A stretch of DNA of 64,000 nucleotides, from contig OZ220732.1 in the NCBI GenBank assembly GCA_965116905.1, positions 4,000,001 through 4,064,000 of the forward strand, read 5' to 3'. The translations under genes and the position numbers were made by a program. The notes beneath the pieces are model-generated. The model saw nothing but the letters and a program-made list of their open reading frames with translations, was not told the origin of the DNA and ran no database searches. Positions 1 through 64,000 of the stretch are shown here, piece by piece (position 1 is the stretch's first letter; each line of letters starts with the position of its first letter). This DNA comes from Longimicrobiales bacterium (GTDB taxonomy: Bacteria > Gemmatimonadota > Gemmatimonadetes > Longimicrobiales > Gaopeijiaceae).

Positions 1-503
1 AGGAGGAGCGACTGCATCCTCTCGTCCCAGTCCCCATAGGGCTGATTGTCGTATCGCTGCCTACGCTCGTTCATGACCACGTCGCGCTGGTTCTCCAGCT
101 TCTCCTCGGTCATCGCAGGCAGCATCCACCCCATGCGGTCCGATTCCAGCCACAGCGCAAGGTCGAGGTGGTGGGACGGCACGGTGTCGTAGTAGTTCGT
201 GCGGTCGAACCATGTCGTCGCGTTGGCCACGCCCCCCACCTTCTCGATGTGATGGAAGTGCCCGTTCTTCGGGACGTGCGCCGACCCCTGGAACATCATG
301 TGCTCGAAGAGATGCGCGAACCCGGTATGCCCCGGCGTCTCGTTCCTGGACCCCACGCCGTACCAGAGGTTGACCCCCACGACCGGCGTGGTCCGGTCCG
401 GCGCCAGGACAAGCCTGAGGCCGTTTGCGAGCGTGTGCTGCTCGATTTCGATCATGTCCGCATCGCGCGCTGCGCCGTTCCCCTCCAACACCGGTTGCAC
501 CAT
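1..503 (-). CDS. M16 (pitrilysin/insulinase) family zinc peptidase, N-terminal part; runs off the window start
   Basis: Not in the ORF track. Manual minus-strand translation gives MIEIEQHTLANGLRLVLAPDRTTPVVGVNLWYGVGSRNE...GFAHLFEHMMFQGS...NATTWFDRTNYY...QRDVVMNERRQRYDNQPYG, with the inverted zinc motif HxxEH. Start is ATG at 503 or in-frame ATG at 455. Confidence 0.9.
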   Translation of the reverse strand, partial: MVQPVLEGNGAARDADMIEIEQHTLANGLRLVLAPDRTTPVVGVNLWYGVGSRNETPGHTGFAHLFEHMMFQGSAHVPKNGHFHHIEKVGGVANATTWFDRTNYYDTVPSHHLDLALWLESDRMGWMLPAMTEEKLENQRDVVMNERRQRYDNQPYGDWDERMQSLL

Positions 504-593
504 CTTTCCCTGCGTGCGACAACACTCTAGCAGTTGACGACGCTGCACAAGGCGCCCGGGTTGCAGGCCGGCAAGCCCTGAAGGAGGCATTCC

Positions 594-1715
594 GTGGGAT
601 TCACTCCCTTCGCGATGGAGCGGTGGCAATCCACCTGGGAGCATCGGGTGGAATTCAACCTGTCGGAGAGCGGCGTTCATCCCCTGACGGTCGGGGAACT
701 GCTTTCGATGGCCGGCGGCTCGACGGATCTCGCGCGCGTCCGGCTCGGATACGGGCAGTCGAACGGTTCGGACGAGTTGAGGGCCCTCGTCGCTTCACTG
801 TACCCGGGTGCGTCGGACCGCTCGGTGGTCGTCACCACCGGCGGAGCCGAGGCGAACTTCGTGGGATTCTGGGAGCTCGCGGCGGCCAGCGGGCCGGTGG
901 CGGTCATGCTGCCCAACTACATGCAGGTTCCCGGACTGATCGAAAACTTCGAAGGGGGGTACGCACCCTTCCACCTTCGCGAAGAGGCCGGTTGGCGCCC
1001 CGATCTCGATCAGCTCGAAGCGGCACTGCGGGGCGGAGCGGGATTCATCCTGATCACGAACCCCAACAACCCCACCGGCATCGCCCTGACCGAGGCCGAG
1101 ACCGACGAGATCGTCCGTCTGGCGGATCGGTACGGCGCCTGGATCCTCTCGGACGAGGTGTACCAGGGCGCCGAGGTGGGTGAAGACCCGGTCCCGTCGT
1201 TCTGGGGCCGCTACGACAAGGTGCTGGTGACGAACACGATGTCCAAGGCGTACGCGCTACCCGGACTGCGCCTGGGGTGGGTGGTGGGTCCCGACGACGT
1301 CGTGGAGCGGCTGTGGGCCCGCACCGACTACACCACGATCGCGCCCGCGTCGCTCTCGGACGCGCTCGCCACCGTCGCGCTGTCGCCGGACGTGCGTCCC
1401 CGGATCCTTGAGCGGACCCGCGGCATCATCCGCCACAACCTGCGCGTGATGAGCGACTGGATGGACGGCCACGGAGGCCTGTTCAGCTACACGCCCCCCG
1501 ACGCGGGCGCGATCTGCATGGTGCGGTACCACGCGCCGACCGGGTCGCTGGAGCTCGCCGAGCGGCTACGGGTCGAGCACAGCCTGCTCATCGTTCCCGG
1601 CGCCCATTTCGGCGTCGAGGGGACGATGCGGATCGGGTTCGGACTGCCGGAGGACGAACTCGTGCAGGGGCTGGAGCGCCTGGGGTCCGTCTTCGCCACG
1701 GCAGGCACCGCATAG
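594..1715 (+). CDS. PLP-dependent aminotransferase class I/II
   Basis: Motifs NPNNPTG, SDEVY and MSKAYALPGLRLGW (PLP lysine); AGGAGG RBS before GTG. Confidence 0.92.
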   Translation: MGFTPFAMERWQSTWEHRVEFNLSESGVHPLTVGELLSMAGGSTDLARVRLGYGQSNGSDELRALVASLYPGASDRSVVVTTGGAEANFVGFWELAAASGPVAVMLPNYMQVPGLIENFEGGYAPFHLREEAGWRPDLDQLEAALRGGAGFILITNPNNPTGIALTEAETDEIVRLADRYGAWILSDEVYQGAEVGEDPVPSFWGRYDKVLVTNTMSKAYALPGLRLGWVVGPDDVVERLWARTDYTTIAPASLSDALATVALSPDVRPRILERTRGIIRHNLRVMSDWMDGHGGLFSYTPPDAGAICMVRYHAPTGSLELAERLRVEHSLLIVPGAHFGVEGTMRIGFGLPEDELVQGLERLGSVFATAGTA

Positions 1716-1771
1716 TAGAGTATGCGGAAAGACGCTTTATGTATATCGAAGTTTACATGAACGATCTCGGG

Positions 1772-2461
1772 TCACAGCCCGAGGTCATCCGTTTCCACCG
1801 GCGTCACGCAGTCGGGTTCGTCGTAGCCGGCCCGGTTCACCGCCCTTGAGACGGGGTACAGGTTGAGCTCGGGTGTCTCGGCTCCGCCCAGGATGGCGTT
1901 CAGCGCCGTGGGCGTCGTGCCCCGCGCCAGCCAGTCGTCCCAGCTGTGCGCGGGAAGAATGACCGGGACCCTGTCGTGGAGCCAGCGGATCGCGTCGGGG
2001 GCATCCCGCGTGAGGATCGAGAACGTCAGCAGCCTGGAGCCGGTTCGCGACCGCCAGGTGGACCAGATCCCGGCCATGGCGAAGACCTCCCGCCCGGCCT
2101 GGTGCAGCCAGTACGGCTGCTTTCCCGTCGGGCGCCTCTCCCACTCGTAGAAGCCGTCGGCCGGCACCAGGCAGCGTTGCGCGAGGAAGGACTCCCGGAA
2201 GGCCCTCCGTTCACCGACCGTTTCGGACCGCGCATTGATCATGCGGGGTCCCACGCGCGGGCTGTCCGCCCAGTGCGGGACGAGGCCCCACCGCATGAGA
2301 CCGGCCCGCCTGCCCGTGGGCGCGGCGATCACGATCGGCGCCTCCTCGGTGGGAGCGACGTTGTAGCGGGGGCGGTGGTGCGCCAGGCCCGGCGAAGTCT
2401 CCGCCCTGAACGCGCCGACGACGGCGTCGACCTCGACGGCTAGACTGAAGCGGCCGCACAC
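1772..2461 (-). CDS. SOS response-associated peptidase (SRAP/YedK/HMCES family)
   Basis: N-terminal MCGRF (catalytic Cys2), RYNVAP, INARSET, GFYEW, HDRVPVIL. Confidence 0.95.
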   Translation of the reverse strand: MCGRFSLAVEVDAVVGAFRAETSPGLAHHRPRYNVAPTEEAPIVIAAPTGRRAGLMRWGLVPHWADSPRVGPRMINARSETVGERRAFRESFLAQRCLVPADGFYEWERRPTGKQPYWLHQAGREVFAMAGIWSTWRSRTGSRLLTFSILTRDAPDAIRWLHDRVPVILPAHSWDDWLARGTTPTALNAILGGAETPELNLYPVSRAVNRAGYDEPDCVTPVETDDLGL

Positions 2462-2465
2462 GGAC

Positions 2466-3488
2466 TCAGCCGCCGGACGAAGCAGCCTCCGCCAGCGCGT
2501 CCACCGCCGTTGCGCTCGCGATGCCGGCGGTGTCCCTCACGACGAAGAAGCCGTCCTCTCCCTGCTCCTGATAGAGCGGCATCAGGAGCCGGCCGCTCTT
2601 CGGCACCACCACTTCGCCGTGGCGGTCGTCGCCGACCACGTCTCCCACTCGCACGCGCTGGAAGTTGCGGAAGCCCGGACGGGTCCGGTAGCGGTCAGCC
2701 GGCTCGACCGGGTGGCGATACGTGCTCTCGAGCACCCGGGGCAACCCCCGGTATGCGTGCCTGAGCGCCCGGTACGCGGCTGCGGCCTCGGGCACGTCCC
2801 CCCAGTCGAGCAGGCCCGCCGCGTGGATCGCCAGCCAGACCGCGCTGGCCGCCCTCACCCTCGCGTCCGCTTCCTCGTGCTGTCCGCATTCGAAGACGGC
2901 CGACGTATACCCCAGGTGGTCCATGTAGCTGTTGAAGGTGCCCTCGAGGTGCTGGTCCAGCTTCATGACCAGCGGCGCCGGTATGGCCATCGCGAAACGC
3001 TTGTTGTGGGGCAGGTCGCTCGCGGTCGTAAAGGCCCCGCCGCCGCCCGAGGTCGTGTGGATGTCGAGAACGTACACGGGACCCCGGCGCCGCTCCGCCA
3101 CCTCGTCCAGCACGTCGAGAATCCGGAGCATCTCCAGGTCCTCGTGCTGCAGTGCGCTGCCGTTCGCCGCATCCAGGGACCTCACCGCCGAGACCCTGGC
3201 CGGCGTCCACGCGCGGTTCAGGTCGTACGCGAGGAAGCGGCGCCCGGCCTCGAGTGCCTGCAGGTTGCCCGCCACCGCGATGAACTCGCCCCTGAGAAGC
3301 CGCCTGCGCGCGGCGACCGCCTCGATGATCGCCTCCAGCGCCCGCACCCCGGCCGGCTCGTTGCCGTGCAGCCCTCCGATGCAGAGAAGCAGCGGGCCCG
3401 AGCCGACGCCCGTGACGCGCTCGATGACCCCGCGCCGCGAGAGCCACTCTGCCCGCCCCACCGACGCGCCCGCCACCCGGTCAGCCAC
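2466..3488 (-). CDS. Succinylglutamate desuccinylase/aspartoacylase (M14-like) family hydrolase
   Basis: GGLHGNE, DLNRAW, LDIHTT and FECGQH motifs. Confidence 0.88.
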   Translation of the reverse strand: MADRVAGASVGRAEWLSRRGVIERVTGVGSGPLLLCIGGLHGNEPAGVRALEAIIEAVAARRRLLRGEFIAVAGNLQALEAGRRFLAYDLNRAWTPARVSAVRSLDAANGSALQHEDLEMLRILDVLDEVAERRRGPVYVLDIHTTSGGGGAFTTASDLPHNKRFAMAIPAPLVMKLDQHLEGTFNSYMDHLGYTSAVFECGQHEEADARVRAASAVWLAIHAAGLLDWGDVPEAAAAYRALRHAYRGLPRVLESTYRHPVEPADRYRTRPGFRNFQRVRVGDVVGDDRHGEVVVPKSGRLLMPLYQEQGEDGFFVVRDTAGIASATAVDALAEAASSGG

Positions 3489-3494
3489 TCGTGG

Positions 3495-5405
3495 CTAGTC
3501 CTCCTGGAGCCGTTCTTCGAGGAGATGATAGGCCATCGGCATGAAGTCCGTTTCGCTCACCAGGCCGACCAGCTGACCGTCCTGGACCACCGGCAGCGCC
3601 GAGACCCGGTTGCTTCGCATGCTGCTTATCGCCTCGAGGGTCGTCGTGTCCGGCGACGCCGTCACCGGACTCCGCTCCATGATCTCGCTCACGGGGATGC
3701 TCTCGGCCTCCGCCTGCGTCCGGCCCTCGGCCATCAGGCGCAGGATCGAACGATAGGACACGATGCCGACCAGCCGGTGGTCGTTGTCCTCGATCAGCAC
3801 ATGACGAATCTGGCGTACGTGCATGAGGTAGGCGACCAGCTCCACCAGCTCGTCCTGGTTCACCGTCGTCAGAGACGTCGTCATGTATTGCTCGACGCGC
3901 ATGTAGTTGTGCTTCCAGCCTCCGGCCTCGCTGAGTTCGGCCGGCTCCCAGCGCGCCACCGGAAGCCCCTTCTTCTGCTGGCGCACCGTCGCGGACGTAA
4001 GCGCCGCCAGCTGCTCGCCCTTCGTACCCGCCCCCTTGAGGTTGCTCAGGGACCGGAGCGCCCAGCTGGCCCCCGTCACACCCTTCGACACGCGCTCCTC
4101 GATCACGTCGAGATAGCGGTCCAGCTCCGTCTCGTACACCGGGTAGCGCCTCAGTCCCTCCCGGGCGAACGGCAGCAGCGTGTCCAGGACCAGCCGGTCG
4201 GCCGGGCCGCTCTTCCCGTCGAGCCACGCCATCCCGCCCCGCAGCCCGAGCCGCGAGGCGGCCAGGAAGTTGGCCTTGGCGTCGTCGAATTCCATGCGCT
4301 CCGTGAGGTCGGGGACCGCCTCGGCAACGCCCAGCACGGTCCCGATCCAGAAGACCGTGTTGGCCATCTCGTCCAGCGTGGACGGGCCCGCCGGAAGGGC
4401 GCGGCACTCAATGCGCAGGTGCGGCTGGCCCTTCGAGATGCCGTAGCACGGCCGGTTCCACCGGTAGACGGTGCCGTTGAAGAGCTGAAGGGCCTGCAGC
4501 CTGGGAACGCCTCCGTCCTCCAGCACCTCGAGCGCATCCTCCTCCACGTCCATCGCGAGGAGCACCCGGAAGGTGGCGATGTCCTCCTGGAAGAGCTCGG
4601 TCACCGACTTCTCCAGCCAGCTGCCCCCGAACCGCACGCGCGGACTCATCTCCCGCATGTGAAGGTCGGCCCCGCGGGTATCGAGCGACTGCCGGAAGAG
4701 CGCGATCCGCGTCTCGGCCCACAGCCGGCGACCGAAGAGCAGCGGCGAGTTGACCGACGCGGCGAGTATGGGCCCCGTGACGGCCTGGGCCACGTTGTAG
4801 AAGTGCGCGAACTCGTCCGCGGACACCTGCAGGTGGACCTGCGCACTCGTGTTGCAGGCCTCGAGCATCACGGAATCGTGCTGGATCATCAGCTCGTCCG
4901 TGCCCCTGATCCGCAACCGGAAGCCGCTCCCCGCCTGGTTCATGGCTTCGTTGAGGGCGTAGTAGCGTTCCCGCGGTGTGATGTTGTCGAGCGAGAGGTC
5001 CGACTTGGTCAGGGTGGGCAGGATGCCGGTGAGCACGGCCTCGGAGTTGTGCAGCCGGGCGGCATCGCGCACGCGCGTCACATAGCTGTCGAGTTCCGCG
5101 TGCATGTCGGAAAAACACGACCCCTCGAGAAGCCGCGGCGACAGGTTGGCCTCCAGGTTGAAGCGCGCCAGCTCGGTCGTGAACGGCTCGTCGTCGAGTT
5201 CGTCCAGGACCTGGACCGCCACCGGCGCCGGCCGCCAGGCCTCGTCTACGAGAAAGAATTCCTGCTCGGCGCCGAACCGGCGGATCCCGGATTCGATTCG
5301 GCCGTCCTCGAGGAGGCGCTCCAGCGCCTGGAGGTCCCTGAGGAGCGCGCGAGTAAAGACCCGGATGGCCTCCGGGGATGTCTGGGGCTTGAGATCGACG
5401 CCCAT
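3495..5405 (-). CDS. Glutamate-cysteine ligase family 2 (GCS2) protein with a C-terminal CBS pair
   Basis: GAEQEFFL, TELARFNLE, QVHLQV, NSPLLFG, LRIECR (GCS2/GS-like fold); C-terminal CBS repeats RVEQYMTT...LVGIVS and PVSEIM...LVGLVSETD. Confidence 0.88.
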   Translation of the reverse strand: MGVDLKPQTSPEAIRVFTRALLRDLQALERLLEDGRIESGIRRFGAEQEFFLVDEAWRPAPVAVQVLDELDDEPFTTELARFNLEANLSPRLLEGSCFSDMHAELDSYVTRVRDAARLHNSEAVLTGILPTLTKSDLSLDNITPRERYYALNEAMNQAGSGFRLRIRGTDELMIQHDSVMLEACNTSAQVHLQVSADEFAHFYNVAQAVTGPILAASVNSPLLFGRRLWAETRIALFRQSLDTRGADLHMREMSPRVRFGGSWLEKSVTELFQEDIATFRVLLAMDVEEDALEVLEDGGVPRLQALQLFNGTVYRWNRPCYGISKGQPHLRIECRALPAGPSTLDEMANTVFWIGTVLGVAEAVPDLTERMEFDDAKANFLAASRLGLRGGMAWLDGKSGPADRLVLDTLLPFAREGLRRYPVYETELDRYLDVIEERVSKGVTGASWALRSLSNLKGAGTKGEQLAALTSATVRQQKKGLPVARWEPAELSEAGGWKHNYMRVEQYMTTSLTTVNQDELVELVAYLMHVRQIRHVLIEDNDHRLVGIVSYRSILRLMAEGRTQAEAESIPVSEIMERSPVTASPDTTTLEAISSMRSNRVSALPVVQDGQLVGLVSETDFMPMAYHLLEERLQED

Positions 5406-5480
5406 TAGCGTTCCTGGATTCTTCCGGTCCGATGTCCTTGTGTGTACGCCTCGCGACGGATTCTATCTGAAAGGGCCGCC

Positions 5481-6149
5481 CTAGCGAAAGGTCGCGATGG
5501 CCGCGAGGGCCTTCTTCGTGATCGCCGGCACCCGGACCCGGTCCGCGGGATACCCCGCTACGAGCAGCAGGAAGGGACGCTCGTTCGGCGGCCTGTCCAG
5601 GATCTCGTTGAGGAAGTTCATCGGCGACGGGGTGTGGGTCAGCGTCGCCAGCCCCGCATGGTGGAGCGCCGTGATCAGGATACCCGTCGCGATCCCCACG
5701 CTCTCCTGCACGTAGTAGTTCTTGAGCTTCCGCCCATCCCGGCCGACCATGTACCGCTCGGCGAAGATCGCGATCAGGTACGGGGCGGTCTCCAGGAATG
5801 GCTTGTGCTCGTCCGTGCCGAGCGCGGCCAGGGCATCGAGCCACTCCTTCGGGGCGCCGCCGCGATAGAACGCCCGCTCCTCGGCCTCGGCCGCGACCCT
5901 GATGCGGGCCTTGATCTCCGGGTCGGAAACGGCCACGAAGTGCCACGGCTGATGGTTCGCCCCGCTCGGCGCGGTCCCCGCCGCTCGAATGCACTCCTCG
6001 ATCACGCCGCGGGGCACCGGCCGGTCGCTGTATTCCCTGACCGTGCGGCGGCGCTGTGCCTCGGCCCGGAACTCCGACGCGCGCGCCGTCATCTCGGCGG
6101 GCGGGCGCTCGATCCAGGATTCGAGCGGAACGAAGCGGGGGTCGGTCAA
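5481..6149 (-). CDS. Nitroreductase superfamily, iodotyrosine deiodinase (IYD)-like flavoprotein
   Basis: [47 protein letters not shown] and LTHTP match the IYD subgroup. TTG start at 6149 inferred; the ORF track extends to 6272. Confidence 0.85.
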
Positions 6150-6163
6150 CGGAAAGGGCTTTC

Positions 6164-6217
6164 CGGCCGTGCGGGCGCGCTCATTCGCGGCCGTGAGGGT
6201 GCGCTCATTCGCGGCCG
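6164..6217. repeat. 24-bp tandem duplication spanning the stop codon of the upstream gene
   Basis: cggccgtgcgggcgcgctcattcg / cggccgtgagggtgcgctcattcg / cggccg. Confidence 0.8.
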
Positions 6218-6744
6218 CGCAGGCGCGTGTAGGCGGCAACGACATCGCCCCCGCTCCACTCGCGCACCACACTGGAGGCCGGCACGCCCAGGGAGCGCGA
6301 CAGGAAGCGTACGTTCACCAGTCCCACCAGTTCCTCGTCCGAGAGCGAGACATTGCGCCATTCGGAGGCGACACGGGCCTCGAAGCGCTCGTACGCGCCG
6401 GCCAGGAATCCCGGGGAACCGTCGATGGGCACGTGAAAGTCACCCGCGTGCACCGAGTAGCCCCCGGCGATCTCCAACCAGCTGGCACCGCGCCGCCGCT
6501 GGGCCACGACGACGTCGGGGGGAACACCCGCGCGTGTCGCCAGTCGCAGGACGACCGGTATCTCGGCGGTGGAAAGGTCCCAACGGGCCAGAACCATGAC
6601 CTCGCCCGCGGGCGTGCCGAAATACTCGCCCACGGCGCGGAGAAACGCCGCGTCTTCGGGGTTTCCCTGCTGTGCCTCAAGTACTCCAGGTGCAAGTACG
6701 AAAAGCAGCGCCGCCGCGGCCTTCGATCTTCCCGGGTTCCACAT
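6205..6744 (-). CDS. Hypothetical exported protein
   Basis: ATG at 6744 after a CAGGAG RBS; signal-peptide-like N-terminus [25 protein letters not shown]. Confidence 0.65.
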
Positions 6745-6856
6745 TCTTGCCGTCTCCTGTCGCTTCCGAAATGTCACCGCGCCGGCGCCTGCCCGCCAGC
6801 CCCGCCCCGCGCCCCGCCGGCCCGGCGCCTCACCGCTCCGGGTGCATTTTGCGGCG

Positions 6857-7975
6857 TTATCCGCGGACTGCGAGCGCCCGCAGCGCCCGTTCGCGGGCCG
6901 CAACCACGGGCGAGCACCCCGCGTCGTCGGCCTCGCGGAAGATCGCCGCCAGCGAACCACCGATGGAGCGGACGCGCGACTCCAGGTCGCCGGGATCGAG
7001 TATCCCCCGCTCCATGAGCCCGAACGACATCGCGCCGCCGCCGTTGATCACGTAGTCGGGCGCGTACAGGATCCCGCGTGCCCTCAGCCGGTCCGCGTCC
7101 TCCGGCACCTCGAGCTGGTTGTTGGCGGCGCCGGCGACGATGCGGCAGCGCAGGCGCGGAATCGAGCGCTGGTTGAGGGTCGCACCGACCGCGCTGGGGG
7201 CGTACACGTCGCACTCGGTGTCGTACACCGCGCCGGGGTCGACCGCAGTCCCGCCGCACCGCGCGGCGACGGCACTCGCACGCTCCGCGTCGATTTCGGA
7301 CACGAGCACGCGCGCACCCGAGTCGCGCAGAAGGCCCGCCAGCGCGCCACCCACGTCTCCCGCGCCCTGGACCAGCACCGACTTCCCGGTGAGATCCGGG
7401 CTGCCGTCGAGGTGGTTCACCGCCGCCACGATGCCCGCGTGAACTCCCACGGCCGTGTAGGGACTCGGATTCGGCGGCGGGTTGCCGTCGTGGCTGCCCG
7501 CCACCGCGTTCGTGAGCGCTGCGAGAAAGGTCATGTCCTCGCGGGTCGTCCCGAGGTCCTCGCCGACGCTGTAGCCCCCGTCCAGGGCGTTCAGCACGCG
7601 GGCGAAGCGCCGGAACAGGCTGCGGCGCCGCTCCCCCGCGACAGGCCCGGGAACGGATAGCACGGACTTCCCGCCCCCGTACGGCAGGTCGATCGCCGCC
7701 CACTTGCTGGTCATGCCCTCGGCCAGCCTCATCGCGTCGTGCAGCGCCTCGGCGGGCGACGGATAGCTCTTGAGGCGGCAGCCGCCCGTCGGGCGGCCAA
7801 GGGTGTTGTCGTGGAGCGCCACGAAGATCCAGCTCCGCGTCTCCTCGTGAAAGGACGAGACGACGCCCAGGCCATCCCATCCCTCGATCAGCGTTTCCAG
7901 CCCGATCTGCGTGCCGCCGGCGCCGTTGTCGGCGCCCGCCGGACCACGCCGCCCCTCCGTGTTGGAATTCCTCAC
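6857..7975 (-). CDS. Glu/Leu/Phe/Val dehydrogenase (leucine-dehydrogenase-like)
   Basis: GGCR, GMTSK, GGGKSV, GEDLGT, VQGAGDVG (Rossmann), AGAANNQL, PDYVINGGG; GTG start overlaps the upstream TGA after AAGGAGG. Confidence 0.92.
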   Translation of the reverse strand: MRNSNTEGRRGPAGADNGAGGTQIGLETLIEGWDGLGVVSSFHEETRSWIFVALHDNTLGRPTGGCRLKSYPSPAEALHDAMRLAEGMTSKWAAIDLPYGGGKSVLSVPGPVAGERRRSLFRRFARVLNALDGGYSVGEDLGTTREDMTFLAALTNAVAGSHDGNPPPNPSPYTAVGVHAGIVAAVNHLDGSPDLTGKSVLVQGAGDVGGALAGLLRDSGARVLVSEIDAERASAVAARCGGTAVDPGAVYDTECDVYAPSAVGATLNQRSIPRLRCRIVAGAANNQLEVPEDADRLRARGILYAPDYVINGGGAMSFGLMERGILDPGDLESRVRSIGGSLAAIFREADDAGCSPVVAARERALRALAVRG

Positions 7976-8385
7976 CTGGGTCGAGCCTCCTTTCGGTACA
8001 CGAAGCGCAATCCCGACCAGTCCCGGTCGATCGCGCATATCTTGTTGTCCACCATGCCGCCCGCGAGACCCGCACGCCGGACATCCGACTCGCGGATGTC
8101 GCTCGCCAATCTGCCGGCCAGCTTCGGCCAGGCAAGCCAGAGCCCGCCATTCCAGTTCAACTGGGGACTGAAGCGGTCGACGGTTCCCGGGAGCGCCGCC
8201 AGCGCGGGCAGAAAGACCACGATCACGTCGTAGCGACGCGGCCCGGAAAAACCGTGGTCGACAATCACCGAGGCCGGGAGGTCGAGCGCCGCTGCAAAGT
8301 CATCCGGGCCGCCCGCCCATCCGACGCGGTGCCCTTCGCCGATTCCCAGCTTTCGCGCGAGCGGGGTTCCCGAGTAGCCCGCCAT
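7972..8385 (-). CDS. DUF3052-like protein
   Basis: MAGYSGTPLARKLGI...LWLAWPK...GMVDNKICAIDRDWSGLRF pattern. Confidence 0.8.
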   Translation of the reverse strand: MAGYSGTPLARKLGIGEGHRVGWAGGPDDFAAALDLPASVIVDHGFSGPRRYDVIVVFLPALAALPGTVDRFSPQLNWNGGLWLAWPKLAGRLASDIRESDVRRAGLAGGMVDNKICAIDRDWSGLRFVYRKEARPR

Positions 8386-8458
8386 GCAGTCCTCCATGAA
8401 GTTTGGTGGAAACGATGGAGTAAGTTAGAACACCACCCACCACCGAGAGGCCCCGCCA

Positions 8459-9247
8459 ATGGAATGGATTGCGAATCCGGAAGCCTGGGTTGCCCTGGCC
8501 ACCCTCGCAGTGTTGGAGATCGTTCTGGGGATCGACAACATCATCTTCATATCGATTCTGGCCGACAAGCTGCCGAAGGAGCGTCAGGCGAGCGCGCGGC
8601 GTCTCGGCCTGCTGCTGGCGATGATCAGCCGCCTGGCCCTGTTGGGGACCATCAACATGATCATGCGGCTCACGGCGCCCCTCTTCAGCTTCGTGGGACA
8701 CGCCTTTTCGGGACGCGATCTGATCCTGATCGTCGGAGGGCTCTTTCTGCTGACCAAGGCCACCCGCGAGATCCACCATCGACTCGAGGGGGACGAAGAG
8801 CACGGCGGAAAGGCACGCGCCGCGAGCTACGGGGCCATCCTTGTCCAGATCGCCATCATGGACATGGTCTTCTCGCTCGACTCGGTGATCACCGCCGTGG
8901 GACTCGCGGAGGACTTCGCGGTGATGGCCATCGCCATCGTCCTCGCCGTCACCGTGATGCTGCTCGCCGCCAACGCGGTGTCGCGATTCGTCAATAATCA
9001 CCCGACGGTGAAGATGCTGGCCCTGAGCTTCCTTCTCCTGCTCGGCATGACGCTGGTGGCCGAGGGCTTCGGACAGCACATCCCGAAGGGGTACATCTAC
9101 TTCGCGATGGGCTTCTCGATCTTCGTGGAGGGCCTGAACCTCAGGGCCAGGGCGGGCCGGCCGGTCGAACTGCGGCCGGTCGAACTGCGGCGGCCCCCGC
9201 GGAAGCCGGCGCCGCAGACCGATCCGCCCGCGACCGGGGCCGGCTGA
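8459..9247 (+). CDS. TerC family membrane protein
   Basis: LEIVLGIDNIIFI and DMVFSLDSVITAVG motifs; multiple TM segments. Confidence 0.93.
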   Translation: MEWIANPEAWVALATLAVLEIVLGIDNIIFISILADKLPKERQASARRLGLLLAMISRLALLGTINMIMRLTAPLFSFVGHAFSGRDLILIVGGLFLLTKATREIHHRLEGDEEHGGKARAASYGAILVQIAIMDMVFSLDSVITAVGLAEDFAVMAIAIVLAVTVMLLAANAVSRFVNNHPTVKMLALSFLLLLGMTLVAEGFGQHIPKGYIYFAMGFSIFVEGLNLRARAGRPVELRPVELRRPPRKPAPQTDPPATGAG

Positions 9248-9248
9248 G

Positions 9249-9322
<74 letters not shown>

Positions 9323-9371
9323 AAGGAGCAGTAATGATCCAAGACGGCCGATCCGGGGTCAAGGGGAATGA

Positions 9372-9761
<390 letters not shown>

Positions 9762-9959
9762 CCTGAATGATGATAGCGAACGCGCGGCGCTGGCCATACC
9801 GGGCGGCCGGCAAGACATCGGAGCGTCGGCGTGAGCTGTCTCGTAACTCAAGTCACTGCAACGGAACAAATGTCTTGCGGGATTGTGGAAAACATGCGAT
9901 AATGCGTCCGTGACGTTTCCCGAGTCCCTGCCCTTCCAACCTGGAAACCCCAGCCAGGA

Positions 9960-10610
9960 ATGACCCGGAACCGCTTCGCGAAAACTTCGAGAGCCTGGTT
10001 CGGGCTCCTCGCGACAGCTGCCCTCGGATCGTCCCCATACGCCGCGTTCGCGGCATCTCCCGCCTCGTCGCAGGCGACCCAGACCACCCCCGGCGACAAC
10101 GACGAAGCGGTGGTCGTGTACCTGGTGCGTCACGCGGAACGCGCCGAGAACGGGACCGACGATCCGCCGCTGGCGCTTGCCGGCCAGATCCGCGTGCAGC
10201 AGCTCCTGGGAATGCTCGCGGACGTGGACCTGACCCACGTGCACACGACCGACTTCAAGCGCACGCGGGACACCGCCCGCCCCTTTGCCGAAAAAGCCGG
10301 CGTCGAGTCCGCGATCTACGATCCACGCGACCTGGAAGCCCTGGCCACGGAGATCGCGGGGACGCCGGGGCGCCATCTGGTCGCCGGTCACAGCAACACC
10401 ACGCCGCAGCTGGTGGCGGCCCTGGGTGGCGACCCGTCGGATCCGATCGACGAATTCGAATACGACCGGCTCTACATTGTGGTCATTCAGCCGGGCAAGC
10501 CGGCCATGACGACCCTCCTGCGCTTCGGAGAGCCGTACGTCGAGGGTCTGGACTTCGGCCTGCGCGCGGGATCGACCGCCCTCAGAAGCTCACAACCAGG
10601 GCCACGGTAA
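9960..10610 (+). CDS. Histidine phosphatase (phosphoglycerate mutase/SixA-like), exported
   Basis: YLVRHAE, RTRDTA and VAGHSNT motifs; N-terminal signal peptide. Confidence 0.85.
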   Translation: MTRNRFAKTSRAWFGLLATAALGSSPYAAFAASPASSQATQTTPGDNDEAVVVYLVRHAERAENGTDDPPLALAGQIRVQQLLGMLADVDLTHVHTTDFKRTRDTARPFAEKAGVESAIYDPRDLEALATEIAGTPGRHLVAGHSNTTPQLVAALGGDPSDPIDEFEYDRLYIVVIQPGKPAMTTLLRFGEPYVEGLDFGLRAGSTALRSSQPGPR

Positions 10611-11466
10611 CGACCTGGTCCAGCTTCTTGCGGGGCACGAGCACCTCGCCTGCGGATTCGCCCAGTGCCGTCGACAACGGGACGCTGGCGAGCGCGGGAC
10701 GGTTGTCGAAGGTCGCACGGAAGGACGTCTTCAGGCCCAAGTGCTCGTTCATCGCGACGCTCAGCGAGTTCGTCCAGTCGGCGCGCACGTCACGGGTATC
10801 GTCGCCGTTCCCGTCGAGCACGAGGTCGCTTCGCCAGTCCGAGTTGTCCGTCAGCTGAAGCCGGAACTCGCACGACACCCTCGCTCCCAGGAAGCGGTCG
10901 CTCCACTCCGGATCCGGGACCACGTCCTGCTGGAGCGTGTGGGTGAGGCCGTAGGCGGTGCGCAAGCTCCGTCCCTCCGACTCGGTCCAGCGGGTGGAGA
11001 CGCCCAGGACATTGACGAGCCGGTTCTGAACGCCGGCGAAGGTGTTGCGGGTCCAGCCCGACTGTACAAAGAACGCGGTCCTCTCGGAGACCCTGCGGTC
11101 GAACCGCATCCTGGTGTAGTAGTTCTCCACCGACGTCAGCGTGGTGGACTGCTCGTCGATGCGGTAGTCGGTCGGCGTGCCCACGGCCGCGCGCGTCAGC
11201 CGCGTGGTGCGGGTTCGGATTCCTCCGGCTTCGATCTTGACGTCGCTGCGTTCCCATGAACGGGTCAGCGTGGTTGCGATTCCGAGCGTCGACGACACCG
11301 CGTTGCCGCCGGTGCGCACGAAGCTGAGTTCGCTCGAATTCATCCAGCGGCCCTGGTCCTGGAGCGCGCCGGCCGCCGAGGACGGCACAAGCAGGAGACA
11401 CAAGGCCGCTGCCGAAGCCAGGGCGTGACTCGGGGCCGCCGGCCACAATATCGTTGCTGTCTTCAC
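10582..11466 (-). CDS. DUF481-family outer-membrane beta-barrel protein
   Basis: Signal peptide, ELSFVRTGGN, amphipathic beta strands, C-terminal Phe; GTG start at 11466 inferred. Confidence 0.75.
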   Translation of the reverse strand: MKTATILWPAAPSHALASAAALCLLLVPSSAAGALQDQGRWMNSSELSFVRTGGNAVSSTLGIATTLTRSWERSDVKIEAGGIRTRTTRLTRAAVGTPTDYRIDEQSTTLTSVENYYTRMRFDRRVSERTAFFVQSGWTRNTFAGVQNRLVNVLGVSTRWTESEGRSLRTAYGLTHTLQQDVVPDPEWSDRFLGARVSCEFRLQLTDNSDWRSDLVLDGNGDDTRDVRADWTNSLSVAMNEHLGLKTSFRATFDNRPALASVPLSTALGESAGEVLVPRKKLDQVVTVALVVSF

Positions 11467-11504
11467 GTTCCGTCCCTTCCCTTCCCTTGGAGTTGTTCCC
11501 AACG

Positions 11505-12155
11505 ATGGCACGTTACGCTACGGAGTTCACCGGCGCGTTCTTCCTTGTGCTCACGATCGGTCTGGTCACCGTTCAGGGCGTCGTGCCCGCGCCCGTCGCC
11601 ATCGGTGCGGCCCTGATGGTGCTGGTCTACATGGGCGGACACATCTCGGGCGCGCACTACAACCCGGCGATCAGCATCGCGATCATGGTGCGGGGCAAGC
11701 TCGACCGCCGTGAACTGGTCCCCTATGCGATGGCCCAGGTTGCGGGCGCCGCCCTCGCCGCGCTGGTCGTCGCCGGTCTGACTGGCAGGTTCCTTGTTGT
11801 GGCCCCGGCCTCCGGCACTTCCGCCATCGTCGCGCTGCTCGCCGAACTGCTGTATACCTTCGCGCTGGCGCTGGTGATCCTGAACGTAGCAACCTCGCCG
11901 CGCACCGAAGGCAACTCCTACTACGGACTGGCCATCGGATTCACGGTGATGGCCGGCGCCTTTGCGGTCGGCGGGATCTCCGGCGGAGTCTTCAACCCGG
12001 CGGTGGGAACCGGTCCGATCCTGGTGGCGCTGGCGGATGGTGGTTCCCTCGGTGCGCTGTGGATCTACTGGGCGGGACCACTTGCTGGAGCGCTCCTCGC
12101 GGTACCGGTTTACCGACTTCAGCACCCGACTACCGGCGAGAGTGAGCGAGGGTAG
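11505..12155 (+). CDS. MIP family aquaporin
   Basis: SGAHYNPA and SGGVFNPA dual NPA motifs; WIYWAGP. Confidence 0.93.
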   Translation: MARYATEFTGAFFLVLTIGLVTVQGVVPAPVAIGAALMVLVYMGGHISGAHYNPAISIAIMVRGKLDRRELVPYAMAQVAGAALAALVVAGLTGRFLVVAPASGTSAIVALLAELLYTFALALVILNVATSPRTEGNSYYGLAIGFTVMAGAFAVGGISGGVFNPAVGTGPILVALADGGSLGALWIYWAGPLAGALLAVPVYRLQHPTTGESERG

Positions 12156-12198
12156 CACCGCACCGCGGAAGCCGCCCGCAGCGTTTTCGGCAAGTCCG

Positions 12199-12786
12199 CT
12201 ACCAGACGGTCACGTATCCGTCAGCTGCGAGGTCCCAGCGCCGACCGTAGACGTGGAGTCGCCTGGTCGGCACGCCGCCGTCCGTGAGCATTCCCCCGGC
12301 GTGCGTCCATCCGAGGACACTGCCTTCCAGGTTCATCATGTCGACACCGCGCTCGCGCATGCTGCGGGCGTAGGCCGAACTGCGGGCGCCGATCGTGCAG
12401 TACGCGACCAGGGTGCGGCCGCTTCGCCCGAGTTCGTCCAGGCGGTCCTCGAAGTCTTCGGCCGTGATCGCCCTGGGCAGCGTCGACACGGCCCGCTCCG
12501 CGTCGGTCCGCACGTCCACCAGCACGATGTCGGCCGATGGCAGCGCGCGCCTGAGCGACTCCGGAGAGATCGTCGGGACATCGGGATAGTCGGCCTTCAG
12601 TGCCTCCACCAGCCGGAGCACAGCCGCGTGCCGGGCCTCCTCGGTTCCGCGGGCCTGGGCGTGGGCCGGGGCGGGGGGCGCCACGCATGCCGCCAGAGCG
12701 AGCAGCACGACGCACCTCCGCATGAGTTTCGGGGTCCGCATGAGTTTCAGGGTCCGCATGAGTTTCGGGGCGGGGGCGTCACGCAT
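12199..12786 (-). CDS. Exported single-domain rhodanese-like protein
   Basis: LVDVRT, YCTIGARS active-site loop, NLEGS; signal peptide after MRRCVV. The start is ambiguous because the ATG region is triplicated. Confidence 0.82.
   Translation of the reverse strand: MRDAPAPKLMRTLKLMRTPKLMRRCVVLLALAACVAPPAPAHAQARGTEEARHAAVLRLVEALKADYPDVPTISPESLRRALPSADIVLVDVRTDAERAVSTLPRAITAEDFEDRLDELGRSGRTLVAYCTIGARSSAYARSMRERGVDMMNLEGSVLGWTHAGGMLTDGGVPTRRLHVYGRRWDLAADGYVTVW
12718..12771. repeat. 18-bp x3 tandem repeat, each unit containing an in-frame ATG
   Basis: ccgcatgagtttcggggt / ccgcatgagtttcagggt / ccgcatgagtttcggggc. Confidence 0.9.
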
Positions 12787-14194
12787 GCCGGTATGCCGGG
12801 GTGAAGATGTCGTTCACGGCCGCGACCCGGAAGCCCTCTCGCTCGAGCAACGACGCGGCGGCGGATGCGCGCGCACCGCTGAGGCAGTGGACGAGCAGTT
12901 CCCCGTCGCGCGGGAGCTCCTCGAGTCGCGCGGCGAGCCGCGTGTGGGCGATGTTCGTCGCACCGTCGATGCACGACCGTTCGAACTCGGTGGCGCGCCG
13001 CACGTCCAGCACGTGCACGCCGGCGGCGGCGCGGCGGCGCTCCAGTTCGGCGAAGTCGATGGCCTCGATGCTTGCGAGGCGGGTGCCGTTGGTGCGGCAC
13101 GCTTCCAGTTCCGCGGGCGTCGTCCAGGCCGTGACCCGGTCGAGGCCGATCCTGACCAGGTCGCGCACCGCTTCGTCGACCTGTGCCTCTTCGCAGACCA
13201 GCGCGATCCGCGCCGCCGGGTCGATGTAGCAACCCGCGATCGTGGGGAAGGACTTGTTGAGCGGCGCGTAGATGGAACCCGGGACGTGGGCTTCATAGTA
13301 GCCCAGCCGATCGGCGCGGGTATCGAGGACGATCGACCCGGGGTCGGCGGCCAGGGACAGGAGTTCGGCGCCCGTCAGCCGCCTGGGCCGGGGCAAGGGG
13401 CCGAGCAGCGCGGGGCCGCGCCGGTTCTCGACCTTCATGCGACCGAAGTAGAGGGGGGGCTCGGGCTGGCCGTCGAGGATGTACGAGACGAAGGCCTCCT
13501 CGCCGCTCCGAACGGCCGCCAGCGCGGGACTGAACCGCTTCTCGTAGCCGGCGGTGGTGTCGGGGACCGCGCCGAGAGCCTTGCCGCAGGCGCTGCCGGC
13601 GCCGTGGCCGGGCCAGATACGCAGGTAGTCCGGCAGTTCGAAGATCCCGACCGCGGAGCCGTAGAGACGGCGCGCCGAGGGTTCCATCTCGCCCGCGAGA
13701 CCCGCGGCCGACTCGAGGAGGTCGGGGCGGCCGAGATCGCCGACGAAGATGAAGTCGCCCGAAACCATGCCCATGGGCTCGGAGGCGCCGCTTCCCCGGT
13801 CGGTGATCATGAAGCTCAGGTGCTCGGGCGTGTGGCCGGGGGTGTGCACGGCCCGGATATCGATTCCCCCTACGCTGAAACCGTCTCCGTCGCGCAGCAG
13901 GGTGACCCGGTCGCGGCCCTCGGCCCATTCGTACTCCCAGTCCGGTCCGCCCTCTGCCGAAAGGTAGGCGCGGCACCCGAGGCGATCCGTGAACTCCAGG
14001 CACCCCGAGAGGAAATCGGCGTGAATGTGGGTCTCCGTCACGGCCGTGATCCGCAGTCCCTCCCGCCGCGCGAGCGCCACGTAGCGGTCGATGTCGCGCT
14101 GCGGGTCGATCACGACGGCCTCGCGCGAACGCTGGCACCCCACGAGGTACGCGTGCTGAGCCAGCTTGTCGTCGACGATCTGTCTGAAGAACAT
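12779..14194 (-). CDS. MBL-fold persulfide dioxygenase fused to rhodanese domains (CstB/Blh-like)
   Basis: ETHIHADF, HTPGHTPEH, GDFIFVGDLGRPDL, PGHGAGSACG; C-terminal LDVRR...HCLSGARA. Confidence 0.88.
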   Translation of the reverse strand: MFFRQIVDDKLAQHAYLVGCQRSREAVVIDPQRDIDRYVALARREGLRITAVTETHIHADFLSGCLEFTDRLGCRAYLSAEGGPDWEYEWAEGRDRVTLLRDGDGFSVGGIDIRAVHTPGHTPEHLSFMITDRGSGASEPMGMVSGDFIFVGDLGRPDLLESAAGLAGEMEPSARRLYGSAVGIFELPDYLRIWPGHGAGSACGKALGAVPDTTAGYEKRFSPALAAVRSGEEAFVSYILDGQPEPPLYFGRMKVENRRGPALLGPLPRPRRLTGAELLSLAADPGSIVLDTRADRLGYYEAHVPGSIYAPLNKSFPTIAGCYIDPAARIALVCEEAQVDEAVRDLVRIGLDRVTAWTTPAELEACRTNGTRLASIEAIDFAELERRRAAAGVHVLDVRRATEFERSCIDGATNIAHTRLAARLEELPRDGELLVHCLSGARASAAASLLEREGFRVAAVNDIFTPAYRHA

Positions 14195-14305
14195 GTGTTT
14201 CCTAACGGACCCGCGGCCCTGCCTGTCGTAGACGCGGAACGTGCAAGCTAAGGCGCGTTCCCGGAGAATGCAGTATCGAGCCTTTCAACATAGGAAGAAA
14301 TCACG

Positions 14306-14866
14306 ATGAATACGGCAAACGGGAACATCCGGACGACGACCGCCGCGGCTCTCTTGCTTGTTGCGGCAGCGGCAGTGGCCGCGGAGCACGCCGAGGGTCA
14401 GCGGCGGGGGAATATGGGGATGCGTGCCCGGGGTGCGGGCGCGTCGACGGTCGAGTACGCGCTGAGGCGCGCCGAAGCGCTCGAGCTGACCGAGGACCAG
14501 GTGACCCGCCTGGAAGCGCTTCGGGTCGGTGTGGTGGCGGAGAGAAGCGCTAACGCCGCCAGGCTCATGGAACTGTCCTCGGAAGTCCGCGCCGGGATCA
14601 CGGAGCGCGGCGCCATTCGGGAGGAACTGGCAGCGCTGCGGGAGGCGGGCGCGACCAACCGCGGGAACCTCCGCGACCAGCTCGGCGACATCCTCACCAG
14701 CGACCAGCAGGAGGAGCTCCGTAGGGCGCTCAGGCGCGCGGTGTGGCAGAACCGGCGCGGAACGATTCCGCGTGTCGACCGGCAGCGCGGTCCGTGGCGC
14801 GGGCGGGGCCTCGACCGCAACCGGAGGGGACCTCGGGCCCCGAGGCGCGATCGCCCGGGACGCTGA
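14306..14866 (+). CDS. Spy/CpxP-like periplasmic helical protein
   Basis: Signal peptide; LELTEDQ and ILTSDQQ (LTxxQ) motifs; Arg/Gly-rich tail. Confidence 0.65.
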   Translation: MNTANGNIRTTTAAALLLVAAAAVAAEHAEGQRRGNMGMRARGAGASTVEYALRRAEALELTEDQVTRLEALRVGVVAERSANAARLMELSSEVRAGITERGAIREELAALREAGATNRGNLRDQLGDILTSDQQEELRRALRRAVWQNRRGTIPRVDRQRGPWRGRGLDRNRRGPRAPRRDRPGR

Positions 14867-14919
14867 CCCCGGAACGGGACACGAACCCGGAGTTATGATA
14901 TATTGGGCACGCTTCCCGC

Positions 14920-14992
14920 GCCCTGCTAGCTCAACTGGTAGAGCATCCGACTCTTAATCGGCAGGTTCGGGGTTCGAGTCCCTGGCGGGGCA
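14920..14992 (+). tRNA. tRNA-Lys (anticodon CTT)
   Basis: GCCCTGCTAGCTCAACTGGTAGAGCATCCGACTCTTAATCGGCAGGTTCGGGGTTCGAGTCCCTGGCGGGGCA cloverleaf; CCA not encoded. Confidence 0.95.
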
Positions 14993-14997
14993 CTGGC

Positions 14998-15033
14998 ATG
15001 GGGTGGCTTCGGCGATGGCCGGGGCCACCCCAT
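14998..15033. terminator. Strong hairpin between convergent tRNA-Lys and manA
   Basis: ATGGGGTGGCTTCGGC-GATG-GCCGGGGCCACCCCAT, a 16-bp stem with two G-U pairs; no clear U-tract. Confidence 0.6.
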
Positions 15034-15036
15034 CGT

Positions 15037-16050
15037 TCATGGCAGGTATGCGCGCAGGGCGACCACGGCCTGGTCGGCACGGACCCGGAACCGGCCGATG
15101 GCGGCGGGCAGCAGCGCGAATCCGACCGATCCCAACCGGAGCGCGTCGTTCCGCCCGGCTTCCAGAGTCGCCGAACCCGACAGGACGCCCCATACCTCAC
15201 ACGTCTCGCCGTCGCGGAGGGCCTCGAAGTCGCACCCGGCGTCCAGGCCCACCCGTTCGACCACGAATTCGGCGCATTCGGCCAGCACCTCGCGCTTCAC
15301 CCCATCGCCGTCGTGGACCAGCCGCGGGCCAGCGGGCGCGGCAGCGGTGCCCGAGAAGTCGATCACGTCCAGCGCGCGCTCGACGTGCAGTTGCCGCGGC
15401 TTTCCGTCGGGACCCGGGCGGTCCCAGTCGTGGACCCGGTAGGTCGTGTCCGAACACTGCTGGATCTCGACCAGGACGATCCCCGACAGGATGCCGTGCA
15501 CCGTACCCGCCGGGACGAGGATCGCGTCCCCGGGCTCGACCGGCACCCGGTTGAGGCAGTCCGGCACGGTGCCGCGCGAGACCGCGCGGCGGAGCGCGGC
15601 CCGGTCGGTGCCCGCCCGGAGCCCGTGTATGACGCAGGCCCCCTCCTCGGCGTGGAGGACGTACCACATCTCGGTCTTGCCGGATTCGCCCAGTTCGTGG
15701 GCGGCGGCGTACTCGTTGTCCGGGTGCACCTGAACCGACAGCGCATGGGTTGCGTCGAGCAGCTTGACGAGGAGCGGGAACACGCCCCGCTCGGCGGCCT
15801 CCCGCCCGCGCGTGCCCACGAGCGCAACCCCGTACTCGGCTACGAGGCCGGGCAGGTCACGCCCCGAAAGCGGTCCCCGGTCCACCACGGACGGCTCGCT
15901 CGCGTGCCCCGACACCTCCCAGCTCTCGGCGACGACGCCGTCCGGGAGGTCGCGGCCGAGGAGGTCCGCCAGGCGCCGCCCGCCCCACATGTAGTGTTTG
16001 AGTCGCGGCGCGAAGGTCAGGGGGGCCGAAAGGGCGTGCGGTGTGGCCAT
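15037..16050 (-). CDS. manA: Mannose-6-phosphate isomerase, class I
   Basis: WGGRRL, ESWEVSGH, FPLLVKLLDA..LSVQVHP, GKTEMWY, AGTVH, EIQQCSDTTYRVHDW. Confidence 0.9.
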   Translation of the reverse strand: MATPHALSAPLTFAPRLKHYMWGGRRLADLLGRDLPDGVVAESWEVSGHASEPSVVDRGPLSGRDLPGLVAEYGVALVGTRGREAAERGVFPLLVKLLDATHALSVQVHPDNEYAAAHELGESGKTEMWYVLHAEEGACVIHGLRAGTDRAALRRAVSRGTVPDCLNRVPVEPGDAILVPAGTVHGILSGIVLVEIQQCSDTTYRVHDWDRPGPDGKPRQLHVERALDVIDFSGTAAAPAGPRLVHDGDGVKREVLAECAEFVVERVGLDAGCDFEALRDGETCEVWGVLSGSATLEAGRNDALRLGSVGFALLPAAIGRFRVRADQAVVALRAYLP

Positions 16051-16123
16051 GCAGGTAAGATATGGCCGCGCGCCTCCACGGACCGCCAGGCACCGGACAC
16101 TTCGCCCGGTGCCCGGCTCACGG

Positions 16124-17797
16124 TCACCTCGTCGTGAACGTGATCGGCAGCTGGACCCAGACCGGCACAGCCTGGTCCCGATTGAGCGCCGGGGTGAACC
16201 GGAAAACGGGCGCGACCCGCAACGCGGCCTCGTCCAGCGCCTCGTTGCCGGAGCTCGTCGCGACCTCCTGGCCCTGCACCACTCCCGTCTCGTCGATGAA
16301 GAACCACACGACTGTCGTGCCACCGATTCCGGCATCGCGGAGCAGCGGCGGATACTCGCGCTCCAGTGCCCTCATGACTTCGGCACCGTTGACGTAGTCG
16401 GGCTTGACGGTGAACGGCGTCAAGACCGGCCCGGCCGAAATGTCCGCCGCGGCGCCGTCGGCTTCGGCGCGCGCACGCTCGGCCTCCGCCCTTAGCTCGG
16501 CCACCATGGCCGCGCGCTCGGCCGCCGCTCGCTGCTCAGCCTCCGCCTCGGCCTCCTGAGCCCCCGAATCCATCGTGAACGTGACCGGCAAGCTGACCCA
16601 GACCGGCACGGCCCGATCACGATTCATCGCCGGGGTGAACCTGAACACACGCGCGACCCGCAGGGCGGCCTCATCGAGGGCGGTGTGCCCACTGGTCTCG
16701 TTAATGATCTGGTTCTGCACCGTCCCGGTCTCGTCGATGAAGAACCACACGATCGCGGTGCCTCCGATGCCGGCATCCCGCAGCAACGGCGGGTACTCGC
16801 TCTGGAGCGCCGCCATGATCTCTGCCCGGTTGACGTAGTCGGGCTTCACCGTATAGGGCGTGAAGACCGGCTCGGCGGAGACGTCCATCCCGGCTCCGGG
16901 CTCCATCCTGGCGCCCTCGCCCGTGATGCCCGGAATCACCACCGCAAGCCCGACGACCAGGATCGCGCCGAAGAGCAGCATCGCGCCCTGGGCCAGCCTG
17001 ATCTGGGGCGCCTTGCCCAGCAGCGCGCGTATGCGTCGTTCCAGCAGTGAGGGCTGTTCCGCAAGCGCCGCCACCGCCACGCCCGGCAGGAGCCCGCGCG
17101 CTGTCCCGACGCGAAGCAGCAGGTCTCCGTACAGCGCCCGTCTGTCGGGCCACCGGCGCATCACGCGGCTGTCGCAATCGAGTTCGAGCGCAAGGCCGAG
17201 ACGATGGTACTGGATCCACAGCGCGGGATTCCAGGGGAACGCGACAAGCAGCGCCGCAGCCAGAAAGCGAAGCTGTGCGTCGCGCGCCCTCTGGTGCTCC
17301 TCCTCGTGCGCCAGAACCAGTTCCTGCCGCTCCCGGCCCGCACCCCGCACCCACTCGGGAAGCACGATTCGCGAGGCGAAAAGCCCCACGACGGCCGGGC
17401 CGGAGTCGCGCGACCACAGCACCCGGCGCCCGAGCAGCGTGCCCTCTCGCCAGGACGCGCGGCGACGGACGAACCGCGAGGCGCCGATCAGCGCCGTGAT
17501 CAGCAGCACCGCCGAAAGGCCGGCCCAGCCCAGCTGCAGCACTCCGTCCAGGGAGTGGAGCGCCGAGTCGCCCGTGACGGTCAGGGGCTCCAGCATGATC
17601 GGGGCCGACGGGGGTGGGCCGGATGCCTCGCCGACGCCACTCGTGAACAGACGCACCGCCGGGAGAATCACCGTTCCGGCCCCGGCAGCCATCCACACCC
17701 AGCGCCGCCGACCGTCCAGCAGCCGTTCCAGGGCAAGTCCCGCGACGAGGAAAAGGAGCCCTGCTCCAATCGACCATAGCATCCACGCGGCAATCAT
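16124..17797 (-). CDS. M56 (BlaR1-type) membrane metallopeptidase with two C-terminal TonB_C domains
   Basis: GPAVVG, LAHEEEH (HExxH), WNPALW, ELDCD, LERRI; two near-identical EYPPLLRDAGIGGT..VWFFIDETG...LDEAALRVA..FRFTPA domains. Confidence 0.9.
   Translation of the reverse strand: MIAAWMLWSIGAGLLFLVAGLALERLLDGRRRWVWMAAGAGTVILPAVRLFTSGVGEASGPPPSAPIMLEPLTVTGDSALHSLDGVLQLGWAGLSAVLLITALIGASRFVRRRASWREGTLLGRRVLWSRDSGPAVVGLFASRIVLPEWVRGAGRERQELVLAHEEEHQRARDAQLRFLAAALLVAFPWNPALWIQYHRLGLALELDCDSRVMRRWPDRRALYGDLLLRVGTARGLLPGVAVAALAEQPSLLERRIRALLGKAPQIRLAQGAMLLFGAILVVGLAVVIPGITGEGARMEPGAGMDVSAEPVFTPYTVKPDYVNRAEIMAALQSEYPPLLRDAGIGGTAIVWFFIDETGTVQNQIINETSGHTALDEAALRVARVFRFTPAMNRDRAVPVWVSLPVTFTMDSGAQEAEAEAEQRAAAERAAMVAELRAEAERARAEADGAAADISAGPVLTPFTVKPDYVNGAEVMRALEREYPPLLRDAGIGGTTVVWFFIDETGVVQGQEVATSSGNEALDEAALRVAPVFRFTPALNRDQAVPVWVQLPITFTTR
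16127..16870. repeat. Intragenic duplication of the TonB_C-coding segment (about 16127-16420 and 16577-16870)
   Basis: Both copies share long runs such as tcgtcgatgaagaaccacacga and gttgacgtagtcgggctt. Confidence 0.85.
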
Positions 17798-18189
17798 TCG
17801 TCTTCTCCTTCTTCGGGGCGGCCCGCCGCCGCCAGGCGCTGGTCAAGCAACTCGCGGAGCCGCTTCACGGCTTCCGGCGACAGCTGTTCGTCCGATACCA
17901 GCTGGGTCATGAGGAGCTCCGCCGAACCTGAAAAGACCTTGTCCTTCAGTCGGCCGAGCACGGAACGTCCGGCCTCCACCCTGCCCAGCAGCGGCTGGTA
18001 CCGGTGGGCCCGCCCTTCCTTCACGTGGTTCACCATGCCCTTGGCCTCCAGAATGCGCAGCATGGTGAGGACGGTGTTGTAGGCCAGATCGTCGTCAAGG
18101 CGCTCGCGGACCTCGGCGACGGTCGCCGATCCCTGGTCCCACAAGACAGCCATGATGTCCATCTCTCGAGTGGTGAGCGTTCGGCTCAT
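17794..18189 (-). CDS. BlaI/MecI/CopY family transcriptional repressor
   Basis: LTTREMDIMAVLW...LAYNTVLTMLRILEAKG; AAGGAG RBS; ATGA overlap with the M56 gene. Confidence 0.93.
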   Translation of the reverse strand: MSRTLTTREMDIMAVLWDQGSATVAEVRERLDDDLAYNTVLTMLRILEAKGMVNHVKEGRAHRYQPLLGRVEAGRSVLGRLKDKVFSGSAELLMTQLVSDEQLSPEAVKRLRELLDQRLAAAGRPEEGEDE

Positions 18190-18275
18190 GCCATCTCCTT
18201 CTGCGGGCATCCACCCGCGCCTGGCGGTGAACGGCGCGTGCTCCGGACTTTCGGGCCGGGGGGCGTCGAAACACC

Positions 18276-18324
18276 AACTCCTATGTTATTAGTAGATGTT
18301 GGGACGATTTGTTCCCCATGTCAA
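18276..18324 (-). promoter_or_regulatory. sigma70-like promoter with an overlapping imperfect palindrome (candidate BlaI operator)
   Basis: Minus strand TTGACA (18324-18319), N17, CAACAT (18301-18296); AT-rich dyad AAC-TC-CTA-N9-TAG-AT-GTT at 18276-18300. Confidence 0.55.
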
Positions 18325-18342
18325 TTCAGGGGCGCTCGCGCT

Positions 18343-20745
18343 TCAGTTCGCGGGCCGCGTGATCTCGTACTCCTTCGGCGGCTCCGCACCCAGCAGGTGC
18401 TCCACGAAGTAGTCCCAACGCCGGCGGATGAAGTACGGCTCGTTCAATCCGTGGGCCCGGTCGGGCGCCCAGATCAGATCGTAGTCCTTGTTGGCCTTGG
18501 TCAGTTCGTCGATCAGCTGGACCGTCATCGAGGGGTGCACGTTGTCGTCCATGTCGCCGTGCATGAGCAGCAGCTTGCCCTTCAGGTTCGCGGCGTGGGT
18601 CTTGTTGGCCTCGTCGGTGAAGTTGGTGGTGCCGCTGGCGGAGTCGGCCACGAGGAGCCCCTGGTACTTCTCGGCCCAGTAGATGTTGTAGCTGGCGTTG
18701 TCGTGGTTCCCCGCCCCGGACACCGCGACCTTGAAGAAGTCGGGGAACCGCACCATGGCGTCCGTCGACGCGAATCCGCCCCCGGAGTGGCCGTAGATCC
18801 CCACGCGGTCGAGGTCCATGAAGGGGTACCGCGCGGCCAGCTGCTTGATCGCGGTGACGTGGTCGGGCAGGCCGTTGTCGTTGAAGTCCCCGTAGTAGAT
18901 GTCGTGGAACGCCTTCGAGCGGTGGGGCGTGCCCATGTGATCGAGCTGGATGACCACGAAGCCGAGCTTGGCCAGCGAGAAGTCCTCACCGCCGGACTTG
19001 AAGGTCCACGAGCCCACGCTGCCCACCTGCGGACCGGGGTAGATGTGGTCGATGACGGGGTACAGCGCCGACTCGTCGAGGTCGTCCGGGAAGTAGATGA
19101 GGCCGTAGATGTCGGTGACGCCGTCCCGCGCCTTCACCGAGAAGACCTCCGGGGCGCGCCAGCCCACTTCCTCCAGCCTGGAGATGTCGGCGGTCTCCAG
19201 GGTGCGGATCACGTCGCCGGTCGCCAGCCGCCTTAGCACTGAGACCGGCGGATCGCCGATGGTGGAATACGTGTCGACGAAGAAGCGGCCGGACGGCGAC
19301 ACGGAGATGGCGTGGTTGCCCACCTCGCCCGCGATGGTGGTGAGGCCGCTGCCGTCGTAGCCGACGCGGTAGAGGCGCCCGTAGTAGGGGACTCCCTGCT
19401 CGCGTCCGTAGGCCGTGAAGTAGATGCGCCGGTTCGCCTCGTCGACGTGCCAGATTGCGCCCACGGCCCACGGGCCCGAGGTCACCTGGTTCTTGACCGT
19501 CCCGTCCTTCGAGAAACGCCAGATGTGCGCCCAGCCGTCGCGCTCCGACCACCAGAAGGCGTCGTCCGTGCTCTCGGACACGAACCAGGATGTCGGGTTG
19601 CGTTGTGCGGTCTCCACCCATGTGCGCGCGCTGTCCCCGGCAACGAGCCTGAAATCGCCCGTGGAAGCGTCGACCTCCGCGAGGTGATTGCTCTTCGACG
19701 CACGCGTCTCCCAGTGCATGTAGGCGAAGCGCGAGTCCGCGGACCACAGCGAATCGACCTGCGAGCCGCCCAGGTAGAGGCGGTTGGGACGCGGTTCGAG
19801 TTCGACGCGGATGTTGCCGACTTCGGGGAGCGCGCTCCCGGGGCCACCGGATCCCGCGCCCGTGTCACCGTCGGATCCGCCCGCGTCACCGTCGGATCCG
19901 CCCGCCGCGACCGCGCCCAGCGTCTCGCCGACATCGAGGATGTGGAAGGCCGGAAGCGGCACGATCGAGTCGCCCGGCAGTGCGTACGGCTGCGAATAGT
20001 GCACCGTGCGCTGGGGCGTGTAGGAGACGTAGTGGTGATGCTCGACGCCCCGCTGGTCCATCCGCTGCACGAGCAGCTTGCGGGAGTCGGGAGACCAGTA
20101 GACGTCCGGCCGACGCACCCGCTCGTTGCGGATGTCGTTCGGGCGCGGGTAGGCGAGGCCGTAGCCGTTGAACTCCACGCCGTCGGTGGTCAGCTGGATG
20201 GTGTCGCCTCCGCCGACGGGGCGCACGAAGAGGTTGTGATCGGTGACGAAGGCTTCCCAGCGCTCGTCGGGGGACTCGACGAAGGGCGTGTCGTCGGGCA
20301 GCGTATCCCCGACCTGGCACATGTACTCGCCGAGGTCGCACTCGAAGCGCTTCGCCCTGGCCGCGAATTCGATACGGGTCTCGTCGCCGTCCACGAACTC
20401 GAAGTCCTCGAAGGGCAACTTTTCGGGCACGTAGCTGGTGTCGGCGGCCAGGGAGAGCGCCGCCGCGAGGCGGTAGTGGTCGAAGAGCGGCCGCTTCACG
20501 TTCGCCGCCGGATCGACGAAGGTGAATTCGTGTCCGGCGCCGGTGTTGTTGCGGTACCAGAAGCGGTCCGTGTCGTGGATCCAGTTGGGCGTGACGGGAC
20601 CGCCGGCGATCAGGGGCGACGTATGCCAGTTGAGCAGCAGTTCGGCGCGGTGGTAGTCGACGTCCTGGCCGGCGGCGGGGGCCGGCAAGGCAGCGGCGAT
20701 GACGGTGCAGAGGGCGAACGGGAAAGCGGATGGGATCGGGCGCAT
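18343..20745 (-). CDS. S9B dipeptidyl peptidase IV family, exported
   Basis: DPP IV N-terminal propeller, YPGPQ, GHSGGG nucleophile, HGDMDDNVH, AHG; signal peptide. Confidence 0.92.
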   Translation of the reverse strand: MRPIPSAFPFALCTVIAAALPAPAAGQDVDYHRAELLLNWHTSPLIAGGPVTPNWIHDTDRFWYRNNTGAGHEFTFVDPAANVKRPLFDHYRLAAALSLAADTSYVPEKLPFEDFEFVDGDETRIEFAARAKRFECDLGEYMCQVGDTLPDDTPFVESPDERWEAFVTDHNLFVRPVGGGDTIQLTTDGVEFNGYGLAYPRPNDIRNERVRRPDVYWSPDSRKLLVQRMDQRGVEHHHYVSYTPQRTVHYSQPYALPGDSIVPLPAFHILDVGETLGAVAAGGSDGDAGGSDGDTGAGSGGPGSALPEVGNIRVELEPRPNRLYLGGSQVDSLWSADSRFAYMHWETRASKSNHLAEVDASTGDFRLVAGDSARTWVETAQRNPTSWFVSESTDDAFWWSERDGWAHIWRFSKDGTVKNQVTSGPWAVGAIWHVDEANRRIYFTAYGREQGVPYYGRLYRVGYDGSGLTTIAGEVGNHAISVSPSGRFFVDTYSTIGDPPVSVLRRLATGDVIRTLETADISRLEEVGWRAPEVFSVKARDGVTDIYGLIYFPDDLDESALYPVIDHIYPGPQVGSVGSWTFKSGGEDFSLAKLGFVVIQLDHMGTPHRSKAFHDIYYGDFNDNGLPDHVTAIKQLAARYPFMDLDRVGIYGHSGGGFASTDAMVRFPDFFKVAVSGAGNHDNASYNIYWAEKYQGLLVADSASGTTNFTDEANKTHAANLKGKLLLMHGDMDDNVHPSMTVQLIDELTKANKDYDLIWAPDRAHGLNEPYFIRRRWDYFVEHLLGAEPPKEYEITRPAN

Positions 20746-20882
20746 GCTTCTCACTCCGAGTTTCGTTGGGGACGACACGGTTTCATCTTGCGGGCGGGCC
20801 GCGACACAGGCAAATCGGATGTTCCCCTGTTGGCCCGGGGGCTCCCGATCGCGGGCTGCCAGAACTTCAGCCGGAGACCACC

Positions 20883-23369
20883 ATGCGCCGAACGCCGTTC
20901 ATCCTCTGCGTGGCCGCAGCCGCTTCCTGCGCCGGACTCCACGCGCAGGACCGCGCCTCGGTCCTTCGCTACGCGAGCCTGCTGGGCAACATACGCGGCG
21001 AACTCCACATGCTGCCGCCCGTGAGCACGGGGCCGATGAGCCCTTCGTGGTCGCCCGACGGCACCTGGATCGCCTTCGCGATGGCGGGTGACATCTGGCG
21101 CATCCCCGCCCAGGGCGGCACGGCGGAGCAGCTGACGCGGGGACCCTGGTACCACTTCGAGCCGAGCTGGAGCCCGGACGGGTCGCGCATTGCGATGACG
21201 GTGGAGACAGGAAGGGGTCTCGACATCGCGCTCCTGGATGTGGACGGGGGCGACGTCACCCTGCTGGTGGAGGGCGGCGGCGTGGACGTGCAGCCGGCGT
21301 GGAGCCCGGACGGTCGGTACGTGTACTTCGCCACGGCGGGACGGGGCATGGACGTGCACCGGATCGAGGTGGCGACGGGCGAGCGCGAGGCGGTGGCGGA
21401 CGGACCGGGCAGCCAGTATCAGCCGAGGGTGTCGCCGCAGGGCGTGCTGGCCTACATGGCTCCGGCGCCCGAGGTGACCGGGAGCGGGGGGATCTGGACG
21501 AGGGCGCCGGCGGATGGCGCGGCGCCGGCTGCGGCGGTGGGCCAGCCCACCCTTGTGCGGGCCGAAGAGACCGCGTACCGGGCACGGCCCGACTGGCTTC
21601 CCGACGGGAGCGCGATGGTCTACGTCTCGGACGACGCCGGCTCGAACGACCTTGTGCTGATCTCTGCGGACGGGGGGAACCCGCTGCGTCTGACGGGCGG
21701 GACCAGTCACGAACTCACACCGCGGGTCAGTCCGAGCGGCGAGGAGATCGCCTTCGTGTCGAACGAGCGGGGGCCCACCGAGCTGCACGTCATGAGTGTC
21801 GCGGGCGGGGCGCGCGAAGCCTGGCGCACGCTCGACCTGAGCGATCGCAGTCACCTGGCGCCGACCGGCCGGGTGTACGGACGGGTCGTGGGCACGAGCG
21901 GGCCGCACACCCCTGCACGCGTCTCGGTCACGGCCTCCGACGGTCGCGGCTACGCTCCCCGGGACGGCTTTCACAGGGTCCTCACCCCCACCGAGACCCA
22001 CTACTTCCGCACGGCCGGCACCTTCGAGGTGGAGGTGCCGGCGGGACCCGTGACCATCGAGGCCCGCAAGGGACTGGAGTTCCGCCCGGTCGCGCAGACG
22101 GTCGAGGTGCCGGCGGGTGGCCGCGTCGAGGCCGTGTTGCAGCTGGAACCGCTCGTCGACGCCCGGGAGGCGGACTGGTACTCCGGAGACACGCACGTCC
22201 ACGACCTGCACCAGGGACGCCAGGGCCTCACCCACGCCGACTTCTTCAACGACCTGGTCAGTGAGGACCTCAACGTCTCGTTCGCCCTGATCCACATGGA
22301 CGGCACGCGGCTCATGGGCCGGTGGGACGACCTTACGGGGCAGCCTCACCCCCTCTCCACCGGCGAGCATATCCTGCAGTACGCGCAGGAGTTCCGCGGT
22401 TCGTTCGGCCACGTCGGCCTGGCTGGGGTCAGGGAGTTCATCATGCCCCTGGTGGGCGGTGCGGGAAACACGCCGTTCGCCGCGGACGTGCTCAACGCCG
22501 ATTACCTCCTGGCCGCTCGGGAACAGGGCGCCACGGGCGGCTTCATGCACCCCTTCAGCGGGCTGGTGGCCATGCCCGACTATGTCGGCGTCTCGGAGAT
22601 CCCCGTGGATGTCGCGCTGGGCGCGGGCGACTTCTACGACGTGATCTGCTTCTGGTACGACGAGCTGAACAACGCCGAGGTGTACTACCGGCTGCTGAAC
22701 GCGGGCTTCCGTCTCGCCGCGACCGGGGGCACGGACAACTTCTCGGACGTGTGGCGCGATCCGGGGCCTGGAGCGAGCCGCACCTACGCCCGCGTCGAGG
22801 GCGAGCTCTCGGTGGACTCCTGGCTGGAGGCGGTCCGGGAGCGGCACACCTTCGCGACGAACGGCCCGCTGCTATTCCTGACGGTCGACGGCGTGGAGCC
22901 CGGTGGCGAGATCCGCGTACCGGGAGGGGGTGGGGGGGAACGCACCCACGTGGTCGAGATCGACGTGGCCAGCAACAGCCCCCTGGACCGGGTCGAGATC
23001 GTGGTCAACGGCGCTGTCGAGGCGACCCACGAAGCGGCCGGGATGGGCGAGCGCTTCCGGGTCGAGAGCCGCATTTCCCTGGACGGCAGCGGCTGGATCG
23101 CGGCGCGGGCGCTGGGGCCGCCGTCACCGCTCGTCGCCGACAGCTACGCCTTCGCGCAGACGAGCCCCGTGTGGGTGGTCGCGGGGGACAGCGAATACCG
23201 GTCCGCCGACGACATCCGTTTCCTGCTGGAGGCCGTGCAGGCGTTCCGCGACCGGGTGGTGACGCGCGACCGCTGGGTGACCGCGGCGGATCGCGAACGA
23301 TTCCTGGCGCGGGTCGACGAGGCCGCGGCGGTGTACGAGGGGCTGTTGCGGGACCTGGAGGCACGCTGA
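20883..23369 (+). CDS. TolB-like (PD40) propeller fused to a CehA/McbA-family PHP-like metallohydrolase
   Basis: Repeated PSWSPDG units, then WYSGDTHVH, QEFR..FGH, FMHP, GGTDNF and TFATNGP. Confidence 0.8.
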   Translation: MRRTPFILCVAAAASCAGLHAQDRASVLRYASLLGNIRGELHMLPPVSTGPMSPSWSPDGTWIAFAMAGDIWRIPAQGGTAEQLTRGPWYHFEPSWSPDGSRIAMTVETGRGLDIALLDVDGGDVTLLVEGGGVDVQPAWSPDGRYVYFATAGRGMDVHRIEVATGEREAVADGPGSQYQPRVSPQGVLAYMAPAPEVTGSGGIWTRAPADGAAPAAAVGQPTLVRAEETAYRARPDWLPDGSAMVYVSDDAGSNDLVLISADGGNPLRLTGGTSHELTPRVSPSGEEIAFVSNERGPTELHVMSVAGGAREAWRTLDLSDRSHLAPTGRVYGRVVGTSGPHTPARVSVTASDGRGYAPRDGFHRVLTPTETHYFRTAGTFEVEVPAGPVTIEARKGLEFRPVAQTVEVPAGGRVEAVLQLEPLVDAREADWYSGDTHVHDLHQGRQGLTHADFFNDLVSEDLNVSFALIHMDGTRLMGRWDDLTGQPHPLSTGEHILQYAQEFRGSFGHVGLAGVREFIMPLVGGAGNTPFAADVLNADYLLAAREQGATGGFMHPFSGLVAMPDYVGVSEIPVDVALGAGDFYDVICFWYDELNNAEVYYRLLNAGFRLAATGGTDNFSDVWRDPGPGASRTYARVEGELSVDSWLEAVRERHTFATNGPLLFLTVDGVEPGGEIRVPGGGGGERTHVVEIDVASNSPLDRVEIVVNGAVEATHEAAGMGERFRVESRISLDGSGWIAARALGPPSPLVADSYAFAQTSPVWVVAGDSEYRSADDIRFLLEAVQAFRDRVVTRDRWVTAADRERFLARVDEAAAVYEGLLRDLEAR

Positions 23370-23426
23370 GTCCGGGCAGGGTGAGTCCGCACAGGTGAGT
23401 ATATGAGTATATGAGTATATGAGTAT
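23367..23426. repeat. TGAGT-anchored repeat with a (TGAGTATA)x4 microsatellite between convergent genes
   Basis: tgagtccgggcaggg tgagtccgcacagg tgagtata tgagtata tgagtata tgagtat. Confidence 0.85.
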
Positions 23427-23445
23427 GCCTCGGCGCCCGGGGCCC

Positions 23446-25737
23446 CTACCTGTCGGCCAGCGGCACCTTCGACAACAACGACTTGTCCGGCAGCACCGAC
23501 GCGCTCCGCCGGTGACTGATCATCACGAGCGGACAGCTGGTCGCACGCGCAATCCTGAGCATCAGGCTGCTGAACACGGCGCGTCTGCGGCCCCGCCGGT
23601 GGAATCCCAGGATGAGGAGGTCGGTCTCCGCCGCGCGGCTCGCCACCTGGGCGACCACATCGTCGCCGACCACCACTTCGGCGTGCGCCGACTCTCCCAC
23701 CTCGTCCCACGCGAGCCGCTCGAGATCGCGCATAGCCCGCTTGCGCACGCCGGCGCCGACGTTGGCCGACACGACCCCCATGTACGCGACGTCCCGGCGC
23801 CCAGTCCGCAACAGACTGCCCAGCAGGCGTGCGCGCACCGGACTCTGATCACGGCCGCCCCGGGATGGCGCGAGGATCCGATGCGCCTGTTCCGGCTTCC
23901 AGTCCTGCGGAGCCCGCATGATCACCACGTCCGCATCGACGGCACCGATGAGGCGCGCCAGCGGACCCGTCATGAGGGAATCGTCGAGGTGCCCGACTCC
24001 GAGCAGGAGACTCTCGCAACGGGTCGCTTCGGCGACGCGGGCGATCTCGCTCCAGGGATCCTTGTGCAGCGTGATGAGCGCCTCGGGCCGCAACTTTACA
24101 TCGATCGCCGTCCGGAGGGCCCCTCCCAGCACCGCCTGCGCATCGCGGATTCCCCTGCGCAGCCCGTCGCCCGACGCGTCCTCGAGCGAGCCGACGACGG
24201 AGAGCAGCTGGACGCGCGACACGTCCGGCGGAGCGAGCGCCTTCGCCATCGTCACGAGCATTTCGGCACTGGCGGGGTTGGCGATCGGTGCGAGCACCAC
24301 CGGACGGCGCCCGCGCAGCCTCATCATCTGGGGATCGCGTCCCTCCGATGAAGCGTCCACGACGCGTGCCCGCGGTGCCAGGTGCAGGGCATAGAAGATG
24401 GCGCCGGCGCTGAGCCAGAGCGCCGCGAGCACGCCCGCCTGCGGTACCGCAACGGCCTGGTACAGGGCGATCGCCATGCACGCAGCCCCGCCAACGGCCG
24501 GAATGGAAGGAAACCACGGCGTCCGGAACGCAAACGGCCGCCCGGCGCGCTTGCGGGCCAGGTATCCGATCAGGTGCGTCAGCGAAAAACAGGTCAGGAA
24601 GATCAGGCTCGCGACGGCACCGGCCACCGCCACGTTGGGCACGGCGATCAGGAGAAAGGCGACCACCGCGGCGGACAGCCAGATCGCAGCCGTGGGAGTC
24701 CCGGTGCCGGGTGCGAGCCGCGCGTAGCGCTGCGGCAGCGTCCGGTCCGATCCCATCGTGCGGGCAAACCGCGAAGCCGCCAGCAGGTTCGCCTGCAGCG
24801 CCGAGAGCATGGACAGGATACCCGCCGCCACGACCAGCCAGTAGCCCGCCGAGCCCATGAAGTTGCGGGCCGCCACGGCCACGATGATCTCCGGATTCTC
24901 CGCGGCCACCGCGGCCACGGGCCGGCCCGGCGAACCGACCGCCACGATGAGGAAGAGAAGCGGGAGGTAGATGACGAGCGCCGTCCCCAGCGACAGGAAC
25001 ATCGCGCGGGGCACGTTGCGCCTGGGCCGCTTCACCTCCCCGCCCACCGCCGCGATCAGGTCGAAGCCCTGCAGAGCGATGAAGGTGTAGCCCATGGCCT
25101 GGGCCAGCCCACCGAAGCCTTCCAGGAAGAACGGGCGAAAGCGCGCGGCCAGCTCGCCGGGCGCAGGCGCCTCGGTGGCGAGCGCGAGGAAACCCGCCAG
25201 GACGATCACGGCGAAGACGATGACCTTCCCGACCGTCTCCCATTGGCCGCCACCCGCGGCCGACCGCGTCAGGCGCCAGACGTAGAAGCCGACGGCGGCC
25301 AGCGCGTAGAAAACCAGCGCTCCCCGGCCCCCGAGCCACGGTGGCGCCTCGCCGTTGACCAGGATCAGGAACTGCTCCAGAAGCGGAACGAAAAAGACCG
25401 CGAACCCCATCGCGTACAGCACCGCCGCGACCACCGAGGCGAACCAGACGATCCACCCCACCGCGAACGCCGCTTCGACGGTCAGTACCTTGCGCGCATA
25501 CGTGTACGTGCCGCCCGACTGGGGGAACCGCGCGGCCAGCTCCGCAAAGGAGAACACCGTGATGAAGGCGATCACCCCGTTCAGCGCAAAGGCCACGATC
25601 GCACTGGGACCGGTGGTCTGGAACGCGACGCCCGCCAGGGCCAGGATGCCGCCGCCTACGATCGCGCCGACGCCGATGCCCGTCGCGCCGAGAAGGCCGA
25701 GGTGGCGGTGGGAGTGGGGGTGGGGGGACCCGGTCAT
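23446..25737 (-). CDS. APC-family amino acid permease with C-terminal universal stress protein domains
   Basis: GAIVGGGI, AELAARFPQSGGTY, GFDLIAAVGGEVKRP; C-terminal VLAPIANP and RILAPSRGG USP-like repeats. Confidence 0.88.
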   Translation of the reverse strand: MTGSPHPHSHRHLGLLGATGIGVGAIVGGGILALAGVAFQTTGPSAIVAFALNGVIAFITVFSFAELAARFPQSGGTYTYARKVLTVEAAFAVGWIVWFASVVAAVLYAMGFAVFFVPLLEQFLILVNGEAPPWLGGRGALVFYALAAVGFYVWRLTRSAAGGGQWETVGKVIVFAVIVLAGFLALATEAPAPGELAARFRPFFLEGFGGLAQAMGYTFIALQGFDLIAAVGGEVKRPRRNVPRAMFLSLGTALVIYLPLLFLIVAVGSPGRPVAAVAAENPEIIVAVAARNFMGSAGYWLVVAAGILSMLSALQANLLAASRFARTMGSDRTLPQRYARLAPGTGTPTAAIWLSAAVVAFLLIAVPNVAVAGAVASLIFLTCFSLTHLIGYLARKRAGRPFAFRTPWFPSIPAVGGAACMAIALYQAVAVPQAGVLAALWLSAGAIFYALHLAPRARVVDASSEGRDPQMMRLRGRRPVVLAPIANPASAEMLVTMAKALAPPDVSRVQLLSVVGSLEDASGDGLRRGIRDAQAVLGGALRTAIDVKLRPEALITLHKDPWSEIARVAEATRCESLLLGVGHLDDSLMTGPLARLIGAVDADVVIMRAPQDWKPEQAHRILAPSRGGRDQSPVRARLLGSLLRTGRRDVAYMGVVSANVGAGVRKRAMRDLERLAWDEVGESAHAEVVVGDDVVAQVASRAAETDLLILGFHRRGRRRAVFSSLMLRIARATSCPLVMISHRRSASVLPDKSLLSKVPLADR

Positions 25738-25806
25738 TGGGATATGATACCGCCTGCGCGCTTCCGCGGAAAAGCGGGCTTGCGCAGAACACCGCCCGCC
25801 AGCCGG

Positions 25807-28800
25807 CTATTCCCGCATCGAGTACGGCCTCGGCGCCGGGCTCGGGTTGGGCCACACGCGCGCGGCATCCGTCCCGCCGAACAGCACGCCGCCCTTCATC
25901 ACATACCGAATCTCGGCGACGTTGCGAATGTCCTGCAACGGGTTGCCGTCGAGGACGACCAGGTCCGCCAGCTTGCCGACCTCCACCGACCCGATCTGAG
26001 CATCCAGGCCGTGGTGTTCCGCCCCGCGGATGGTGGCGATCTCGAGGATCTGCGAGGGCGGGAAGTCGCCGCCGGCGAAAAGCTCCAGCTCCCAGTGCGT
26101 GCCCAGCCCCATCATCTGGCCGTGCGCGCCCAGCTGCAGCGAGGTGCCCGCGTTGTACAGCTTGCGCAGCTCGCGGGCCATCTCCCACGCGTACATGTCG
26201 TCGGGCCAGAGGTGCGTGCTACGGCGCACGCGCATGAGGGACATGGGATCGATGAAGTTGGTCAGCTTCGGATCCTCCCACAGCTTGCCGGCCTGGTGGA
26301 ACCAGCCTTCGCCCATGGGACCGTTGTACACGACGGACAGCGTCGGGGTCATACCCGCGTCGGTGCCCGCCCAGAACCGGACCACGTCGTCGTGGAAGGG
26401 AGCCAGGCCCATCGAGTGCTCCAGGCCCGTCACCCCGTCCAGGATCTGGGTCAGGTTCATCTGCGGCTCGGCGGCGGACTCCGAAAGCACGTTCAGGCCG
26501 AGCTCGCGCGCCGCGGTCGCGACCAGGTGCCGACGCTTGCGGGTCGGCTGCGAATAGTCCTTGACCGCGATGGCGCCGTGGTCGCGGTTCCAGCGCAGCT
26601 GTTCGCGTGCATCGACGAGCGTCTCGATCGGGCGGAACATGCGGAGCCGGCCGCTCTGTCTCCTGCCGTAGATGACGGAACCGGTCGTCAGGAAGCGGGG
26701 CCCCGTCATCTTTCCGGCGCGGATCATGTCCGTCAGCCAGCCGTCCCGGTACTCGTTCCCGTAGACCTCGATCATGGTGGTCACGCCGTACGCGACCGGA
26801 CCGCGCAGATACGCGGGCGCCTGTTCAATCACGTGCAGCGAGGAATGGTCGATGTGCGGATGCGCGTGCGCGTCGATCAGACCGGGGATGATCGTGCTGC
26901 CGCGCACGTCGAAGACGCGGGCGCCCTGGGGGACCTCGACGTCCGGGCCGACCTCCGCGATCCGCCCGCCGTCGACCACGACCGTGGCGCTGTCCATGAC
27001 CGTGCGGGCCACATCCATGGTGATCACGCGCGCGTTCGTCAGTGCCACCACGCCCGACAGCCGGTCGACCTCGTACTCGATGGCCAGCTCCGTGCGGCGG
27101 GCGGTGGACCCCGGTATCCGCTCGCCCGCCCACTCGGCCGCACCCGCGCCGGCCACGCCGCCGCCGGCCACGCCGCCCGCGACGCCCCAGTCGCTCCCCT
27201 CCCCCGCCACAATCTCTTCCACGGTCTTCTCGTAGAAGCCGGTGCCGCGCGTCCATCCCAGCGTCTCGCCATCCCCTGACCAGACCATGTAGCCACCGTC
27301 CTCCGGGTCCACGCGGTACGCGCGTCCCATCCCGTCGTACGGCGACACGGTCACCGGTTCCGCCCCGGCTCGAAGGGCACGATGAAGCTGCGGTGGTATT
27401 CCCGGACCGCCATCCACTCCAGGTCGGGCGAGGGCACCGCGTCCACCGCGTGCGGGAACACGTAAAGCGTCCGCTGGCCGGCCCCGTCGGTGCCGATCCG
27501 CTTGAGGACCAGCACCCCGTCCTCGAACTCGGTGAAGTACACCACGTCTCCACCCGGTCCGAACACCACCGCCGGCGGGATCTTGCCCGCGATGTTGGCG
27601 TACTCGAGCGGCTGCCCCTCCACCCCGGTGAGACGCCGTTCACCGTCCGGGCCACGCACGACCAGCTCGAACTGCGACTGGTTGGACAGCCAGCGCCCCT
27701 GGTGCAGCCCTCCGGTCCCGCGAACGAACGCGAGCTCCGTGCCGTCAGGGGAAAGCGCGAGGCTCCCGTACTGGGACGCGACCGCCGTCAGTTGCGCCGC
27801 GTCGTCAGCCGATCCCGCGTCGCCCGATCCCGCGTCAGCCGATCCCGCGTCAGCCGACCCCACGTCGCCCGATTCCCCCGCCGCCGGGTCCATCCGCCGC
27901 ACCGAACCCAGCTCGTCGTCCGTCCACGACGCGAAATAGAGGGCGCCGCTGGACGGATCCACCACGGGGCTCGTCTCGTGCGCGTCGGAGCGCGTCAGGT
28001 TGCTGGCCCCCGACTCGTCGTGCAGCCAGAGGTCGCCGAGCGCCTCGGAGATGACCCCGCCTGCCACGCGCCGGCCCCAGCGATGCGTCCGCGTCCGCGC
28101 CCGCTCCTCGGGCAACCGGGTCGCGAAGCGGATCGTCTCGGACATCTCCCGCCGCACCGGGGCGCTGAACGGAATCCGCCACACCGTCCCGGTGACCACG
28201 TCCACCGAAGCAAGACCGCCCTCGTAGCCCAGAACCACGCCGCTCCCGTCTTCGTACCACGCCAGGTTCGGGTAGGGACCATAGGCCTGACGCGTGTCCT
28301 GGCGATCCCGGTCGAGGCCCGTCAGCAGGACGCGCTCCTCTCGCGTCTCGAGGTTGAGGAGCATCAGCACCGTGCCGTCCAGGCCCCTGTGCACGTAGGC
28401 CACCGCATTGCCGCTCGGCGAAAGCGTCGGCTGAAACGCGCCGCCCGGCCGCTCCACGACGATCTCGCTCGTCCCGGCCGCCTCGTCGAACCACTCGATC
28501 CGGGCACCCCCCGGCGGAATCACGTACGGATTGAAGCCGAAGGGGTATGTGGCCTCCGCGTGGTGCTCGAACAGGAAGCCCCGGCCTCCGGGCAGCGGCT
28601 GGGCCCCATTGACCGGTCCCCGCCCGGTGATCAGCGACTCCGGCCCCCCGCCGTCAACGTCGAAGGCCACCAGCTGGCTCGCGATCCCGTCACCCGAGAC
28701 ACCCGCGTAGATCCGCCCGCCGTCGCCGGACCAGGCGGGCCGGTAGATGTTGGCGTCCGGCCAGTCCGAGACCTGCCGCACCGCTCCCGACTCCCGGTCG

Positions 28801-29219
28801 AGCACCCAGACCTGGTGGCTCCCGGTCCGGTCGGAGGAGAACGCGATCTGCCGCCCGTCCGGGCTGTAGCGGGGGGACAGGTTCCATGAGCGTCCGGATG
28901 TCAGCGCGACGGCATCCCCGCCGAGGATCGGGACTTCGTATATCGTGCCGAGCAGGTCGAAGACGATGTGTTCGTCGTCGGGAGAGACGTCCACGCTCAT
29001 CCACGTGCCTTCGGTGGCCTCGAATGCCAGTTCGCGGACGGGACCGGTGTGGGCCTCGACGGTCCAGGAGGGCTGCTGGGCGTGAGCGGGGGCGGGCGCT
29101 GCAGCTTTGGCCGGGGCGGGCGCTGCAGCGTGGACGAAGGCGACCAACAGTGCCCCGACAGCCGCCGCCGGCGCAGAATCCGAACGGTGAGATACCGAGA
29201 AGCACGCGGTGGAATCCAT
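25807..29219 (-). pseudogene. TolB/PD40-amidohydrolase fusion split by a single-base frameshift (pseudogene or sequencing error)
   Basis: ORF 27351-29219 (EGTWMSVDVSPD, PD40 repeats) and ORF 25807-27417 (PGLIDAHAH, GAHGQ, GKLADLVVL) join into one 1137-aa frame if one G is added to the G4 run at 27363-27366. Confidence 0.75.
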
Positions 29220-29307
29220 CGGGGTCTCCTTGGTAGACGTGCGATGCCAGTTCAGCTACGCAACGTAGGTCCAACCGGTTCGTTGCGCCCGCCTTTCGGG
29301 AAGTCCC

Positions 29308-30771
29308 CTACTCGAAGAACACCTCCCGCACCTCCCGCGGCGCCGGCGCGGTCACCAAGCTCACCGTCACCAGCAGCACCAGGGACACCGCCGGGCCGAT
29401 CAGCGCCGGCCACAGTCCGGCGATCCAGTTGTCGAAGGTGCCGTGCTCCAGGTAGCCGAGCACGTACCACAGCACGCACGTCGCTGCCCCGCCGATCATC
29501 GCGACGAGGCCGCCGGTGCGGGTCGCCCGCGGCCACCACATCCCGAGCAGCAGCGGGAATGTGAACGCCGATGCCAGCAGGCTGAAGGACATCGTGACGA
29601 TGAATAGAATCGTTGCGGGCGGGTCGATCGCGACCCCCATCGCCAGCGCCCCGATCCCCAGCGTCGTCCAGCGCGCGAGACGCACGCCCCGCTCCTGGGA
29701 AACTTCGCTCTTTGCCAACGGCACATACAGGTTTTCCACCACCAGCGAACTCGCGAGCAGCAGCACCGAATCGATCGTGGACATCGTCGCGCCGAGCACC
29801 GCCGCGACCAGGACCCCGCCGAAGAGCGGGTGCAGGAGCAGCTGCACCAGCGTGGGCAGAGCGAGGTCGGTCTGTTCCAGGTCGGGTAGCAGCACGCCGG
29901 ACGCAATGGCGATAAGCGTCGAGCCGATGAAGATGAACGACGAAAAGCCGATCGAGTAGACGAGGGCGCGCCGCAGCGTCCCGCGGTCCTCGGGGATCAG
30001 GAAGCGGGTGACGGCCGCCGGGGCCCCGCCGATCTGGAAGAACCCCCAGACGAGGAACGACGACACCACCCACATCGCCGGCATTCCGCCGAGGAACGAG
30101 ATCCCGTCCGGGTTGAACTCCGCGTAGCGCAGGTGCATGTCGCCGAACCCGCCCGCCGCGTGGACGGCCACGGGCGCCAGGACCGCGAAGCCGACGATCA
30201 TGATCGAGCCCTGGATCAGGTCGGTCCACGCCACCGCGTGCATGCCGCCGATCACCGTGTACAGGATGACGATGCCCCCGAAGACGAACAGCGCCGGCAG
30301 ATACGGCATCCCCAGCAGCACCTCGAAGAGGTTGCCCGCCGCCTTCAGCTGCGCCGCGATCAGCGGGATGAACGCCACCAGCATGAGTCCGGTCGCGGTC
30401 ATCGCCACCGCGCGCCCCGGATAGCGCGCCTGGAAGACGTCGACGATCGTCGTGCACCGGATCCGCGACGCCAGCCGCCGCAGCCGCTCGCCCAGCAGGA
30501 TGTACGTGAACCACGCCGCCGCCGCCGAGGACACGCCCGCGGGCGCAAAATTGTACCCCAGTTCGCGCTCCGTGCCCACCGCGCCCATGTACGAGCTGCC
30601 GCTCATCTGCGTGGCCGAGTACGAGAACCCGAGCGTCGCCGGCCCCAGGTCGCCCCGCGCCAGAAAGAACTCCTGCCGTGAGCGGTTGCGTCGGTTGAAC
30701 CAGAAACCGAGGCCCATGAGGGCAGAGAAGTAGAGGATGAGAATGACGGTGTACAGGGTCGCCGTGGACAT
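29308..30771 (-). CDS. Sodium:solute symporter (PutP/PanF-like)
   Basis: EFFLA, SATQMSGSSYMG, YTVIGGMHAVAWTDLIQ, ATMSTIDS; about 13 TM segments. Confidence 0.92.
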   Translation of the reverse strand: MSTATLYTVILILYFSALMGLGFWFNRRNRSRQEFFLARGDLGPATLGFSYSATQMSGSSYMGAVGTERELGYNFAPAGVSSAAAAWFTYILLGERLRRLASRIRCTTIVDVFQARYPGRAVAMTATGLMLVAFIPLIAAQLKAAGNLFEVLLGMPYLPALFVFGGIVILYTVIGGMHAVAWTDLIQGSIMIVGFAVLAPVAVHAAGGFGDMHLRYAEFNPDGISFLGGMPAMWVVSSFLVWGFFQIGGAPAAVTRFLIPEDRGTLRRALVYSIGFSSFIFIGSTLIAIASGVLLPDLEQTDLALPTLVQLLLHPLFGGVLVAAVLGATMSTIDSVLLLASSLVVENLYVPLAKSEVSQERGVRLARWTTLGIGALAMGVAIDPPATILFIVTMSFSLLASAFTFPLLLGMWWPRATRTGGLVAMIGGAATCVLWYVLGYLEHGTFDNWIAGLWPALIGPAVSLVLLVTVSLVTAPAPREVREVFFE

Positions 30772-30811
30772 CGCCGCGCTCAGGAGGGGCCTTCTGCCAT
30801 GGGCTCCATGC

Positions 30812-31087
30812 TCAGCGCCCGGTGCGGGCGTGAAGGATGGCCGCCGCGATCACGAACCCATATCCCCCATATAGTACGACCCATACTCCCCAGTCGAGAT
30901 TGTATGGGCCCGCTGGCCAGTCCACCAGCAGCCCGATGCTCCCGCCGACCAGGAAGATCGCCATCAGGATCATCGAGACGACCGGGACGCGGGTCGGCGC
31001 CTCGGGGGTGCCGCCCGCCACGCCCTTGCCGCTCGCCTCGGCGCCGCCTCCGTGCGCCGCGCTCGCCCCCTGCGCCCGCGCGCTCAC
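30812..31087 (-). CDS. Small two-TM membrane protein, probable SSS partner
   Basis: Two hydrophobic segments; GTGA overlap with the dipeptidase stop; directly upstream of the symporter. Confidence 0.6.
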   Translation of the reverse strand: MSARAQGASAAHGGGAEASGKGVAGGTPEAPTRVPVVSMILMAIFLVGGSIGLLVDWPAGPYNLDWGVWVVLYGGYGFVIAAAILHARTGR

Positions 31088-32337
31088 TGCCACGCCTCCT
31101 TCAGCACGCGAATGATGTTCTCGCCCATCACCTTCGCGATGTCCTCGTCGCTGTAGTCCTCCTTCACCAGCCAGCGCAGGATGTTCTTCGAGCCCTCGGT
31201 CGGGTTCTCGATGCCCCGCACGTAGTCCACCGGGATGTGCTGGGGGGTGGAGCTTGCGGCGGCAGCAGCGGCAGCCGCCCCGGCGTCGCCCGCCCCCCCG
31301 GTCTGCGTCTCCTCGATCGACAGCGCCGCGGCGTACACCTTGTGCAGCCCGACGTGGTCTCCGTACAGGGTGTCCGGCCCGAACGCCACGTGGTCGATGC
31401 CGACGAGGTCTTTCACGTACTCGAAGTGGTCCATGAAGGACTCGATCCCGTGGCGCAGGTGCCGCGGCGAGACCGTGGTGTGTGGCGCCGCCTCGATCCC
31501 GATCACGCCGCCCTTGTCGGCCACCGCGCGGATCACGTTGTCGGGCGCGAGGCGCTTGATGTTCCAGAGCCCGCGGGCTCCGGTGTGGGTGAGGAAGATC
31601 GGGTGCCGGCTGACTTCGACGGTGTCGAGGGTGGTCTGGTCGCTCGCGTGCGCACAGTCGATGGCGAGGCCGACCTCGTTCATCCGGCGGACCGCCTTGC
31701 GCCCGAACGACGTCAGTCCCCCGTCACGCGTCTCCTTGAGGCCAGTGCCGAGGGCGTTGGACTCGCTGTAGGTGATCCCCAGCACCCGCAGGCCGATCCC
31801 GTAGAGGATCTCGATCCGGTCGAGCTCGTTCTCGATCATCGCCGCGCCCTCCTGGGCCGCCACCAGCGCAATCCGGCCCTCGTTGTGCGCCCGGTAAATG
31901 TCGTCCACGCGCTCGCACTTGATGATGAAGTCCTGGTGCGCGAGATCGCAGAAGCGCATCCCCATGTCGTAGATGATGTCGTCCCACTTCCACCCGTTCT
32001 TCGACGTGATGCACGCCGCGCCGTCGAGGAAGTTGTCGAAGACGCAGTCCCACCAGGAGTCGGCCAACGCTTCGTAGGCGGTGTGCACGCGCCCCTCGGA
32101 GTCGTAGGCGCGGATCTGGTCGGCGCGCGCGGGAAAGAGGTGCGGGTGCTCGTGGAGCGAGATCATCAGCGTGCGCTCGACGAGGTCCAGGACGCGGGCC
32201 TCCTGGGCGGGCGTGAGCGGCACGAGGTACGGCTCGAAGATCGACTCGCCCTCGATCAGGTCGTATTCGGTGAAATCGCGGTGGCTCCGGACGTACTCGT
32301 AGGACTTGTAGCCCGAGTAGTTGTGGGTCAGTGGCAA
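31084..32337 (-). CDS. Membrane/renal dipeptidase family (M19)
   Basis: SLHEH, AQEG, GITYSESN, DGGLT.FG..AVRRMN, DCAHAS, THTGAR, HVAFGPD; TTG start at 32337 after GGAG. Confidence 0.88.
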   Translation of the reverse strand: MPLTHNYSGYKSYEYVRSHRDFTEYDLIEGESIFEPYLVPLTPAQEARVLDLVERTLMISLHEHPHLFPARADQIRAYDSEGRVHTAYEALADSWWDCVFDNFLDGAACITSKNGWKWDDIIYDMGMRFCDLAHQDFIIKCERVDDIYRAHNEGRIALVAAQEGAAMIENELDRIEILYGIGLRVLGITYSESNALGTGLKETRDGGLTSFGRKAVRRMNEVGLAIDCAHASDQTTLDTVEVSRHPIFLTHTGARGLWNIKRLAPDNVIRAVADKGGVIGIEAAPHTTVSPRHLRHGIESFMDHFEYVKDLVGIDHVAFGPDTLYGDHVGLHKVYAAALSIEETQTGGAGDAGAAAAAAAASSTPQHIPVDYVRGIENPTEGSKNILRWLVKEDYSDEDIAKVMGENIIRVLKEAWQ

Positions 32338-32517
32338 GGGGGTGCTCCGGCTGGCGTGGAACCGGGTGTTGGCCGCTCGGCCAATCGACCCGCCCAATAG
32401 ACGGCGCGGGGGCGCGGGCCACAACCGGGGGCGGGGCGGACCGTGCTGCAATCCTTCCGGGCGCTGACCCGAGTAGCTAATGTTACCCGGAGCGTAGCGA
32501 GTCGAGAGGAGGTTAGC

Positions 32518-32670
32518 GTGGAGACTCCGGTCACGGATGGCCTGATCGCCGGCATGGTGCAGGCGCTCGTGAGCGCGGCCGATCCCGAACAGGTCATTCT
32601 TTTCGGATCTCGCGGGCGCGGAGACCAGCGCGAACGATCCGATGTGGACTTGATCGTCGAGGCCCGATGA
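32518..32670 (+). pseudogene. Truncated minimal nucleotidyltransferase (MNT antitoxin-like) remnant
   Basis: GAGGAGG RBS and GTG; METPVTDG...PEQVILFGSRGRGDQRERSDVDLIVEAR* has the hGS..DxD motif but stops at 50 aa; no HEPN partner nearby. Confidence 0.7.
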
Positions 32671-32722
32671 GCGACGCCGCGCCATGCGGTGGTCTGCGTC
32701 CGCGTTACCCAGCCCACTCCCC

Positions 32723-33622
32723 ATGACCGAGTCCCTCTTCGCCTACAAGCCCATCCTGGCCGCCGCCGCCCTGGGCGCGATGTGGCTCATCGAGGGACTC
32801 ATCCCCATGTTCGAGGGCCGCAGGGAGCGGGTTCGGCACGACGCCTCGAATGTCGCTCTGGGCATCTTCAATGCGGTCGTCGCTTCGTTGATCTTCGCCG
32901 GCGCCACCCTGGTCGCGACCGAGTGGGCACGCGCCAACTCCTTCGGCCTCCTGCACTGGCTCGGGCTCGATGGCGCGTGGGCTTTCGCGCTCGGCTTCGT
33001 CCTCTTCGACATGTGGCAGTACTTCTGGCACCGCCTGAACCACCGGATTCCGTTCCTGTGGCGCTTCCACGCGGTGCATCACGCCGACCGCGAGCTCAGC
33101 GCCAGCTCGGGGCTGCGATTCCACACGGGCGAGATCGTGCTCTCCTCGGTAGCGCGGCTCGCAGTCCTGCCTCTGCTCGGCATGACGGTGGGCCAGGTGC
33201 TGCTGTACGAGGTCGTGCTCCTCCCGATCATCCTCTTCCACCACGGCAACGTAGGCGTGCCCGCGGGTGCGGACCGGTGGCTGCGCTGGCTGATCGTCAC
33301 CCCCTGGATGCACTGGGTGCACCACTCCGACTACCAGCCCGAGACCGACTCCAACTACTCCAGCGTCTTCTCCTTCTGGGACCGGATCTTCGGCAGCTTC
33401 CGCCTGGTCGCGGACCCGCGCGCGCTGACGCTGGGGCTGGAGGACGTCGAGCGGCGGGACTGGGCCACGCTGCCGGGCATGGCGGCGATGCCGTTCAGGA
33501 GGCGGCGGGGACGGCGGCGGGGACAGCGGCGGGGACGGCGGCGGGCCGGGCGGGACGCCGATCGCAGCGCCGTTGACCATCCGGAGGTCCGACCGGACCG
33601 CGCACACCGGCCCGGGCGCTGA
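32723..33622 (+). CDS. Sterol desaturase/fatty acid hydroxylase family protein
   Basis: His boxes YFWHRLNH, FHAVHH, FHH, HWVHH; NY...FSFWDRIFGS. Confidence 0.88.
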   Translation: MTESLFAYKPILAAAALGAMWLIEGLIPMFEGRRERVRHDASNVALGIFNAVVASLIFAGATLVATEWARANSFGLLHWLGLDGAWAFALGFVLFDMWQYFWHRLNHRIPFLWRFHAVHHADRELSASSGLRFHTGEIVLSSVARLAVLPLLGMTVGQVLLYEVVLLPIILFHHGNVGVPAGADRWLRWLIVTPWMHWVHHSDYQPETDSNYSSVFSFWDRIFGSFRLVADPRALTLGLEDVERRDWATLPGMAAMPFRRRRGRRRGQRRGRRRAGRDADRSAVDHPEVRPDRAHRPGR

Positions 33623-33623
33623 C

Positions 33624-34583
33624 ATGTCCGAACGCGCTCATCTCCCGCGTGCAGTCCGCGTCTTCGCCCCCGCGTCGGTGTCCAACCTCGGGTGCGGCTT
33701 CGACATCTTCGGCATGGCGCTGGAGCGTCCCGGTGACGAGGTCGTGGTGCGCGCCGCGAAGGGCAGCGGCATCGTCTCGGTGTCGGTGACCGGTGACGGC
33801 GGACGCGTCCCGACGGATCCCGTGCGCAACGCCGCCGCGCTTGCCGTCGACGGCGTGCTCGACCGGCTGGGGTCCACGGCGGGCGTCGCGATCGAGGTCC
33901 GCAAGGGGATCCCCATGGCGTCGGGACTGGGTGGGAGCGCGGCCAGCGCGGTGGCGGGCGCGGTGGCGGCCGACGCGCTTCTGGGCGGCGAACTCGACCG
34001 GACCGCGTTGCTCGAGTGCGCCATGATCGGCGAGCGCAAGGGCTCGGGCGCCGACCACGCGGACAACGCGGCGCCCTCGCTGATCGGGGGGTTCGTGCTC
34101 GTGCTGCCTGGCCGTCCCCCGAAGATGGTACAGCTGCCGACCCCGGACGATCTCACGGTGGCCGTGGCGCACCCGGCCATGGAGGTGGAGACGCGCCGCG
34201 CGAGGATGATCCTGGGCGACACGATTCCGCTGTCCGCGGGCGTGCAGCAATGGGGGAACGCGGCGGGAATGGTGGCCGGGCTGTTCAGCGGCGACTGGGA
34301 ACTGGTAGCACGGTGCATGCGCGATGCGGTGGCCGAGCCGGTGCGCGCGCAACTCGTCCCCGGGTTTGAAGCCGTGAAGGCGAGCGCCATCGAGGCAGGC
34401 GCAGTCGCGGCCGGGCTCTCGGGCTCCGGCCCGTCGGTCCTGGCGCTTTGCCGGGGACGGACAGCGGCAGAGAGGGCCGCGGCGGCAATGGCGGACGCCT
34501 TCCGCGAGGCGGCGAGTGTCTCGTCGGACCTCGTGGTTTCGAGCGCGAACGCCGAGGGGGCGCGGATCCTGGAGTCAGCGTGA
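33624..34583 (+). CDS. thrB: Homoserine kinase
   Basis: APASVSNLGCGFD, KGIPMASGLGGSAAS (GHMP), HADN, LSGSGPS. Confidence 0.94.
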   Translation: MSERAHLPRAVRVFAPASVSNLGCGFDIFGMALERPGDEVVVRAAKGSGIVSVSVTGDGGRVPTDPVRNAAALAVDGVLDRLGSTAGVAIEVRKGIPMASGLGGSAASAVAGAVAADALLGGELDRTALLECAMIGERKGSGADHADNAAPSLIGGFVLVLPGRPPKMVQLPTPDDLTVAVAHPAMEVETRRARMILGDTIPLSAGVQQWGNAAGMVAGLFSGDWELVARCMRDAVAEPVRAQLVPGFEAVKASAIEAGAVAAGLSGSGPSVLALCRGRTAAERAAAAMADAFREAASVSSDLVVSSANAEGARILESA

Positions 34584-34636
34584 CCCCCCCTTGTGGTCAG
34601 GTGCGCACGCCCCGTTGATCAGCGGGCGGACTCCCG

Positions 34637-36325
34637 CTAACGCTTCAACTCCAGCGACACCGCGACCACCGGCTTCTCCTCCGAGAGGATCAGATCCTCC
34701 GACACACGCGACATCCCGGACCCGGCGGTGACCGTGACCGCCCGGTAGTCGGCCGGCACGCCACACAGCTGGAATTCGCCGGCCGGGCCGGTTTCCGTCT
34801 GCTCCGAGCGGTACCGGACCCGCAGACGCGGAGGGACATCGAGCCCCGCCGTCCACTGCGCCACGACGGGTATCCCGGGAGCGACCCGCGAATCCGCATC
34901 GGCCACGCGCCCGAGAATCACCCCGCTGTCGGGATCCCACGTCTCCAGGTCCGCTCCACACGCCGTCGCCATGACCTCGCGAGGATCCGGGGCCCGTAGG
35001 CGGACCGCCGTCGTGTCACCGCCCGTGACTCGCACGTGCGTCAGCGCGTAGTCCCGATCCAGACCCATCAATGCGGGGCGCAGATAGGCCAACTGGTATG
35101 AGCCCTCCGGCAGTCCGCGAATCGTGAAACGTCCACGTGTGTCCACGCCTGCCTCCACACCCGTGCCCACCACTGCGACCCGCCCCTCCGGCCGGTCGAT
35201 CTCCCCGGAGACCACGCCCTCCGCCGGTGTGTAGGCCACACGGCGCGTCCGAGCGCCGAACGCCTCCACGACCCGTCCCCCCTCTTCGGCTATCCCGATC
35301 AGTCTCGTCCTCTGCATTCCGAAGACGCCGTCGCGTTCCAGGACCATCAGCGGCATGCGAATGTGCCAGTTCGACACGATCCAGCTTCCGTCCGGCAGTC
35401 CGCGGAAGTCGACGCGGCCGCCGATCTCGTCGCTCCCGTGCTCGTCCAGCAGCCCAGGGAGATCGAGATACCTGAAGTCGAGCCATTCGATCCCGCCCGT
35501 TTCACGGGACAGCCACAGGACCCCCTCGATGTCCGGTCCGCCCGATCCGTCGCGAACGGGGCGGAACTCCAGGCCCAGCAAATCGGGACGCGATGCGTCG
35601 GCGGCGCGCAGCTGCAGGCAGTGCGTGGCGAGGAAGTCGTCGGACAGCAGTACGTCGGCGTCGGGCGCGAAGTAGCGGTTGCCCGCAGGTTCCTCCAGGA
35701 CCCATCCACCGTCCACGAGCAGCTCCACCGGCCGGCTCTCGAAGGGCTGCCGGGTCGTGGTCCGCTTGTGCGCGCGGGTCTCGTTGCGGACCCGGAGCGA
35801 ACCGGGGTCCAGCTCCCGCATGTGTTTTTCCAGATCGTAGACGTACAGGCCCTCCGAGTCCGTGAAGCTCGCCGCGTTCAGCACCTTGCGGGCCTCCTCC
35901 CACGCGCGGTGCGTCGCCGCGCCGAGGTCGGAGCTCAACTCGCAGCGCCGATCCCCTGTCGCACGAATGCCCTCGATTGCAATCGCCCGGTGCGCCACGG
36001 GAATCCTGACCGCCACGGTCTCCTCGGGTCCGACGTCGAGGCCGGCCAGCGTCCGCGTCGCCAGCCCGAGCCGCTCCGCGCGCAACGAGTAGCGCCCGGG
36101 TCGGGGAACAACGAATCGGAAATACCCGTCCGAATCCACCAGGAACCGCTGGAGCCTCCGGTTGTCGGCATCCGAGAGCGAAACCAGCACCGCTGTGACC
36201 GGCGCCTGTGTGGCGGAATCCACCACGACGCCTTCGAGCACCTGCGCGCGGGCGGGCGCAGCAGTTGCCGAGACCGTTGCGGCCGCAGCAAGGACAGCAG
36301 GAATCCACGGAATCCTCGGGGTCAT
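34637..36325 (-). CDS. Exported protein with multiple carboxypeptidase-regulatory-like domains
   Basis: Signal peptide; GVVVDSAT...DSDGYFRF..PGRYSLRAER, APDADVLLSD.F..HC, GEFQLCGVP. Confidence 0.75.
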   Translation of the reverse strand: MTPRIPWIPAVLAAAATVSATAAPARAQVLEGVVVDSATQAPVTAVLVSLSDADNRRLQRFLVDSDGYFRFVVPRPGRYSLRAERLGLATRTLAGLDVGPEETVAVRIPVAHRAIAIEGIRATGDRRCELSSDLGAATHRAWEEARKVLNAASFTDSEGLYVYDLEKHMRELDPGSLRVRNETRAHKRTTTRQPFESRPVELLVDGGWVLEEPAGNRYFAPDADVLLSDDFLATHCLQLRAADASRPDLLGLEFRPVRDGSGGPDIEGVLWLSRETGGIEWLDFRYLDLPGLLDEHGSDEIGGRVDFRGLPDGSWIVSNWHIRMPLMVLERDGVFGMQRTRLIGIAEEGGRVVEAFGARTRRVAYTPAEGVVSGEIDRPEGRVAVVGTGVEAGVDTRGRFTIRGLPEGSYQLAYLRPALMGLDRDYALTHVRVTGGDTTAVRLRAPDPREVMATACGADLETWDPDSGVILGRVADADSRVAPGIPVVAQWTAGLDVPPRLRVRYRSEQTETGPAGEFQLCGVPADYRAVTVTAGSGMSRVSEDLILSEEKPVVAVSLELKR

Positions 36326-36414
36326 TGGGGGGTCTCCTTTGGTTGACGGCCCTCCGTATGTTTCACCCTACCGTGCCCCATGTTCCCCGACGCGCCCGCA
36401 AGCCCTGCCATGCC

Positions 36415-37746
36415 ATGCACCTGATCAGCACCCGCGGCGGCCCCGCCGGCCACACCTGGACCTTCCAGGAAGCCCTCTTCCTCGGCCAGGCCCCGGACGG
36501 CGGACTCTTCGTCCCGGCCTCCGTCCCGCGTCTGCCGGACGACGACCGCGCGGCCCTGGCCGACCTCTCGTTCCCCGAGCGGGCCTTCGTGGTCGCCCGC
36601 CACCTGCTGGGCCGCGAGATCCCGGACGACACCCTCCGCGAGGCCGTGCACGCCGCGCTCGACTTCCCCGTCCGCCTGCGCGAAATCGAGCCCGGCATCC
36701 ACATGCTCGAGCTCTTCCACGGCCCCACGCACGCCTTCAAGGACATCGGTGCGCGCTTCATGGCCCACATGATGTCGGCGCTTCGCCACACGGACGCGCC
36801 CCCACTCACCATCCTCGCTGCGACCTCCGGCGACACCGGCGGCGCCGTGGCGCACGCGTTCCACGACCTCCCCGGCATCCGCGTCGTGATCCTCTACCCG
36901 CTCGGCAAGGTCAGCCCCCGGCAGGAAGCCCAGTTCACCACGCTTGGCGGCAACATCACTGCTGTCGCGGTCCGGGGCGCCTTCGACGACTGCCAACGCC
37001 TCGCCCGCCAGGCCTTCGCGCACCCCGAACTCCGCGCCCGCGCCCGCCTCACCTCCGCCAACTCGATCAACATCGGCCGCCTCCTGCCCCAGACCTTCTA
37101 CTACGTGCACGCGTGGGCGGAGCTCGCGCGGTCGGAACCGGCGGGGTCGGCCCCGGCGCGGTCGGCCCCGGACTCGGAACTGGTTTTTTCGGTGCCTTCG
37201 GGGAACTTCGGCAATCTCACGGCGGGGCTGATTGCGCGTCGCGCGCTCGGAATGTCCCTCGCGCGCTTCGTCGCCGCGACGAACGAGAACTCCGTTGTGC
37301 CCGACTACCTTGCCGGAGGCGGCTTCCACCCCCGTCCCTCCCTCGCCACAATCTCCAGCGCCATGGACGTGGGCGATCCCAGCAACTTCCGGCGGATCCT
37401 GCACATGTTCGGCGAAGCCCCTCCGCTCACCGGCTCCTCCTGGACGGACCGTGAGACCCGCGACTGTATCCGCAACCTGTGGCGGCGGCGCGGCATCGCG
37501 ATCGATCCGCACACGGCGGTGGGGCTGCTCGGCCTGCGGCATGAACTGGGCCGGTGGCCGCGTGCACGCGGTGTGGTCCTCTCGACCGCGCATCCGGCCA
37601 AGTTCGCGGAAACCGTCGAGCCGTTGATCGGGCAGCCCATCCCGGTTCCGCCAGGGATCGCCCACGTACTGGACAGACCGCGCCGCTTCGTTGAGATCGC
37701 GCCGGAGCTCGGCGCGCTGGGCCGAGTGCTGGCTGCCGATCGTTGA
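36415..37746 (+). CDS. thrC: Threonine synthase
   Basis: APDGGLFVP, ELFHGPTHAFKD (PLP Lys), ATSGDTG, SANSINIGR, PSGNFGN, DPHTAVG, TAHPAKF. Confidence 0.95.
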   Translation: MHLISTRGGPAGHTWTFQEALFLGQAPDGGLFVPASVPRLPDDDRAALADLSFPERAFVVARHLLGREIPDDTLREAVHAALDFPVRLREIEPGIHMLELFHGPTHAFKDIGARFMAHMMSALRHTDAPPLTILAATSGDTGGAVAHAFHDLPGIRVVILYPLGKVSPRQEAQFTTLGGNITAVAVRGAFDDCQRLARQAFAHPELRARARLTSANSINIGRLLPQTFYYVHAWAELARSEPAGSAPARSAPDSELVFSVPSGNFGNLTAGLIARRALGMSLARFVAATNENSVVPDYLAGGGFHPRPSLATISSAMDVGDPSNFRRILHMFGEAPPLTGSSWTDRETRDCIRNLWRRRGIAIDPHTAVGLLGLRHELGRWPRARGVVLSTAHPAKFAETVEPLIGQPIPVPPGIAHVLDRPRRFVEIAPELGALGRVLAADR

Positions 37747-37983
37747 CGGCGCGCGTCCCGGCATCTGGCCGCGTCCGGACATGAGCTGTGTCCCACCATC
37801 TGCAGTGCGACGGTTAGTATAGTTTACGCCACAAACTGCACCAACAGCACGACGGGGGCTGCAGGGGCACATCGAGTGCCCGGTGGAGCCTGACCGTTGT
37901 TCTTGCGGCCCGCGACCACGCAGTCCCACGTTGCGGCACACGCCCAGAAGCGACGCGGCCACCACGCCGAGCTGGAGCCAGCC

Positions 37984-40164
37984 ATGCCGTACCGATTCTT
38001 TCGCATCGCCCCCCGTCTCCGCGCGGCCCGCGACCGCGCGGTTCGCGACGGCGGGGGCGCCGCCCAAGCCGTTCTCGTTGCCGTCCTCACCGTCCTGGCC
38101 GGGGCAGCCTGCTCCCCCTACCCGTCCCCACCGGACACCGCCCGCGACCCGGTCGTGGACACGCTCCATGGCGTCGCCATCACCGACGACTATCGCTGGC
38201 TGGAGGACCAGGACAGCCCGGAAACACGAGCCTGGATCGCCGAGCAGAACGCCTACGCCGAGCAGATCGTGGGCGATACGCCGCTGCGGCGCGGACTGGA
38301 GACCCGTTTGCGGGAGCTGATGAACGCCCCCGGGGCGCTCTTCCCCCGCCGGGCCGGCAACTACGAGTACTTCGCCTTCCGCGCGCCGGACCGCGAGGTG
38401 GGCGCGATCTATCGCCGTCCGGCGCCTGAAGAGCCCCAGCGCGATCCCGTAGAGCCGGGCGACGACTTCGAGCTCGTCCTGGATCCGCTCGACATTCATC
38501 CCGACGGCACCACGAGCGTCAGCATCCGCGACTTCTCGCCGGACGGCAACCTCATGATGTACGCGATCCGGGACGGCGGACAGGACGAGGTCATGATCCG
38601 TATCCGCGACGTCGCGACCGGCGAGGATCTGCCCGACCGGCTGCCCAACTTCCTGTACGGGTCCACCTTCTTCGACCCCGACGGCACAGGCTTCTACTAC
38701 ACGTGGCGGTCGCGCGAAGTCGGCCCCCGGGTCCGCCATCACACCCTCGGCACCGATATCGCCGACGACGCCGAACTGTTCGGCGAGGGACACGGACCCG
38801 AAACGTTCATCAACGCCGTGCAGGGCGGCGACGGCCGCTACATGATCTACACGGTGCAGCACGGGTGGGCCCGGAGCGACGTCTACCTGCACGACCTGGA
38901 GGCCGGGACGGAACCGCGGCCGATCAGCGCGGGCGCGCCCGCGCGCTTCCGCGCCCGCTTCATGGACGACGAGATCTTCCTGCTTACGAACCTGGACGCG
39001 CCGAGGAACCGGGTCGTGGCGGTGAATCTGCGCGATCCGGACCCCGATCCCGCCAACTGGCGCGACGTGATCGCCGAGGCCGACGACCTGCTGACCGGCT
39101 ATCAGATCATCGACGGCGCGATCTACGCGGACTATCTACACAACGTGAGCAGCAGGATCGTGCGCTACGGCATGGACGGGACGCGGACGGGGGAAATCCC
39201 TCTTCCCGAACACCACGTGGCGACGCTGCGCCCGTGGGGTGAAGGCGCGGGGCTGCTCACTCTTCAATCCCTCGTCACACCCACCCATATCGTCCGGCTC
39301 GATCTGGAGACGCACGAGACCGCGCCGTGGCTGCCGTCGGCGGTGCCCTTCGACGGCGAGAACTACGAGGTCAGCCAGGTCTGGTACATGTCGGCGGACG
39401 GGACCGAGGCACCGATGTACGTGGCGCATCGGCGGGGGTACGAGCCCGACGGCGACACTCCGACGCTGCTGTACGGGTACGGCGGCTTCAACAGCAACAA
39501 CATGCCGCGCTTCAACAACGGCGCGGCGGCGTGGATGGAACGGGGCGGCGTCTATGCGCTGGCGACGCTCCGGGGCGGCGGCGAGTTCGGCGAGGAGTGG
39601 CACCGGGCGGGGATGCTCGAGAACAAGCCGAACGTGTTCGACGACTTCATCGCGGCAGCCGAGTGGCTCATCGCGAACGGCTACACGAATCCGGACCGGC
39701 TGGCGATCCGCGGTGTCAGCAACGGCGGGCTGCTCGTAGGCTCGGCGCTGACGAAGCGGCCCGACCTCTATCGGGCGGTCTTTTGCGGCCTGCCCGACCT
39801 GGACATGGTGCGGTTCTACCAGTTCACCGACAGCAACAACATGCCCGCGCTGCTGGAGTACGGGAACGCGGCCGTCAAGGAGGAGTTCGAGGTGCTGCGG
39901 ACGTTTTCGCCGTACCAGAACGTGAGCGATGGGGTGGCGTATCCGGCGGTCCTGCTGACCCAGGGCGACCTGGACACGCGCGTGCCCCCGCTCCAGGCGC
40001 GGAAGATGGCGGCGCGGCTGCAGGCGGCGACCAGTTCGGGGCTGCCGGTGATCCTGGACTACGATCCGCGGGCCGGGCACGCGGGCGGGCGGACGTTCAG
40101 CCGCGGCGTGCGGAACTCGGCAATGGAACTGGCGTTTCTGCTGGGGCAGCTGGGAGTGGAGTGA
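37984..40164 (+). CDS. Prolyl oligopeptidase (S9A), probable lipoprotein
   Basis: DDYRWLED, YGYGGF, RGGGEFG..WH, GVSNGG nucleophile, DTRVPP, AGH; lipobox-like LAGAAC. Confidence 0.93.
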   Translation: MPYRFFRIAPRLRAARDRAVRDGGGAAQAVLVAVLTVLAGAACSPYPSPPDTARDPVVDTLHGVAITDDYRWLEDQDSPETRAWIAEQNAYAEQIVGDTPLRRGLETRLRELMNAPGALFPRRAGNYEYFAFRAPDREVGAIYRRPAPEEPQRDPVEPGDDFELVLDPLDIHPDGTTSVSIRDFSPDGNLMMYAIRDGGQDEVMIRIRDVATGEDLPDRLPNFLYGSTFFDPDGTGFYYTWRSREVGPRVRHHTLGTDIADDAELFGEGHGPETFINAVQGGDGRYMIYTVQHGWARSDVYLHDLEAGTEPRPISAGAPARFRARFMDDEIFLLTNLDAPRNRVVAVNLRDPDPDPANWRDVIAEADDLLTGYQIIDGAIYADYLHNVSSRIVRYGMDGTRTGEIPLPEHHVATLRPWGEGAGLLTLQSLVTPTHIVRLDLETHETAPWLPSAVPFDGENYEVSQVWYMSADGTEAPMYVAHRRGYEPDGDTPTLLYGYGGFNSNNMPRFNNGAAAWMERGGVYALATLRGGGEFGEEWHRAGMLENKPNVFDDFIAAAEWLIANGYTNPDRLAIRGVSNGGLLVGSALTKRPDLYRAVFCGLPDLDMVRFYQFTDSNNMPALLEYGNAAVKEEFEVLRTFSPYQNVSDGVAYPAVLLTQGDLDTRVPPLQARKMAARLQAATSSGLPVILDYDPRAGHAGGRTFSRGVRNSAMELAFLLGQLGVE

Positions 40165-40195
40165 ATGCCGACGCGACACGCCCGGAACATATGTG

Positions 40196-40224
40196 TTGCC
40201 TACCAGCAAGCGGACGTGTATGAT
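40196..40224 (+). promoter_or_regulatory. sigma70-like promoter of the RiPP precursor gene
   Basis: TTGCCT (40196-40201), N17, TATGAT (40219-40224), 50 bp upstream of the ATG; RBS AAGGGAGG. Confidence 0.65.
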
Positions 40225-40274
40225 TGTCTGAGAGTGTTGTCCTGTGTCGAAGTTCAGAACTAAGGGAGGAAGCT

Positions 40275-40526
40275 ATGAGAAGCGGCGACGAAATGTTGCA
40301 GCAAATCGTGGAGAAGTCCGCGCTGGACACGGAGTTTCGGCAACGGCTTCTTACAGATCCAAAGACCGCGATCAGTGGCGAGCTGGGCATTACGATCCCC
40401 GATTCGATGAACATCAGGGTCCATGAGAGCGACATGCAGACGGTGCATCTTGCGCTGCCGCCGGATCCGAACATCACCGAGGAGCAGCTCGAAGCCATCT
40501 CGGCCGGCCTCTGCTGCTGCTGGTAG
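40275..40526 (+). CDS. srpE: NHLP (nitrile-hydratase-like leader) proteusin precursor, core LCCCW
   Basis: Leader IVEKSALDTEFRQRLLTDPK...IRVHE...VHLALPP and double-Gly-type motif ITEEQLEAISAG, then core LCCCW. The symbol is the name recalled for the sponge srp homolog. Confidence 0.93.
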   Translation: MRSGDEMLQQIVEKSALDTEFRQRLLTDPKTAISGELGITIPDSMNIRVHESDMQTVHLALPPDPNITEEQLEAISAGLCCCW

Positions 40527-40667
40527 AGCCCCGTAGTCGGCGAGTAGTCGACTAACAACGCATTCGAGATCGCTCCCATCCGGCGGACATGTTGCCGCCG
40601 TGCTGGTGGATCGTACAATCAATCCGTCTTCTCACTCTGGACCCTGCGGCGCGGGAGGTAGCGACGC

Positions 40668-41924
40668 GTGACGGGCCGGTTATGGCGAATCGGGTGGCGC
40701 AACCTCGGCCGTAACCGGAAGCGAACAGTTCTCACCGCGCTCGGCCTCGCGGTCGGCTACTTTTCCGTGGTGTTCATGGTCGGCTGGGCCGAGGGGGTCT
40801 CGACGGGACTCGTCGAGAACGCCACGTCGCTGGTCAGTGGGCAGATCGAGATCCACGACGCCGACTACCGGCCCGAGCGCAGCCTTTACGAGACCATCGG
40901 CGGACGCGAGGGTGCCGACGTGGCGGACCTCCTGCGCACCATCGAGGCCGATCCCTCGGTCGTGGCCGCCGCCCCGCGCGTGTACGCGAGCGGGCTCGTG
41001 AGTTCCGGCGAGGCGACATCGGCCGGCACTCTGCTCGGCGTCGACCCCGAGCGCGAGCTGGCGCTGACACGTTTTCTGGATCCCCTGGCAGCGGGCCGCC
41101 TGCCTGCCACCGGCCAACACGAAGCCGTTGTGGGAGACGAGATGGCGCGGCAGCTCGAGCTGAGCATCGGGGACGAACTCGTCGTCGTCGCCTCGGCGGC
41201 GGACGGCTCGATGGGCAACGACCTGTACACGGTCACCGGCATCTTCCGGACCGGCCTGCTCGAGTTCGATGCCGGCACCATGGTCATTCCGGTCGCAGAC
41301 CTGCAGACGCTCGTGGTCCTCGATCCGGATCGGGTCCACGAAATCGCAGTCAGCACCGACGATCCGTCGCAAGCCGACCTGACCGCGACCCGCCTCGCAT
41401 CCACCCTTGGAGCCCCCGAGCGGGCGATGTCGGTCGCGCCGTGGACCGAGCTCAATCCGGTGCTTGCCCAGTATGTCGCGCTCGCGGATGCGATGTACTG
41501 GATCTTCATCGTCCTCATCTTTTCAGTCGCCAGCTTCGGCATCGCCAACACGACGCTGATGGCCACCTTCGAACGCCGCCGCGAGTTCGCCGTCATGCTG
41601 GCGATGGGTGCATCGCCGCGGTCCGTGGTGGGCACGGTGCTGTCCGAGGCGGTCGCGACCGGCGTCATCGGGCTGGGCCTCGGGACCGCCGTCACGGCGC
41701 CGCTGTTGATCTGGTTCTCCACGGCGCCGCCCGACATCGGATGGCTCTTCGCAAACCTCACCGTAGAGGGCGTCCTGCTGACGCCGAGTCTCCGGGTGGG
41801 GGCCAACGTACCGGCATGGACCTGGGCGACAATCGGCCTCATCGTCACGGCACTCGTCTCCGCCCTCTACCCGGCAATCCGTGCCGCGCGGGTGCCGCCT
41901 GCCGACACTCTCTCGGGCCTGTAG
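40668..41924 (+). CDS. ABC transporter permease, FtsX/MacB/LolE-like
   Basis: WRNLGRNRKRT, periplasmic domain, NT.LMA.FERRREF..M.A.G, LYPAIRAA. Confidence 0.9.
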   Translation: MTGRLWRIGWRNLGRNRKRTVLTALGLAVGYFSVVFMVGWAEGVSTGLVENATSLVSGQIEIHDADYRPERSLYETIGGREGADVADLLRTIEADPSVVAAAPRVYASGLVSSGEATSAGTLLGVDPERELALTRFLDPLAAGRLPATGQHEAVVGDEMARQLELSIGDELVVVASAADGSMGNDLYTVTGIFRTGLLEFDAGTMVIPVADLQTLVVLDPDRVHEIAVSTDDPSQADLTATRLASTLGAPERAMSVAPWTELNPVLAQYVALADAMYWIFIVLIFSVASFGIANTTLMATFERRREFAVMLAMGASPRSVVGTVLSEAVATGVIGLGLGTAVTAPLLIWFSTAPPDIGWLFANLTVEGVLLTPSLRVGANVPAWTWATIGLIVTALVSALYPAIRAARVPPADTLSGL

Positions 41925-41926
41925 CC

Positions 41927-43204
41927 GTGCTCCTGCGCGTCCTGGTCCGGCTCGCCCTCAGGAACCTGCGCCGTCATCTGCGTCGCACGGTGCTGACTGC
42001 CTCGGCGATGATGGTCGGCGGCGCATTCCTGGTCTGGTCGATGACGATCGATGACGGCAGCCACGAACAGTGGGTCGATTCCGGTGTGCGCATGGGGAGC
42101 GGACACGTGACCATCGAGCGGCCCGAGTACCGGCTGCGCCGCCAGATCGACGACCGGCTGCCGACGGACGTCAGCCGCGCCGCGGAGCAGGCACTGGCCT
42201 CTCCCGAGGTCGCGCGGCACGTCGTGACCGTGTCCGCCAAACTCGGTATCAACGGCCTGGCGAGTTCGGCGGCCGGTGCCCGCCCGGCGGAGATCGTGGG
42301 GGTCGATCCCGTCGCCGAAGCGGCCTTCGGCACAATCGACGATGCGGTGATCGAAGGGCGCTACCTCGAGCCCGATGATCGGCTGGCGGCCTATGTCGGC
42401 GCCGATCTGGCCCGCAGCCTTGGACTCGAGATCGGATCGCGCTTCGTCGTGCAGGCGCAGGGCACCGATGGCGAGATTGCGGGGCAGCTGCTCTACGTCA
42501 TAGGGATCTTCCGCAGTCGCGTGCCCGCCATCGACCAGGCGACGATTCACGTCACGCTCGCGACAGCCGGCGAGTGGCTCGGTTCCGGTAGCGACGTGAC
42601 CAACGTCGCGGTCGTGCTGCAAGGCAGCGGCAGGACCCGGTGGGTCTCCGACCGCCTGGCGCGGGCGCTGGCGGAGCCGGTGGAACGCGGCGAGGCACGC
42701 GTCGTAGAGTGGCGCGAGGCGAACCCTGTCCTGGCGGCAGGGGTCGCGATCGACGAATTCGGCAACTACGTGATTCAGGGGTTCCTGTTCGTCATCATCG
42801 CGTTCGCGATCGTCAACACGGTGCTGATGTCGGTGATGCATCGCCAGCGCGAGTTCGGCGTGCTTCAGGCGCAGGGGCTGACGCCGGGTCAGACGGGCAC
42901 CGTCGTGCTCATCGAAGGCCTCACGCTATCCGCGGTCAGCGGGCTCGTCGGCGTCGGCCTGGGACTCCTGGGCACCTGGTATTTCTTCGGCGACGGTTTC
43001 GACTCGTCGGTCTTCATGCGGGGTATCGACGAGTTGACATTCTCGGGTGCCGCCGTTGATCCCATCATCGTGCCAATCTTCGGGGTACGACGCATTGTCC
43101 AGGTTGTCGCGTTCATTCTCGGCATTGGCATTCTCGCCTCGGTCTATCCCGCGCTGCGCGCCGCCCGGGTCGACGTTACCGAGGCGATGAAGTTCGATCG
43201 GTAG
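41927..43204 (+). CDS. ABC transporter permease, FtsX/MacB/LolE-like (second paralog)
   Basis: ALRNLRRHLRRT, NTVLMSVMHRQREFG, YPALRAA; GTG 2 nt after the previous stop. Confidence 0.9.
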   Translation: MLLRVLVRLALRNLRRHLRRTVLTASAMMVGGAFLVWSMTIDDGSHEQWVDSGVRMGSGHVTIERPEYRLRRQIDDRLPTDVSRAAEQALASPEVARHVVTVSAKLGINGLASSAAGARPAEIVGVDPVAEAAFGTIDDAVIEGRYLEPDDRLAAYVGADLARSLGLEIGSRFVVQAQGTDGEIAGQLLYVIGIFRSRVPAIDQATIHVTLATAGEWLGSGSDVTNVAVVLQGSGRTRWVSDRLARALAEPVERGEARVVEWREANPVLAAGVAIDEFGNYVIQGFLFVIIAFAIVNTVLMSVMHRQREFGVLQAQGLTPGQTGTVVLIEGLTLSAVSGLVGVGLGLLGTWYFFGDGFDSSVFMRGIDELTFSGAAVDPIIVPIFGVRRIVQVVAFILGIGILASVYPALRAARVDVTEAMKFDR

Positions 43205-43210
43205 GAGGTC

Positions 43211-43912
43211 ATGGCAATGAGTAAAACGGCAGCCGCCCGGACCGACGGCGTCTGGAAGGTCTTCCAGCAGGAAGCTGAATCCGTCGAGGCGGTCCGCGAC
43301 GTCAGCCTGACCATAGAGCGTGGCGAGTTCACCGCGCTTGCGGGACCGTCGGGCTCCGGCAAGACGACGCTGCTGAATCTGATCGGTGGCCTGACCAGCC
43401 CCACAAAGGGACGGGTCTGGGTGGCCGGGCACGAGGTGAGCCGCATGTCGACCCGGGATTTGGCGCGGCTACGGCTCGAGGAGGTTGGCTTCGTCTTTCA
43501 GGCCTATAACCTGCTCCCCGTGCTCACGGCATTGGAGAACGCGGAATTCCCGATGCTCCTCCAGGGCGTGCCCGTGAAGGAGCGTCAGGCGCGGGTCCGC
43601 GAACTCTTTGCGCGAACGGGCATGGAAGGGCTCGAAGACCGGCGCCCGGGCAAGCTGTCAGGCGGCCAGCAGCAGCGCGTCGCCGTCGTCCGTGCGGTGG
43701 CTGGCCGTCCGGCCCTCGTGCTTGCGGACGAGCCGACGGCGAACCTCGACTCGGTCACCAGCGAAGCGCTCCTCGATGTCATGGGCGAGCTGAATCGCGA
43801 CCTCGGAGTGACCTTCGTCTTCGCCACCCACGACAGCCGCGTCATGGAGCGGTGCCGGCGTCTGGTCCGCATGGTCGACGGCGCTGTGCGTGACGACGAG
43901 CCCGGATCCTAG
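43211..43912 (+). CDS. ABC ATP-binding protein, LolD/MacB-like
   Basis: GPSGSGKT, GFVFQAYNL, LSGGQQQR, LADEPTANLD, ATHD. Confidence 0.95.
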   Translation: MAMSKTAAARTDGVWKVFQQEAESVEAVRDVSLTIERGEFTALAGPSGSGKTTLLNLIGGLTSPTKGRVWVAGHEVSRMSTRDLARLRLEEVGFVFQAYNLLPVLTALENAEFPMLLQGVPVKERQARVRELFARTGMEGLEDRRPGKLSGGQQQRVAVVRAVAGRPALVLADEPTANLDSVTSEALLDVMGELNRDLGVTFVFATHDSRVMERCRRLVRMVDGAVRDDEPGS

Positions 43913-43933
43913 CAGCCAGCCTGGGTGGCGAGA

Positions 43934-45226
43934 CTAGCAGCCTAGACCCTGGGACACCTGGGCATAGCTGGTAAGCGGGACCGCGCACATCCGATGCCAG
44001 TCCTCCTGGTCGATGACGGGTTGGTTCAACAGTTCAATCATCTCGTCGAAGTCATGGAGCGCGGAGCACCCCACCACCGCCGGGTCCGCTGCCTGCCGGT
44101 GTCGTGGCCAGGCGCGGTCACGAGCATGGCGCCAGAAGCCGCTGTTGTACCTGGAGCCGCACGAGTAGTGCCAGCCGACGAACAGGCCGTAGCGGATCAT
44201 GTTGTTGATGAGGAACCGATTGACCACGGGCGCGTCGCGCTCGAGATGCTCCGGCGGACGGCTGAGGCGCGTCCGGAGCACCATCCCGATCTGCAATTGG
44301 GCGGATACGATCGCCGTTGCCTCGAGCGGCTCCATGAAGGCCGCTGCGTTGCCGATGCGGGCCACGGCACCGTCGTAGATCCGACGGTGGACGAAGTTGG
44401 GAAACCCGATGACGGCGCGCTGCTCAAACTCGGACACGCCGTCGGCCTCGAGGAGCCTGTCAAAATCCGATTCGACGTCGACCAGGCTCGACAGGTTGCC
44501 GTTGAAGACGTACCCGTAGGATGTGTGGGCAGTGAGCGGAATCACGAATACCCAGCCGTGTCGACGCGCAACCGCGCGCGTGTACGTGTGCTGGAGCACC
44601 GGTCCATCCCGCTCTTCGCTGAAGACCGGCGGACAGCGGCGTATGACGGCCGTATCGGTGGGGATGAAGGGAAGGTCGATGTGCTGGTCGGGACGGAGCT
44701 CCCTGGGGAACCCGCGCGCATCGAACACGAGGTCGTACCGTTCCGGCGGCCGGCCCTCGAATTCCACGCGAGCGCCGCCACTCACCCTGGTGATATCGAG
44801 TACCCTCGCATCGATGTGCCGCGCGCGCGTGCCTTCGTGGAGCAGGTCCGCCATCAGGTCGGCGGACAGGTGGTAGGCGTAGGACACCTGCTGCGGCGTG
44901 AAGTAGTGGGTGAAGTCCCGATCGCGTCGGCCCCATCCCTCGAACGCGACACCGTACTTGCGAGTCCCACTCAGGCGCTGCTGTACGGTGTCGTGCGGCA
45001 GACTCGTCAGCTGTTGCAGCTCCCGAACCAGGCTCGGCCAGCTGCCTTCACCGACTCCGATCACCGGGATCCGCGAGTCGTATATGTGGTGCAGCTCGTG
45101 ATCGCTGTCGGGATGAAGACGCGTCACGCTGGCGGCCGCCAGGCACCCTGCGGTCCCTCGCCCCACAACCGCGATCTTCCGTAGGGATTCGCTCTTCCGT
45201 AAGGACTCGGTGCCTGGGTGTATCAC
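43934..45226 (-). CDS. srpI: Flavin-dependent tryptophan halogenase family (putative peptidyl-Trp brominase)
   Basis: VVGRGTAG (GxGxxG), IGVGEGS, TRKYGV (catalytic Lys position), FDARGF, GWVFVIP (WxWxIP variant), IGNAAAFMEPLEAT; GTG start after GGAGG. The symbol is recalled from the srp cluster. Confidence 0.88.
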   Translation of the reverse strand: MIHPGTESLRKSESLRKIAVVGRGTAGCLAAASVTRLHPDSDHELHHIYDSRIPVIGVGEGSWPSLVRELQQLTSLPHDTVQQRLSGTRKYGVAFEGWGRRDRDFTHYFTPQQVSYAYHLSADLMADLLHEGTRARHIDARVLDITRVSGGARVEFEGRPPERYDLVFDARGFPRELRPDQHIDLPFIPTDTAVIRRCPPVFSEERDGPVLQHTYTRAVARRHGWVFVIPLTAHTSYGYVFNGNLSSLVDVESDFDRLLEADGVSEFEQRAVIGFPNFVHRRIYDGAVARIGNAAAFMEPLEATAIVSAQLQIGMVLRTRLSRPPEHLERDAPVVNRFLINNMIRYGLFVGWHYSCGSRYNSGFWRHARDRAWPRHRQAADPAVVGCSALHDFDEMIELLNQPVIDQEDWHRMCAVPLTSYAQVSQGLGC

Positions 45227-45367
45227 CCCAAATGCCCTCCACGACCGTCGACTGCGGGACTCTTCGATGTGCCGCGGACAGCAAGCTAACACGATCTTCG
45301 CATCATCGCCGTCGGCGCGGCTCTCGTCGTTTCCTTGGGGGACGAGGTCTGCACCGTTCACCCGAGG

Positions 45368-45376
45368 TGTTATACT
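45368..45376 (+). promoter_or_regulatory. Extended -10 promoter (TGnTATACT) for the NHLM export/maturation operon
   Basis: TG-T-TATACT in the divergent intergenic region, 57 bp before the GTG at 45433. Confidence 0.5.
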
Positions 45377-45432
45377 ACCCGGCGAGACCGGTCCGTCCCT
45401 GCTTGATCGTGATGAGGAGTCTGTGTGGAGCC

Positions 45433-45984
45433 GTGTTCAATAACCCGCTTGGTTCGTTTCACAATACCGTTGCCGAAGCAAAGGAAGAACGCGAGCAACT
45501 CGACCGTCTGCTGACGGTTTCCACACCGCGAGAGCGCCTGCTTGTCACAGTCATCGCTCTTGTGTTGGTCATCTTCATCACCTGGCTCTTTTTCGGCAGC
45601 GTAGCCCGTAGCCTTGCGATCGACGGCGTACTCGAGGAGTCCGGCCAAAACCTGTCCGAAGCCGCCCAGTCAGTGCAGGCGCTGGTCTGGATCGAGAACG
45701 ACGTTCTGCCCGAGGTCAGGGCCGGGATGCCGGCGTCGATCGAACTGGGCGGGGCGGATGGAGACGCGGGCACGATTGGCGGAGAGATTACGATGATTTC
45801 CGCTGTCCGCCTGCCCGAGCTTCCAGCGGCCTTCGAGTCCGCAGTGCCGGCCTCCGTCCATCGCGTCCAGATCGCGCTCGACGAAAGCCCCGACTCTTCC
45901 TTCGTTGCGGGCCGGGAATGCCGGATCGTCATCGAAATCGGCACCCAGGCTCCGATCGCACTCCTGCGACTGGGGCAACCATAG
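45433..45984 (+). CDS. Short NHLM-system secretion (HlyD-like) accessory protein
   Basis: EQLDRLLTVSTPRERL, one TM ending WLFFGSV...DGVL, and a C-terminal beta domain ending QAPIALL. At 183 aa it lacks the long coiled coil. Confidence 0.72.
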   Translation: MFNNPLGSFHNTVAEAKEEREQLDRLLTVSTPRERLLVTVIALVLVIFITWLFFGSVARSLAIDGVLEESGQNLSEAAQSVQALVWIENDVLPEVRAGMPASIELGGADGDAGTIGGEITMISAVRLPELPAAFESAVPASVHRVQIALDESPDSSFVAGRECRIVIEIGTQAPIALLRLGQP

Positions 45985-45985
45985 C

Positions 45986-48199
45986 ATGCCGTCGATCGCC
46001 TTCAGAGGAGTTGGCGACAAGAAAGCCGCCGGGTTCAAGGCAAAGCACAGGATCACCACGCCCATTGTGCTGCAGGTGCATGCGTCGGAGTGCGGTGCCG
46101 CCTGCCTCGGCAGCATCCTCGGCTACTTCGGACGCTGGGTTCCGCTGACCGAGCTGCGGGAAAGATGCGAAGTGAGTCGAGACGGAAGCAGTGCGGCGAG
46201 CATCGTGCGCGCCGCCAGACATTATGGTCTCGAATCCAGCGGACTCAGTTTGCGCGCCGATCAACTGAAAAAGCTGCCGTTGCCGCTGATCGTGTTCTGG
46301 CAATTCAGTCATTTCCTCATCGTCGAGGGGTTCGACGGCCGCAACTTCTATCTCAATGATCCGTCCACGGGACGGCGCAAGCTTTCCGCCGAGGAGTTCA
46401 CCCGGGGCTACAGTGGCATTGCGCTCCGATTCAAGCCGGGCCCCGACTTCAAACCCGGCGGTGAACGGCCCGGACTGGTCAGACAACTGCACGCCCTGCT
46501 CGCCGGATCATGGGGCGTGCTCACCTGGGTGATCGCGTGCGGCCTCATGTTGACGCTGCTGGCCCTCATTGTCCCCGCATCTCTGGGCGCATTCGTGGAC
46601 GATGTGCTGGAAGACCGGGGGCCCTGGGGCGGCATCGTGACGGCACTGCTCGGCGGCGGCGTCCTCGTCTATATCCTGTCCCTGCTCAAGCACCGGTTCC
46701 TGAAGCGACTCGCAGTCCGGATTTCGGTGACCGGCTACAGTCGTGGCTTGTCGCGGCTGCTGCGGTTGCCGGTGGAGTTCTTCGAACACCGGCTCGTGGG
46801 CGATCTGACGGATCGAGTCTCGTCCATCGACAGGATCGCGAGGAATCTGACGGAGCAGTTTCTTGTGCTCGTTATCGACATGGGAATGAGCGCCGTGCTG
46901 CTTGCTGCCATGTTGGTCTACGACGTCCGGCTCACACTGGTCGTGCTCGTTCTGGCCGTTATGCATGGCGTGCTGGCGCACTTTCTGAACGGCGTCAGAG
47001 CCGTTCGAAGCCAGGCGATGAGACGCGAACAGGGACTGCTGATCGGCATCGGCATGCAGATGCTGAGCCATGCCGACAACCTGCGCATGACGGGATCGGA
47101 CGACCATTTCTTTTCGCGGTGGACCGGTCATCAGGCGCGCGAACTGCATGCGCGCCAGCGCTACTCGGAGCTGGGCTCCGTCAATGCCGCGCTTCCGGGT
47201 CTGATCGTCGCCCTTCGAGGCGCGGCGATCCTGGGCATCGGCGGAAGTCTGGTCCTGGCCGGGGAAATGACCCTGGGGGCGCTGGTCGCGTTCTACATCC
47301 TGAGCGAAATGTTCCTGGCGCCGGTCGGGCGATTCCTGGAGTTCGCCGAGAAGCGCCAGGCCCTCGAAACCGATCTGCAGCGACTCGAAGACATCTCCAG
47401 GACCGCCGAGGACCCCGCCCTCATCCGCCAAAGTCAGCACTCCGAGTCGATTCCGACTTTCAAGGGCCAGCTTCAGCTCGCCGGCCGGCTTGAGCTGCGA
47501 GACGTCACCTTCGGGTTCAACAAGAGCCGGCCGGCTCTCATCAAGGACTTCAACCTCCTGATCAGGCCGGGGCAGCGGGTTGCCGTGGTCGGTCCGAGCG
47601 GTTCCGGCAAGTCGACCCTCGCGCGTCTGATTGCCGGTGTCTACCAGCCCTGGTCGGGCGACATCCTGTTCGATGGCTATCCGCGGGATGAGATTCCCGA
47701 TGGGGTGCTGCGGCAGTCCATCTCCATGGTGGATCAGGAGGTGGTGCTCTTTTCCGCGTCCGTGCGCGACAACATCACCCTGTGGAACCCCGCCGTTCCG
47801 GACGAGGCCATCTTCGCGGCGGCGCGCGACGCCCGGATCCATGACGAAATCCTGCTTCGGCCGGATGGGTACGCCACGCGGGTCGATGAGGGCGGCGTGA
47901 ATTTCAGCGGCGGCCAGCGGCAGCGGCTGGAGATCGCCCGCGGGCTGGTGGGCGATCCCACGCTCCTCATTCTGGATGAGGCGACCAGCGCCCTCGATGC
48001 CGCGACGGAGGAATACGTCGATGATGCCCTGCGCCGTCGGGGTGTCACCTGCCTGATCGTGGCGCACCGGCTGAGCACCGTGCGGGACAGCGACGAGATC
48101 ATCGTGCTCGACAAGGGCGTCGAAGTGCAGCGCGGGACGCACGACGAGCTGATGGGGGATCGGGACGGCACCTACTACAAGCTGGTCAGATCCGGCTGA
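45986..48199 (+). CDS. NHLM-type peptidase-containing ABC transporter (C39 + TMD + NBD)
   Basis: LQVHASECGAACL (Cys), WQFSHF (His), LNDP (Asp); GPSGSGKST, FSGGQRQR, ILDEATS. Confidence 0.95.
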   Translation: MPSIAFRGVGDKKAAGFKAKHRITTPIVLQVHASECGAACLGSILGYFGRWVPLTELRERCEVSRDGSSAASIVRAARHYGLESSGLSLRADQLKKLPLPLIVFWQFSHFLIVEGFDGRNFYLNDPSTGRRKLSAEEFTRGYSGIALRFKPGPDFKPGGERPGLVRQLHALLAGSWGVLTWVIACGLMLTLLALIVPASLGAFVDDVLEDRGPWGGIVTALLGGGVLVYILSLLKHRFLKRLAVRISVTGYSRGLSRLLRLPVEFFEHRLVGDLTDRVSSIDRIARNLTEQFLVLVIDMGMSAVLLAAMLVYDVRLTLVVLVLAVMHGVLAHFLNGVRAVRSQAMRREQGLLIGIGMQMLSHADNLRMTGSDDHFFSRWTGHQARELHARQRYSELGSVNAALPGLIVALRGAAILGIGGSLVLAGEMTLGALVAFYILSEMFLAPVGRFLEFAEKRQALETDLQRLEDISRTAEDPALIRQSQHSESIPTFKGQLQLAGRLELRDVTFGFNKSRPALIKDFNLLIRPGQRVAVVGPSGSGKSTLARLIAGVYQPWSGDILFDGYPRDEIPDGVLRQSISMVDQEVVLFSASVRDNITLWNPAVPDEAIFAAARDARIHDEILLRPDGYATRVDEGGVNFSGGQRQRLEIARGLVGDPTLLILDEATSALDAATEEYVDDALRRRGVTCLIVAHRLSTVRDSDEIIVLDKGVEVQRGTHDELMGDRDGTYYKLVRSG

Positions 48200-51138
48200 T
48201 GCGGGACACGAGGCCGGAGCACACGTCCATTGCGGAACTCGCCACCAGCGCGGGCGAGTCCGTGCCCTGCGCCGGCAACCTGCCCGTGAAGCTCGACGAC
48301 CCGGACTCCGTCTGGTTCATCGACGAGGGCGCCGTCAATCTGTTCCTGGTCGAATTCAGGGACGGGTTGGATCATGCGGCACCCCAGCACCTGCTCCGCC
48401 GCGAAGCGGGCTGGCTGCTGCCGGGCGTCGCACCCAACGAACCGCACGGGGCGGAAGATACCACGCTCAGCCTGGTCGCCAAGGGATCGCCGGGCACCAT
48501 TCTGAAGCGCCTGCCGGCATCCCTGCTCTCCGAGGTCGATCCGGCGGAGCTGGCGGAACAGACGGAAACCTGGCTGGCCGCGATCACGGACACCCTCTCG
48601 CGCTTTGCGAGTCACCGTCCACGGCCGACGGCGCTGGCCGAGCCCGGTCTGACACGGAGCCTCGCCCCCTGTACGCTCTCCGTACGACGAGGCGTCGTAT
48701 GGGTATCCGAACCCCCACGCGGCGCCAGCCTCTTCATGGACCTGGTCGACCAGGCGGCACTTACCGGAGGGAGCGGCCCGCACGAAGCGCTGATACCGCT
48801 GACGCGGGCAAGCTGGCTCACGCTCTCGGACGAGGTAACGCTCTCGGCCAGTTCGACCGAGACACTGGCACGGCAGGGCACCCTGCTCTCGGCGCTCGCA
48901 TCCTTTCACGCGGTCGCCTTCGCCGTGGAGCGCCTGAACCGCGTACTGGCCGTAGTCGACCACGCGAATCTCGAACGCGCGCGGACCACGAGCCGCTACG
49001 CGGCCGAGAGAACTGCGCGGCAGCGGCTTTTCAACATCTATGACCTGCCGATCGACCGGGACGCGAGTGTCGAGGACACGTCGCTGGCGGACGCGCTGCA
49101 GCCGATCGGACGCCGTGAAGGGATTGATTTCAAGATCCCCGTGCGCCCGGGATCCTCCGGTGCCCCGGTCAGCCTCGTCGACGTCCTCGTCGCTTCAGGC
49201 GTGCGCGCCCGGCGCGTGCGGTTCACGAACGAGGGCGCCTGGTGGCGGGGCGACAGCAACGCGATGCTGGCGTTCCGCGCCGAAGGCGGCCAGCCTGTGG
49301 CGCTCCTGCCGGGATGGTTCGGGCGCTACCGGGAATTCGACCCGGTCAGCAAGCGTAGTGTCCGGATGACGGCGGATCGTGCCGCCGCGCTGGCGGACGA
49401 GGCCTGGGTGTTCTACCGGCCGCTGCCCGAGGGGAACGTGAGGCCGGCGGACCTGCTGAGATTCGCGCTGCGTGGATCGGCCGCGGATCTGGCGCGGCTG
49501 GTGATGGCCGGCCTTCCGGGCGGCCTGATCAAGCTGGTGCCCGCACTCGCGCTCGGGTTCGTCGCAAACCAGACGGCGGGCGGCGGAACCGCCGGAGCGG
49601 TCTATGCCGCGGCCGTGGCGGTGGCGGGCTTCGGCGTGCTCGGCGCCCTGCTGCACCTGCTTCAATCCACGGCGATGACGCGGCTCGAGGGGCGCTCGGC
49701 TTCGCGCGTCGAAGCGGCGTTCTGGGACCGCCTCATGCGCCTTCCGCCAAGCATTCTGCACCGCCATCCGTCGGGCGATCTGGCCATGTCGGGGATGACG
49801 TTCCAGAATCTCCGCGACGGGTTGCAAGGCGTCGTTGCCGACGGCCTGCTATCGATCCTCTTTCTGCTTCCGGTTCTTGGTGTCATCTTCCTCTACGATG
49901 CCACCCTCGGGGCCATCGCCCTCGCCTTCAGCCTGGTTTCGCTCCTGATCACGGTTGTCCTCGGACTGCGCCAGGTTCCCCCCTGCGGGCGGATGATCCG
50001 CGCGGCGCGGCGCGTCTCCGGCCGGTTGTTCCAGATCGTGGGCGGCATAAGCAGACTGCGTGTGGAAAACGCGGAAGCGTCCGCTTTCGCCATGTGGGCG
50101 CGGGACTACCGGGAGCAGAAACGCGCCGAGCTCGAAATGGCCGGGCTCGAGGGACATTCGCGCGCATTCGGCGCCGCGCTCCCCTTTCTTGCCGCCGGGG
50201 TCCTGCTGGCGGTCGTGGCCGTGGGCGACAGGGACCTTCCGGTGGGCGATTTTCTCGTCGTCTACCTCGTCCTCATCGCCTTCCAGTACGCCATCGCCCG
50301 ACTCGGCGAATCCCTTGGCACGGTCGCCGCCATGCTCCCGGGGTTCGACCAGATGCGCCCGCTCCTCGCCGCGGCTCCCGAGACCGAGGCCGAAGGAGCG
50401 CCGGTCGAGTATCTGGGCGGCGACATTCTCTTCGACCGCATTTCCTTCCGGTACGATCCCGACGGGCCGCTGATCCTGGACGATGTCACGATCCGCGCCC
50501 GCCCCGGAGAATTCATCGCGATCGCGGGTGAGTCCGGCGCCGGCAAGAGCACCCTCTTCCGGCTGGCGCTCGGATTCGACCGGCCCACCGCCGGCGCGGT
50601 CTATTACGATGGACGCGACCTGAGGCACCTGAACCTGAAGCAGGTGCGCCGCAGAATCGGCGCGGTGCCGCAATCCGTCGGCCTGCATCCCCTCGATATC
50701 TGGGACAATCTCGTCGGTCACCACGATAAGGTGGCGAGTGACGAGGTATGGGCGGCGGCGCGAGTCGCCAACGTCGAAGAAGAGATCAAGAGCATGCCGA
50801 TGGGCATGATGACCATGGTCGGCACGAGCGGAAGCGTCCTGTCGGGCGGCGAGAGTCAACGTGTCACTATTGCCCGGTCGGTGATCGGCAGCCCGCAGAT
50901 CATGCTCTTCGACGAGGCCACCAACTGGCTGGACAACGAGAGCCAGGCCAATGTCATGCGGAATCTCAACGCCCTGACCTCGACCCGGGTTGTTATCGCG
51001 CACCGCTTGTCCACCCTGGAACAGGCCGATCGCATCTACGTGCTGCAGGCCGGAAAAGTCGTACAGAGCGGCTCCTTCGACGAACTCTTGGAGGGCGACG
51101 GGGTGTTCAGGGAGTTGGTGAAAAGGCAGATCGCCTAG
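48199..51138 (+). CDS. NHLM-type second ABC transporter subunit (no peptidase)
   Basis: N-terminal cNMP-binding-like segment (VWFIDEGAVNLF), SGVRARRV...WW, FYRPLP, TMD, GESGAGKST, LSGGESQR, FDEAT; coupled to the previous gene. Confidence 0.92.
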   Translation: MRDTRPEHTSIAELATSAGESVPCAGNLPVKLDDPDSVWFIDEGAVNLFLVEFRDGLDHAAPQHLLRREAGWLLPGVAPNEPHGAEDTTLSLVAKGSPGTILKRLPASLLSEVDPAELAEQTETWLAAITDTLSRFASHRPRPTALAEPGLTRSLAPCTLSVRRGVVWVSEPPRGASLFMDLVDQAALTGGSGPHEALIPLTRASWLTLSDEVTLSASSTETLARQGTLLSALASFHAVAFAVERLNRVLAVVDHANLERARTTSRYAAERTARQRLFNIYDLPIDRDASVEDTSLADALQPIGRREGIDFKIPVRPGSSGAPVSLVDVLVASGVRARRVRFTNEGAWWRGDSNAMLAFRAEGGQPVALLPGWFGRYREFDPVSKRSVRMTADRAAALADEAWVFYRPLPEGNVRPADLLRFALRGSAADLARLVMAGLPGGLIKLVPALALGFVANQTAGGGTAGAVYAAAVAVAGFGVLGALLHLLQSTAMTRLEGRSASRVEAAFWDRLMRLPPSILHRHPSGDLAMSGMTFQNLRDGLQGVVADGLLSILFLLPVLGVIFLYDATLGAIALAFSLVSLLITVVLGLRQVPPCGRMIRAARRVSGRLFQIVGGISRLRVENAEASAFAMWARDYREQKRAELEMAGLEGHSRAFGAALPFLAAGVLLAVVAVGDRDLPVGDFLVVYLVLIAFQYAIARLGESLGTVAAMLPGFDQMRPLLAAAPETEAEGAPVEYLGGDILFDRISFRYDPDGPLILDDVTIRARPGEFIAIAGESGAGKSTLFRLALGFDRPTAGAVYYDGRDLRHLNLKQVRRRIGAVPQSVGLHPLDIWDNLVGHHDKVASDEVWAAARVANVEEEIKSMPMGMMTMVGTSGSVLSGGESQRVTIARSVIGSPQIMLFDEATNWLDNESQANVMRNLNALTSTRVVIAHRLSTLEQADRIYVLQAGKVVQSGSFDELLEGDGVFRELVKRQIA

Positions 51139-51236
51139 CAGTCCGTGGATAAACCCACGCGAGCACCGAGAGCGGCGAGGCGCCGGGCCGGATGCATTCG
51201 CCGCTCGAATGCCGCGGGGGTTTGTTCACGGGCTGC
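51138..51236. repeat. ~100-bp long-hairpin / MITE-like element
   Basis: Terminal inverted repeats GCAGTCCGTGGATAAACCCACGCG and CGCGGGGGTTTGTTCACGGGCTGC (20/24 matches; three mismatches are G-U compatible); inner stem GAGCGGCGA/TCGCCGCTC. Confidence 0.7.
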
Positions 51237-51265
51237 CTGATCCGAATCCCTCTCCGGAGACATCG

Positions 51266-52564
51266 ATGAACGGATCGATTGACGCGCACACCCTCGTATC
51301 GAGAGCCGACAAGGACAGCGACTTTCGCGAACGTCTTCTCCGGCACCCCAGGGAAACCGTCGAGAAGGAATTCGGCGTGACGCTGCCGGAAGACCATGAG
51401 ATTCACGTACACGAGGAGACCTATGGCGCGACACATGTGGTGCTTCCGCCGCGGAACAGGTTCAGCGAGGCCGAGCGGGAGGCGGCCAGGACCGGCAGGG
51501 CATCGCTCGAGTATCTTCGGAGTACTCTCCACGATCCCGCACCGCCCCTTCGTTCTCCGGCACCGAAACGAGGCGAAGTCCGAAGCGGCGGGGCCGGCTC
51601 CGAGGCGCTTGCAGAGGCGGCGAGGGAAGGGATCCGCCGAGGGCTTGCCTTCCTGGAATCCACAATCGACGAGAATGGGGCTTGGCACTGCATCCGGTTC
51701 AACGTTGCCGACCCGGACATTCCCAGGCACTTCGAGAGGCCTCCTTTCGTGTCGGCTCTCTGCGCGCTCGCCCTTGAGAGATCCGATGAGCCGCGGGCCA
51801 GGGCGATATGCACGGCGACGAAGGCGTATCTCATCGACACCATCGAGTATCCCGGACTGTGGCGATACTACCGTCACCTGCCCCCGGATCTCGACAGTAC
51901 CTCGCTCTGTGCGATGGTTATCGGGACGCACCCCTGGATCTGGCTCGGACGGAATGTTCCCGGGATACTGGCGAATCGCGACGAGGAGGGCCGCTTCATG
52001 ACCTGGGTGCTGGCGGAAGACGAACCCGATGTCGTGTCGCCGTTTCGCATCGAGGCCGACCCCGTCGTCAATGCGAACGTCATCGCCTGGCTGGGCGACC
52101 GTCCGGAAACCAGGGATGCCCAGCGATGGTTGGAACACCTGGTGACCGATGGGAGCCTGGAGGGCTCGTCGAAATGGTATCCCGACACGATCTCGATCCA
52201 CTATGCGATCGCCCGCGCGACGGTTCGCGCAAAGCCCGCCCTCGAGGCGTTGCGCCCGATGCTCGCAGATCGTATCCTCGGCCTCCGTGACCGGAAGGGA
52301 GGATTCGGCAACGTTCTTCAGACCGCTCAGGCGGTGTCGGCGCTCTACAGTGTCGGAAGCCTCGGGCGCATCGACGTGAAGCGGGAGGTGGAGGGGCTGA
52401 TGAACTCGCAGCGCGGGGACGGCAGCTGGCCGGAGCTGCTCGCGTTCGGCGACCAATCGTTGAAGTGGGGTTTGGTGGGGCAGATCGGGCATGGCTCCGA
52501 GGCCGTGACCTCCGCGTTCTGTATCGAGGCCCTGGAGTGTCTCGTCGAAGGGCTTGGGGCCTGA
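51266..52564 (+). CDS. NHLP-leader domain fused to a prenyltransferase/squalene-cyclase-repeat (class II terpene cyclase-like) domain
   Basis: Residues 1-77 align with the precursor leader (DSDFRERLLRHP...EFGVTLP...IHVHEE...HVVLPP). The rest has QW-like repeats (FLESTIDENGAW, LRDRKGGFG, MNSQRGDGSW), PPDLDSTS at the DxDD position, VVNANV and GSEAVTSAFCIEAL. Confidence 0.8.
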   Translation: MNGSIDAHTLVSRADKDSDFRERLLRHPRETVEKEFGVTLPEDHEIHVHEETYGATHVVLPPRNRFSEAEREAARTGRASLEYLRSTLHDPAPPLRSPAPKRGEVRSGGAGSEALAEAAREGIRRGLAFLESTIDENGAWHCIRFNVADPDIPRHFERPPFVSALCALALERSDEPRARAICTATKAYLIDTIEYPGLWRYYRHLPPDLDSTSLCAMVIGTHPWIWLGRNVPGILANRDEEGRFMTWVLAEDEPDVVSPFRIEADPVVNANVIAWLGDRPETRDAQRWLEHLVTDGSLEGSSKWYPDTISIHYAIARATVRAKPALEALRPMLADRILGLRDRKGGFGNVLQTAQAVSALYSVGSLGRIDVKREVEGLMNSQRGDGSWPELLAFGDQSLKWGLVGQIGHGSEAVTSAFCIEALECLVEGLGA

Positions 52565-52566
52565 GC

Positions 52567-54888
52567 GTGCCCACCGATACGGCGCGCGCGGGCCCACGGC
52601 CCGGGATCCTGGCCCGGACGACTCTCGCGGACCGGGGCATCGTCAAGCTTCCCGCGCTCACCCCGCACCTTCGATTCCACGATATCGGCGAGGGGCGGGT
52701 GCTCCTCGTCTCCGAGTCGTTCAATACGCTGCTGCACGGCAAGCTGTACGGCGACTTGCTGCCGCTGCTCGACGGCCGGCACGCCGGGGACGAGATCGTC
52801 GCGGCCCTCGAGGGCGCCCACGCGCCCACCAACGTCCTGGCGGCCCTGGCCGCGTTCGCCGCCAAGGGGTACCTGGTCTCCGCCGATCACGGGATGGACC
52901 TGTGCCAGGCAGCCTACTGGTCGTCGCTCGGGGCGTCGCCACGCTGGGCCGAGGAGCGGCTGGCGCAGGCGCGCGTCACGGTCGAGGGTGACGACGGCCG
53001 GCTCGCCCGGCATCTGGAGGAGGCCGGCGCCAGCGTGGGAGGCACCGGTCCGGCGCTGACCGTCGTCGTCTGCGCCGACTATCTCGATGCGCATCTCGCC
53101 GAGGTGAATCGGCGCCAGCTCAAGGCGAGAGCGCCGTGGACCCTGGCGCGGCCGAGCGGGATGGAGCCGCTGTTCGGCCCCATCTTCCGCGCTGACGGGC
53201 GGGGGCCTTGCTGGGACTGCCTCGCATGCCGCCTGCGCAGCCACGGGGAAGTCCACGCTTTCCTGCGCAACGTCGCCGGCGAGGAAGCCGCCTTCAGGCC
53301 GTTCGCGGCCCAGCCGGCCGCGCTGGGAGCAGTGTACGGGCTGATCGCGGCGGAGATCGTCAAATGGCTGGTGCTGGATCAGGCGGCCCCGATTCACGAA
53401 CAGGCGATCGCGATGGACATCGCCACATTCACGAGTTCGCAGCACCGGGTCGTGCGCAGGCCGCAGTGTCCGGAGTGCGGCGACGAGGCCCTGCGCCGGC
53501 CGGATCGACCGCCCCTTCCGGTGTCTCTGAAGGCGAGCCCCAAGGCCCATCGCAACAGCGGCGGCGCGCGCGCCGTGCCGCCGGGAGCCACCCTGGCGAA
53601 GTACCGGCATCTGGTGAGCCCGGTCAGCGGCGTCGTCACCTGGCTGTCGCGCACCACCGATGAGACCGACTCCTGGCTGCACGTCTACTGGGCCGGGAGC
53701 AATTCCGGGATGAGAAGCCGAAGCCTGAGTTCGCTGAGGCGCAGCCTGCGCAGCAAGAGCGCCGGCAAGGGCAGCACCCGGCAGCAGTCCAGGGTCAGCG
53801 CGCTTTGCGAGGCGATCGAGCGGCATTCGGGCGCCCGCCATGGGGACGAGATCCGTGTTGCCAGGCGATTCATCGAGTTCGCCGGGCGAGAAGAGGCGAT
53901 CCACCCCAACGATGTGCAGCTGTTCAGCGAGAGTCAGCTCGACGACGCGGAGAGCATCAACGCGAAGGGCCACCCCTACAACATCGTCCCGCCACGTCTC
54001 GATCCCGACGCCGAGATCGATTGGACCCCGGTCTGGTCATTGACGCAGCGGCGGCACCGGTACCTGCCCACGTCCATCCTGTACAGCATGCTGGCCGAGG
54101 AGCGCGGCCCTGCGGACCTGATTGCCGATTCGAACGGATGCGCCGCGGGCAACACCCTTGAAGAGGCGATCCTGCAGGGTTTCTACGAACTGGCCGAGCG
54201 CGATGCGTTCGCCGTCTGGTGGTACAACCGGCTGCAAGTGCCGGCGGTCGATCTTTCCAGCTTCGACGACGAGTACCTCGAATCGGCCGCGGACTACTAC
54301 GGCCGCCATGAGCGGGACCTGTGGATGCTCGACGTCACCTCCGATATCGGCATTCCCACCTTCGTCGCGCTCTCGCGTCGGCCGAACGCCGAAACCGAGG
54401 ACATCATCTACGGCGCCGGCACCCACGCCGACCCGCGGATCGCCGCCCTGCGCGCGCTCTGTGAACTGAACCAGTGCCTCACCTGGCTGCCGCGTCCCGG
54501 GGCGGCGGACGGCCGGCCCAGGATCGACGATCCGCTGGCGCTCCGGTGGTGGAAGACCGCCCGCCTCGCCGAATGTTCCTGGCTGGCGCCGGCGCCGGAC
54601 GAGCCGCTCCGCAGGGCTTCGCAGTATCCGGTGACCGAAGCGGCGGACACGCGCGAAGATGTGGAATACTGCCGCTCGCTTGTCGAAGCCAGGGGCATGG
54701 AGTTCCTGGTGCTCGATCAGACGCGGCCGGATATCGGCATGCCCGTGGCCCGGGTCATCGTGCCGGGCATGCGCCATTTCTGGGCAAGGTTCGCGCCCGG
54801 GCGCCTGTACGACGTGCCCGTCCATCTGGGGTACCGCGAGCACCCGCTCTCCGAAACCGGCCTGAATCCCGCACCTGTGATTGCGTGA
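52567..54888 (+). CDS. srpC: Fused E1-like/YcaO cyclodehydratase (TOMM C-D fusion)
   Basis: N-terminal RRE-like region, GPCWDCL and PQCPECG zinc sites, SAGKG, CEAIER, SNGCAAGNTLEEAILQGFYELAERDA, C-terminal LNPAPVIA. The symbol is recalled from the srp cluster. Confidence 0.94.
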   Translation: MPTDTARAGPRPGILARTTLADRGIVKLPALTPHLRFHDIGEGRVLLVSESFNTLLHGKLYGDLLPLLDGRHAGDEIVAALEGAHAPTNVLAALAAFAAKGYLVSADHGMDLCQAAYWSSLGASPRWAEERLAQARVTVEGDDGRLARHLEEAGASVGGTGPALTVVVCADYLDAHLAEVNRRQLKARAPWTLARPSGMEPLFGPIFRADGRGPCWDCLACRLRSHGEVHAFLRNVAGEEAAFRPFAAQPAALGAVYGLIAAEIVKWLVLDQAAPIHEQAIAMDIATFTSSQHRVVRRPQCPECGDEALRRPDRPPLPVSLKASPKAHRNSGGARAVPPGATLAKYRHLVSPVSGVVTWLSRTTDETDSWLHVYWAGSNSGMRSRSLSSLRRSLRSKSAGKGSTRQQSRVSALCEAIERHSGARHGDEIRVARRFIEFAGREEAIHPNDVQLFSESQLDDAESINAKGHPYNIVPPRLDPDAEIDWTPVWSLTQRRHRYLPTSILYSMLAEERGPADLIADSNGCAAGNTLEEAILQGFYELAERDAFAVWWYNRLQVPAVDLSSFDDEYLESAADYYGRHERDLWMLDVTSDIGIPTFVALSRRPNAETEDIIYGAGTHADPRIAALRALCELNQCLTWLPRPGAADGRPRIDDPLALRWWKTARLAECSWLAPAPDEPLRRASQYPVTEAADTREDVEYCRSLVEARGMEFLVLDQTRPDIGMPVARVIVPGMRHFWARFAPGRLYDVPVHLGYREHPLSETGLNPAPVIA

Positions 54889-54895
54889 GGAGAAC

Positions 54896-56008
54896 ATGGA
54901 TACCGACGCGGCCGTCGCACTGACCCAGGACCGTCTCGCCGAGGAGGGCGACACGATGGGTGAGCTGCTCGGGCACTTCCGAAATCGAATCTCGCCGGTC
55001 CTGATCGGAGATCCGCAGTGGGAGCGCATACTCGAGCGCGCCGGAAAGCTCCCCATCACAATGGGCGCGCTGCCATTCGGTTTCGAACTGCCGCTGCATG
55101 CAAGCGAGCCCAGGGCGGACTTCGGCGTCTCCCTCGCGAGCGGAACGAGAACGGCGGCCTTTTTCCAAGCGCGCGCACGCACCGACGCGACGGATGAGAC
55201 CGCGAGGGTGATCACGCGGCTCTTCGGCCGGATGGAGACGGAAGACTCGCCCCTGCGTGGGATTGTCGGCCGCAAACTGATGCTGGAATACGATATCGGC
55301 TCGGCAGGAGACGGTGAGCGTTCACTTCCGGGAATGTTCCTCCGGCCCGGTGAACGCCCGATTCTCGGCGCCCGCGGCCAGGTGGATGATGTCCGTGCGG
55401 TCGCGGACGCGCTGTTCTCCTGCGCAGGCTGGGAGATGAGCGGCCCCGAGCGCGAGAACATCGAACGGGTCTACCTGGCACAGCCGGGAGACACGCGCAT
55501 GGATTCGTTCGGTGTGTTCCCGTCGCGCTCGCGGTTCATCCGCCTGGCGATCATGGGCTTCAGATCGCGGCACGCGACGTGGTGCTATCTCGAAGACGCC
55601 GGCTGGCCGGGTCATATCCCGGCTGTCGACTCCCTGATCGCGCGCTTCGACGAGCGCGCGAGCATTCGCAGGACCGGGGTGAACATCGATGTGCGGGAGG
55701 AGGGCGTCGGACCGACGCTCGGCCTCACGCTCATCGTCAAGCAACGTTATACGAAGGACTCGCGCTATTGGCTCGACGGCCTGACCGATTGGCAGCCGTT
55801 CCTGGAGGCCCTGGGCCATGAGGACCTTGTCGTTCCGGAGAAGCTCGGGGCGCTTGCCGGCTGGGTCTCGAAGCCGACAACGCTCTTTGGGAAGTCCGGG
55901 CGGTTCGTGCTGCTGCGTGGCATTCACCATATCAAGCTGGTCGTATCCGGAGACCGGCTTCGACAAGCCAAGGCCTACGTGTTCATGGTGCTTTCCGGGG
56001 CGGTGTAG
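54896..56008 (+). CDS. Hypothetical protein; candidate ABBA (PT-barrel) peptide prenyltransferase
   Basis: GAGGAG RBS directly after YcaO; five apparent beta-hairpins separated by helical segments. The CDS is secure; the function is inference. Confidence 0.6.
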   Translation: MDTDAAVALTQDRLAEEGDTMGELLGHFRNRISPVLIGDPQWERILERAGKLPITMGALPFGFELPLHASEPRADFGVSLASGTRTAAFFQARARTDATDETARVITRLFGRMETEDSPLRGIVGRKLMLEYDIGSAGDGERSLPGMFLRPGERPILGARGQVDDVRAVADALFSCAGWEMSGPERENIERVYLAQPGDTRMDSFGVFPSRSRFIRLAIMGFRSRHATWCYLEDAGWPGHIPAVDSLIARFDERASIRRTGVNIDVREEGVGPTLGLTLIVKQRYTKDSRYWLDGLTDWQPFLEALGHEDLVVPEKLGALAGWVSKPTTLFGKSGRFVLLRGIHHIKLVVSGDRLRQAKAYVFMVLSGAV

Positions 56009-56031
56009 CCCGCCGGCAGCCCGTGGGCGGG
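56009..56031. terminator. Small hairpin between convergent genes at the end of the RiPP operon
   Basis: CCCGCC-N11-GGCGGG; no U-tract. Confidence 0.3.
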
Positions 56032-56032
56032 A

Positions 56033-58465
56033 TTAGCGTCCCGTCCCGAAGTTCGGCGCGAGCGTCTCGATCCCCGCGGCGGCGCCCGATGCGGTTTCCT
56101 CGATCACCGCGGCGAGCGCATCGAAATCGTCCACCCCGCAGAGGCCGGCGATCGTGGCCCTGGCTCCGGTGGCCGCCGATTCGACCTCGAACCCCTCGTC
56201 CGCGACAAGCCGCAGCGCGCCGCGGAGATTCCGCCACAGCGCCGCCGCCGCCGCGAGCCGCTCGGCGGCATCCTCAGTGATCAACCCACGATCGCCCGCC
56301 GCCCGGAAAGTGTGCTCCGCGTCGCCCGCCGGACGTGCCGCCGCATCGCCGCCGGGCGCCATGCGCAGGAACAGCGCGGCGCGTTCGATGTCTCGAAGAC
56401 CTCCCCGCATCGTGGCGATCGACTCCAGGTCCGGTACGCCGGTTTCGGCGGCATGCTCTCCGGGCTTGCGCAATTCAGCCAGCAGCATCTCGCGAACCGA
56501 AGGTCCGCCCAGCGCCTCGCGCAGCCCTACGGACACCCGTTCCGCAACGTCCTCGTCGCCCGATCCCCACACGCACCGGGCCCGCGCCAGACCCACCGGA
56601 TCCCATCCCGAACCGGGGTTGCGGAGTTGTTCGGCGAATGCGTCAAGCGGCTGGATCTCGCCCGCCCCGCCACGCGTGAACGATTGGGGCGACAGCAGCA
56701 GGTTGTTGCGGGTCAGCGCGCGCAGCGCCTTCCGGAAGCGGCCGCACAGTTTCCGATAGTGCCTGGCCGGGGTTCCCTCGTACACGAACCGGATGTCGAG
56801 CGTCTCGCCCGGCATCGCTTCTCCGCTCGCCAGGGGTCCCTCCACGACGACCGCCACGCCGCCGCTGCCCTGCGGCACACCGCGATCGGCAAAGTCCTCC
56901 TCTACCGCGGACAGCACGGTGGCGATGGAGGCCTCCCCGACGCGTGACAACGCCGTCACCGCCTCGGCGATCGACAAGCTCCCGCGCATCGTGTGCACCG
57001 CGATCTGGAAGACCTTGCCGTTCGACCACTCGCGCGCCGCATCCACCGCCTCGCTGGCGTCCTGCACGTGAGTGTCGGCAAGCTGGGCCTTCATCTCGGC
57101 CACGCCGAGTTCGTGGGTCCAGTACAGGCGTGCCAGTCCGCACCGGGCAATCGCCTCGGATTCCGGGTCCGACAGGAAGCCCTCCGGGAGCTCCAGATCC
57201 GTGAACTCCCGCTCCCTGAGCATGTCGAGCAACACCGGGGCACGGTTGATCCATCCGGCAATGCGAGGAGCGGCGGCGTGAATCTCGGCGATCGCGTCGA
57301 ATGCGTCGGGGCGTGCCGCGAACGCCCGGCTGTCATAGGCGCTCCAGTCCTTGATGTCGGGATAGAACTGCGCCCGCTGAAGATCGAGCAGGGGGTCGAT
57401 GGTCTGGAACCACCGCTTGGGGAAGAGGGCCAGGCCGTTCATCTGAATGTAGCTGCCCGGCAGCTGCGGCGAGGCGGCCTCGTTGTGATGCTGAAGCAGC
57501 GGATAGCGCCGGTTCGACGTGTGGTGGTCGGCGTGGCGCTGCATGTTGTAGTACAGCCAGTTGGTGAACTTGTAGGCCGCGCTCCAGGCGTGCCGCGGCT
57601 TGACGGGCTCGAACCGGCCGGCCGGCGTGAGGACCCGTCGCAACCCGTAGTGCTGCACATAGTTGCTGATCTTCATCGAGAATACGACGTTGCCGCACAG
57701 AACCACGTAGACCAGGGCTGCCCACGGACCGCCCATCCAGAGTATGATCCCGTACCAGAAGATGAGCTGCACGGCGTAGCGCCAGAACGCGTTCGTATGG
57801 TGCCATGCCGGCAACTGGCGACGCGTCAGGCGGCGGCGTTCGAACCGCCAGGCCCCCAACAGGTTGTTCGCCACCTCCGCGGGCAGGTATCGCCAGAAGC
57901 TCAGACCCTTCGGAGAGGACCCCGGGTCCCGGGGCGTGCACACCCACGGATGATGAATGTAGACGTGCTCGGTTGCATAGTGCGGGTAGGAGACGGAAGC
58001 CAGCAGGAACTCGCCGAGGCGACGCTCCCAGAGAGCGCGGCGGTGGACCAGCTCGTGGCCGACGATGAAGACGGTCTGTCCCACCATCGTGAGAATCACG
58101 GCCACGCACCAGACTTCCCACAGCGCCAGATGATCGGAAACCAGTGCCTGCCAGAGCGCGAAGATGAACGTGGCCGGCCAGAGCACCGCCCAGAGCCAGA
58201 GCGAGAGCTTGTACAGAAACAGCTGGCTCTCGCTGGTGGTGGCCGGATCCATGTTCCGCTCCTCCAGGCCGAATATCCTGTCGAAGCGGTCCGCGAGCGC
58301 GTAGAAGACCAGCGGCACCGCGATCCACCAGCCACCGAACACCGCGGCGCACGCGACGAGCGGAAAGATCGCAAGGGGCGCGAAGTGTGGGAGCGCATTC
58401 GCAACGGAAGCCTCGACGATTCTCCGTTCCATGGCCACGGGGGGACTCGTACTGTGTGCTTCCAT
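56033..58465 (-). CDS. AlkB-type membrane di-iron monooxygenase fused to a degenerate GlnE-like adenylyltransferase domain
   Basis: AlkB boxes GHELVH, EHVYIHH, NYVQHYGL, NMQRHADHH, PQLP.SY. C-terminal ~420 aa resembles GlnE AT (P.LLDML, ALSRVGEA.I..VL..VEEDF, VAVVVEGPLA..E, LDIRFVY, ARAR, RGGLRDIE). ATG at 58465 inferred. Confidence 0.78.
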   Translation of the reverse strand: MEAHSTSPPVAMERRIVEASVANALPHFAPLAIFPLVACAAVFGGWWIAVPLVFYALADRFDRIFGLEERNMDPATTSESQLFLYKLSLWLWAVLWPATFIFALWQALVSDHLALWEVWCVAVILTMVGQTVFIVGHELVHRRALWERRLGEFLLASVSYPHYATEHVYIHHPWVCTPRDPGSSPKGLSFWRYLPAEVANNLLGAWRFERRRLTRRQLPAWHHTNAFWRYAVQLIFWYGIILWMGGPWAALVYVVLCGNVVFSMKISNYVQHYGLRRVLTPAGRFEPVKPRHAWSAAYKFTNWLYYNMQRHADHHTSNRRYPLLQHHNEAASPQLPGSYIQMNGLALFPKRWFQTIDPLLDLQRAQFYPDIKDWSAYDSRAFAARPDAFDAIAEIHAAAPRIAGWINRAPVLLDMLREREFTDLELPEGFLSDPESEAIARCGLARLYWTHELGVAEMKAQLADTHVQDASEAVDAAREWSNGKVFQIAVHTMRGSLSIAEAVTALSRVGEASIATVLSAVEEDFADRGVPQGSGGVAVVVEGPLASGEAMPGETLDIRFVYEGTPARHYRKLCGRFRKALRALTRNNLLLSPQSFTRGGAGEIQPLDAFAEQLRNPGSGWDPVGLARARCVWGSGDEDVAERVSVGLREALGGPSVREMLLAELRKPGEHAAETGVPDLESIATMRGGLRDIERAALFLRMAPGGDAAARPAGDAEHTFRAAGDRGLITEDAAERLAAAAALWRNLRGALRLVADEGFEVESAATGARATIAGLCGVDDFDALAAVIEETASGAAAGIETLAPNFGTGR

Positions 58466-58572
58466 CGTCGAAACCCTCGGCTTATTGCAATCGCTCCCCC
58501 GCACGTCCGATCCCAACGTATTCTTGCCTGCCGCGCCCCGTCGGTCAACTGTCGTCCTGCGCCCCGCGCCTC

Positions 58573-59811
58573 CTACCCCGGCATCCTCCGGAACAGCCGC
58601 AGCAGCGAAGCGAACGCCAGCGCATACATCACCGCCCCGAGCAGGAACGGCGCCCCCGCCAGCTCCATCGGCGCATCCGGCGAAGTGAAGTAGCTGAACA
58701 GGCCCGCGGTGAAGATCAGCGGCGCCAGGATGCTCGTCAGGCTCATCAGCGACGTGATGCCCCCCTGCACCTTCCCCTGGTCCTCGGGCGGCACCGAACC
58801 GGCGACCAGGCTCTGGATCGCGGGGCCCGCCACACCCCCGATGGAGCCGAAGACGATGAACGCGAACAGCATCCACCCGGCGGTCGCCAGCCCGTATCCG
58901 AGGTAGGTGATGACCGCGACGACGAGGCCGTACAGGATCGCTCGGCGTTCACCGAGCCTGCCTACAATCGGCCGCACCAGTCCCCCCTGGACGATCGCCG
59001 CCATCACCCCGACCAGCATGAGCGAGAAGCCGTTCATCTGCTCGTCCCAACCGAACTTGTGGCCGGTGTAGAGGACCCAGACCGTCTCGAGACCGCGCTG
59101 CGCAAGCACGACGAAGACGAATGCGCCGGTGAGGCCCGCCACCAGCGGATACGACCCGAGCACGTAGAGGCTGCCAACCGGATTCGCCTTCCTCCAACTG
59201 AACGCGTCCCGCTTTTCCGGCGGCAGCGACTCGGGCAGAACGAAGAAGCCGTAGAGCCAGTTCACCAGCGCGAGACCCGCCGAGACAAAGAAGGGGAGCC
59301 GCAGGTCGATCCCTCCGAGGATTCCCCCCAGGCCCGGGCCGAAGATGAAGCCAAGCCCGAACGCCACGCCGATCAGACCGAAGTTGCGCGCCCGGTCCTC
59401 CGGCTTCGACACGTCCGCGATATAGGCGTTGGCGGTGGTGATGCTCGCCCCCATCACGCCGGCGATCAGCCGGCCCACGAAGAGCCAGACCAGGGACGGC
59501 GCGAATCCCATGATGATGTAGTCCACACCGAGCCCGAACAGCGAAATCAGGATCACGGGCCTGCGCCCCACGCGGTCGGACAACGCTCCGAGCACCGGTG
59601 CGAAGATGAACTGGGTGAGCGCGTAGGTGGAGGCCAGGACGCCGAACCAGCGCCCGGCAAGGGTGGTGCTGCCCCCGGCGAAGTCCTTGATCAGTTCCGG
59701 GAGAATGGGGATGATGACCCCAATCCCCAACACGTCGATGAAGACCGTGATGAGGATGAAGATCATGGCGGCCTGACGGCCGCGTCCCGGTACCGGCAAG
59801 AGCACCTCCAC
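58573..59811 (-). CDS. TCR/Tet-family MFS transporter
   Basis: FIDVLGIG..IP.LP, motif A GALSDRVGRRPV, AYIADVS, FG.GFIFGP; 12 TM segments. Confidence 0.92.
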   Translation of the reverse strand: MEVLLPVPGRGRQAAMIFILITVFIDVLGIGVIIPILPELIKDFAGGSTTLAGRWFGVLASTYALTQFIFAPVLGALSDRVGRRPVILISLFGLGVDYIIMGFAPSLVWLFVGRLIAGVMGASITTANAYIADVSKPEDRARNFGLIGVAFGLGFIFGPGLGGILGGIDLRLPFFVSAGLALVNWLYGFFVLPESLPPEKRDAFSWRKANPVGSLYVLGSYPLVAGLTGAFVFVVLAQRGLETVWVLYTGHKFGWDEQMNGFSLMLVGVMAAIVQGGLVRPIVGRLGERRAILYGLVVAVITYLGYGLATAGWMLFAFIVFGSIGGVAGPAIQSLVAGSVPPEDQGKVQGGITSLMSLTSILAPLIFTAGLFSYFTSPDAPMELAGAPFLLGAVMYALAFASLLRLFRRMPG

Positions 59812-59908
59812 GCGATAGTTCAGGAAGGAGCATAGCGGACCCCGGCTGCCCGCGCGCCCTCCGTCTCCACCGAGTTGGCCGAATCGATCCCCCTGGACGC
59901 CCTCCCAT

Positions 59909-60628
59909 ATGGACTTCGAGACCTTCGAGAAGCAGTCGCGCCGTATCTACGAGAGCATTCCGGCGGCCTACCGGGAGGGTGTCGACGGGATGACGGTGCA
60001 TCGGGACGCACTCCCCCATCCGCGGTTTCCGGGCGTGTACACGCTTGGCGAGTGTCTGACGGAGTCCTATCCGTCGAGCTGGGACGGGCCCGACACGCTG
60101 CGGTCCCAGGTCCTCCTCCACTGGGGTTCCTTCCGGGCGCTCGCGGCCGTGGATCCGACATTCGACTGGCAGGAACAGATCTGGGAGACGCTGACGCACG
60201 AGTTGCGCCACCATCTCGAATCGCTCGCCGACAGCGAAGACCTGCTCGGAGTGGACTACGCGATGGAACAAACGTTCCAGCGCCATCAGGGACTGGACTT
60301 CGACCCTGGCTACTATCGGCACGGCGACCGCCTCGCCCCCGGCATCTACGCCGTCGAGGACGAGGTGTATATCGAGCAGTTCTGGAAACGCGGCGATTTC
60401 GAGCGCGCGCCGGAGATTCGCTTCTCGTGGGCGGGGTGCAGCTACGGCATCGGCCATCCCGGCGAACTCGGCGACGTTCACTTCGTTCGAATCGTGGACG
60501 GGATTCCGGCCCCTCCCTACCTTGAACTGGTACTGGTGCGAAGGTCCTCCTGGCTGAACCGGACCCGGGCCGCACTGAGGCGGGAAGACATCGAAGTCTT
60601 CGAGTCCGCGGCGCAGGCGAGGGAGTGA
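59909..60628 (+). CDS. Zincin-like (Zincin_1) metallopeptidase family protein
   Basis: MDFETFE...YESIP, YTLGEC, TLTHELRHH (HExxH). Confidence 0.75.
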   Translation: MDFETFEKQSRRIYESIPAAYREGVDGMTVHRDALPHPRFPGVYTLGECLTESYPSSWDGPDTLRSQVLLHWGSFRALAAVDPTFDWQEQIWETLTHELRHHLESLADSEDLLGVDYAMEQTFQRHQGLDFDPGYYRHGDRLAPGIYAVEDEVYIEQFWKRGDFERAPEIRFSWAGCSYGIGHPGELGDVHFVRIVDGIPAPPYLELVLVRRSSWLNRTRAALRREDIEVFESAAQARE

Positions 60629-60696
60629 AGAGAACCTCGGTGCCGCCTGTGGTGTAGACGACGCAGGCCCATGCACCCCAACACCCGAAAGGACCG

Positions 60697-61329
60697 ATGA
60701 TGACGCGGACACGTTCACGGCGACGCGAAGGCTTCCACTCGCACCTTCGGCTTCGTGCCCTGGCGACCGTCGCGGCCATGGCGGTCGCGGTCGTGACCAC
60801 CGGCTGCGCCTCGGGCTCATCCGGTTCGGCGAACGCCGAGAATGACCGGCCCGTGGTGCCCGGCGAACGCCGCACCATCCTCCGCGTCGGCAACTACGAG
60901 CGCCTGGAGATCTTCAACGAGCCGGGGGTGGGCGTACGGACGATCGGCGTGGCGGCCGAATTGGCGTGGCGCGCACTCGGAGGCGTCTACGGCGAGTTGG
61001 GCATCCCCGTGACGTCCTCCAACCCGAACACCATGGAGCTGGGGAATCCCGGCTACTCGGCCCGCCGGGTCGGCGGCGACCGCATGAACACGTTTGTCGA
61101 CTGCGGCAGCGGCCTTTCAGGACCGCTGGCCAACCTGTACGAAGTCACCCTGTCCGTATCCACCAGGCTCACCGCCAAGGGGCCTCAGAGCACCGAGGTG
61201 TTGACCGTGGTCGATGCCTTCGGGGAGCCTCGCGCCGTGAGCGGCAACATGATCCACTGCCAGTCGCGCGGGGTGCTCGAATTGCGGGTCGCGCAGGAGG
61301 TTGCGGAAGCGTTGGGCGTTACGCCCTGA
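60697..61329 (+). CDS. Hypothetical lipoprotein
   Basis: Lipobox-like VTTG-C; conserved-looking FVDCG and HCQSRGVLE. Confidence 0.7.
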   Translation: MMTRTRSRRREGFHSHLRLRALATVAAMAVAVVTTGCASGSSGSANAENDRPVVPGERRTILRVGNYERLEIFNEPGVGVRTIGVAAELAWRALGGVYGELGIPVTSSNPNTMELGNPGYSARRVGGDRMNTFVDCGSGLSGPLANLYEVTLSVSTRLTAKGPQSTEVLTVVDAFGEPRAVSGNMIHCQSRGVLELRVAQEVAEALGVTP

Positions 61330-61359
61330 AGGATCGCTCGGCAGGACCGTGGCGGCGCC

Positions 61360-63666
61360 TCAGCAGGACAGGCACTTGTGGTTGTTCTTCGACCCCAGTT
61401 CCTCCAGGAGCGCGACGGTCGCCGGGAAGGGCTGAAGGCGCTGGATCGGGCCGTTGGCCATGTCAGCCGTGGTCTGACCCCTGCGGCTTATCACGGTGAC
61501 GTCCGCGCCGTGCTCGACCAGGTAGAGAACCAGTTCGTTGTCGCCCCGTGAGGCGGCGTGATGCAGCGCGGTGTAGGCGTTCGCGTCGCGCGCGTTGACG
61601 TCGGCGCCACACTCCTCGACAAGGAATCTCACCGCCGCGAGCCAGTTGTCCGGTACGTGGCGGTGCGCATTGCCCGCGAAGGACTGACCGTACCCGACGC
61701 CCGACGCCGCGTGAATCGGGAACATGTGCGGCCCCCCGACGGGAACGGGCGGCACGCCCGATGAATCCTCCTCCGCGCCATTGGCGCCCGGCCGGGGTGC
61801 CTCACCTTCTTCAGCGGCTGACTCACCTTCAGCGTTGCCTGCGGTAGGCGCGGGCTCGCTTTCAGCCACCTCCGCGCCTTCGGTCACCTCCGCGCCCTCG
61901 GTCGCCTCCGAGGCCTCGCCGGCCTCCTTGTCCGCGGGTGCATCCGCCCCCTCCTTCGCCCCCTCCTTCGCCTCCCCTTCCGCCTTTTCCTCTTCCTCCT
62001 CGGAAGGGGGCGGGCGGCGGCGGCGCTGCGGAGGCTTCATGGTGGCGATGGCCGGATCCGCTCCATGCTCCTTGAGCAGCCGCATGGCGTCCACGTCGAG
62101 CGCATAGGCGGCGCGCCAGAATGGTGTCGCTCCCTGCAGGTTGATCCCGCTCCCGCGGAGAACGCCGAACGTGTATTCCATGTACCACAGGTGACTCTTG
62201 AGGCGCGGGTTCGGGTCCGCTCCGGCCTGGAGCAGAGCCTCCAGCACTTCGAGGTGGGTCGTTGCCTGCTGCTCATGCTCGGTGGGGTGGGCGTACGACG
62301 CCCGCGGCGCCCACTGCCGCTCGAGGACCGCGAACAGCGGCGTGGCGCCGGCCGTACTGGCCGCATTGGGGTCGGCACCCCGATCGATCAGCCACAGCGC
62401 CAGGTCGAACTGACCGTTCACCGCCGCCATCAGCAGGGGGGTGGTCGCGTCGCCTTCCGACGGCTGGTCGATGTCGGCTCCGCCCGCGAGCAGCGCCTCG
62501 GCAGCCGCCCGGTGTCCCTGCCGGACCGCGTGGAGCAGCGGCGTGAGCCCACCCCACGAGCCCACCATCTGGGCGTAGGACATCGGGCGCGGCTCCTCGT
62601 CGCCTTCGCCCTCCCCGTCGGCGGGGGACTCTTCGCCGGCGGCGGCGGTCGTGTCCGTGGCCATCGCGGCGGTGGCGGCGGTCGAGGCGGCACTGTCGGC
62701 CGCCTGGCCGTCGTCGCCTGCGCCCTCGCCCTCGCCCTCCTCATCGCCTTCGCCCTCCTCATCCTCTTCGCCGTCGTCCGCCGGATCGGGGACATCCGGC
62801 CACTTGCGCTGGATCTCCCGTGACGCCTCGATCGCGGCCTGCACCTGGCGCGGGGTCGGCTGCCAGTCCGTGCCACCCCCCTCCTTCTCCTTGAACGCCG
62901 CCAGGAACTCGTCGAGTCGCCGCTCCGCGGCCTGATCCGCGTCCGCGCGCTCCTCGACGTCGACCGAATGCGCCGCCAGAGACGGGTCCGCCCCGTGATC
63001 CAGCAACACGCGGATGGCATCGGCCCGGTTGTTGGCCGCGGCAAAGACCAGCGGCGTCTGACCCCACGCGGCCTCGCGCGCGTTCACGTCGGCTCCCGCC
63101 TTCACAAGGGCATCGATCACCGCCGGGTCCCCCGCGCCGGCGGCCAGGTGCAGCGCCGCGGCACCCGAATTGGTGGTGCGCGCGTCCGGGTCGCTGCCCG
63201 CGTCGAGCAGGAGCGCCACGACCTGCCCGTGCGCGGCGCGGGCCGCCAGGTGAAGCGGCGTGTAGTGGCCGATCCGCGTCCCGGCGTCGACCCTCGCCCC
63301 CGCGTACAGGAGGATCTCGGCCAGTTCGCCGTGTCCGTGTTCGGCCGCCCAGTGCAACGCGGTCATTCCGTCTCCCTGGGCGGCGTTCACGTCCGCCCCC
63401 TCGCGCAGCAGACGCCGCACGGCCGTCAGGTCGCCGCGCTGGGCGGCATCGGCCACCGGCGAGTCGAGCGTGGCGTGCGTAGCGCGCATCGTCGATTCCG
63501 CGGCCACCCACACGGCGGCGACCGACTCGGCCGTCGCCCACTCGGCCACCCGCTCGGACGCCGCGGAACTTCCGGGCGCCAGGATCGGAACTGCCAGGCA
63601 AGCCGCAAATCGACACAGGCGACCGGCCCGTCTCAACCCGCCGATCACACCACCGGCCCGCCTCAT
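61360..63666 (-). CDS. Exported ankyrin-repeat protein with acidic insertions
   Basis: Repeats GADVNA..DG.TALH.AA, GQTPL..AA, TPLL.A; signal peptide; C-terminal KCLSC; ATGA overlap with the upstream gene. Confidence 0.9.
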   Translation of the reverse strand: MRRAGGVIGGLRRAGRLCRFAACLAVPILAPGSSAASERVAEWATAESVAAVWVAAESTMRATHATLDSPVADAAQRGDLTAVRRLLREGADVNAAQGDGMTALHWAAEHGHGELAEILLYAGARVDAGTRIGHYTPLHLAARAAHGQVVALLLDAGSDPDARTTNSGAAALHLAAGAGDPAVIDALVKAGADVNAREAAWGQTPLVFAAANNRADAIRVLLDHGADPSLAAHSVDVEERADADQAAERRLDEFLAAFKEKEGGGTDWQPTPRQVQAAIEASREIQRKWPDVPDPADDGEEDEEGEGDEEGEGEGAGDDGQAADSAASTAATAAMATDTTAAAGEESPADGEGEGDEEPRPMSYAQMVGSWGGLTPLLHAVRQGHRAAAEALLAGGADIDQPSEGDATTPLLMAAVNGQFDLALWLIDRGADPNAASTAGATPLFAVLERQWAPRASYAHPTEHEQQATTHLEVLEALLQAGADPNPRLKSHLWYMEYTFGVLRGSGINLQGATPFWRAAYALDVDAMRLLKEHGADPAIATMKPPQRRRRPPPSEEEEEKAEGEAKEGAKEGADAPADKEAGEASEATEGAEVTEGAEVAESEPAPTAGNAEGESAAEEGEAPRPGANGAEEDSSGVPPVPVGGPHMFPIHAASGVGYGQSFAGNAHRHVPDNWLAAVRFLVEECGADVNARDANAYTALHHAASRGDNELVLYLVEHGADVTVISRRGQTTADMANGPIQRLQPFPATVALLEELGSKNNHKCLSC

Positions 63667-64000
63667 CGCCCTGTCGCGGCCTCCGCGGGCATCGCCAGCG
63701 AGAACTCGCCCGTCGCGTCACCGAACCGCTCCAGCCCGTCATGACCCAGCCGGTGCAGCAGCGTGGTGAAGACATTGGCCATCGGCGTCCCCGCATCGGC
63801 CTTCAGGTGCACGCCGCCTTCCAGCAGGCCGTTGGCACCGCCCATCAACACGAGCGGACAGCGGCGGTGGTTGTGCAGGTTGGCATCGCCCATCGGAGAA
63901 CCCCAGATGATCATGGACTGGTCCAGCAGGCTCGAGTCCCCGTCCATGGTCTCCTGCATCCGCTCGAGGAAATACGTCAGCTGCCCCGTCCGGTACTGAC
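63663..64000 (-). CDS. DUF1552-family protein, C-terminal part; runs off the window end
   Basis: DGDSSLLDQSMIIWGSPMGDANLHNH..CPLVLMGGANG...TPMANV..TLL..LG...FGDATG; the typical upstream neighbour of this ankyrin gene. Confidence 0.82.
   Translation of the reverse strand, partial: QYRTGQLTYFLERMQETMDGDSSLLDQSMIIWGSPMGDANLHNHRRCPLVLMGGANGLLEGGVHLKADAGTPMANVFTTLLHRLGHDGLERFGDATGEFSLAMPAEAATGR

Follow-up and report, generated by a model that had tools for sequence, protein, structure and literature searches.

The cluster at positions 40196..58465 of the window, as we term the whole 64,000-nt stretch of DNA analysed, raises the question of what a proteusin (NHLP) RiPP pathway might do with three unnamed conserved genes, which resemble a prenyltransferase (PT), a terpene cyclase and the oxygenase AlkB. 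The cluster is intact, and every part listed in the original prediction (precursor, exporters, halogenase, YcaO, cyclase-fold protein, PT-barrel protein and AlkB fusion) was located within that span. Clusters of this kind were reportedly described as srp (sponge-derived RiPP/proteusin) by Nguyen et al. in JACS in 2021. Published srp clusters share the precursor, the LCCCW core, YcaO, brominase and transporters, and are distributed over multiple phyla of sponge bacteria (PMC10286304; PMC10858898; PMC12537861; bioRxiv 10.1101/2023.06.09.544420). Their precursors rank among the most transcribed biosynthetic genes of these sponge bacteria (bioRxiv 10.1101/2023.06.09.544420), and the ecological role of the clusters is described as elusive. 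The PT-, cyclase- and AlkB-like genes have been termed genes of unknown function (PMC11832590). In the srp literature that we examined, we found neither a structure for the final product nor a function assigned to these three genes; the 2021 description and its supplement may annotate them.

Gene content and srp identity

Judged by sequence, the locus is a member of the published srp family of sponge bacteria. Its 83-aa NHLP precursor (40275..40526, + strand; TIGR03793, E 2e-19, above cut-off) carries the leader motif ITEEQL and a cleavage site that yields the core LCCCW (AG|LCCCW), and, when aligned by eye with the SrpE sequence in the PMC10286304 supplement, is identical to it at 68 of 83 positions. 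The predicted SrpI-type flavin-dependent peptidyl-Trp brominase (43934..45226, - strand; 430 aa; PF04820, E 1.3e-41) matches SrpI at about 346 of 418 positions, or about 83%, again by eye, and retains the residues corresponding to K84, Y102 and Y110. The SrpC-type wHTH(RRE)-ThiF-YcaO cyclodehydratase (about 52567..54888, + strand, start codon uncertain) has a Pro-rich C-terminus and its fused RRE/ThiF part, and is recognized by PF21084 and PF02624 (E 9e-95) and, above cut-off, by TIGR03882 and TIGR03604. For the orthologs SrpC and SrpI, conversion of Cys to thiazoline and bromination of Trp at C6 have been demonstrated (PMC10286304), and SrpI does not need the structured nucleus of the leader (PMC12537861). 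Close relatives of the locus are present in sponge-metagenome runs, and related records are titled to many phyla.

Most of the remaining genes are predicted to serve export. Two LolC/E-like permeases (40668..41924, MacB_PCD and FtsX, with TIGR02212 below cut-off; 41927..43204, FtsX domain) and a LolD-like ATPase assigned from profile matches (43211..43912) form a LolCDE/MacB-like ABC exporter at 40668-43912(+). They are followed on the same strand by a short HlyD-like NHLP secretion protein (45412..45984; 190 aa, weak TIGR03794, equal in length in relatives), a C39 peptidase-ABC exporter (45986..48199; PF03412; TIGR03796 at 833 bits, near cut-off) in which the Cys, His and Asp motifs were all located, and a second NHLP-type ABC exporter subunit (48199..51138; TIGR03797 at 666 bits, near cut-off). 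Lipid-type exporters also lie beside cluster loci elsewhere (MMPL in 28/80, LolA-like in 18/80, RND in 8/80). From the precursor through AlkB no gap between genes exceeds 185 bp, which leaves no room inside the cluster for an azoline dehydrogenase or any other extra gene. A weak sigma-70-like promoter match, a consensus match only with 9 of 12 positions, lies upstream of the precursor (40196..40224, + strand); the region holds five such sites, compared with 2.0 +/- 1.3 in shuffles.

Conservation of the additional genes

The PT, cyclase and AlkB genes belong to the cluster. The original prediction hinged on their being conserved with the precursor, and they are: among 54 cyclase-anchored loci with full flanks, PT is present in 53, YcaO in 52, the precursor in 50, AlkB in 45 and the halogenase in 44. 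PT also occurs in 49 of 50 cyclase-bearing genomes; among 301 Gemmatimonadota-level genomes, a close cyclase is present in 13 and a close PT in exactly those 13, all of which have an SrpE-type precursor. Wherever the precursor of a cyclase locus was in view, its core ended in Trp (61/61). The three genes remain part of the cluster in 19 gene arrangements among the 54 loci, which span many phyla and identities of 53-95%; such repeated grouping in shuffled order over so many phyla shows that the arrangement is not due to chance. Each of the three is single-copy in its own genome and located only at this cluster.

Further copies of PT show the same company, as an NHLP precursor was present in 8/8 fetched stretches around them. 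Two unrelated NHLP clusters (L203 and L204) have an adjacent pair of leaderless cyclase and PT, and cores that end in Trp or Tyr. Of 15 genomes that have an SrpE-type precursor, two (G292 and G166) gave no match to the cyclase, PT and halogenase queries used; their assemblies are fragmented and carry the precursor near contig ends. Orphan precursors also occur (L105, L115, L118 and L119), and account for two of nine full-flank precursor-anchored metagenome loci.

Predicted structures of the three proteins

The 370-aa protein encoded at 54896..56008 (+ strand) had no sequence match in Pfam, NCBIfam or PDB, and none of 96 family members matched the HMMs of described PT families (Trp_DMAT, PTase_Orf2, DUF5838). 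The likeness to a PT barrel that had been proposed for it is borne out by its model (pLDDT 95), which predicts the five-fold alpha-beta-beta-alpha (ABBA) barrel. The top Foldseek rows are all ABBA prenyltransferases, as are all 19 VIA rows with Z of at least 8, indole types first; the best is MpnD (Z 17.2, rmsd 4.4, 300 aligned) and the next unrelated row has Z 5.7. Sequence identity to these fold matches is only 7-17%, and atlas leads of 0.88-0.90 came with low recognition. Residues E64, D75, D133, R211, R216, H345, K347, K359 and Y361 are kept in 87-95 of the 96 members, and by analogy the charged ones may bind diphosphate and metal. A predicted complex of PT with the precursor scored 0.32 against 0.00 for the best control, with runs agreeing in at least 80% of contacts and partner pLDDT of at least 76. 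Among solved pairs 116 of 157 attain the complex mark, as do 2 of 215 mismatched pairs; at scores of 0.60 or below, only 18 of the 157 solved pairs and both mismatches attain it. The complex weakly supports the pathway proposed below.

The gene at 51266..52564 (+ strand) is predicted, from a profile match, a model and conservation, to encode a protein that joins an NHLP pseudo-leader to the fold of a one-domain class II terpene cyclase, a single helical beta-domain, in agreement with the original prediction. Its model (pLDDT 80.7) best matches the cyclase domain of the drimenol synthase AsDMS (PDB 9mhs; Z 31.3, rmsd 2.3, 282 aligned) and also MstE (6sbb; Z 26.4), with which it shares the single beta-domain helical barrel and an aligned DxD(T/S) general acid. 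The acid motif, D208-L-D210-S, is intact: D208, D210 and many aromatic positions do not vary among the 84 sequences, and D210 aligns with the general acid D323 of AsDMS. Unlike AsDMS and MstE, the srp protein has about 20% identity to them, no HAD phosphatase domain, an added pseudo-leader and largely replaced phosphate-binding residues. The AsDMS phosphate ligands R368, R370, R415 and Y416 (PMC12232559) correspond, in an alignment re-registered by eye, to R261, E263, K303 and W304, each invariant in 84/84, so that one is kept, one is conservative and two are lost; the leaderless homolog in L204 keeps none of the ligand Arg residues. The pseudo-leader (about residues 1-80) has lost the L(X)4L motif and has Arg at -7 in 83/84; we expect it to act as a docking module with no substrate role.

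Convergent to the preceding genes, the 810-aa protein at 56033..58465 (- strand; PF00487, PF03710 and PF08335) joins an AlkB-type membrane di-iron oxygenase to a GlnE-like half. Its AlkB half matches the alkane 1-monooxygenase AlkB (PDB 8f6t, 8sbb) with E 7e-51 over 312 residues of 8f6t, and all His boxes are conserved. The srp protein differs from AlkB in its setting within a RiPP cluster and in having the GlnE-like C-terminal half where rubredoxin would be. Judged by sequence, this half is catalytically degenerate, as its motif region is variable and, compared with the canonical acidic motif of GlnE nucleotidyltransferases, lacks the paired Asp in the variants listed from 62 sequences. Rubredoxin (PF00301) was not found in the 97% complete genome of this bacterium, a point against the pathway proposed below.

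Proposed pathway and alternatives

We consider it about an even chance (roughly 0.5) that the product is Leu-(thiazoline)3-6-bromo-Trp whose Trp bears an isoprenoid, cyclised and probably of C15 length, with oxidation by AlkB. As demonstrated for the orthologs SrpC and SrpI, YcaO would cyclodehydrate the three Cys residues of LCCCW and the halogenase would brominate Trp at C6, judging from an identity of about 82-83% in precursor and halogenase. The fold of PT suggests that it would prenylate the C-terminal Trp in a leader-dependent way, probably with farnesyl, and the fold and motif of the leader-fused class II cyclase suggest that it would then form drimane-like rings, beginning with protonation by D210. 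AlkB would oxidise the product, probably on the isoprenoid; C39 would cut at AG|L and export; and the LolCDE-like system would likely extract the lipophilic product from the membrane. The predicted [M+H]+ values (79Br) are 651.088 without isoprenoid, 855.275 with C15, 871.270 with C15 and oxygen, and 923.338 with C20, and the assignment of the three genes thus supplies four candidate masses that, by their Br/S3 isotope pattern, could be sought in existing sponge metabolomes. The C15 length is a guess from a chain-length rule, which we assume to hold here, and from likeness to the nearest structure only. The genome encodes two polyprenyl synthases, which motif rules would class as IspA-like in one case and long-chain-like in the other, and no GGPP-synthase-like gene was found in it; no polyprenyl synthase lies within 10 kb in 80 loci.

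A rather unlikely alternative is a terpene hybrid in which PT targets a nucleophile common to xCCCx cores, be it the carboxylate at the C-terminus, the thiol of a free Cys or, once cleavage has occurred, the N-terminal amine, and in which the cyclase afterwards closes rings in that chain. It draws on sibling clusters with Trp-less cores in seven genomes (LCCCG in six, LSCCA in one), where PT persists in 7/7 and AlkB in 5/7 and neither cyclase nor halogenase was found, and on a Nitrospira cluster with the core RCCC and two PTs. Because PT is kept with LCCCG, LSCCA and RCCC cores, the PT family does not need Trp, which counts against the pathway favoured above, and its retention, mostly with AlkB, in the Trp-less siblings makes Trp an acceptor that we infer. 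Conserved charged residues are common to both PT types. Muscoride carries a C-terminal prenyl ester, which also favours a shared site. The ABBA enzymes AgeMTPT and MusF1/2 act on linear azole peptides at the amino terminus (PMC10373908); and SrpC gives partly modified mixtures in E. coli, so that a free Cys is possible (PMC10286304). On the other hand, identity between the two PT types is only 37-38% and their barrel-lining segments diverge, so that each may have its own acceptor; the seven Trp-less genomes, six of them from one genus, amount to about two or three independent events; a free N-terminus is absent from a leader-bound substrate; and the cyclase tracks an aromatic C-terminus at all 61 loci and in L203 and L204. 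A point against the favoured pathway is a paralog cluster with a core ending in Tyr-Tyr (L201), as no cyclase was found in its 20 kb.

It is improbable that the cyclase acts first on free prenyl diphosphate, like AsDMS and copalyl-type cyclases, and that PT transfers the ready cyclic unit. AsDMS, nearest in structure and sequence, does cyclise free FPP, but its phosphate ligands are mostly altered here and absent as Arg from the L204 homolog, the fused pseudo-leader points toward peptide machinery, and drimenyl diphosphate, being non-allylic, would be a poor PT donor. We give equally little credence to prenylation without cyclisation, with the cyclase-fold protein a hydratase, an isomerase or a scaffold that organises enzymes through its leader-like domain. 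Function does not follow from a common fold, the N-terminal domain mimics a leader and is well conserved, and sibling clusters lack the protein; against this stand the invariant DxD motif and aromatics and the top ten VIA rows, all class II cyclase folds or unannotated kin at Z 21-31, whereas the first glycoside hydrolase has Z 18. That the pathway ends with the brominated tri-thiazoline pentapeptide, the three genes being passengers or otherwise employed, is very improbable. The published reconstitution did end at cyclodehydration and bromination, but used SrpC or MprC/D with SrpI alone (PMC10286304), and although orphan precursors exist, the retention of the three genes through many arrangements and phyla, their single-copy occurrence only here and the PT paralogs beside NHLP precursors argue otherwise.

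Relation to other terpene-peptide systems

The nearest parallels to a cyclised isoprenoid on Trp are NctPC and ChrPC, which are said to be prenyltransferase-cyclase RiPP maturases described by Hubrich et al. in Chem in 2024. As recounted in section 2.3 of PMC13290415, NctPC geranylgeranylates Trp and then cyclises, so that terpene-cyclised RiPPs as a concept, like the srp cluster itself, are already known. On the same account, both systems pair an ABBA prenyltransferase with a one-domain class II cyclase like MstE in a RiPP pathway, and Trp is the proposed acceptor; NctPC/ChrPC are fused in one chain, whereas in srp the YcaO gene separates the PT gene from that of the cyclase, and the srp system has a cyclase with an NHLP pseudo-leader, a 5-residue thiazoline/bromo-Trp core and an AlkB-type oxygenase. 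A search for PT-cyclase fusions among proteins of 707-2015 aa gave one match, a YcaO-bearing protein, and is weak evidence on fusions elsewhere. MppC, a leader-dependent lanthipeptide Trp-C5 geranyltransferase, resembles the srp PT in its ABBA fold and long structured leader, whose structured nucleus it needs (PMC12715784), but acts on a lanthipeptide and has no cyclase. If the srp proposal is true, RiPP chemistry gains a PT and cyclase pair split over two genes, an enzyme fused to a leader mimic, and tailoring by an AlkB-type oxygenase.

A wider and more tentative possibility is a modular family of terpene-peptide hybrids that went unseen because searches used the unprenylated mass. Its srp branch, among the most widely distributed and strongly transcribed peptide pathways of sponge microbiomes, would make a bromoindole-sesquiterpenoid tri-thiazoline with a cyclase that bears, for docking, a captured, non-cleavable copy of the precursor leader, and its Trp-less sister branch, with its own GGPP-synthase-like gene, linear geranylgeranylated thiazoline lipopeptides prenylated at a non-aromatic site. 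Genes linked to isoprenoids also favour the proposed srp pathway: a polyprenyl synthase gene lies inside three of the seven Trp-less sibling clusters, and in another cluster a gene of the MpaB/rubber-oxygenase family lies between two PTs.

Gene content and identity of the srp locus

ORF, Pfam and NCBIfam profile searches recovered every part of the original prediction within positions 40196–58465 of the window: the precursor (40275–40526, + strand), two export systems, the Trp halogenase (43934–45226, − strand), the leader-fused cyclase (51266–52564, + strand), YcaO (52567–54888, + strand), the prenyltransferase-barrel-like protein, here termed PT (54896–56008, + strand), and the AlkB fusion (56033–58465, − strand). 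Gaps between genes from the precursor through AlkB are no longer than 185 bp; the inventory of genes is thus complete, with no room for an azoline dehydrogenase. The product would therefore be expected to carry thiazolines rather than thiazoles.

The suspected kinship with the sponge-bacterial srp cluster, which is itself already known, was borne out by comparison with the sequences in the supplement to PMC10286304. Counted by eye, the precursor is identical to SrpE at 68 of 83 positions and the halogenase to SrpI at approximately 346 of 418, with the positions of K84, Y102 and Y110 retained; on these sequence grounds, the locus is an srp member. SrpC is reported to form three thiazolines and SrpI to brominate the C-terminal Trp at C6 (PMC10286304). 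Published work describes 191 such precursors, spread over many classes, as highly transcribed with an elusive role (bioRxiv 10.1101/2023.06.09.544420), and lists 'several genes of unknown function' for these clusters (PMC11832590). Near the halogenase N-terminus, a short stretch of five to six codons is duplicated in tandem (45177–45212, − strand), which SrpI does not show.

The host genome is a single 4.2 Mb contig, 97% complete, and its nearest relatives, among the best 80 of the 221 matches in the genome scan, are Gemmatimonadetes/Longimicrobiales. Close relatives of the stretch occur in sponge-metagenome runs. Contigs from one DNA run and from three metatranscriptome runs on sponges, the latter belonging to two studies, cover 30 of 30 bins at 85% likeness. 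Such contigs cannot rank genes and the comparison has no silent control stretch, so the tailoring genes are at most presumed to be transcribed.

Several neighbouring genes were rejected as members. A prolyl oligopeptidase gene directly 5′ of the precursor (37984–40164, + strand) recurs at two of the 80 loci, each of them from a close relative, and an adjoining gene for a TetA-like MFS transporter (58573–59766, − strand), which misses all NCBIfam tetracycline cut-offs, at none of the 80 at the threshold applied (both from the best 80 of 221). A long plus-strand ORF across the halogenase was dismissed, as were further shadow ORFs, on codon-position GC and lack of matches. Further downstream (61360–63666, − strand) lies a gene for an ankyrin-repeat protein with acidic low-complexity inserts, of a type common in sponge symbionts.

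Conservation of the extra genes

The original prediction depended on conservation of the extra genes with the precursor, and this is what we found. A GTDB genome scan with the leader-fused protein as query gave 221 matches, of which the best 80 supply the counts and span Gemmatimonadota, Alpha- and Gammaproteobacteria, Nitrospira, Acidobacteria, Binatia, Latescibacterota and others. Of these 80 loci, 54 have complete flanks of 10 kb; PT occurs in 53 of the 54, YcaO in 52, the precursor in 50, AlkB in 45 and the halogenase in 44, and the corresponding numbers across all 80 are 69, 70, 61, 64 and 52. Nineteen gene arrangements were observed among the 54; in the most frequent one, AlkB lies between the cyclase and YcaO genes.

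The reverse test used 27 precursor-anchored metagenome loci, after one of 28 (L125, a 13-residue match) was left out. Nine have full flanks; seven carry cyclase and PT, and two contain an orphan precursor. An SrpE-type precursor is present in 15 of 301 genomes of the phylum, and 13 of these 15 carry a close cyclase together with a close PT, neither of which occurs without the other among the 301; these figures are counts rather than a statistical test, as kin are non-independent. The other two, G292 and G166, gave no cyclase, PT or halogenase match; both are fragmented assemblies in which the precursor lies close to the end of a contig. The search for PT in cyclase-bearing genomes covered 50 of 78 intended genomes and found it in 49. 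The extra genes are part of the srp system.

Orphan SrpE-type precursors at four loci (L105, L115, L118 and L119) show no tailoring genes in the available flanking sequence, and the core in L118 and L119 is LCCWW. Second, divergent precursors lie near srp clusters in L048, L062/L199 and L117, with the cores WCCCGN, WCCCGQ and MCCCGI. In genome G549, a second PT is located approximately 5 kb from a divergent second precursor.

A prenyltransferase fold and a class II cyclase fold

The 370-residue PT has no Pfam or NCBIfam match, and none in the PDB by single-sequence or profile search. A model built from 96 homologs (pLDDT 95) is predicted to contain repeating helix-strand-strand units, and the expected likeness to a prenyltransferase barrel was upheld: every Foldseek row shown is an ABBA prenyltransferase. 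By VIA, the 19 chains with Z of at least 8 are likewise all ABBA prenyltransferases, headed by indole types (MpnD 17.2, DMATS1 15.9, CymD 15.4), and the next row falls to 5.7. Nine charged or aromatic residues are retained in 87–95 of the 96 chosen PT sequences (alignment A1), and presumably have the roles that we assign to them by analogy. A PT tree (FastTree, midpoint root) serves as the basis for no claim.

All eight stretches examined around further PT copies contain an NHLP precursor, and genome G272 (L131–L132) has a LanM cluster with NHLP precursors, whose cores contain Trp, and with a PT belonging distantly to this family. Because of this company, the srp PT family looks like a RiPP prenyltransferase family. 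Complex prediction for PT with the precursor scored 0.32 against 0.00 for the best control, with contacts agreeing by at least 80% between runs and partner pLDDT of at least 76; the score mark is reached by 116 of the 157 solved pairs and by 2 of the 215 mismatched ones, but at 0.60 or below by only 18 of the 157 solved pairs and by both mismatches. The prediction thus lends weak support to a complex of PT with the precursor. It fits the need of the lanthipeptide Trp geranyltransferase MppC for a structured leader (reported in PMC12715784), unlike SrpI, which is described as doing without one (PMC12537861).

PT paralogs also adjoin NHLP precursors with unrelated cores in L200, L201, L202 and L205; these cores are long, helical-looking and Trp-containing, or end in Ile-Tyr-Tyr (with two PTs), or have Trp-Cys-Cys (with an FAD oxidase). 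The 851-residue protein P0392 matches both YcaO and PT profiles, and may be a genuine fusion or the result of a frameshift in the assembly. A hunt for long PT-cyclase fusion proteins gave a single match, which bears YcaO, and speaks only weakly to fusions elsewhere.

Residues 1–80 of the leader-fused protein match the NHLP leader profile TIGR03793 at 48.6 bits, under the cut-off of 50.9. The remainder is predicted to resemble a one-domain class II cyclase, in keeping with the terpene-cyclase fold originally proposed (drimenol synthase AsDMS, Z 31.3; MstE, Z 26.4). D210 aligns with D323, described as the general acid of AsDMS (PMC12232559), and the D208-L-D210-S motif is invariant in all 84 chosen cyclase sequences (alignment A2). 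In a by-eye register, two of the four AsDMS phosphate ligands are lost (E263 and W304), one is conservatively replaced and one is kept. This partial loss would suit a prenylated peptide as substrate more than a free diphosphate.

The folded nucleus is retained in the leader-like part, but the Leu and Ile that the precursor carries at −7 and −4 are replaced by Arg (83 of 84) and Ala (82 of 84). With these substitutions, it is likely neither cleaved nor recognised as a substrate; it might instead serve in docking. Leaderless cyclase homologs adjoin PT in two further NHLP clusters (L203, 2285–10266; L204, 7415–17106) with cores ending in Trp or Tyr. The L204 homolog is 39% identical to the cyclase, the acid motif in L203 is ExD, and no YcaO was found in either stretch; both are candidates for simpler terpene-peptide hybrids.

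Sibling clusters without Trp and the acceptor site

Seven Gemmatimonadota genomes, six of one genus, carry sibling proteusin clusters (L126 in G100, L127/L162 in G200, L128 in G247, L157/L163 in G388, L158/L164 in G385, L159/L166 in G374 and L161 in G372). Their cores are LCCCG in six and LSCCA in one, and PT and YcaO are 37–38% and 64–66% identical to the proteins of the window. AlkB is adjacent in five of seven, an FAD oxidase is present in six and a polyprenyl synthase in three, and C39-ABC and RND systems are also carried. The synthase is GGPP-synthase-like and suggests a C20 product, on a chain-length rule that we take to apply here (the residue five positions ahead of the first Asp-rich motif is small). 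Searches of the seven genomes (completeness 91–97%), with the host genome as positive control, found no cyclase and no halogenase. In Nitrospira genome G555, a cluster with the core RCCC (L198, 4051–19999) has AlkB, YcaO and two PTs around an MpaB/rubber-oxygenase-family gene, together with an amine-oxidase-family gene, a methyltransferase and MMPL, and lies near a full srp cluster.

These Trp-less clusters support isoprenoid chemistry. They also bear on the simplest acceptor model, in which PT prenylates Trp. The core ends in Trp in all 61 cyclase loci having a precursor (from the best 80 of 221). The siblings keep PT and show that the family can work without Trp, which counts against this model and leaves Trp only presumed as the srp attachment site. 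The co-occurrence of AlkB and PT in Trp-less clusters ties AlkB to PT rather than to Trp, and the missing cyclase and halogenase, with the 61 Trp-ending cores, tie those two enzymes to an aromatic C-terminus. An aromatic core end is not sufficient by itself for cyclase presence, as L201 indicates.

Predicted product, isoprenoid donor and export

We put the probability that the final srp product carries an isoprenoid at about 0.9, and consider it likely that this isoprenoid is cyclised. The full model for the window, Leu-(thiazoline)3-6-bromo-Trp with a cyclised, probably C15 isoprenoid on Trp and oxidation by AlkB, has roughly an even chance of being correct. Residues 1–360 of the AlkB fusion match AlkB (E 7e-51), and across 62 sequences its His boxes are conserved at a level of at least 95%, whereas the GlnE-like half shows no conserved acidic motif; no rubredoxin was found in the host genome. 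RiPPs with cyclised isoprenoids are already known through the prenyltransferase-cyclase maturase NctPC (review PMC13290415). Literature searches gave no link of srp to prenylation or cyclisation; they did not extend to PMC8780398, where srp was first described, or to PMC11484575 (Hubrich 2024), either of which may already mention these genes.

No polyprenyl synthase was found in the 80 cyclase loci (best 80 of 221). The host genome has two, which by motif rules we take to be one IspA-like and one long-chain-like enzyme. These types, together with a drimane cyclase as nearest structure, weakly favour a C15 donor. Beside C39-ABC, relatives carry lipid-type systems, either MMPL (28 of 80), LolA-like (18 of 80) or RND (8 of 80; all from the best 80 of 221) or a LolCDE-like set; the cluster in the window has the LolCDE-like set, and such exporters would suit a lipophilic product.

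What the first reader, a model, noticed from the sequence alone, without database searches (positions are those of the whole stretch)
40275..40526. 78-aa leader for a 5-aa core (LCCCW)
Seen: a single precursor with the cleavage motif ITEEQLEAISAG followed by only Leu-Cys-Cys-Cys-Trp-stop. Every core residue except Leu has a matching enzyme in the cluster. Inference: three contiguous thiazolines plus a free N-terminal amine resemble a metal-chelating array, so the product may be a metallophore or signal rather than a bacteriocin.
Basis: partly seen in the sequence, partly recalled or inferred. Interest (0 to 1): 0.7.

Follow-up and report, generated by a model that had tools for sequence, protein, structure and literature searches.

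The report
Known sponge-symbiont peptide precursor SrpE
This small gene is a close copy of SrpE, the published precursor of a five-residue brominated, thiazoline-bearing peptide from marine-sponge bacteria, so it is real but not new; two unnamed partner genes are predicted to add a ring-shaped lipid to the final product, which none of the papers read describes, and the neighbouring genes do not support the proposed metal-scavenging role.

Summary
It is not new. It is an SrpE orthologue of the sponge-microbiome srp cluster: 63 of 78 leader residues match published SrpE and the halogenase matches SrpI at about 83% (by-eye counts). Three thiazolines and leader-dependent 6-bromination of Trp are published. 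The metallophore idea lacks genomic support: no metal-uptake or metal-regulator family is conserved across 80 loci, while lipid-type exporters recur. The enzyme list is also incomplete. An ABBA-prenyltransferase-fold gene, an NHLP-fused class II terpene-cyclase-fold gene and an AlkB-like gene are each present in 50 of 50 srpE genomes tested. The mature product is therefore likely a cyclised-terpene lipopeptide. The attachment site is open, because Trp-free sister cores keep the prenyltransferase-like gene. This scan reported the same system, and the same lipid idea, on other genomes.

The parts
40264..40269 (+). Shine-Dalgarno-like GGGAGG before the precursor
   Evidence: sequence; RBS-like motif upstream in 61 of 80 relatives
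40275..40508 (+). 78-aa NHLP (proteusin) leader; enzyme-recognition motif ITEEQL at 40473-40490; double-glycine-type boundary AISAG
   Evidence: TIGR03793 69.9 bits; 8tb1 E 7.8e-11; 63/78 identical to SrpE leader by eye
40509..40526 (+). core Leu-Cys-Cys-Cys-Trp and stop
40668..43912 (+). MacB/LolCDE-like ABC cassette (two FtsX-type permeases 40668-41924 and 41927-43204, ATPase 43211-43912); likely a second exporter
   Evidence: first permease in 14 of 80 loci, never with the LolA-like/MMPL genes found at other loci
43934..45226 (-). SrpI orthologue, flavin-dependent peptide Trp brominase; catalytic Lys84 equivalent kept
   Evidence: PF04820; about 350/423 identical to SrpI by eye; GTG start with GGAGGG upstream
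45412..45984 (+). short HlyD-like accessory secretion protein (start uncertain)
   Evidence: weak TIGR03794 hit, below cut-off; in 37 of 80 loci
45986..48199 (+). C39-peptidase ABC transporter; likely removes the leader and exports
   Evidence: PF03412; TIGR03796 833 bits, just under its cut-off of 853
48199..51138 (+). second NHLP-type ABC transporter subunit
   Evidence: TIGR03797 666 bits, under its cut-off of 709
51209..52564 (+). NHLP-like N-domain fused to a class II terpene-cyclase-fold (TC-beta) domain with invariant DxD and Tyr; predicted cyclase
   Evidence: 50 of 50 genomes
52567..54888 (+). E1-like/RRE-YcaO cyclodehydratase (SrpC-like; start uncertain)
   Evidence: PF02624, TIGR03604 269 bits over cut-off, TIGR03882
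54896..56008 (+). ABBA-barrel protein with no Pfam match; predicted prenyltransferase
   Evidence: model pLDDT 90.5; top 19 VIA hits are all ABBA prenyltransferases, Z 10-16.3; 50 of 50 genomes
56033..58462 (-). AlkB-like membrane di-iron oxygenase/desaturase fused to GlnE-like domains; role unknown
   Evidence: 8f6t alkane 1-monooxygenase E 4e-51; PF00487 and PF03710; 50 of 50 genomes

Best explanation
This gene is an orthologue of SrpE, the precursor of the sponge-microbiome srp peptide, and its core is likely matured into a three-thiazoline, 6-bromotryptophan pentapeptide that is predicted to carry a cyclised isoprenoid and to act as a lipophilic exported molecule rather than a metal scavenger. 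Steps: (1) the YcaO enzyme binds the ITEEQL leader motif and cyclodehydrates Cys-Cys-Cys to thiazolines (published for SrpC/SrpE; inferred here by orthology); (2) the SrpI orthologue brominates indole C6 of the C-terminal Trp while the leader is attached (published; inferred here); (3) the ABBA-barrel protein would transfer a polyprenyl chain (fold-based inference; acceptor open: Trp indole about 50%, N-terminal amine about 35%, other 15%); (4) the NHLP-fused TC-beta protein would protonate and cyclise that chain, and the AlkB-like enzyme might oxidise it (inference); (5) the C39 transporter would cut after AISAG and export, helped by a lipid-type second exporter (inference).
For: Identity: LCCCW core, thiazolines and 6-Br-Trp described in passages of PMC10286304 and PMC10858898. 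A 252-bp gene with consensus ITEEQL is described in bioRxiv 2023.06.09.544420. By-eye identity to SrpE leader 63/78 and to SrpI about 83%. Lipid step: ABBA fold, best Z 16.3, rmsd 4.5 over 301 residues to indole prenyltransferase MpnD, next non-ABBA Z 6.0. Cyclase fold, best Foldseek hits drimenol synthase (E 1e-11) and MstE (E 2e-9). Its DLD and WYP motifs align with drimenol synthase and are invariant in 49 sequences. Each gene is in 50 of 50 srpE genomes. Among 30 relatives, close prenyltransferase-like copies (65-92%) occur in exactly the 7 genomes with a close precursor, and cyclase copies in 6 of those 7 and in none of the other 23. Precedent: NctPC, an ABBA prenyltransferase fused to an MstE-like cyclase acting on Trp (review PMC13290415, passages). 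Lipid-type exporters in 54 of 80 loci. Two polyprenyl synthases in the genome.
Against: No activity was tested; fold identities are 6-12% (ABBA) and 15-21% (cyclase), and a shared fold shows no function. A profile search of the ABBA-like family found nothing in the PDB by sequence. Sister clusters with Trp-free cores (LCCCG x3, LSCCG, and CxC-type cores) keep a 34-40% homologue of the ABBA gene, which argues against Trp as the acceptor and could mean a non-prenylating role. In the passages I read, the papers that reconstituted SrpC and SrpI report no prenylated product. The 50 genomes were picked from 80 loci for long contigs and include kin. The primary JACS 2021 paper and Hubrich 2024 could not be read.
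Confidence: 0.55

Rival explanations
1. The end product is simply Leu-(thiazoline)3-6-Br-Trp. The ABBA-fold and cyclase-fold proteins are scaffolds or make a separate small terpenoid, and the peptide acts as a community signal or defence compound.
For: Only SrpC and SrpI steps appear in the passages read. The ABBA homologue persists beside Trp-free cores. The precursor gene is disproportionately transcribed across phyla.
Against: Both genes track the precursor genome by genome. The cyclase carries a leader-like domain and invariant catalytic-type residues. ABBA paralogues sit directly beside NHLP precursors in all six extra stretches fetched, which were chosen from ABBA-homologue hits.
Confidence: 0.25
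2. Metallophore: the thiazoline nitrogens and a free amine chelate Cu, Zn, Fe or Ni for uptake or detoxification.
For: Thiazoline arrays bind metals in pyochelin, yersiniabactin and patellamides (recalled, not tested). No dehydrogenase was found, so the more basic thiazolines likely remain.
Against: All 161 ORF families recurring within 10 kb of the precursor in 80 loci were labelled or Pfam-scanned: a TonB-dependent receptor family in 2 loci, CobW families in 3 and 2, a CobN chelatase in 2, and no Fur/CsoR-type or metal-ABC family. The 327 single-locus ORFs were not scanned. No metal-uptake gene among the 27 window proteins scanned. Bromination and likely lipidation are not explained by this role. 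'Metal' occurs 0 times in the main text of two srp papers.
Confidence: 0.12
3. Membrane-active antimicrobial or anti-eukaryote toxin in the classical linear azoline-peptide sense (compatible with lipidation).
For: Dedicated C39 export system; proteusins include cytotoxins (PMC11832590 passages).
Against: The same core occurs across many co-resident phyla, which is not the diversification expected of a strain-versus-strain weapon (inference; the sample was biased to near matches).
Confidence: 0.15

Closest known systems
srp BGC (sponge-derived RiPP proteusins): SrpE/SrpC/SrpI; Nguyen et al. JACS 2021 (not read); PMC10286304, PMC10858898; bioRxiv 2023.06.09.544420
   Same: Identical LCCCW core, 78-aa leader 63/78 identical, 252-bp gene, ITEEQL motif, SrpI orthologue at about 83% with Lys84, YcaO, two ABC transporters
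   Different: Only sequence drift. This lineage carries a MacB/LolCDE-like cassette between precursor and halogenase where other loci have LolA-like/MMPL genes, and the halogenase has a short N-terminal duplication.
Terpene-cyclised RiPPs: NctPC/ChrPC (Hubrich et al. 2024, known to me only through review PMC13290415)
   Same: ABBA-barrel prenyltransferase fold plus an MstE-like class II cyclase fold beside a RiPP precursor with Trp
   Different: Here the two are separate genes, the cyclase is fused to a leader-like domain, the core is a tri-thiazoline bromo-Trp pentapeptide, and no activity is shown. I could not compare sequences with NctPC.
Linear N-prenylated cyanobactins (aeruginosamide/AgeMTPT type; recalled, AgeMTPT seen only as a reference title)
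   Same: Very short azoline-containing linear core with an ABBA-type prenyltransferase
   Different: Different leader and proteases; the fold here is nearer to indole prenyltransferases (Z 14-16) than to PatF/PagF (Z 11-12).
RiPP and NRPS metallophores (methanobactin, pyochelin, yersiniabactin; recalled)
   Same: Cys-derived heterocycles in a short peptide
   Different: No conserved TonB receptor, periplasmic binder or metal regulator at srp loci; no MbnB-type enzyme in this cluster.

Membership tests
srp BGC / SrpE | NHLP (proteusin) leader | tested here: met
   TIGR03793 69.9 bits, cut-off 50.9
srp BGC / SrpE | LCCCW core after AISAG | tested here: met
srp BGC / SrpE | (L/I)TEEQL recognition motif | tested here: met
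   ITEEQL at residues 67-72, the consensus reported in the bioRxiv paper
srp BGC / SrpE | SrpI-type halogenase with catalytic Lys84 | tested here: met
   about 350/423 identical by eye, Lys in register
srp BGC / SrpE | azoline-forming YcaO (SrpC) | tested here: met
   TIGR03604 and TIGR03882 over cut-off; SrpC sequence itself not available for comparison
srp BGC / SrpE | host is a marine-sponge symbiont | tested here: inconclusive
   nearest loci are Longimicrobiales/Gemmatimonadota MAGs and other lineages, one titled Spongia_Bin9; the window's own habitat is not known
srp BGC / SrpE | thiazoline formation and bromination by these very enzymes | not testable with these tools
   needs expression and mass spectrometry
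terpene-cyclised RiPPs (NctPC-like) | ABBA prenyltransferase fold in the cluster | tested here: met
terpene-cyclised RiPPs (NctPC-like) | class II cyclase fold with acidic catalytic motif | tested here: met
   mapping onto AsDMS D331/D333/Y427 (PMC12365925) is my inference from a 10-residue numbering offset
terpene-cyclised RiPPs (NctPC-like) | isoprenoid attached to and cyclised on the peptide | not testable with these tools
   biochemistry needed
terpene-cyclised RiPPs (NctPC-like) | Trp is the prenyl acceptor | tested here: inconclusive
   fold nearest to indole prenyltransferases, but homologues accompany Trp-free cores
metallophore clusters | conserved linked uptake receptor or metal regulator | tested here: not met
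   best candidates in 2-3 of 80 loci; unlinked uptake genes not excluded
metallophore clusters | metal binding by the mature product | not testable with these tools
   titration needed

The most novel reading that the evidence does not exclude
The widespread, highly transcribed srp cluster of sponge symbionts makes a hybrid of a tri-thiazoline bromo-tryptophan pentapeptide and a polycyclic terpene. A stand-alone ABBA prenyltransferase and a cyclase that carries its own leader-like domain would build it, and the prenyl may sit on the N-terminal Leu amine rather than on Trp, across a wider family of tiny Cys-rich NHLP cores.
Probability: 0.45. Interest if true: 0.6.

Novelty: already known. Interest (0 to 1): 0.22.

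Why it matters
The flagged gene itself is a rediscovery. What remains open is the product and role of one of the most widespread and most transcribed biosynthetic clusters in sponge microbiomes (bioRxiv 2023.06.09.544420: 'ecological role remains elusive'). If the two unnamed genes prenylate and cyclise the peptide, the mass to look for in sponge extracts differs from the published intermediate, and a five-gene co-expression makes this directly testable.

Tried and rejected
Primary srp paper (JACS 2021) and Hubrich 2024 were not held; either paper or its supplement may already annotate the prenyltransferase- and cyclase-like genes. Literature searches for that link found no such statement in the listings or passages seen: 30 of 70 listed; 12 of 13; 1; 2; the 'prenyl' hit checked in PMC10286304 is a reference title; PMC11791876 not opened; 1, not opened. 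The metallophore search (20 of 22 listed) showed no srp metal study. The supplement search of PMC10858898 gave nothing on other srp genes (figures not held). Pfam and NCBIfam gave nothing for 54881-56008, nor did a PDB sequence profile. The deep profile search did not run. Further precursors in the genome: none found. The upstream S9 peptidase as leader protease was rejected as a core part: 4 of 80 loci. Two 'recurrent' ORF families proved to be opposite-strand shadows of the cyclase and YcaO genes. The gene in the cyclase's position in a Trp-free sister cluster is an FAD-binding oxidoreductase unrelated to it. The promoter scan found a weak 9/12 sigma-70-like site at 40196-40224 and no terminator; I draw nothing from it. 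No expression data or complex prediction was run.

Full report
Observation. Window 40275-40526 (+) translates to 83 residues: a 78-residue leader ending ITEEQLEAISAG, then LCCCW and a stop. The leader matches the NHLP model TIGR03793 above its cut-off and the proteusin leader structure 8tb1. It is a real, selected gene: over 80 related loci, codon differences are 1903 synonymous to 641 non-synonymous, and the core codons vary only synonymously. All 80 loci (best 80 of 300) and all 120 listed protein hits (best of 688) end in LCCCW; both sets were ranked by likeness to the query, so this overstates invariance. The genome holds no second precursor; the only other hit is the leader-like N-terminus of the gene at 51209.

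What it is. A full-text search for LCCCW returned 5 papers, 3 of them on the srp cluster of sponge microbiomes. Passages of PMC10286304 and PMC10858898 state that SrpC converts the three Cys of the SrpE core to thiazolines and that SrpI brominates the C-terminal Trp at C6, needing the leader and its LxxxxL motif. From bioRxiv 2023.06.09.544420 I read part 1 of 5 and section 10: a single 252-bp precursor gene, consensus ITEEQL, strongly transcribed across phyla, role unknown. Part 2 of the SI of PMC10286304 prints the SrpE leader and SrpI. By eye, the window's leader is identical at 63 of 78 positions, and its halogenase at about 350 of 423, with the catalytic Lys84 in register once a short N-terminal duplication is skipped. 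[quoted passage not shown] Passages of PMC9426513 and PMC12615548 agree on the srp assignment. Passages of PMC12426817 and bioRxiv 2026.08.03.742642 added nothing on the product. The primary JACS 2021 paper was not held. The closest loci (94-98%) are mostly Longimicrobiales/Gemmatimonadota MAGs; others span Alpha- and Gammaproteobacteria, Acidobacteriota, Chloroflexota and Binatia. In the window's own genus the close precursor is patchy, 7 of 18 genomes drawn.

Cluster anatomy. Precursor; MacB/LolCDE-like ABC cassette; halogenase (minus strand); short HlyD-like gene; C39-peptidase ABC transporter and partner; NHLP-fused gene 51209-52564; E1-YcaO; unannotated gene 54896-56008; AlkB-like/GlnE-like fusion (minus strand). 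No azoline dehydrogenase was found in the cluster, and TIGR03605 gave no hit in the genome, so the rings likely stay thiazolines.

Gene 54896-56008 resembles prenyltransferase clusters by language-model features (0.90, a lead only). Its model (pLDDT 90.5) matches ABBA prenyltransferases: the 19 best VIA hits are all of that class, top Z 16.3, rmsd 4.5 over 301 residues, next class Z 6.0. The C-domain of 51209-52564 (model pLDDT 78.9) matches class II terpene cyclases, best drimenol synthase and MstE. Its DLD and WYP motifs align with drimenol synthase and are invariant in 49 sequences. They likely correspond to the catalytic D331/D333/Y427 of AsDMS (PMC12365925 passages); that mapping is my inference. 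In 50 genomes chosen from the 80 loci for long contigs, each of the ABBA gene, cyclase domain, halogenase and AlkB-like domain was found in 50 of 50; one ABBA copy is in two pieces and three halogenase matches are partial. Control: among 30 relatives, close ABBA copies occur in exactly the 7 genomes with a close precursor, and the cyclase in 6 of those 7 and none of the other 23. Kin are not independent. A precedent exists: NctPC couples an ABBA prenyltransferase and an MstE-like cyclase to put a cyclised C20 unit on Trp (review PMC13290415, passages; original not held). Leader-dependent ABBA prenylation of a Trp is also published for a lanthipeptide (PMC12715784, part 1 of 3).

Against a simple Trp-prenylation reading. 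Six stretches around distant ABBA homologues were fetched. Five have Trp-free cores (LCCCG three times, LSCCG, and CxC-type cores beside an MbnB-family enzyme) and one has WCCCGT; none showed a halogenase or cyclase-domain hit in the stretch. The homologues are 33-40% identical (about 52% for the WCCCGT one) and share invariant Arg/Lys/His/Tyr positions. So the acceptor need not be Trp. A non-prenylating role cannot be excluded.

Metallophore test. From 1453 codon-bias-filtered ORFs within 10 kb of the 80 precursors, 161 families recur in two or more loci. Ten are cluster or window genes; the other 151 were Pfam-scanned. Metal-related families are rare: TonB receptor in 2 loci, CobW in 3 and 2, CobN in 2; no Fur/CsoR-type or metal-ABC family. 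The 327 single-locus ORFs were not scanned. What recurs instead is lipid-type export: LolA-like in 33, MMPL/sterol-sensing in 25, MacB/LolCDE-like in 14 of 80 loci, the last never together with the first two, 54 loci in all. This favours a lipophilic exported product. It does not exclude that thiazolines bind metal in vitro.

Verdict. The gene is an already known SrpE orthologue (about 0.97). The best mechanism for the product is tri-thiazoline plus 6-Br-Trp (published for the orthologues) plus a predicted cyclised isoprenoid (0.55, untested). Earlier AI notes of this scan reached the same SrpE call on at least eight other genomes, and three also proposed the prenyltransferase/cyclase pair; I had reached that reading before the look-up, and they are not independent evidence. 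Interest 0.22.

Noticed in passing
L081:7005-8364, L082:6789-8214, L083:217-1652, L084:1-1471: Sister clusters with LCCCG or LSCCG cores keep the ABBA-fold gene and (where the stretch reaches) YcaO, transporters and the AlkB-like gene; in three, an FAD-binding oxidoreductase sits upstream of YcaO where the window has the cyclase, and no halogenase hit was seen.
   Followed up: partly
L085:3424-15622: Three NHLP precursors ending GECIC, VCQC and LCACM with two ABBA-fold genes, an MbnB/TglH/ChrH-family enzyme with a DUF2063 partner, a methyltransferase and a flavin monooxygenase: an unusual enzyme mix, and a better metal-binding candidate than the LCCCW cluster.
   Followed up: partly
L086:8054-13901: NHLP precursor with core WCCCGT beside an ABBA-fold gene (about 52%), two methyltransferases and an MMPL transporter.
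   Followed up: no
window 56033-58462 (-): AlkB-like di-iron oxygenase fused to GlnE-like nucleotidyltransferase domains; found in 50 of 50 srpE genomes and within 10 kb in 41 of 80 loci; role unknown.
   Followed up: partly
window 40668-43912 versus L018-L080: MacB/LolCDE-like cassette and LolA-like/MMPL genes are mutually exclusive at srp loci (14 against 33 and 25 loci, no overlap), suggesting interchangeable second exporters; the MacB type is in the Gemmatimonadota loci.
   Followed up: partly
window 45412-45984 (+): HlyD-like gene of only about 190 aa, far shorter than the 421-position NHLP HlyD model, yet conserved in 37 of 80 loci.
   Followed up: no
window about 45175-45210 (-): Short tandem duplication near the N-terminus of the halogenase relative to published SrpI.
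   Followed up: no
L001/L003: One MAG carries two near-identical srpE loci on different contigs (both 98% to the window); duplication or binning artefact not resolved.
   Followed up: no
window 61360-63666 (-): 768-aa ankyrin-repeat protein, a type often seen in sponge symbionts (recalled).
   Followed up: no

Follow-up and report, generated by a model that had tools for sequence, protein, structure and literature searches.

A predicted class II terpene cyclase joined to an NHLP-like domain in a sponge-symbiont srp gene cluster

Introduction

The srp cluster, with SrpE, SrpC and SrpI, was reportedly described by Nguyen et al. in JACS in 2021, and the maturases NctPC and ChrPC are said to have been presented by Hubrich et al. 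in Chem in 2024. Sponges harbor clusters of the srp type in many bacterial phyla, and transcription of the precursor genes is high in sponge microbiomes; the accessible part of the source calls the ecological role elusive (bioRxiv 2023.06.09.544420). The srp literature, as far as its text is available, covers the precursor, the YcaO enzyme and the brominase only, and names neither a terpene cyclase nor a prenyltransferase nor a further NHLP domain (PMC10286304, PMC10858898, bioRxiv 2023.06.09.544420); srp is not mentioned in PMC9505594. For NctPC, the accessible part of a review describes geranylgeranylation of a Trp followed by cyclization of the chain (PMC13290415).

The window analyzed here is a 64,000-nucleotide stretch of contig OZ220732.1 from a Longimicrobiales bacterium. 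Judged from its genes, the locus it contains is the published sponge-symbiont srp cluster, with an LCCCW precursor, a YcaO enzyme and an SrpI-type halogenase. The original prediction for this DNA concerned one enzyme of the cluster, and had missed both the published srp identity and the link to the NctPC/ChrPC maturases.

The srp locus

The SrpE-type NHLP precursor (40275..40526, plus strand) has 83 residues and ends in EAISAG followed by the core LCCCW, as given in the available text of PMC10286304 and PMC10858898. The likeness to the described cluster extends to the SrpC-type YcaO cyclodehydratase with its leader-binding domain (52567..54888, plus strand; PF02624, TIGR03604 and TIGR03882 over cut-off) and to the SrpI-type flavin-dependent halogenase (43934..45361, minus strand; true start probably near 45190). 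In the latter, a Lys and a PQQVS loop lie 21 residues apart, like the active-site K84 and the loop residue P105 of SrpI in the numbering found in the accessible part of PMC10858898. Export is represented by a C39 peptidase/ABC exporter (45986..48199, plus strand; PF03412, TIGR03796 at 833 bits against a cut-off of 853), a second ABC exporter subunit (48199..51138, plus strand; TIGR03797 at 666 bits against 709) and a short HlyD-like secretion accessory protein (45232..45984, plus strand), whose TIGR03794 match is weak (E 8e-5) and far under cut-off. Further genes encode a predicted ABBA-fold prenyltransferase (54881..56008, plus strand), which lies two genes downstream of the cyclase and is its candidate partner, and a di-iron hydroxylase of the AlkB type with a fused GlnE-like domain (56033..58486, minus strand), assigned by Pfam and by a match to alkane 1-monooxygenase 8f6t (E 8e-52).

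Linkage was counted within 10-kb flanks in the best 80 of 221 loci, many of them cut by contig ends: the YcaO gene was present in 73, the prenyltransferase in 69, the AlkB fusion in 66, the precursor in 61 and the halogenase in 52. The AlkB-GlnE-like fusion thus travels with the srp cluster. In genomes of the same order, the precursor was found in 9 of 81 and the full-length cyclase fusion in the same 9, which are kin and not independent.

The fusion gene

The gene under study (51266..52564, plus strand) encodes 432 residues. The ATG at 51266 is the start of its reading frame, and an equivalent Met starts the homologues. It is divided into an NHLP-like domain (residues 1-77; 51266..51496), a conserved segment in the place of a core peptide (residues 78-94; 51497..51547), a variable linker (residues 95-112; 51548..51601) and a single-domain class II terpene cyclase of the beta type (51602..52561), all on the plus strand. 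Both parts claimed in the original prediction, the NHLP-like N-terminus and the class II cyclase barrel, are present. The fusion is not an assembly or frameshift artefact: in all of the best 80 of 221 loci, a single frame without stops spans the two domains.

Selection differs between regions, with dN/dS of 0.24 for residues 17-62, 0.27 for residues 63-77, 0.18 for residues 78-94 and 0.75 for the linker, and these ratios indicate that purifying selection acts on the leader-like domain. Residues 78-94, which contain neither Cys nor Trp, are also conserved by residue frequency (mean top-residue frequency 0.91, against 0.88 in the barrel). No internal promoter or terminator was found around the gene. 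RNA contigs from three runs of one sponge study, derived from related strains, map on the gene with about 91-92% likeness over 455 and 486 bases; they cannot show transcription or rank genes, and were left out as evidence.

The cyclase barrel

The barrel comprises residues about 113-430. Two QW-like motifs, near 131-140 and 380-388, and D208-L-D210-S211 at the DxDD position can be read from the sequence, in agreement with the alpha-barrel with QW-type repeats and DLDS described originally. The class II terpene-cyclase fold is upheld by Foldseek, with AsDMS (E 9e-12), single-domain squalene-hopene-cyclase-like proteins and MstE as best matches, and by structural alignment with VIA-align, in which the closest solved fold was the TC-beta domain of drimenol synthase (Z 31.4, rmsd 2.4 A, 282 residues) and the top ten matches were all class II cyclases (Z 21.6-31.4). 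The profile match to 9mhs reached E 3.5e-30.

D208, D210 and Y305 of the barrel correspond to D331, D333 and Y427 of AsDMS, with Ser at the fourth motif position and Thr in AsDMS; activity was wholly lost in the AsDMS variants D331A/N, D333N and Y427F (PMC12365925). Among 122 profiled rows, D210, whose codon (51893-51895) marks the general-acid position, is kept in all 122, D208 in 121, Y305 in 119 and F161 in 114. The models and these residues thus predict with high confidence that the barrel has a class II cyclase fold and that its catalytic residues are intact. The pocket is unusual in two places: S211 is found in 49/49 srp-clade rows, with Asp there in 59/73 other rows, and H409 in 49/49, with Phe, Trp or Tyr in 64/73 others (the position of AsDMS F518). 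Since these two residues set the pocket apart from that of relatives, the srp-clade cyclase may form an atypical product or be less active.

AsDMS (PDB 9MHS, 9M7F) and MstE share with the barrel a single beta-domain class II fold, the DxD(T/S)T motif, the catalytic Asp and Tyr and several cation-pi aromatics. Unlike the HAD-TC-beta protein AsDMS, to which identity is about 20%, the fusion has no HAD phosphatase domain, its N-terminal 112 residues being NHLP-like domain and linker, and the diphosphate-binding residues are only partly kept. R261 and K303, invariant in 49/49 srp-clade rows, align with the diphosphate-binding R378 and R425 of AsDMS; Y373 and Y426, which are essential for diphosphate binding in AsDMS (PMC12365925), are Trp in the barrel, R380 is Glu, and R513 has no matching Arg. 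The alignment of R261 and K303 is equally consistent with a free prenyl diphosphate as substrate.

The NHLP-like domain

Residues 1-77 had been said to align with the precursor leader, and a pairwise BLASTP comparison agrees: residues 10-77 match precursor residues 11-78 with 35% identity over 68 residues, ungapped, at E 2e-15. TIGR03793 matches residues 9-69 (E 5e-13) with 48.7 bits, slightly below its cut-off of 50.9, and the precursor scores 69.9. The modeled nucleus (helices 7-16, 18-26 and 28-36, strands 47-50 and 56-59) has the three-helix, two-strand NHLP fold, with pLDDT of 82-88 for residues 11-40, lower values beyond and 52-56 for residues 51-90; the match to 8tb1 has E 0.013. The domain shares this fold, the Pro-Pro motif and the Gly at -1, in register, with NHLP/proteusin leaders (TIGR03793; MprE7 structure 8TB1) and nitrile hydratase alpha, and a nitrile hydratase alpha gene was the only other NHLP-like match in a profile search of the genome.

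The motif read by leader-binding enzymes is altered. L(-7) of the precursor is R71, I(-4) is A74 and A(-2) is T76, the first two of these changes having been correctly named before. The LxxxxL at -12 to -7 is lost and replaced by FxxxxR. Across 122 fusion proteins, position -7 is Arg in 121 and position -2 is Thr in 106, against Leu/Met and Ala, respectively, in 61 of 61 precursors. G77 (-1) is invariant (122/122), -12 is Leu or Phe in 118, and the spacing from G77 to the Pro-Pro motif is retained. The domain ends in TG (106/122), where the precursor has AG, and 355 residues follow, the first 17 of them free of Cys and Trp, so that the short modifiable core of an NHLP precursor is not present. 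Unlike NHLP/proteusin leaders, the fused domain has neither LxxxxL nor such a core and is permanently joined to an enzyme; it is probably an uncleaved, lasting module. Borosin-like self-modification was ruled out because Cys and Trp are absent from residues 78-94 and the precursor has a gene of its own. The srp fusion also differs from engineered leader-enzyme fusions and from self-modifying borosins, in which a functional leader or the substrate is present.

The description of the domain as the enzyme's own RiPP leader is not supported. Mean identity of nineteen fusion domains is 43% against six precursors from sister clusters and 33% against 14 from srp clusters. One tree grouped them with the sister-cluster precursors (support 96/92); in an AU test for which nitrile hydratase repeats served as outgroup, neither grouping was rejected (p 0.65, 0.67). 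By these comparisons the fusion domain is an old, diverged paralogue rather than a copy of the leader in its own cluster, and its descent from the precursor of that cluster is unproven.

The prenyltransferase partner

The product of 54881-56008 was modeled with pLDDT 91, and all Foldseek matches listed were ABBA prenyltransferases; by sequence, no match was found in Pfam, NCBIfam or among solved structures. A profile search of the genome found no second cyclase or prenyltransferase paralogue. A profile built on srp prenyltransferases only matches the N-terminal halves of P0224 (E 5e-10), P0217 (2e-5) and P0194 (0.002), three of 270 proteins in the set, whose C-terminal halves belong to the cyclase family of the fusion. 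The two enzymes are encoded on separate genes in the 69 of 80 loci in which a prenyltransferase was seen (best 80 of 221). P0271, the sole match with a longer prenyltransferase among 7996 candidates, is a chimera of YcaO and prenyltransferase, apparently the outcome of a deletion or misassembly, and was not used.

Judged from the models, this RiPP cluster has the combination that marks the PC maturases: a prenyltransferase of the ABBA or IDS type together with a single-domain class II cyclase. By the architecture described for NctPC/ChrPC in the available part of PMC13290415, the likeness consists of an ABBA-type prenyltransferase with an MstE-like single-domain class II cyclase and a Trp-containing ribosomal peptide as the likely substrate. 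Some relatives of the barrel are fused to ABBA-like domains. Unlike NctPC/ChrPC as described there, the srp enzymes lie on two genes, the srp cyclase has an NHLP-like domain, DxDS and a His at a usually aromatic pocket position, and the substrate would be a five-residue thiazoline/bromo-Trp core.

Sister loci combine a prenyltransferase, an unfused cyclase and NHLP precursors, with a Trp in the core of all seven complete precursors that have a clear Gly-Gly site. Because unfused cyclases adjoin NHLP precursors, the leader-like domain is not generally needed. At 61 loci with unfused barrels, many of them short, a prenyltransferase homologue was found with the srp-only profile in 8 and an NHLP gene in 7, so the wider barrel family is not tied to peptides.

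Proposed pathway and alternatives

It is likely that the cluster makes a peptide-terpenoid hybrid, given a predicted terpene cyclase and a predicted prenyltransferase nearby. The reading favored on balance is a split prenyltransferase-cyclase pair that prenylates and cyclizes the LCCCW peptide, the leader-like domain being fused to the cyclase half. As published for orthologues, the YcaO enzyme would turn the three Cys into thiazolines and the halogenase would brominate the C-terminal Trp. The ABBA-fold protein would then attach a geranyl, farnesyl or geranylgeranyl group to the leader-bearing peptide, most likely at the Trp; the same Trp is brominated at indole C6, according to the available part of PMC10286304, and bromination and prenylation must therefore be compatible there. 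The cyclase probably acts on this prenylated peptide: D210, held by D208 and Y305, would protonate the terminal double bond and the aromatic pocket would steer ring closure, so that cyclization of an attached isoprenoid, one of the activities originally proposed, is the likeliest predicted for the barrel. The AlkB-like protein might, speculatively, oxidize the lipid, and the C39 transporter, by its family, would cleave the precursor at AG and export the product.

Our preferred guess for the NHLP-like domain is that it recruits the substrate, forming a pair with the folded leader of the precursor, as two NHLP-like stretches lie together within one chain of nitrile hydratase alpha. A complex model of fusion and precursor scored 0.42 (best of 3 controls, 0.00), with runs agreeing in at least 94% of contacts and partner pLDDT of at least 70. 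Of 157 solved complexes, 116 attain the score mark, as do 2 of 215 mismatches; those at the mark with scores of 0.60 or less comprise only 18 of the 157 solved complexes plus both mismatches. The tool rates the range in which 0.42 falls as wrong more often than right and gave no interface, and the score may reflect the nitrile hydratase likeness. The pairing with the precursor suggested originally thus gains weak support from modeling, and binding is conceivable but doubtful. The fuller picture, in which a leader peptide has turned into a leader receptor that delivers the prenylated core to the cyclase by nitrile-hydratase-like pairing, giving a brominated tri-thiazoline with a cyclic terpenoid, is more tentative still and, taken as a whole, rather unlikely.

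Alternatively, the chemistry is the same but the leader-like domain does not bind the precursor: together with residues 78-94 it caps the cyclase pocket of its own chain, or it serves to dock the cyclase on the prenyltransferase or on a different enzyme of the cluster. We consider this unlikely. Residues 78-94 are conserved as strongly as the barrel, and extra loops close the active site in single-domain cyclases (PMC12232559), but residues 51-90 have no confident pose in the monomer model. Docking would occupy a site to which the folded portion of leaders usually binds, and binding would restore what fusion gives NctPC. The folded nucleus of a long leader is bound by MppC, an ABBA prenyltransferase (PMC12715784), and some relatives have the two enzymes fused, although docking at the substrate site would compete with the substrate. 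The order may also be reversed, the cyclase first acting on FPP or GGPP in free form, in the manner of drimenol synthase, before the ABBA enzyme passes the cyclic unit to the peptide, or the terpenoid may be a separate product; this reading appears still less probable. It draws on AsDMS, the closest solved structure, which cyclizes free FPP without metal, and on the invariant R261 and K303; the Trp, Glu and missing Arg at the other diphosphate-binding positions count against it, as does the chemistry, a drimenyl-type diphosphate being non-allylic and hence a poor donor. The characterized peptide systems, in the accessible part of the review, prenylate before cyclizing (PMC13290415).

A leader that still works, whether it docks on the halogenase or YcaO enzyme at the site for LxxxxL or is cut by the C39 peptidase for release or export of the cyclase, is very improbable, even with the invariant G77, the kept Pro-Pro spacing and the hydrophobic -12. 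SrpI and MprC require both motif Leu, according to the available parts of PMC10858898 and PMC12455567, and leaders without three hydrophobic residues at -12, -7 and -4 are uncut by LahT150 (PMC10885120). With LxxxxL lost and Arg at -7, the halogenase/YcaO docking and the C39 export tag, both suggested originally, are thus unlikely; Thr at -2 also differs from the precursors, and the case rests mainly on -7 because Ala at -4 falls in the range listed by PMC10885120. Least credible of all is that the barrel is itself a prenyltransferase of the farnesyltransferase-beta kind acting on Cys or Trp, the other activity first considered. The alpha/alpha toroid is common to both, but the FTase and GGTase-I beta subunits (Z 15.2) stand at ranks 44-45, below class II cyclases and glycoside hydrolases, the barrel keeps the protonation residues, the cluster encodes a dedicated ABBA-fold enzyme, and thiazoline formation consumes all three Cys. 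Protein prenyltransferase beta subunits have a Zn-binding Asp-x-Cys motif, unlike the DLDS of the barrel, which has no Cys.

Significance

The core genes of the srp cluster include those for a class II cyclase, a prenyltransferase and a hydroxylase of the alkane type, from which a lipophilic peptide-terpenoid is predicted; its masses can be calculated, and it could be looked for directly in extracts of sponges and reconstituted in E. coli. The use made of the folded part in long leaders could be tested directly on the srp cyclase, a tailoring enzyme with a conserved but non-canonical leader domain. A leader acting as a receptor, if true, would add a new way of recognizing substrates to ribosomal peptide biosynthesis. 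If the proposed pathway is true, a brominated tri-thiazoline peptide with a cyclic terpenoid would be the product of a cluster that ranks among the most widespread and most strongly transcribed in sponge microbiomes.

Organization and conservation of the fusion gene and its cluster

The open reading frame running from the ATG at 51266 to 52564 (forward strand) encodes a protein of 432 residues, in which an NHLP-like domain (residues 1-77), a segment (78-94) and a linker (95-112) precede a cyclase barrel (about 113-430). Precursor residues 11-78 align with fusion residues 10-77 without gaps at 35% identity (E 2e-15 for this pair), and the changes between precursor and NHLP-like domain listed in the original prediction are correct in this alignment. 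Fusion residues 9-69 match the NHLP leader model TIGR03793 (E 5e-13) at 48.7 bits, short of the cut-off of 50.9, and residues 352-391 match PF13243 (squalene-hopene cyclase C-terminal) slightly below the cut-off. Of 7995 candidates scored in a protein search, 1093 are relatives, the best 120 of them showing 74-100% identity. Both domains share a single stop-free frame at every one of the best 80 of 221 genome stretches encoding a relative. Taxa named in the titles of these locus records include Gemmatimonadota, Alpha- and Gammaproteobacteria, Nitrospirales, Binatia and Bryobacterales. The fusion is genuine, and it is old.

The precursor (40275-40526; 83 residues, C-terminus EAISAG-LCCCW), the YcaO (52567-54888) and the halogenase (43934-45361, reverse strand), together with a C39 exporter and a second ABC subunit, match the srp cluster of sponge microbiomes. 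There, the core peptide of SrpE is described as LCCCW; SrpC turns its three Cys into thiazolines, and indole C6 of the terminal Trp is brominated by SrpI (PMC10286304, PMC10858898). In the window halogenase, a Lys lies 21 residues from a PQQVS loop, like SrpI K84 and P105-S109 (PMC10858898). A preprint reports high transcription, across phyla, of 191 precursors of this kind, whose role it calls elusive (bioRxiv 2023.06.09.544420). Linkage extends to further genes: within flanks of up to 10 kb, many ended by contig ends, the best 80 of 221 loci contain the YcaO (73/80), the open reading frame 54881-56008 (69/80), an AlkB-GlnE fusion (66/80), the precursor (61/80) and the halogenase (52/80). Among 81 genomes of the same order, which are kin and thus not independent, the precursor was found in 9 and the full-length fusion in those same 9, with weak barrel matches alone in 3 more.

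Two FtsX-type permeases and a LolD-type ATPase occupy the precursor-halogenase interval (40668-43912, forward) and recur in only 7-13 of the 80 loci, every one of them from among the closest relatives. The HlyD-like accessory protein (45232-45984, forward) has about half of the length usual for such proteins, with most of the TIGR03794 model missing from it, and 51 of 80 loci conserve this short form. Variant srp precursors (L048:18603-18848, L062:18420-18665 and L067:12626-12877, at related loci) have cores that start WCCCG or read LCCCGW; those of L048 and L062 are second precursors adjoining a normal one. Adjoining the cluster is a Tet(A)-like MFS transporter (58573-59811, reverse), under all curated cut-offs.

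A predicted class II terpene cyclase barrel

The class II cyclase fold originally proposed is upheld by structural comparison of the predicted fusion model (mean pLDDT 85). Its top Foldseek match is the drimenol synthase AsDMS (E 9e-12), followed by single-domain squalene-hopene-cyclase-like proteins and MstE. Among 48,161 chains compared by VIA-align, AsDMS again ranks best (Z 31.4, rmsd 2.4 A over 282 residues); class II cyclases fill the top ten, and the beta subunits of protein farnesyl- and geranylgeranyltransferase come at ranks 44-45 (Z 15.2). Profile alignment to the AsDMS structure 9mhs (E 3.5e-30) places D208, D210 and Y305 at AsDMS D331, D333 and Y427, where variants are reported to be inactive (PMC12365925); PMC12232559 numbers the same residues ten lower and gives the motif as DXDT. 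By predicted fold and conserved catalytic residues, the barrel is very probably a class II terpene cyclase. Because these residues sit on essential AsDMS positions, D210 is kept in 122 of 122 rows profiled and AsDMS has DXDT, DLDS reads as a normal motif variant and not as evidence of decay.

Other positions complicate this picture. Residue 211 is Ser in 49/49 srp-clade rows and Asp in 59/73 others; residue 409, equivalent to the cation-pi F518 of AsDMS, is His in 49/49 and aromatic in 64/73, respectively. S211 and H409 count against a simple reading. Of six AsDMS diphosphate ligands, two correspond to R261 and K303, two Tyr are replaced by Trp, one Arg by Glu, and one is unmatched.

Lost leader signals and candidate docking partners

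The NHLP-like domain is maintained by purifying selection: in 400 random pairs of 81 sequences, dN/dS was 0.24 for residues 17-62, 0.27 for 63-77, 0.18 for 78-94, 0.75 for the linker and 0.16 for the barrel. It may derive from an srp precursor or from a precursor of the sister cluster described below. The leader motif, by comparison, is lost. Counting back from the Gly of the precursor AG site, 61 precursors have Leu or Met at -7, Ile or Val at -4 and Ala at -2, where 122 fusion proteins have Arg (121/122; here R71), Ala (120/122; A74) and Thr (106/122; T76), so that the signals of a working leader are not retained. SrpI is described as requiring both Leu residues of LxxxxL (PMC10858898), the YcaO MprC as requiring this motif and helix 1 (PMC12455567), and C39 domains as reading hydrophobic -4, -7 and -12, in whose absence LahT150 fails (PMC10885120). 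Because these enzymes need residues lost in the fusion, neither of two roles first suggested for the domain, export tagging through C39 and docking on YcaO or halogenase leader sites, is likely, although G77 is invariant among the 122 proteins. What the fusion conserves is a strand region with His44, His49 and His57, a Pro-Pro motif and segment 78-94. The three His (51395-51436, forward) are invariant in 122/122 fusion proteins, and precursors have no counterpart of His44; they could form a metal or binding site.

In nitrile hydratase alpha, a single chain holds two NHLP-like stretches, which suggests that two such domains could pair; one such gene in the source genome (G000:C1:1789615-1790376, forward, outside the window) has a long His-rich N-terminal extension. 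The modeled fusion-precursor complex scored 0.42, the best of three controls 0.00, with at least 94% contact agreement between runs and partner pLDDT of at least 70. Of 157 solved complexes, 116 attain the mark set for this score, as do 2 of 215 mismatches; those attaining it with a score no higher than 0.60 comprise just 18 of the solved complexes and both mismatches. The model hints at the precursor pairing raised in the original prediction; having given no interface, it is silent on which fusion domain would bind, and the score could also stem from resemblance to nitrile hydratase. Docking of the NHLP-like domain on the prenyltransferase has to be taken seriously as an alternative, because a long leader is described as binding through its folded nucleus to the ABBA enzyme MppC (PMC12715784).

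A predicted prenyltransferase partner and the proposed chemistry

The product of 54881-56008, two genes downstream of the fusion, has no match in Pfam, NCBIfam or PDB sequence searches. From its model (pLDDT 91) it is predicted to be an ABBA prenyltransferase, the class of all Foldseek matches listed (best E 2e-6, TM about 0.4-0.57) and the one to which the Atlas points as a lead. A profile built from 69 srp orthologues of this protein matched 3 of 270 proteins (P0224, P0217 and P0194) in their N-terminal halves; the C-terminal halves are relatives of the fusion's barrel. In another relative, P0185, the barrel is apparently joined to an Asp-rich helical domain, as read by eye. Such layouts are those described for NctPC and ChrPC, where Trp of ribosomal peptides is prenylated and the chain then cyclized by an MstE-like domain (PMC13290415). 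The third core gene (56033-58486, reverse) encodes an AlkB-type membrane di-iron hydroxylase fused to a GlnE-like adenylyltransferase region, an unusual combination often found immediately after the cyclase gene. Its likeness to alkane 1-monooxygenase (E 8e-52) would agree with a lipid-bearing product. The source genome has two polyprenyl synthase genes; each of 14 control genomes likewise has one or more.

In the proposed mechanism, the ABBA enzyme would prenylate the leader-bound peptide, most likely at Trp, the NHLP-like domain would recruit this substrate, and D210 would protonate it, whereupon cyclization would ensue; more speculatively, the AlkB-like protein might then oxidize the product. 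The srp cluster and prenyltransferase-cyclase chemistry are both already published. The literature listings searched contained no split pair with an NHLP-like domain on the cyclase; the term squalene-hopene cyclase is absent from the five srp papers listed, and four supplementary files of PMC10858898 have no match for cyclase, prenyl or BGC.

Metagenomes searched with 24 unfused relatives gave, in the best 80 of 277 stretches, 19 fusions and 61 unfused loci; among the latter, many below 5 kb and several near copies, a prenyltransferase homologue is present in 8 and an NHLP gene in 7, within the DNA covered. A sister cluster (loci L082:6919-9564, L091:1048-5223, L096:5579-8339 and L139) encodes an ABBA prenyltransferase, an unfused class II cyclase with the motif DNDDT, C39 transporters and at least two NHLP precursors whose short cores contain Trp. 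In L082, L091 and L096, the prenyltransferase gene comes first, then the unfused cyclase and then the NHLP precursors; Trp is present in the core of all 7 precursors that are complete and show a clear Gly-Gly site. The sister cluster is a simpler system in which to test the same chemistry.

What the first reader, a model, noticed from the sequence alone, without database searches (positions are those of the whole stretch)
54896..56008. Unannotated gene after YcaO has the five-hairpin pattern of an ABBA prenyltransferase barrel
Seen: five beta-hairpin-like pairs separated by helical stretches: FGFELP/ADFGVSL, LMLEYD/PGMFL, FGVFPSR/IRLAI, VNIDV/TLGLTL and HHIKLVV/AKAYVF, with Arg, Lys and Tyr on the strands. 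Known: ABBA enzymes (NphB, DMATS, cyanobactin F proteins) are alpha-alpha-beta-beta repeat barrels that use such residues to bind prenyl diphosphate. Inference from pattern only: a divergent peptide prenyltransferase acting on Trp or a terminus, supplying the substrate for the leader-fused cyclase.
Basis: inference. Interest (0 to 1): 0.8.

Follow-up and report, generated by a model that had tools for sequence, protein, structure and literature searches.

The report
Prenyltransferase of sponge srp peptide cluster
This unannotated gene is predicted to fold as a barrel-shaped prenyltransferase, and it sits in a known peptide gene cluster of sponge bacteria together with a predicted terpene cyclase, so the still-unknown product of that cluster likely carries a terpene lipid.

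Summary
Observation confirmed. The 370-aa ORF has no Pfam, NCBIfam or PDB sequence match. Its model (pLDDT 94) is a ten-stranded PT barrel: all 19 of 48,161 chains at Z>=8 are ABBA prenyltransferases, and the next is 5.8. Alternate strand positions hold E64, D75, E131, D133, R216, D265, H345, K347, K359 and Y361, conserved to under 33% identity. The gene lies in a published srp cluster (SrpE core LCCCW, YcaO, brominase). The upstream leader-fused protein models as a class II terpene cyclase that keeps its catalytic Asp. Best reading: prenylation of the C-terminal Trp, then cyclisation, like a split NctPC. Against a general Trp rule: sister clusters keep the enzyme beside mostly Trp-less cores (16 of 17), have no cyclase (0 of 24 loci) and sometimes carry a polyprenyl synthase. 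Their acceptor must be something else. No activity was tested. I found no paper assigning this function, but the two key papers were not readable. This scan reported the same reading earlier on eight other windows. New variant of a known kind.

The parts
54896..56008 (+). ABBA/PT-barrel prenyltransferase-like protein, 370 aa (the finding); single copy in the genome
54887..54892 (+). GAGGAG ribosome-binding site overlapping the YcaO stop codon, 3 nt before the ATG
   Evidence: sequence
55085..55294 (+). Strands 1-3 with conserved acids E64, D75, E131, D133 (inferred: catalytic base and Mg2+ ligands)
   Evidence: 91, 92, 86 and 93% of 106 rows; kept below 33% identity; roles inferred
55526..55978 (+). 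Conserved R211, R216, D265, H345, K347, K359, Y361 (inferred diphosphate site) and the extra hairpin with F331 at its tip
   Evidence: F331 is F in 67 and Y in 16 of 106 rows
52465..54888 (+). SrpC-type fused YcaO cyclodehydratase (longest ORF; true start probably further in)
   Evidence: PF02624 E 9e-95, TIGR03604 and TIGR03882 over cut-off
51266..52564 (+). NHLP-like domain fused to a class II terpene cyclase-like domain; motif LPPDLDST, whose second Asp (51893-51895) aligns with catalytic D333 of drimenol synthase AsDMS
40275..40526 (+). SrpE-type NHLP precursor, leader ending ITEEQLEAISAG, core LCCCW (40509-40523)
   Evidence: TIGR03793 over cut-off
43934..45361 (-). SrpI-type flavin-dependent Trp halogenase (longest ORF)
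   Evidence: PF04820 E 1e-41
45232..51138 (+). NHLP export genes: short HlyD-like ORF, C39 peptidase-ABC transporter, second ABC transporter
56033..58465 (-). Membrane di-iron desaturase/hydroxylase fused to GlnE-like domains, conserved in both cluster types
   Evidence: PF00487, PF03710, PF08335

Best explanation
The protein is predicted to be a soluble ABBA-barrel prenyltransferase that likely attaches a prenyl chain to the C-terminal tryptophan of the SrpE peptide, after which the neighbouring leader-fused cyclase would fold that chain into rings. Shown here: the gene, its conserved polar residues and its company (precursor LCCCW, YcaO, brominase, cyclase-like gene). Predicted: the two folds. 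From the literature: SrpC converts the three Cys to thiazolines and SrpI brominates indole C6 on the leader-bound peptide. Inferred: Mg2+ held by D75/D133/E131; diphosphate by R216/H345/K347/K359/Y361; E64 as base; an SN1-type transfer to a free indole position while the leader is still attached (as for MppC); FPP as the likelier donor in this genome; protonation of the terminal alkene by the cyclase Asp and closure onto the indole (as for NctPC); then leader removal and export by the C39-ABC pair. I put active prenyl transfer of some kind at about 0.85. The confidence below is for the whole Trp-then-cyclase route.
For: Fold: AF2 mean pLDDT 94.2, pTM 0.92. All 19 of 48,161 chains with Z>=8 are ABBA/DMATS prenyltransferases (MpnD Z 16.6, rmsd 4.6, 301 aligned; FgaPT2 15.3, 4.6, 293; NphB 14.0, 3.9, 267; PagF 11.8, 4.6, 256); the next is 5.8. 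The eleven polar residues are kept in 47-58 of 58 distant members. Cyclase: the model matches AsDMS (E 3.5e-13, TM 0.77) and MstE; the Asp mutated in the D333N structure aligns with the second Asp of LPxDLDS, present in 81 of 81 full-length copies. Linkage: of 80 genome loci (all >=58% identity), 68 have the cyclase within 10 kb; 10 of the 12 without it have under 5 kb of upstream flank; 69 of 69 loci with a readable core have a Trp core. Of 18 such metagenome loci, 14 have the cyclase and 15 of 15 cores have Trp. Gene order varies while the set stays. Cyclase and terminal Trp go missing together in the sister clusters. Isoprenoid genes lie beside sister enzymes: polyprenyl synthase in L126/L175, L127, L169, L172, L174; MpaB/Lcp oxygenase in 4 of 24; a geranylgeranyl-reductase-like gene in 2 of 24. 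The family reaches a cyanobacterial LanM/Nif11 cluster protein (HHalign 99.7%, E 5e-27), the setting of MppC (PMC12715784). NctPC precedent: PMC13290415.
Against: No activity was tested. Sister enzymes at 36-54% identity keep the same catalytic set beside cores with no Trp in 16 of 17 loci, so the family does not need Trp. The quick tree places the LCCCW type inside these. Identity to solved prenyltransferases is only 6-12% with rmsd 3.9-4.9 A, and I could not map residues one-to-one onto a solved active site. The closest cyclase structure, AsDMS, is seen with free farnesyl diphosphate, which fits the reverse order. Loci are related and partly redundant, so the counts are not independent events. 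Two full-flank loci (L082, L103) have no cyclase within 10 kb.
Confidence: 0.5

Rival explanations
1. It is a prenyltransferase, but in both cluster types it modifies a group that all cores share: the N-terminal amine freed by leader removal, the C-terminal carboxylate, a Cys sulfur left uncyclised, or a thiazol(in)e ring. The product would resemble the terminus-prenylated linear cyanobactins (recalled: aeruginosamide, muscoride).
For: Trp-less cores LCCCG, LCCCL, LCCCT, LCCCGF, LCCCGI, LSCCL and RCCC sit beside intact homologues in 16 of 17 loci with a core; RCCCCA and RCCCCI also occur. SAM methyltransferases are in 15 of 24 such loci, as expected for end-capping. RCCC loci L161, L162 and L164 carry two paralogues. 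N-terminal amine prenylation by ABBA-type enzymes is listed in PMC13290415.
Against: The LCCCW type sits on a long stem (0.54, support 100, quick tree) and differs at pocket-facing positions: R150 in 100 of 100 rows against Y in 26 of 33; N263 against H; T278 against S; I280 against Y/F. That suggests a changed substrate. The cyclase appears only with Trp cores.
Confidence: 0.25
2. Reverse order, or a small-molecule substrate: the cyclase first cyclises a free prenyl diphosphate (for example GGPP to an allylic labdane diphosphate) and the barrel transfers the ready-made ring system, or the barrel prenylates a small molecule that is joined to the peptide later.
For: The best cyclase matches are drimenol and drimenyl-diphosphate synthases bound to farnesyl diphosphate. 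The best barrel matches are small-molecule indole prenyltransferases. A GlnE-like domain of unknown role is conserved in the cluster.
Against: The cyclase is a single domain like MstE and carries an NHLP-like domain, which points to peptide-level work. Distant family members were always beside NHLP/Nif11 precursors in the loci read. A drimenyl diphosphate is not allylic (recalled). No GGPP-synthase-like gene was found in this genome with the one query used.
Confidence: 0.13
3. The barrel no longer transfers prenyl groups and serves as a scaffold or carrier for the thiazoline peptide, or does other chemistry (recalled: PatF is an inactive family member).
For: Very low identity to solved enzymes. 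Strand 4 has G146/F148 where DMATS enzymes carry a Lys-x-Tyr pair (recalled, not mapped here). It always sits near YcaO, and one 851-aa protein joins YcaO to it.
Against: Eleven charged or polar residues are conserved to under 33% identity. Terpene cyclase, polyprenyl synthase and MpaB/Lcp genes are neighbours.
Confidence: 0.12

Closest known systems
srp gene clusters (SrpE/SrpC/SrpI; Nguyen et al., JACS 2021, not readable here; seen through passages of PMC10858898, PMC10286304 and bioRxiv 10.1101/2023.06.09.544420)
   Same: Core LCCCW, NHLP leader with ITEEQL, YcaO and Trp halogenase; spread over many phyla of sponge-associated MAGs.
   Different: The passages read describe only cyclodehydration and C6 bromination; 'prenyl' has no main-text occurrence bearing on srp. 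The final product is not described in what I read.
MppC, leader-dependent lanthipeptide Trp C5-geranyltransferase (PMC12715784; parts 1 and 2 of 3 read)
   Same: Soluble ABBA barrel beside a long structured leader (Nif11/NHLP). This family includes a cyanobacterial LanM/Nif11 cluster protein. An exposed Phe on a late hairpin (F331) may parallel MppC F340 (inference).
   Different: The partner enzyme is YcaO, not LanM; the core is a linear pentapeptide with terminal Trp; a cyclase is present. The MppC sequence could not be compared (supplement unreadable).
NctPC, fused prenyltransferase-cyclase of a cyanobacterial RiPP (Hubrich et al., Chem 2024, not held; known from review PMC13290415)
   Same: ABBA barrel with low similarity to cyanobactin enzymes plus an MstE-like class II cyclase; Trp prenylation then cyclisation.
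   Different: Here the two are separate genes with YcaO between them; the cyclase is fused to an NHLP-like domain; the core is azoline-bearing and brominated; the cyclase is closer to AsDMS than to MstE by Foldseek.
DMATS-type indole prenyltransferases (MpnD, FgaPT2, CymD, 6-DMATS), NphB/CloQ, cyanobactin F proteins (PagF, PatF, DciF)
   Same: PT-barrel fold over about 250-310 residues.
   Different: 6-12% identity; no Pfam match; conserved acids on strands 2-3 suggest metal dependence, unlike DMATS (inference); extra hairpin at residues 325-351.

Membership tests
ABBA / PT-barrel superfamily | Five repeated alpha-alpha-beta-beta units forming a ten-stranded antiparallel barrel ringed by helices (PMC3227686) | tested here: met
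   On the predicted model; Z 10.6-16.6 to 19 ABBA chains, next best 5.8
ABBA / PT-barrel superfamily | Soluble protein without an (N/D)DxxD motif | tested here: met
   Sequence has no such motif; model is a globular barrel
ABBA / PT-barrel superfamily | Arg/Lys/Tyr (and Mg2+ ligands) in the lumen that bind the prenyl diphosphate | tested here: inconclusive
   A conserved alternating polar set is present, but no residue-level superposition on a solved enzyme was available
ABBA / PT-barrel superfamily | Transfers a prenyl group from an allylic diphosphate | not testable with these tools
   Needs an assay
DMATS / Trp_DMAT (PF11991) | Match to the family profile | tested here: not met
   No hit for P0001 or 105 relatives; only an Atlas lead at 0.90 with low recognition, 1326
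NphB/CloQ (PF11468) and cyanobactin F proteins | Match to the family profiles; cyanobactin protease/macrocyclase context | tested here: not met
   No Pfam hit; the neighbours are NHLP-type genes, not PatA/PatG
MppC/NctP-type RiPP prenyltransferases | ABBA barrel encoded beside an NHLP or Nif11 precursor | tested here: met
MppC/NctP-type RiPP prenyltransferases | Sequence homology to MppC or NctPC | tested here: inconclusive
   Neither sequence was obtainable; homology shown only to an uncharacterised Pseudanabaena LanM/Nif11 cluster protein
MppC/NctP-type RiPP prenyltransferases | Leader-dependent prenylation of a core Trp | not testable with these tools
   Needs an assay; Trp is present in this core but absent from 16 of 17 sister cores
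NctPC-type bifunctional maturases | Prenyltransferase and cyclase in one polypeptide | tested here: not met
   Separate ORFs in the window; a search of longer proteins found one YcaO-joined form and no cyclase fusion, which is weak evidence
srp gene cluster | NHLP precursor with LCCCW core, YcaO, flavin-dependent Trp halogenase | tested here: met
   definition
Class II terpene cyclase (upstream gene) | (alpha/alpha)6-type domain with the catalytic Asp of the DxD(D) motif | tested here: met
   Model matches AsDMS and MstE; the Asp aligns with D333; motif in 81 of 81 copies. The position before the first Asp is Pro here, not Asp

The most novel reading that the evidence does not exclude
This is a wide, unnamed family of leader-associated prenyltransferases that lipidates poly-thiazol(in)e micro-peptides at a site with no precedent for ABBA enzymes, such as a Cys sulfur or a thiazole ring carbon. 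The Trp-less clusters show the older state. The srp lineage added Trp, a brominase and a leader-mimic terpene cyclase to make a brominated peptide-terpenoid hybrid across sponge microbiomes.
Probability: 0.15. Interest if true: 0.82.

Novelty: new variant of a known kind. Interest (0 to 1): 0.55.

Why it matters
srp clusters are reported as widespread and highly transcribed across bacterial phyla in sponges, with the compound's role unknown (bioRxiv 10.1101/2023.06.09.544420). If the product carries a prenyl or cyclised terpene, searches for a plain bromo-tris-thiazoline peptide would miss it. The prediction gives masses to look for (+136, +204 or +272 Da on the brominated core) and a five-gene reconstitution. 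The Trp-less sister clusters point to a second acceptor chemistry in the same family, and the few pocket differences are a direct handle on specificity. The chemistry type itself (peptide prenylation plus cyclisation) has precedent, which caps the surprise.

Tried and rejected
Sequence routes to known enzymes gave nothing: Pfam, NCBIfam and PDB searches with the protein and two profiles; homologue lists carried no informative names. I looked for PF11991 or PF11468 members to align against and found none in the own genome, 201 genomes and 301 genomes; the controls were also silent, so this shows nothing. Residue-level mapping onto NphB, PagF or FgaPT2 therefore stayed undone. Complex prediction of the enzyme with SrpE: no answer (score 0.05, mark 0.32), which is no evidence either way. 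The Atlas hit to Trp_DMAT (0.90, recognition below its mark) is a lead only. One sponge metatranscriptome run holds contigs of relatives over all 30 bins of 51200-56100; share 0.08, contigs only, no silent control, so I did not count it as expression. The cyclase query found nothing in five Trp-less-type genomes (no positive control) and again in four of them while the control genome rang; these genomes are 92-97% complete, so this is 'not found with this query'. The halogenase query found nothing there (no control in that call); PF04820 gave only weak hits, E >= 3e-10, on other contigs. The careful tree did not finish; the quick tree is quoted, and its groups were set by identity, so 'one side of a branch' is partly circular (21 of 100 close rows and all 36 others used). 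Rejected: a shadow or chance ORF (RBS, codon bias, 1,024 homologues); a transmembrane or lipocalin-like barrel (Z <= 5.8, about 140 residues aligned); Trp as the acceptor for the whole family. Literature: ten searches found no paper that assigns a prenyltransferase to srp. Nguyen 2021 and Hubrich 2024 were not held, and their text or supplements may already note it. The supplement of PMC12715784 was unreadable, and the PDF supplement of PMC10858898 with the srp map gave no relevant passage.

Full report
Observation. The frame 54896-56008(+) gives 370 residues. It starts 7 nt after the YcaO stop, behind GAGGAG, with 0.79 GC at third positions, and is single-copy in the genome. It has 1,024 homologues among 7,995 scored candidates and 483 representatives at E<=0.001. 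None of Pfam, NCBIfam or PDB names it by sequence. The ten motifs of the finding are all present.

Fold. From a 106-row alignment, AlphaFold2 gave pLDDT 94.2 and pTM 0.92, with five strand pairs between helix pairs and one extra strand. Foldseek's listed hits were all aromatic, indole or cyanobactin prenyltransferases, with modest TM of 0.39-0.53. The unbiased VIA search is sharper: 19 of 48,161 chains reach Z 8 and all are ABBA/DMATS enzymes. MpnD has Z 16.6 (rmsd 4.6, 301 aligned), FgaPT2 15.3 (4.6, 293), NphB 14.0 (3.9, 267) and PagF 11.8 (4.6, 256); rank 20 is 5.8 (second look). Identities are 6-12%. A shared fold does not show function.

Cavity. Conservation alternates along the strands. 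E64, D75, E131, D133, R211, R216, D265, H345, K347, K359 and Y361 are kept in 47-58 of 58 members under 33% identity. I read the basic set and Tyr as the diphosphate site, the acids on strands 2-3 as Mg2+ ligands and E64 as the base found on strand 1 of DMATS and PagF-type enzymes. These roles are inference from recalled structures; no residue-level superposition was available.

Surroundings. The gene ends an operon-like run: C39-ABC transporter, ABC transporter, NHLP-fused protein, YcaO, this gene. Upstream are a Trp halogenase and a precursor ending AG-LCCCW. This is the srp cluster. SrpC cyclises the three Cys and SrpI brominates indole C6 in a leader-dependent way (passages of PMC10858898 and PMC10286304). 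A preprint reports high precursor transcription across phyla (section read). The closest named relatives (90-93%) are Gemmatimonadota MAGs; relatives at 71-81% come from Pseudomonadota, Acidobacteriota and others. Ten of 30 related genomes carry a homologue.

The cyclase. The C-terminal domain of 51266-52564 models at pLDDT 88.7. It matches drimenol synthase AsDMS (E 3.5e-13, TM 0.77), two myxobacterial entries named squalene-hopene cyclase, and MstE. The second Asp of LPPDLDST aligns with the Asp that is Asn in the D333N structures. The motif is intact in 81 of 81 full-length copies. A prenyl source for it is therefore expected.

Linkage and the result that cuts against a simple Trp rule. I split homologues at 58% identity to the query, not by core. 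Close type: 80 genome loci and 18 metagenome loci. The cyclase is within the fetched stretch in 68 of 80 and 14 of 18; Trp cores in 69 of 69 and 15 of 15 loci with a readable core; halogenase in 43 and 8. Ten of the 12 genome loci without a cyclase have short flanks, and two do not. Distant type: 24 metagenome loci, several on short contigs. They have YcaO in 22, desaturase in 14, cyclase in 0 and halogenase in 0. Their cores are LCCCG (4), LSCCL (4), RCCC (3), LCCCGI (2), LCCCL, LCCCT, LCCCGF and RCCCCW (1 each), so 1 of 17 has Trp. Some loci are near-duplicates (L136/L137), and kin are not independent. The cyclase was not found with this query in four such genomes while the control rang. These enzymes keep the polar set but differ at 150, 263, 278 and 280. 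On the quick tree the close type has a long stem and lies among the distant type.

Isoprenoid context in the sister clusters. A polyprenyl synthase (PF00348, E 2e-38) follows the desaturase in L172, L174, L169, L127 and L126/L175. MpaB/Lcp oxygenases occur in L161-L164 and L092, a geranylgeranyl-reductase-like gene in L130 and L133, UbiA in L092, L105 and L140, and methyltransferases in 15 of 24. The cluster synthase has Cys/Ser five and four residues before its first DDxxD-type motif; the window's genome has one synthase with Tyr there and one long-chain type. By a recalled chain-length rule this suggests GGPP for the LCCCG clade and FPP for the window's genome. This is weak.

Wider family. 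More distant members read here all sit by NHLP or Nif11 precursors, with LanM, radical-SAM-like or no obvious partner. One is a Pseudanabaena plasmid protein in a LanM/Nif11 cluster (tblastn E 6e-5; HHalign 99.7%). That is the setting of MppC, which geranylates Trp C5 and needs its leader (PMC12715784, parts 1-2 read). NctPC, a fused ABBA barrel and MstE-like cyclase, geranylgeranylates and cyclises Trp (review passages). Membership in their family is likely but was not testable by sequence.

Mechanism. Most likely (0.5): prenylation of the terminal Trp on leader-bound SrpE, then acid-initiated cyclisation. The joint appearance of Trp, brominase and cyclase and the NctPC precedent favour it. 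Rivals: a shared non-Trp acceptor (0.25); cyclisation first or a small-molecule substrate (0.13); a non-prenylating barrel (0.12). Whichever holds here, the Trp-less clusters need another acceptor.

Novelty. The cluster is published and peptide prenylation with cyclisation has precedent. Ten literature searches found no assignment of this gene, but the two most relevant papers were not held. Papers seen: passages of PMC10858898, PMC10286304, PMC13290415 (plus part 1 of 9), PMC3227686, PMC7253389, PMC9426513 and bioRxiv 2024.01.09.574914; passages and one section of bioRxiv 2023.06.09.544420; part 1 of PMC12455567 and of bioRxiv 2026.08.03.742642; parts 1-2 of PMC12715784. The scan's own notes list the same reading on eight other windows; they are not independent support, and the few lines shown do not mention the Trp-less clusters. 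Verdict: real feature, interpretation supported, new variant of a known kind, interest 0.55.

Noticed in passing
L021/L172, L022, L023/L174, L025, L125-L138, L157, L160-L164, L167, L169, L224-L226: A second family of srp-like clusters with Trp-less cores (LCCCG, LSCCL, LSCCA, RCCC, RCCCCA and others), no cyclase or halogenase nearby, but YcaO, the barrel enzyme, the desaturase fusion, methyltransferases and FAD oxidases.
   Followed up: partly
window:56033-58465(-): A membrane di-iron desaturase/hydroxylase fused to GlnE-like domains is conserved in both cluster types (47 of 80, 11 of 18 and 14 of 24 loci); role unknown, possibly oxidation of the prenyl chain.
   Followed up: no
window:51266-51520(+): The NHLP-like domain on the cyclase is about 36% identical to the SrpE leader but has FSEAER where SrpE has ITEEQL; it may act as a leader mimic or docking module.
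   Followed up: no
L161, L162, L163, L164 (for example L164:11363-12562): RCCC clusters carry a paralogue with G62W and E64G and other pocket changes, in three loci beside an ordinary copy and an MpaB/Lcp-type oxygenase.
   Followed up: partly
L092:12709-14123, L105:13782-15141, L140: A UbiA-family gene lies directly before a second precursor with core MCCCGI in L092 and L105; L140 also holds both. This may be a different prenyltransferase class serving a Trp-less core.
   Followed up: no
L097:14878-21108, L099:14671-20819, L226: Two cluster types side by side: LCCCW with its enzyme next to WCCCGN/WCCCGQ or LCCCGI with a second paralogue.
   Followed up: partly
L024:7381-10132: A distant homologue follows an NHLP lanthipeptide-like precursor between two LanM-like genes, with a downstream ORF that looks cyclase-like by eye but has no Pfam hit.
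   Followed up: no
L179:8001-9794: A cyanobacterial homologue is fused to a 2OG-Fe(II) oxygenase domain and annotated only as the oxygenase.
   Followed up: partly
window:37897-43912(+): A prolyl oligopeptidase and a MacB/FtsX-type ABC set flank the precursor in this genome and in a few relatives only; their link to the pathway is unclear.
   Followed up: no
P0388: One 851-aa protein joins a YcaO domain to the barrel domain; true fusion or assembly frameshift not checked.
   Followed up: no
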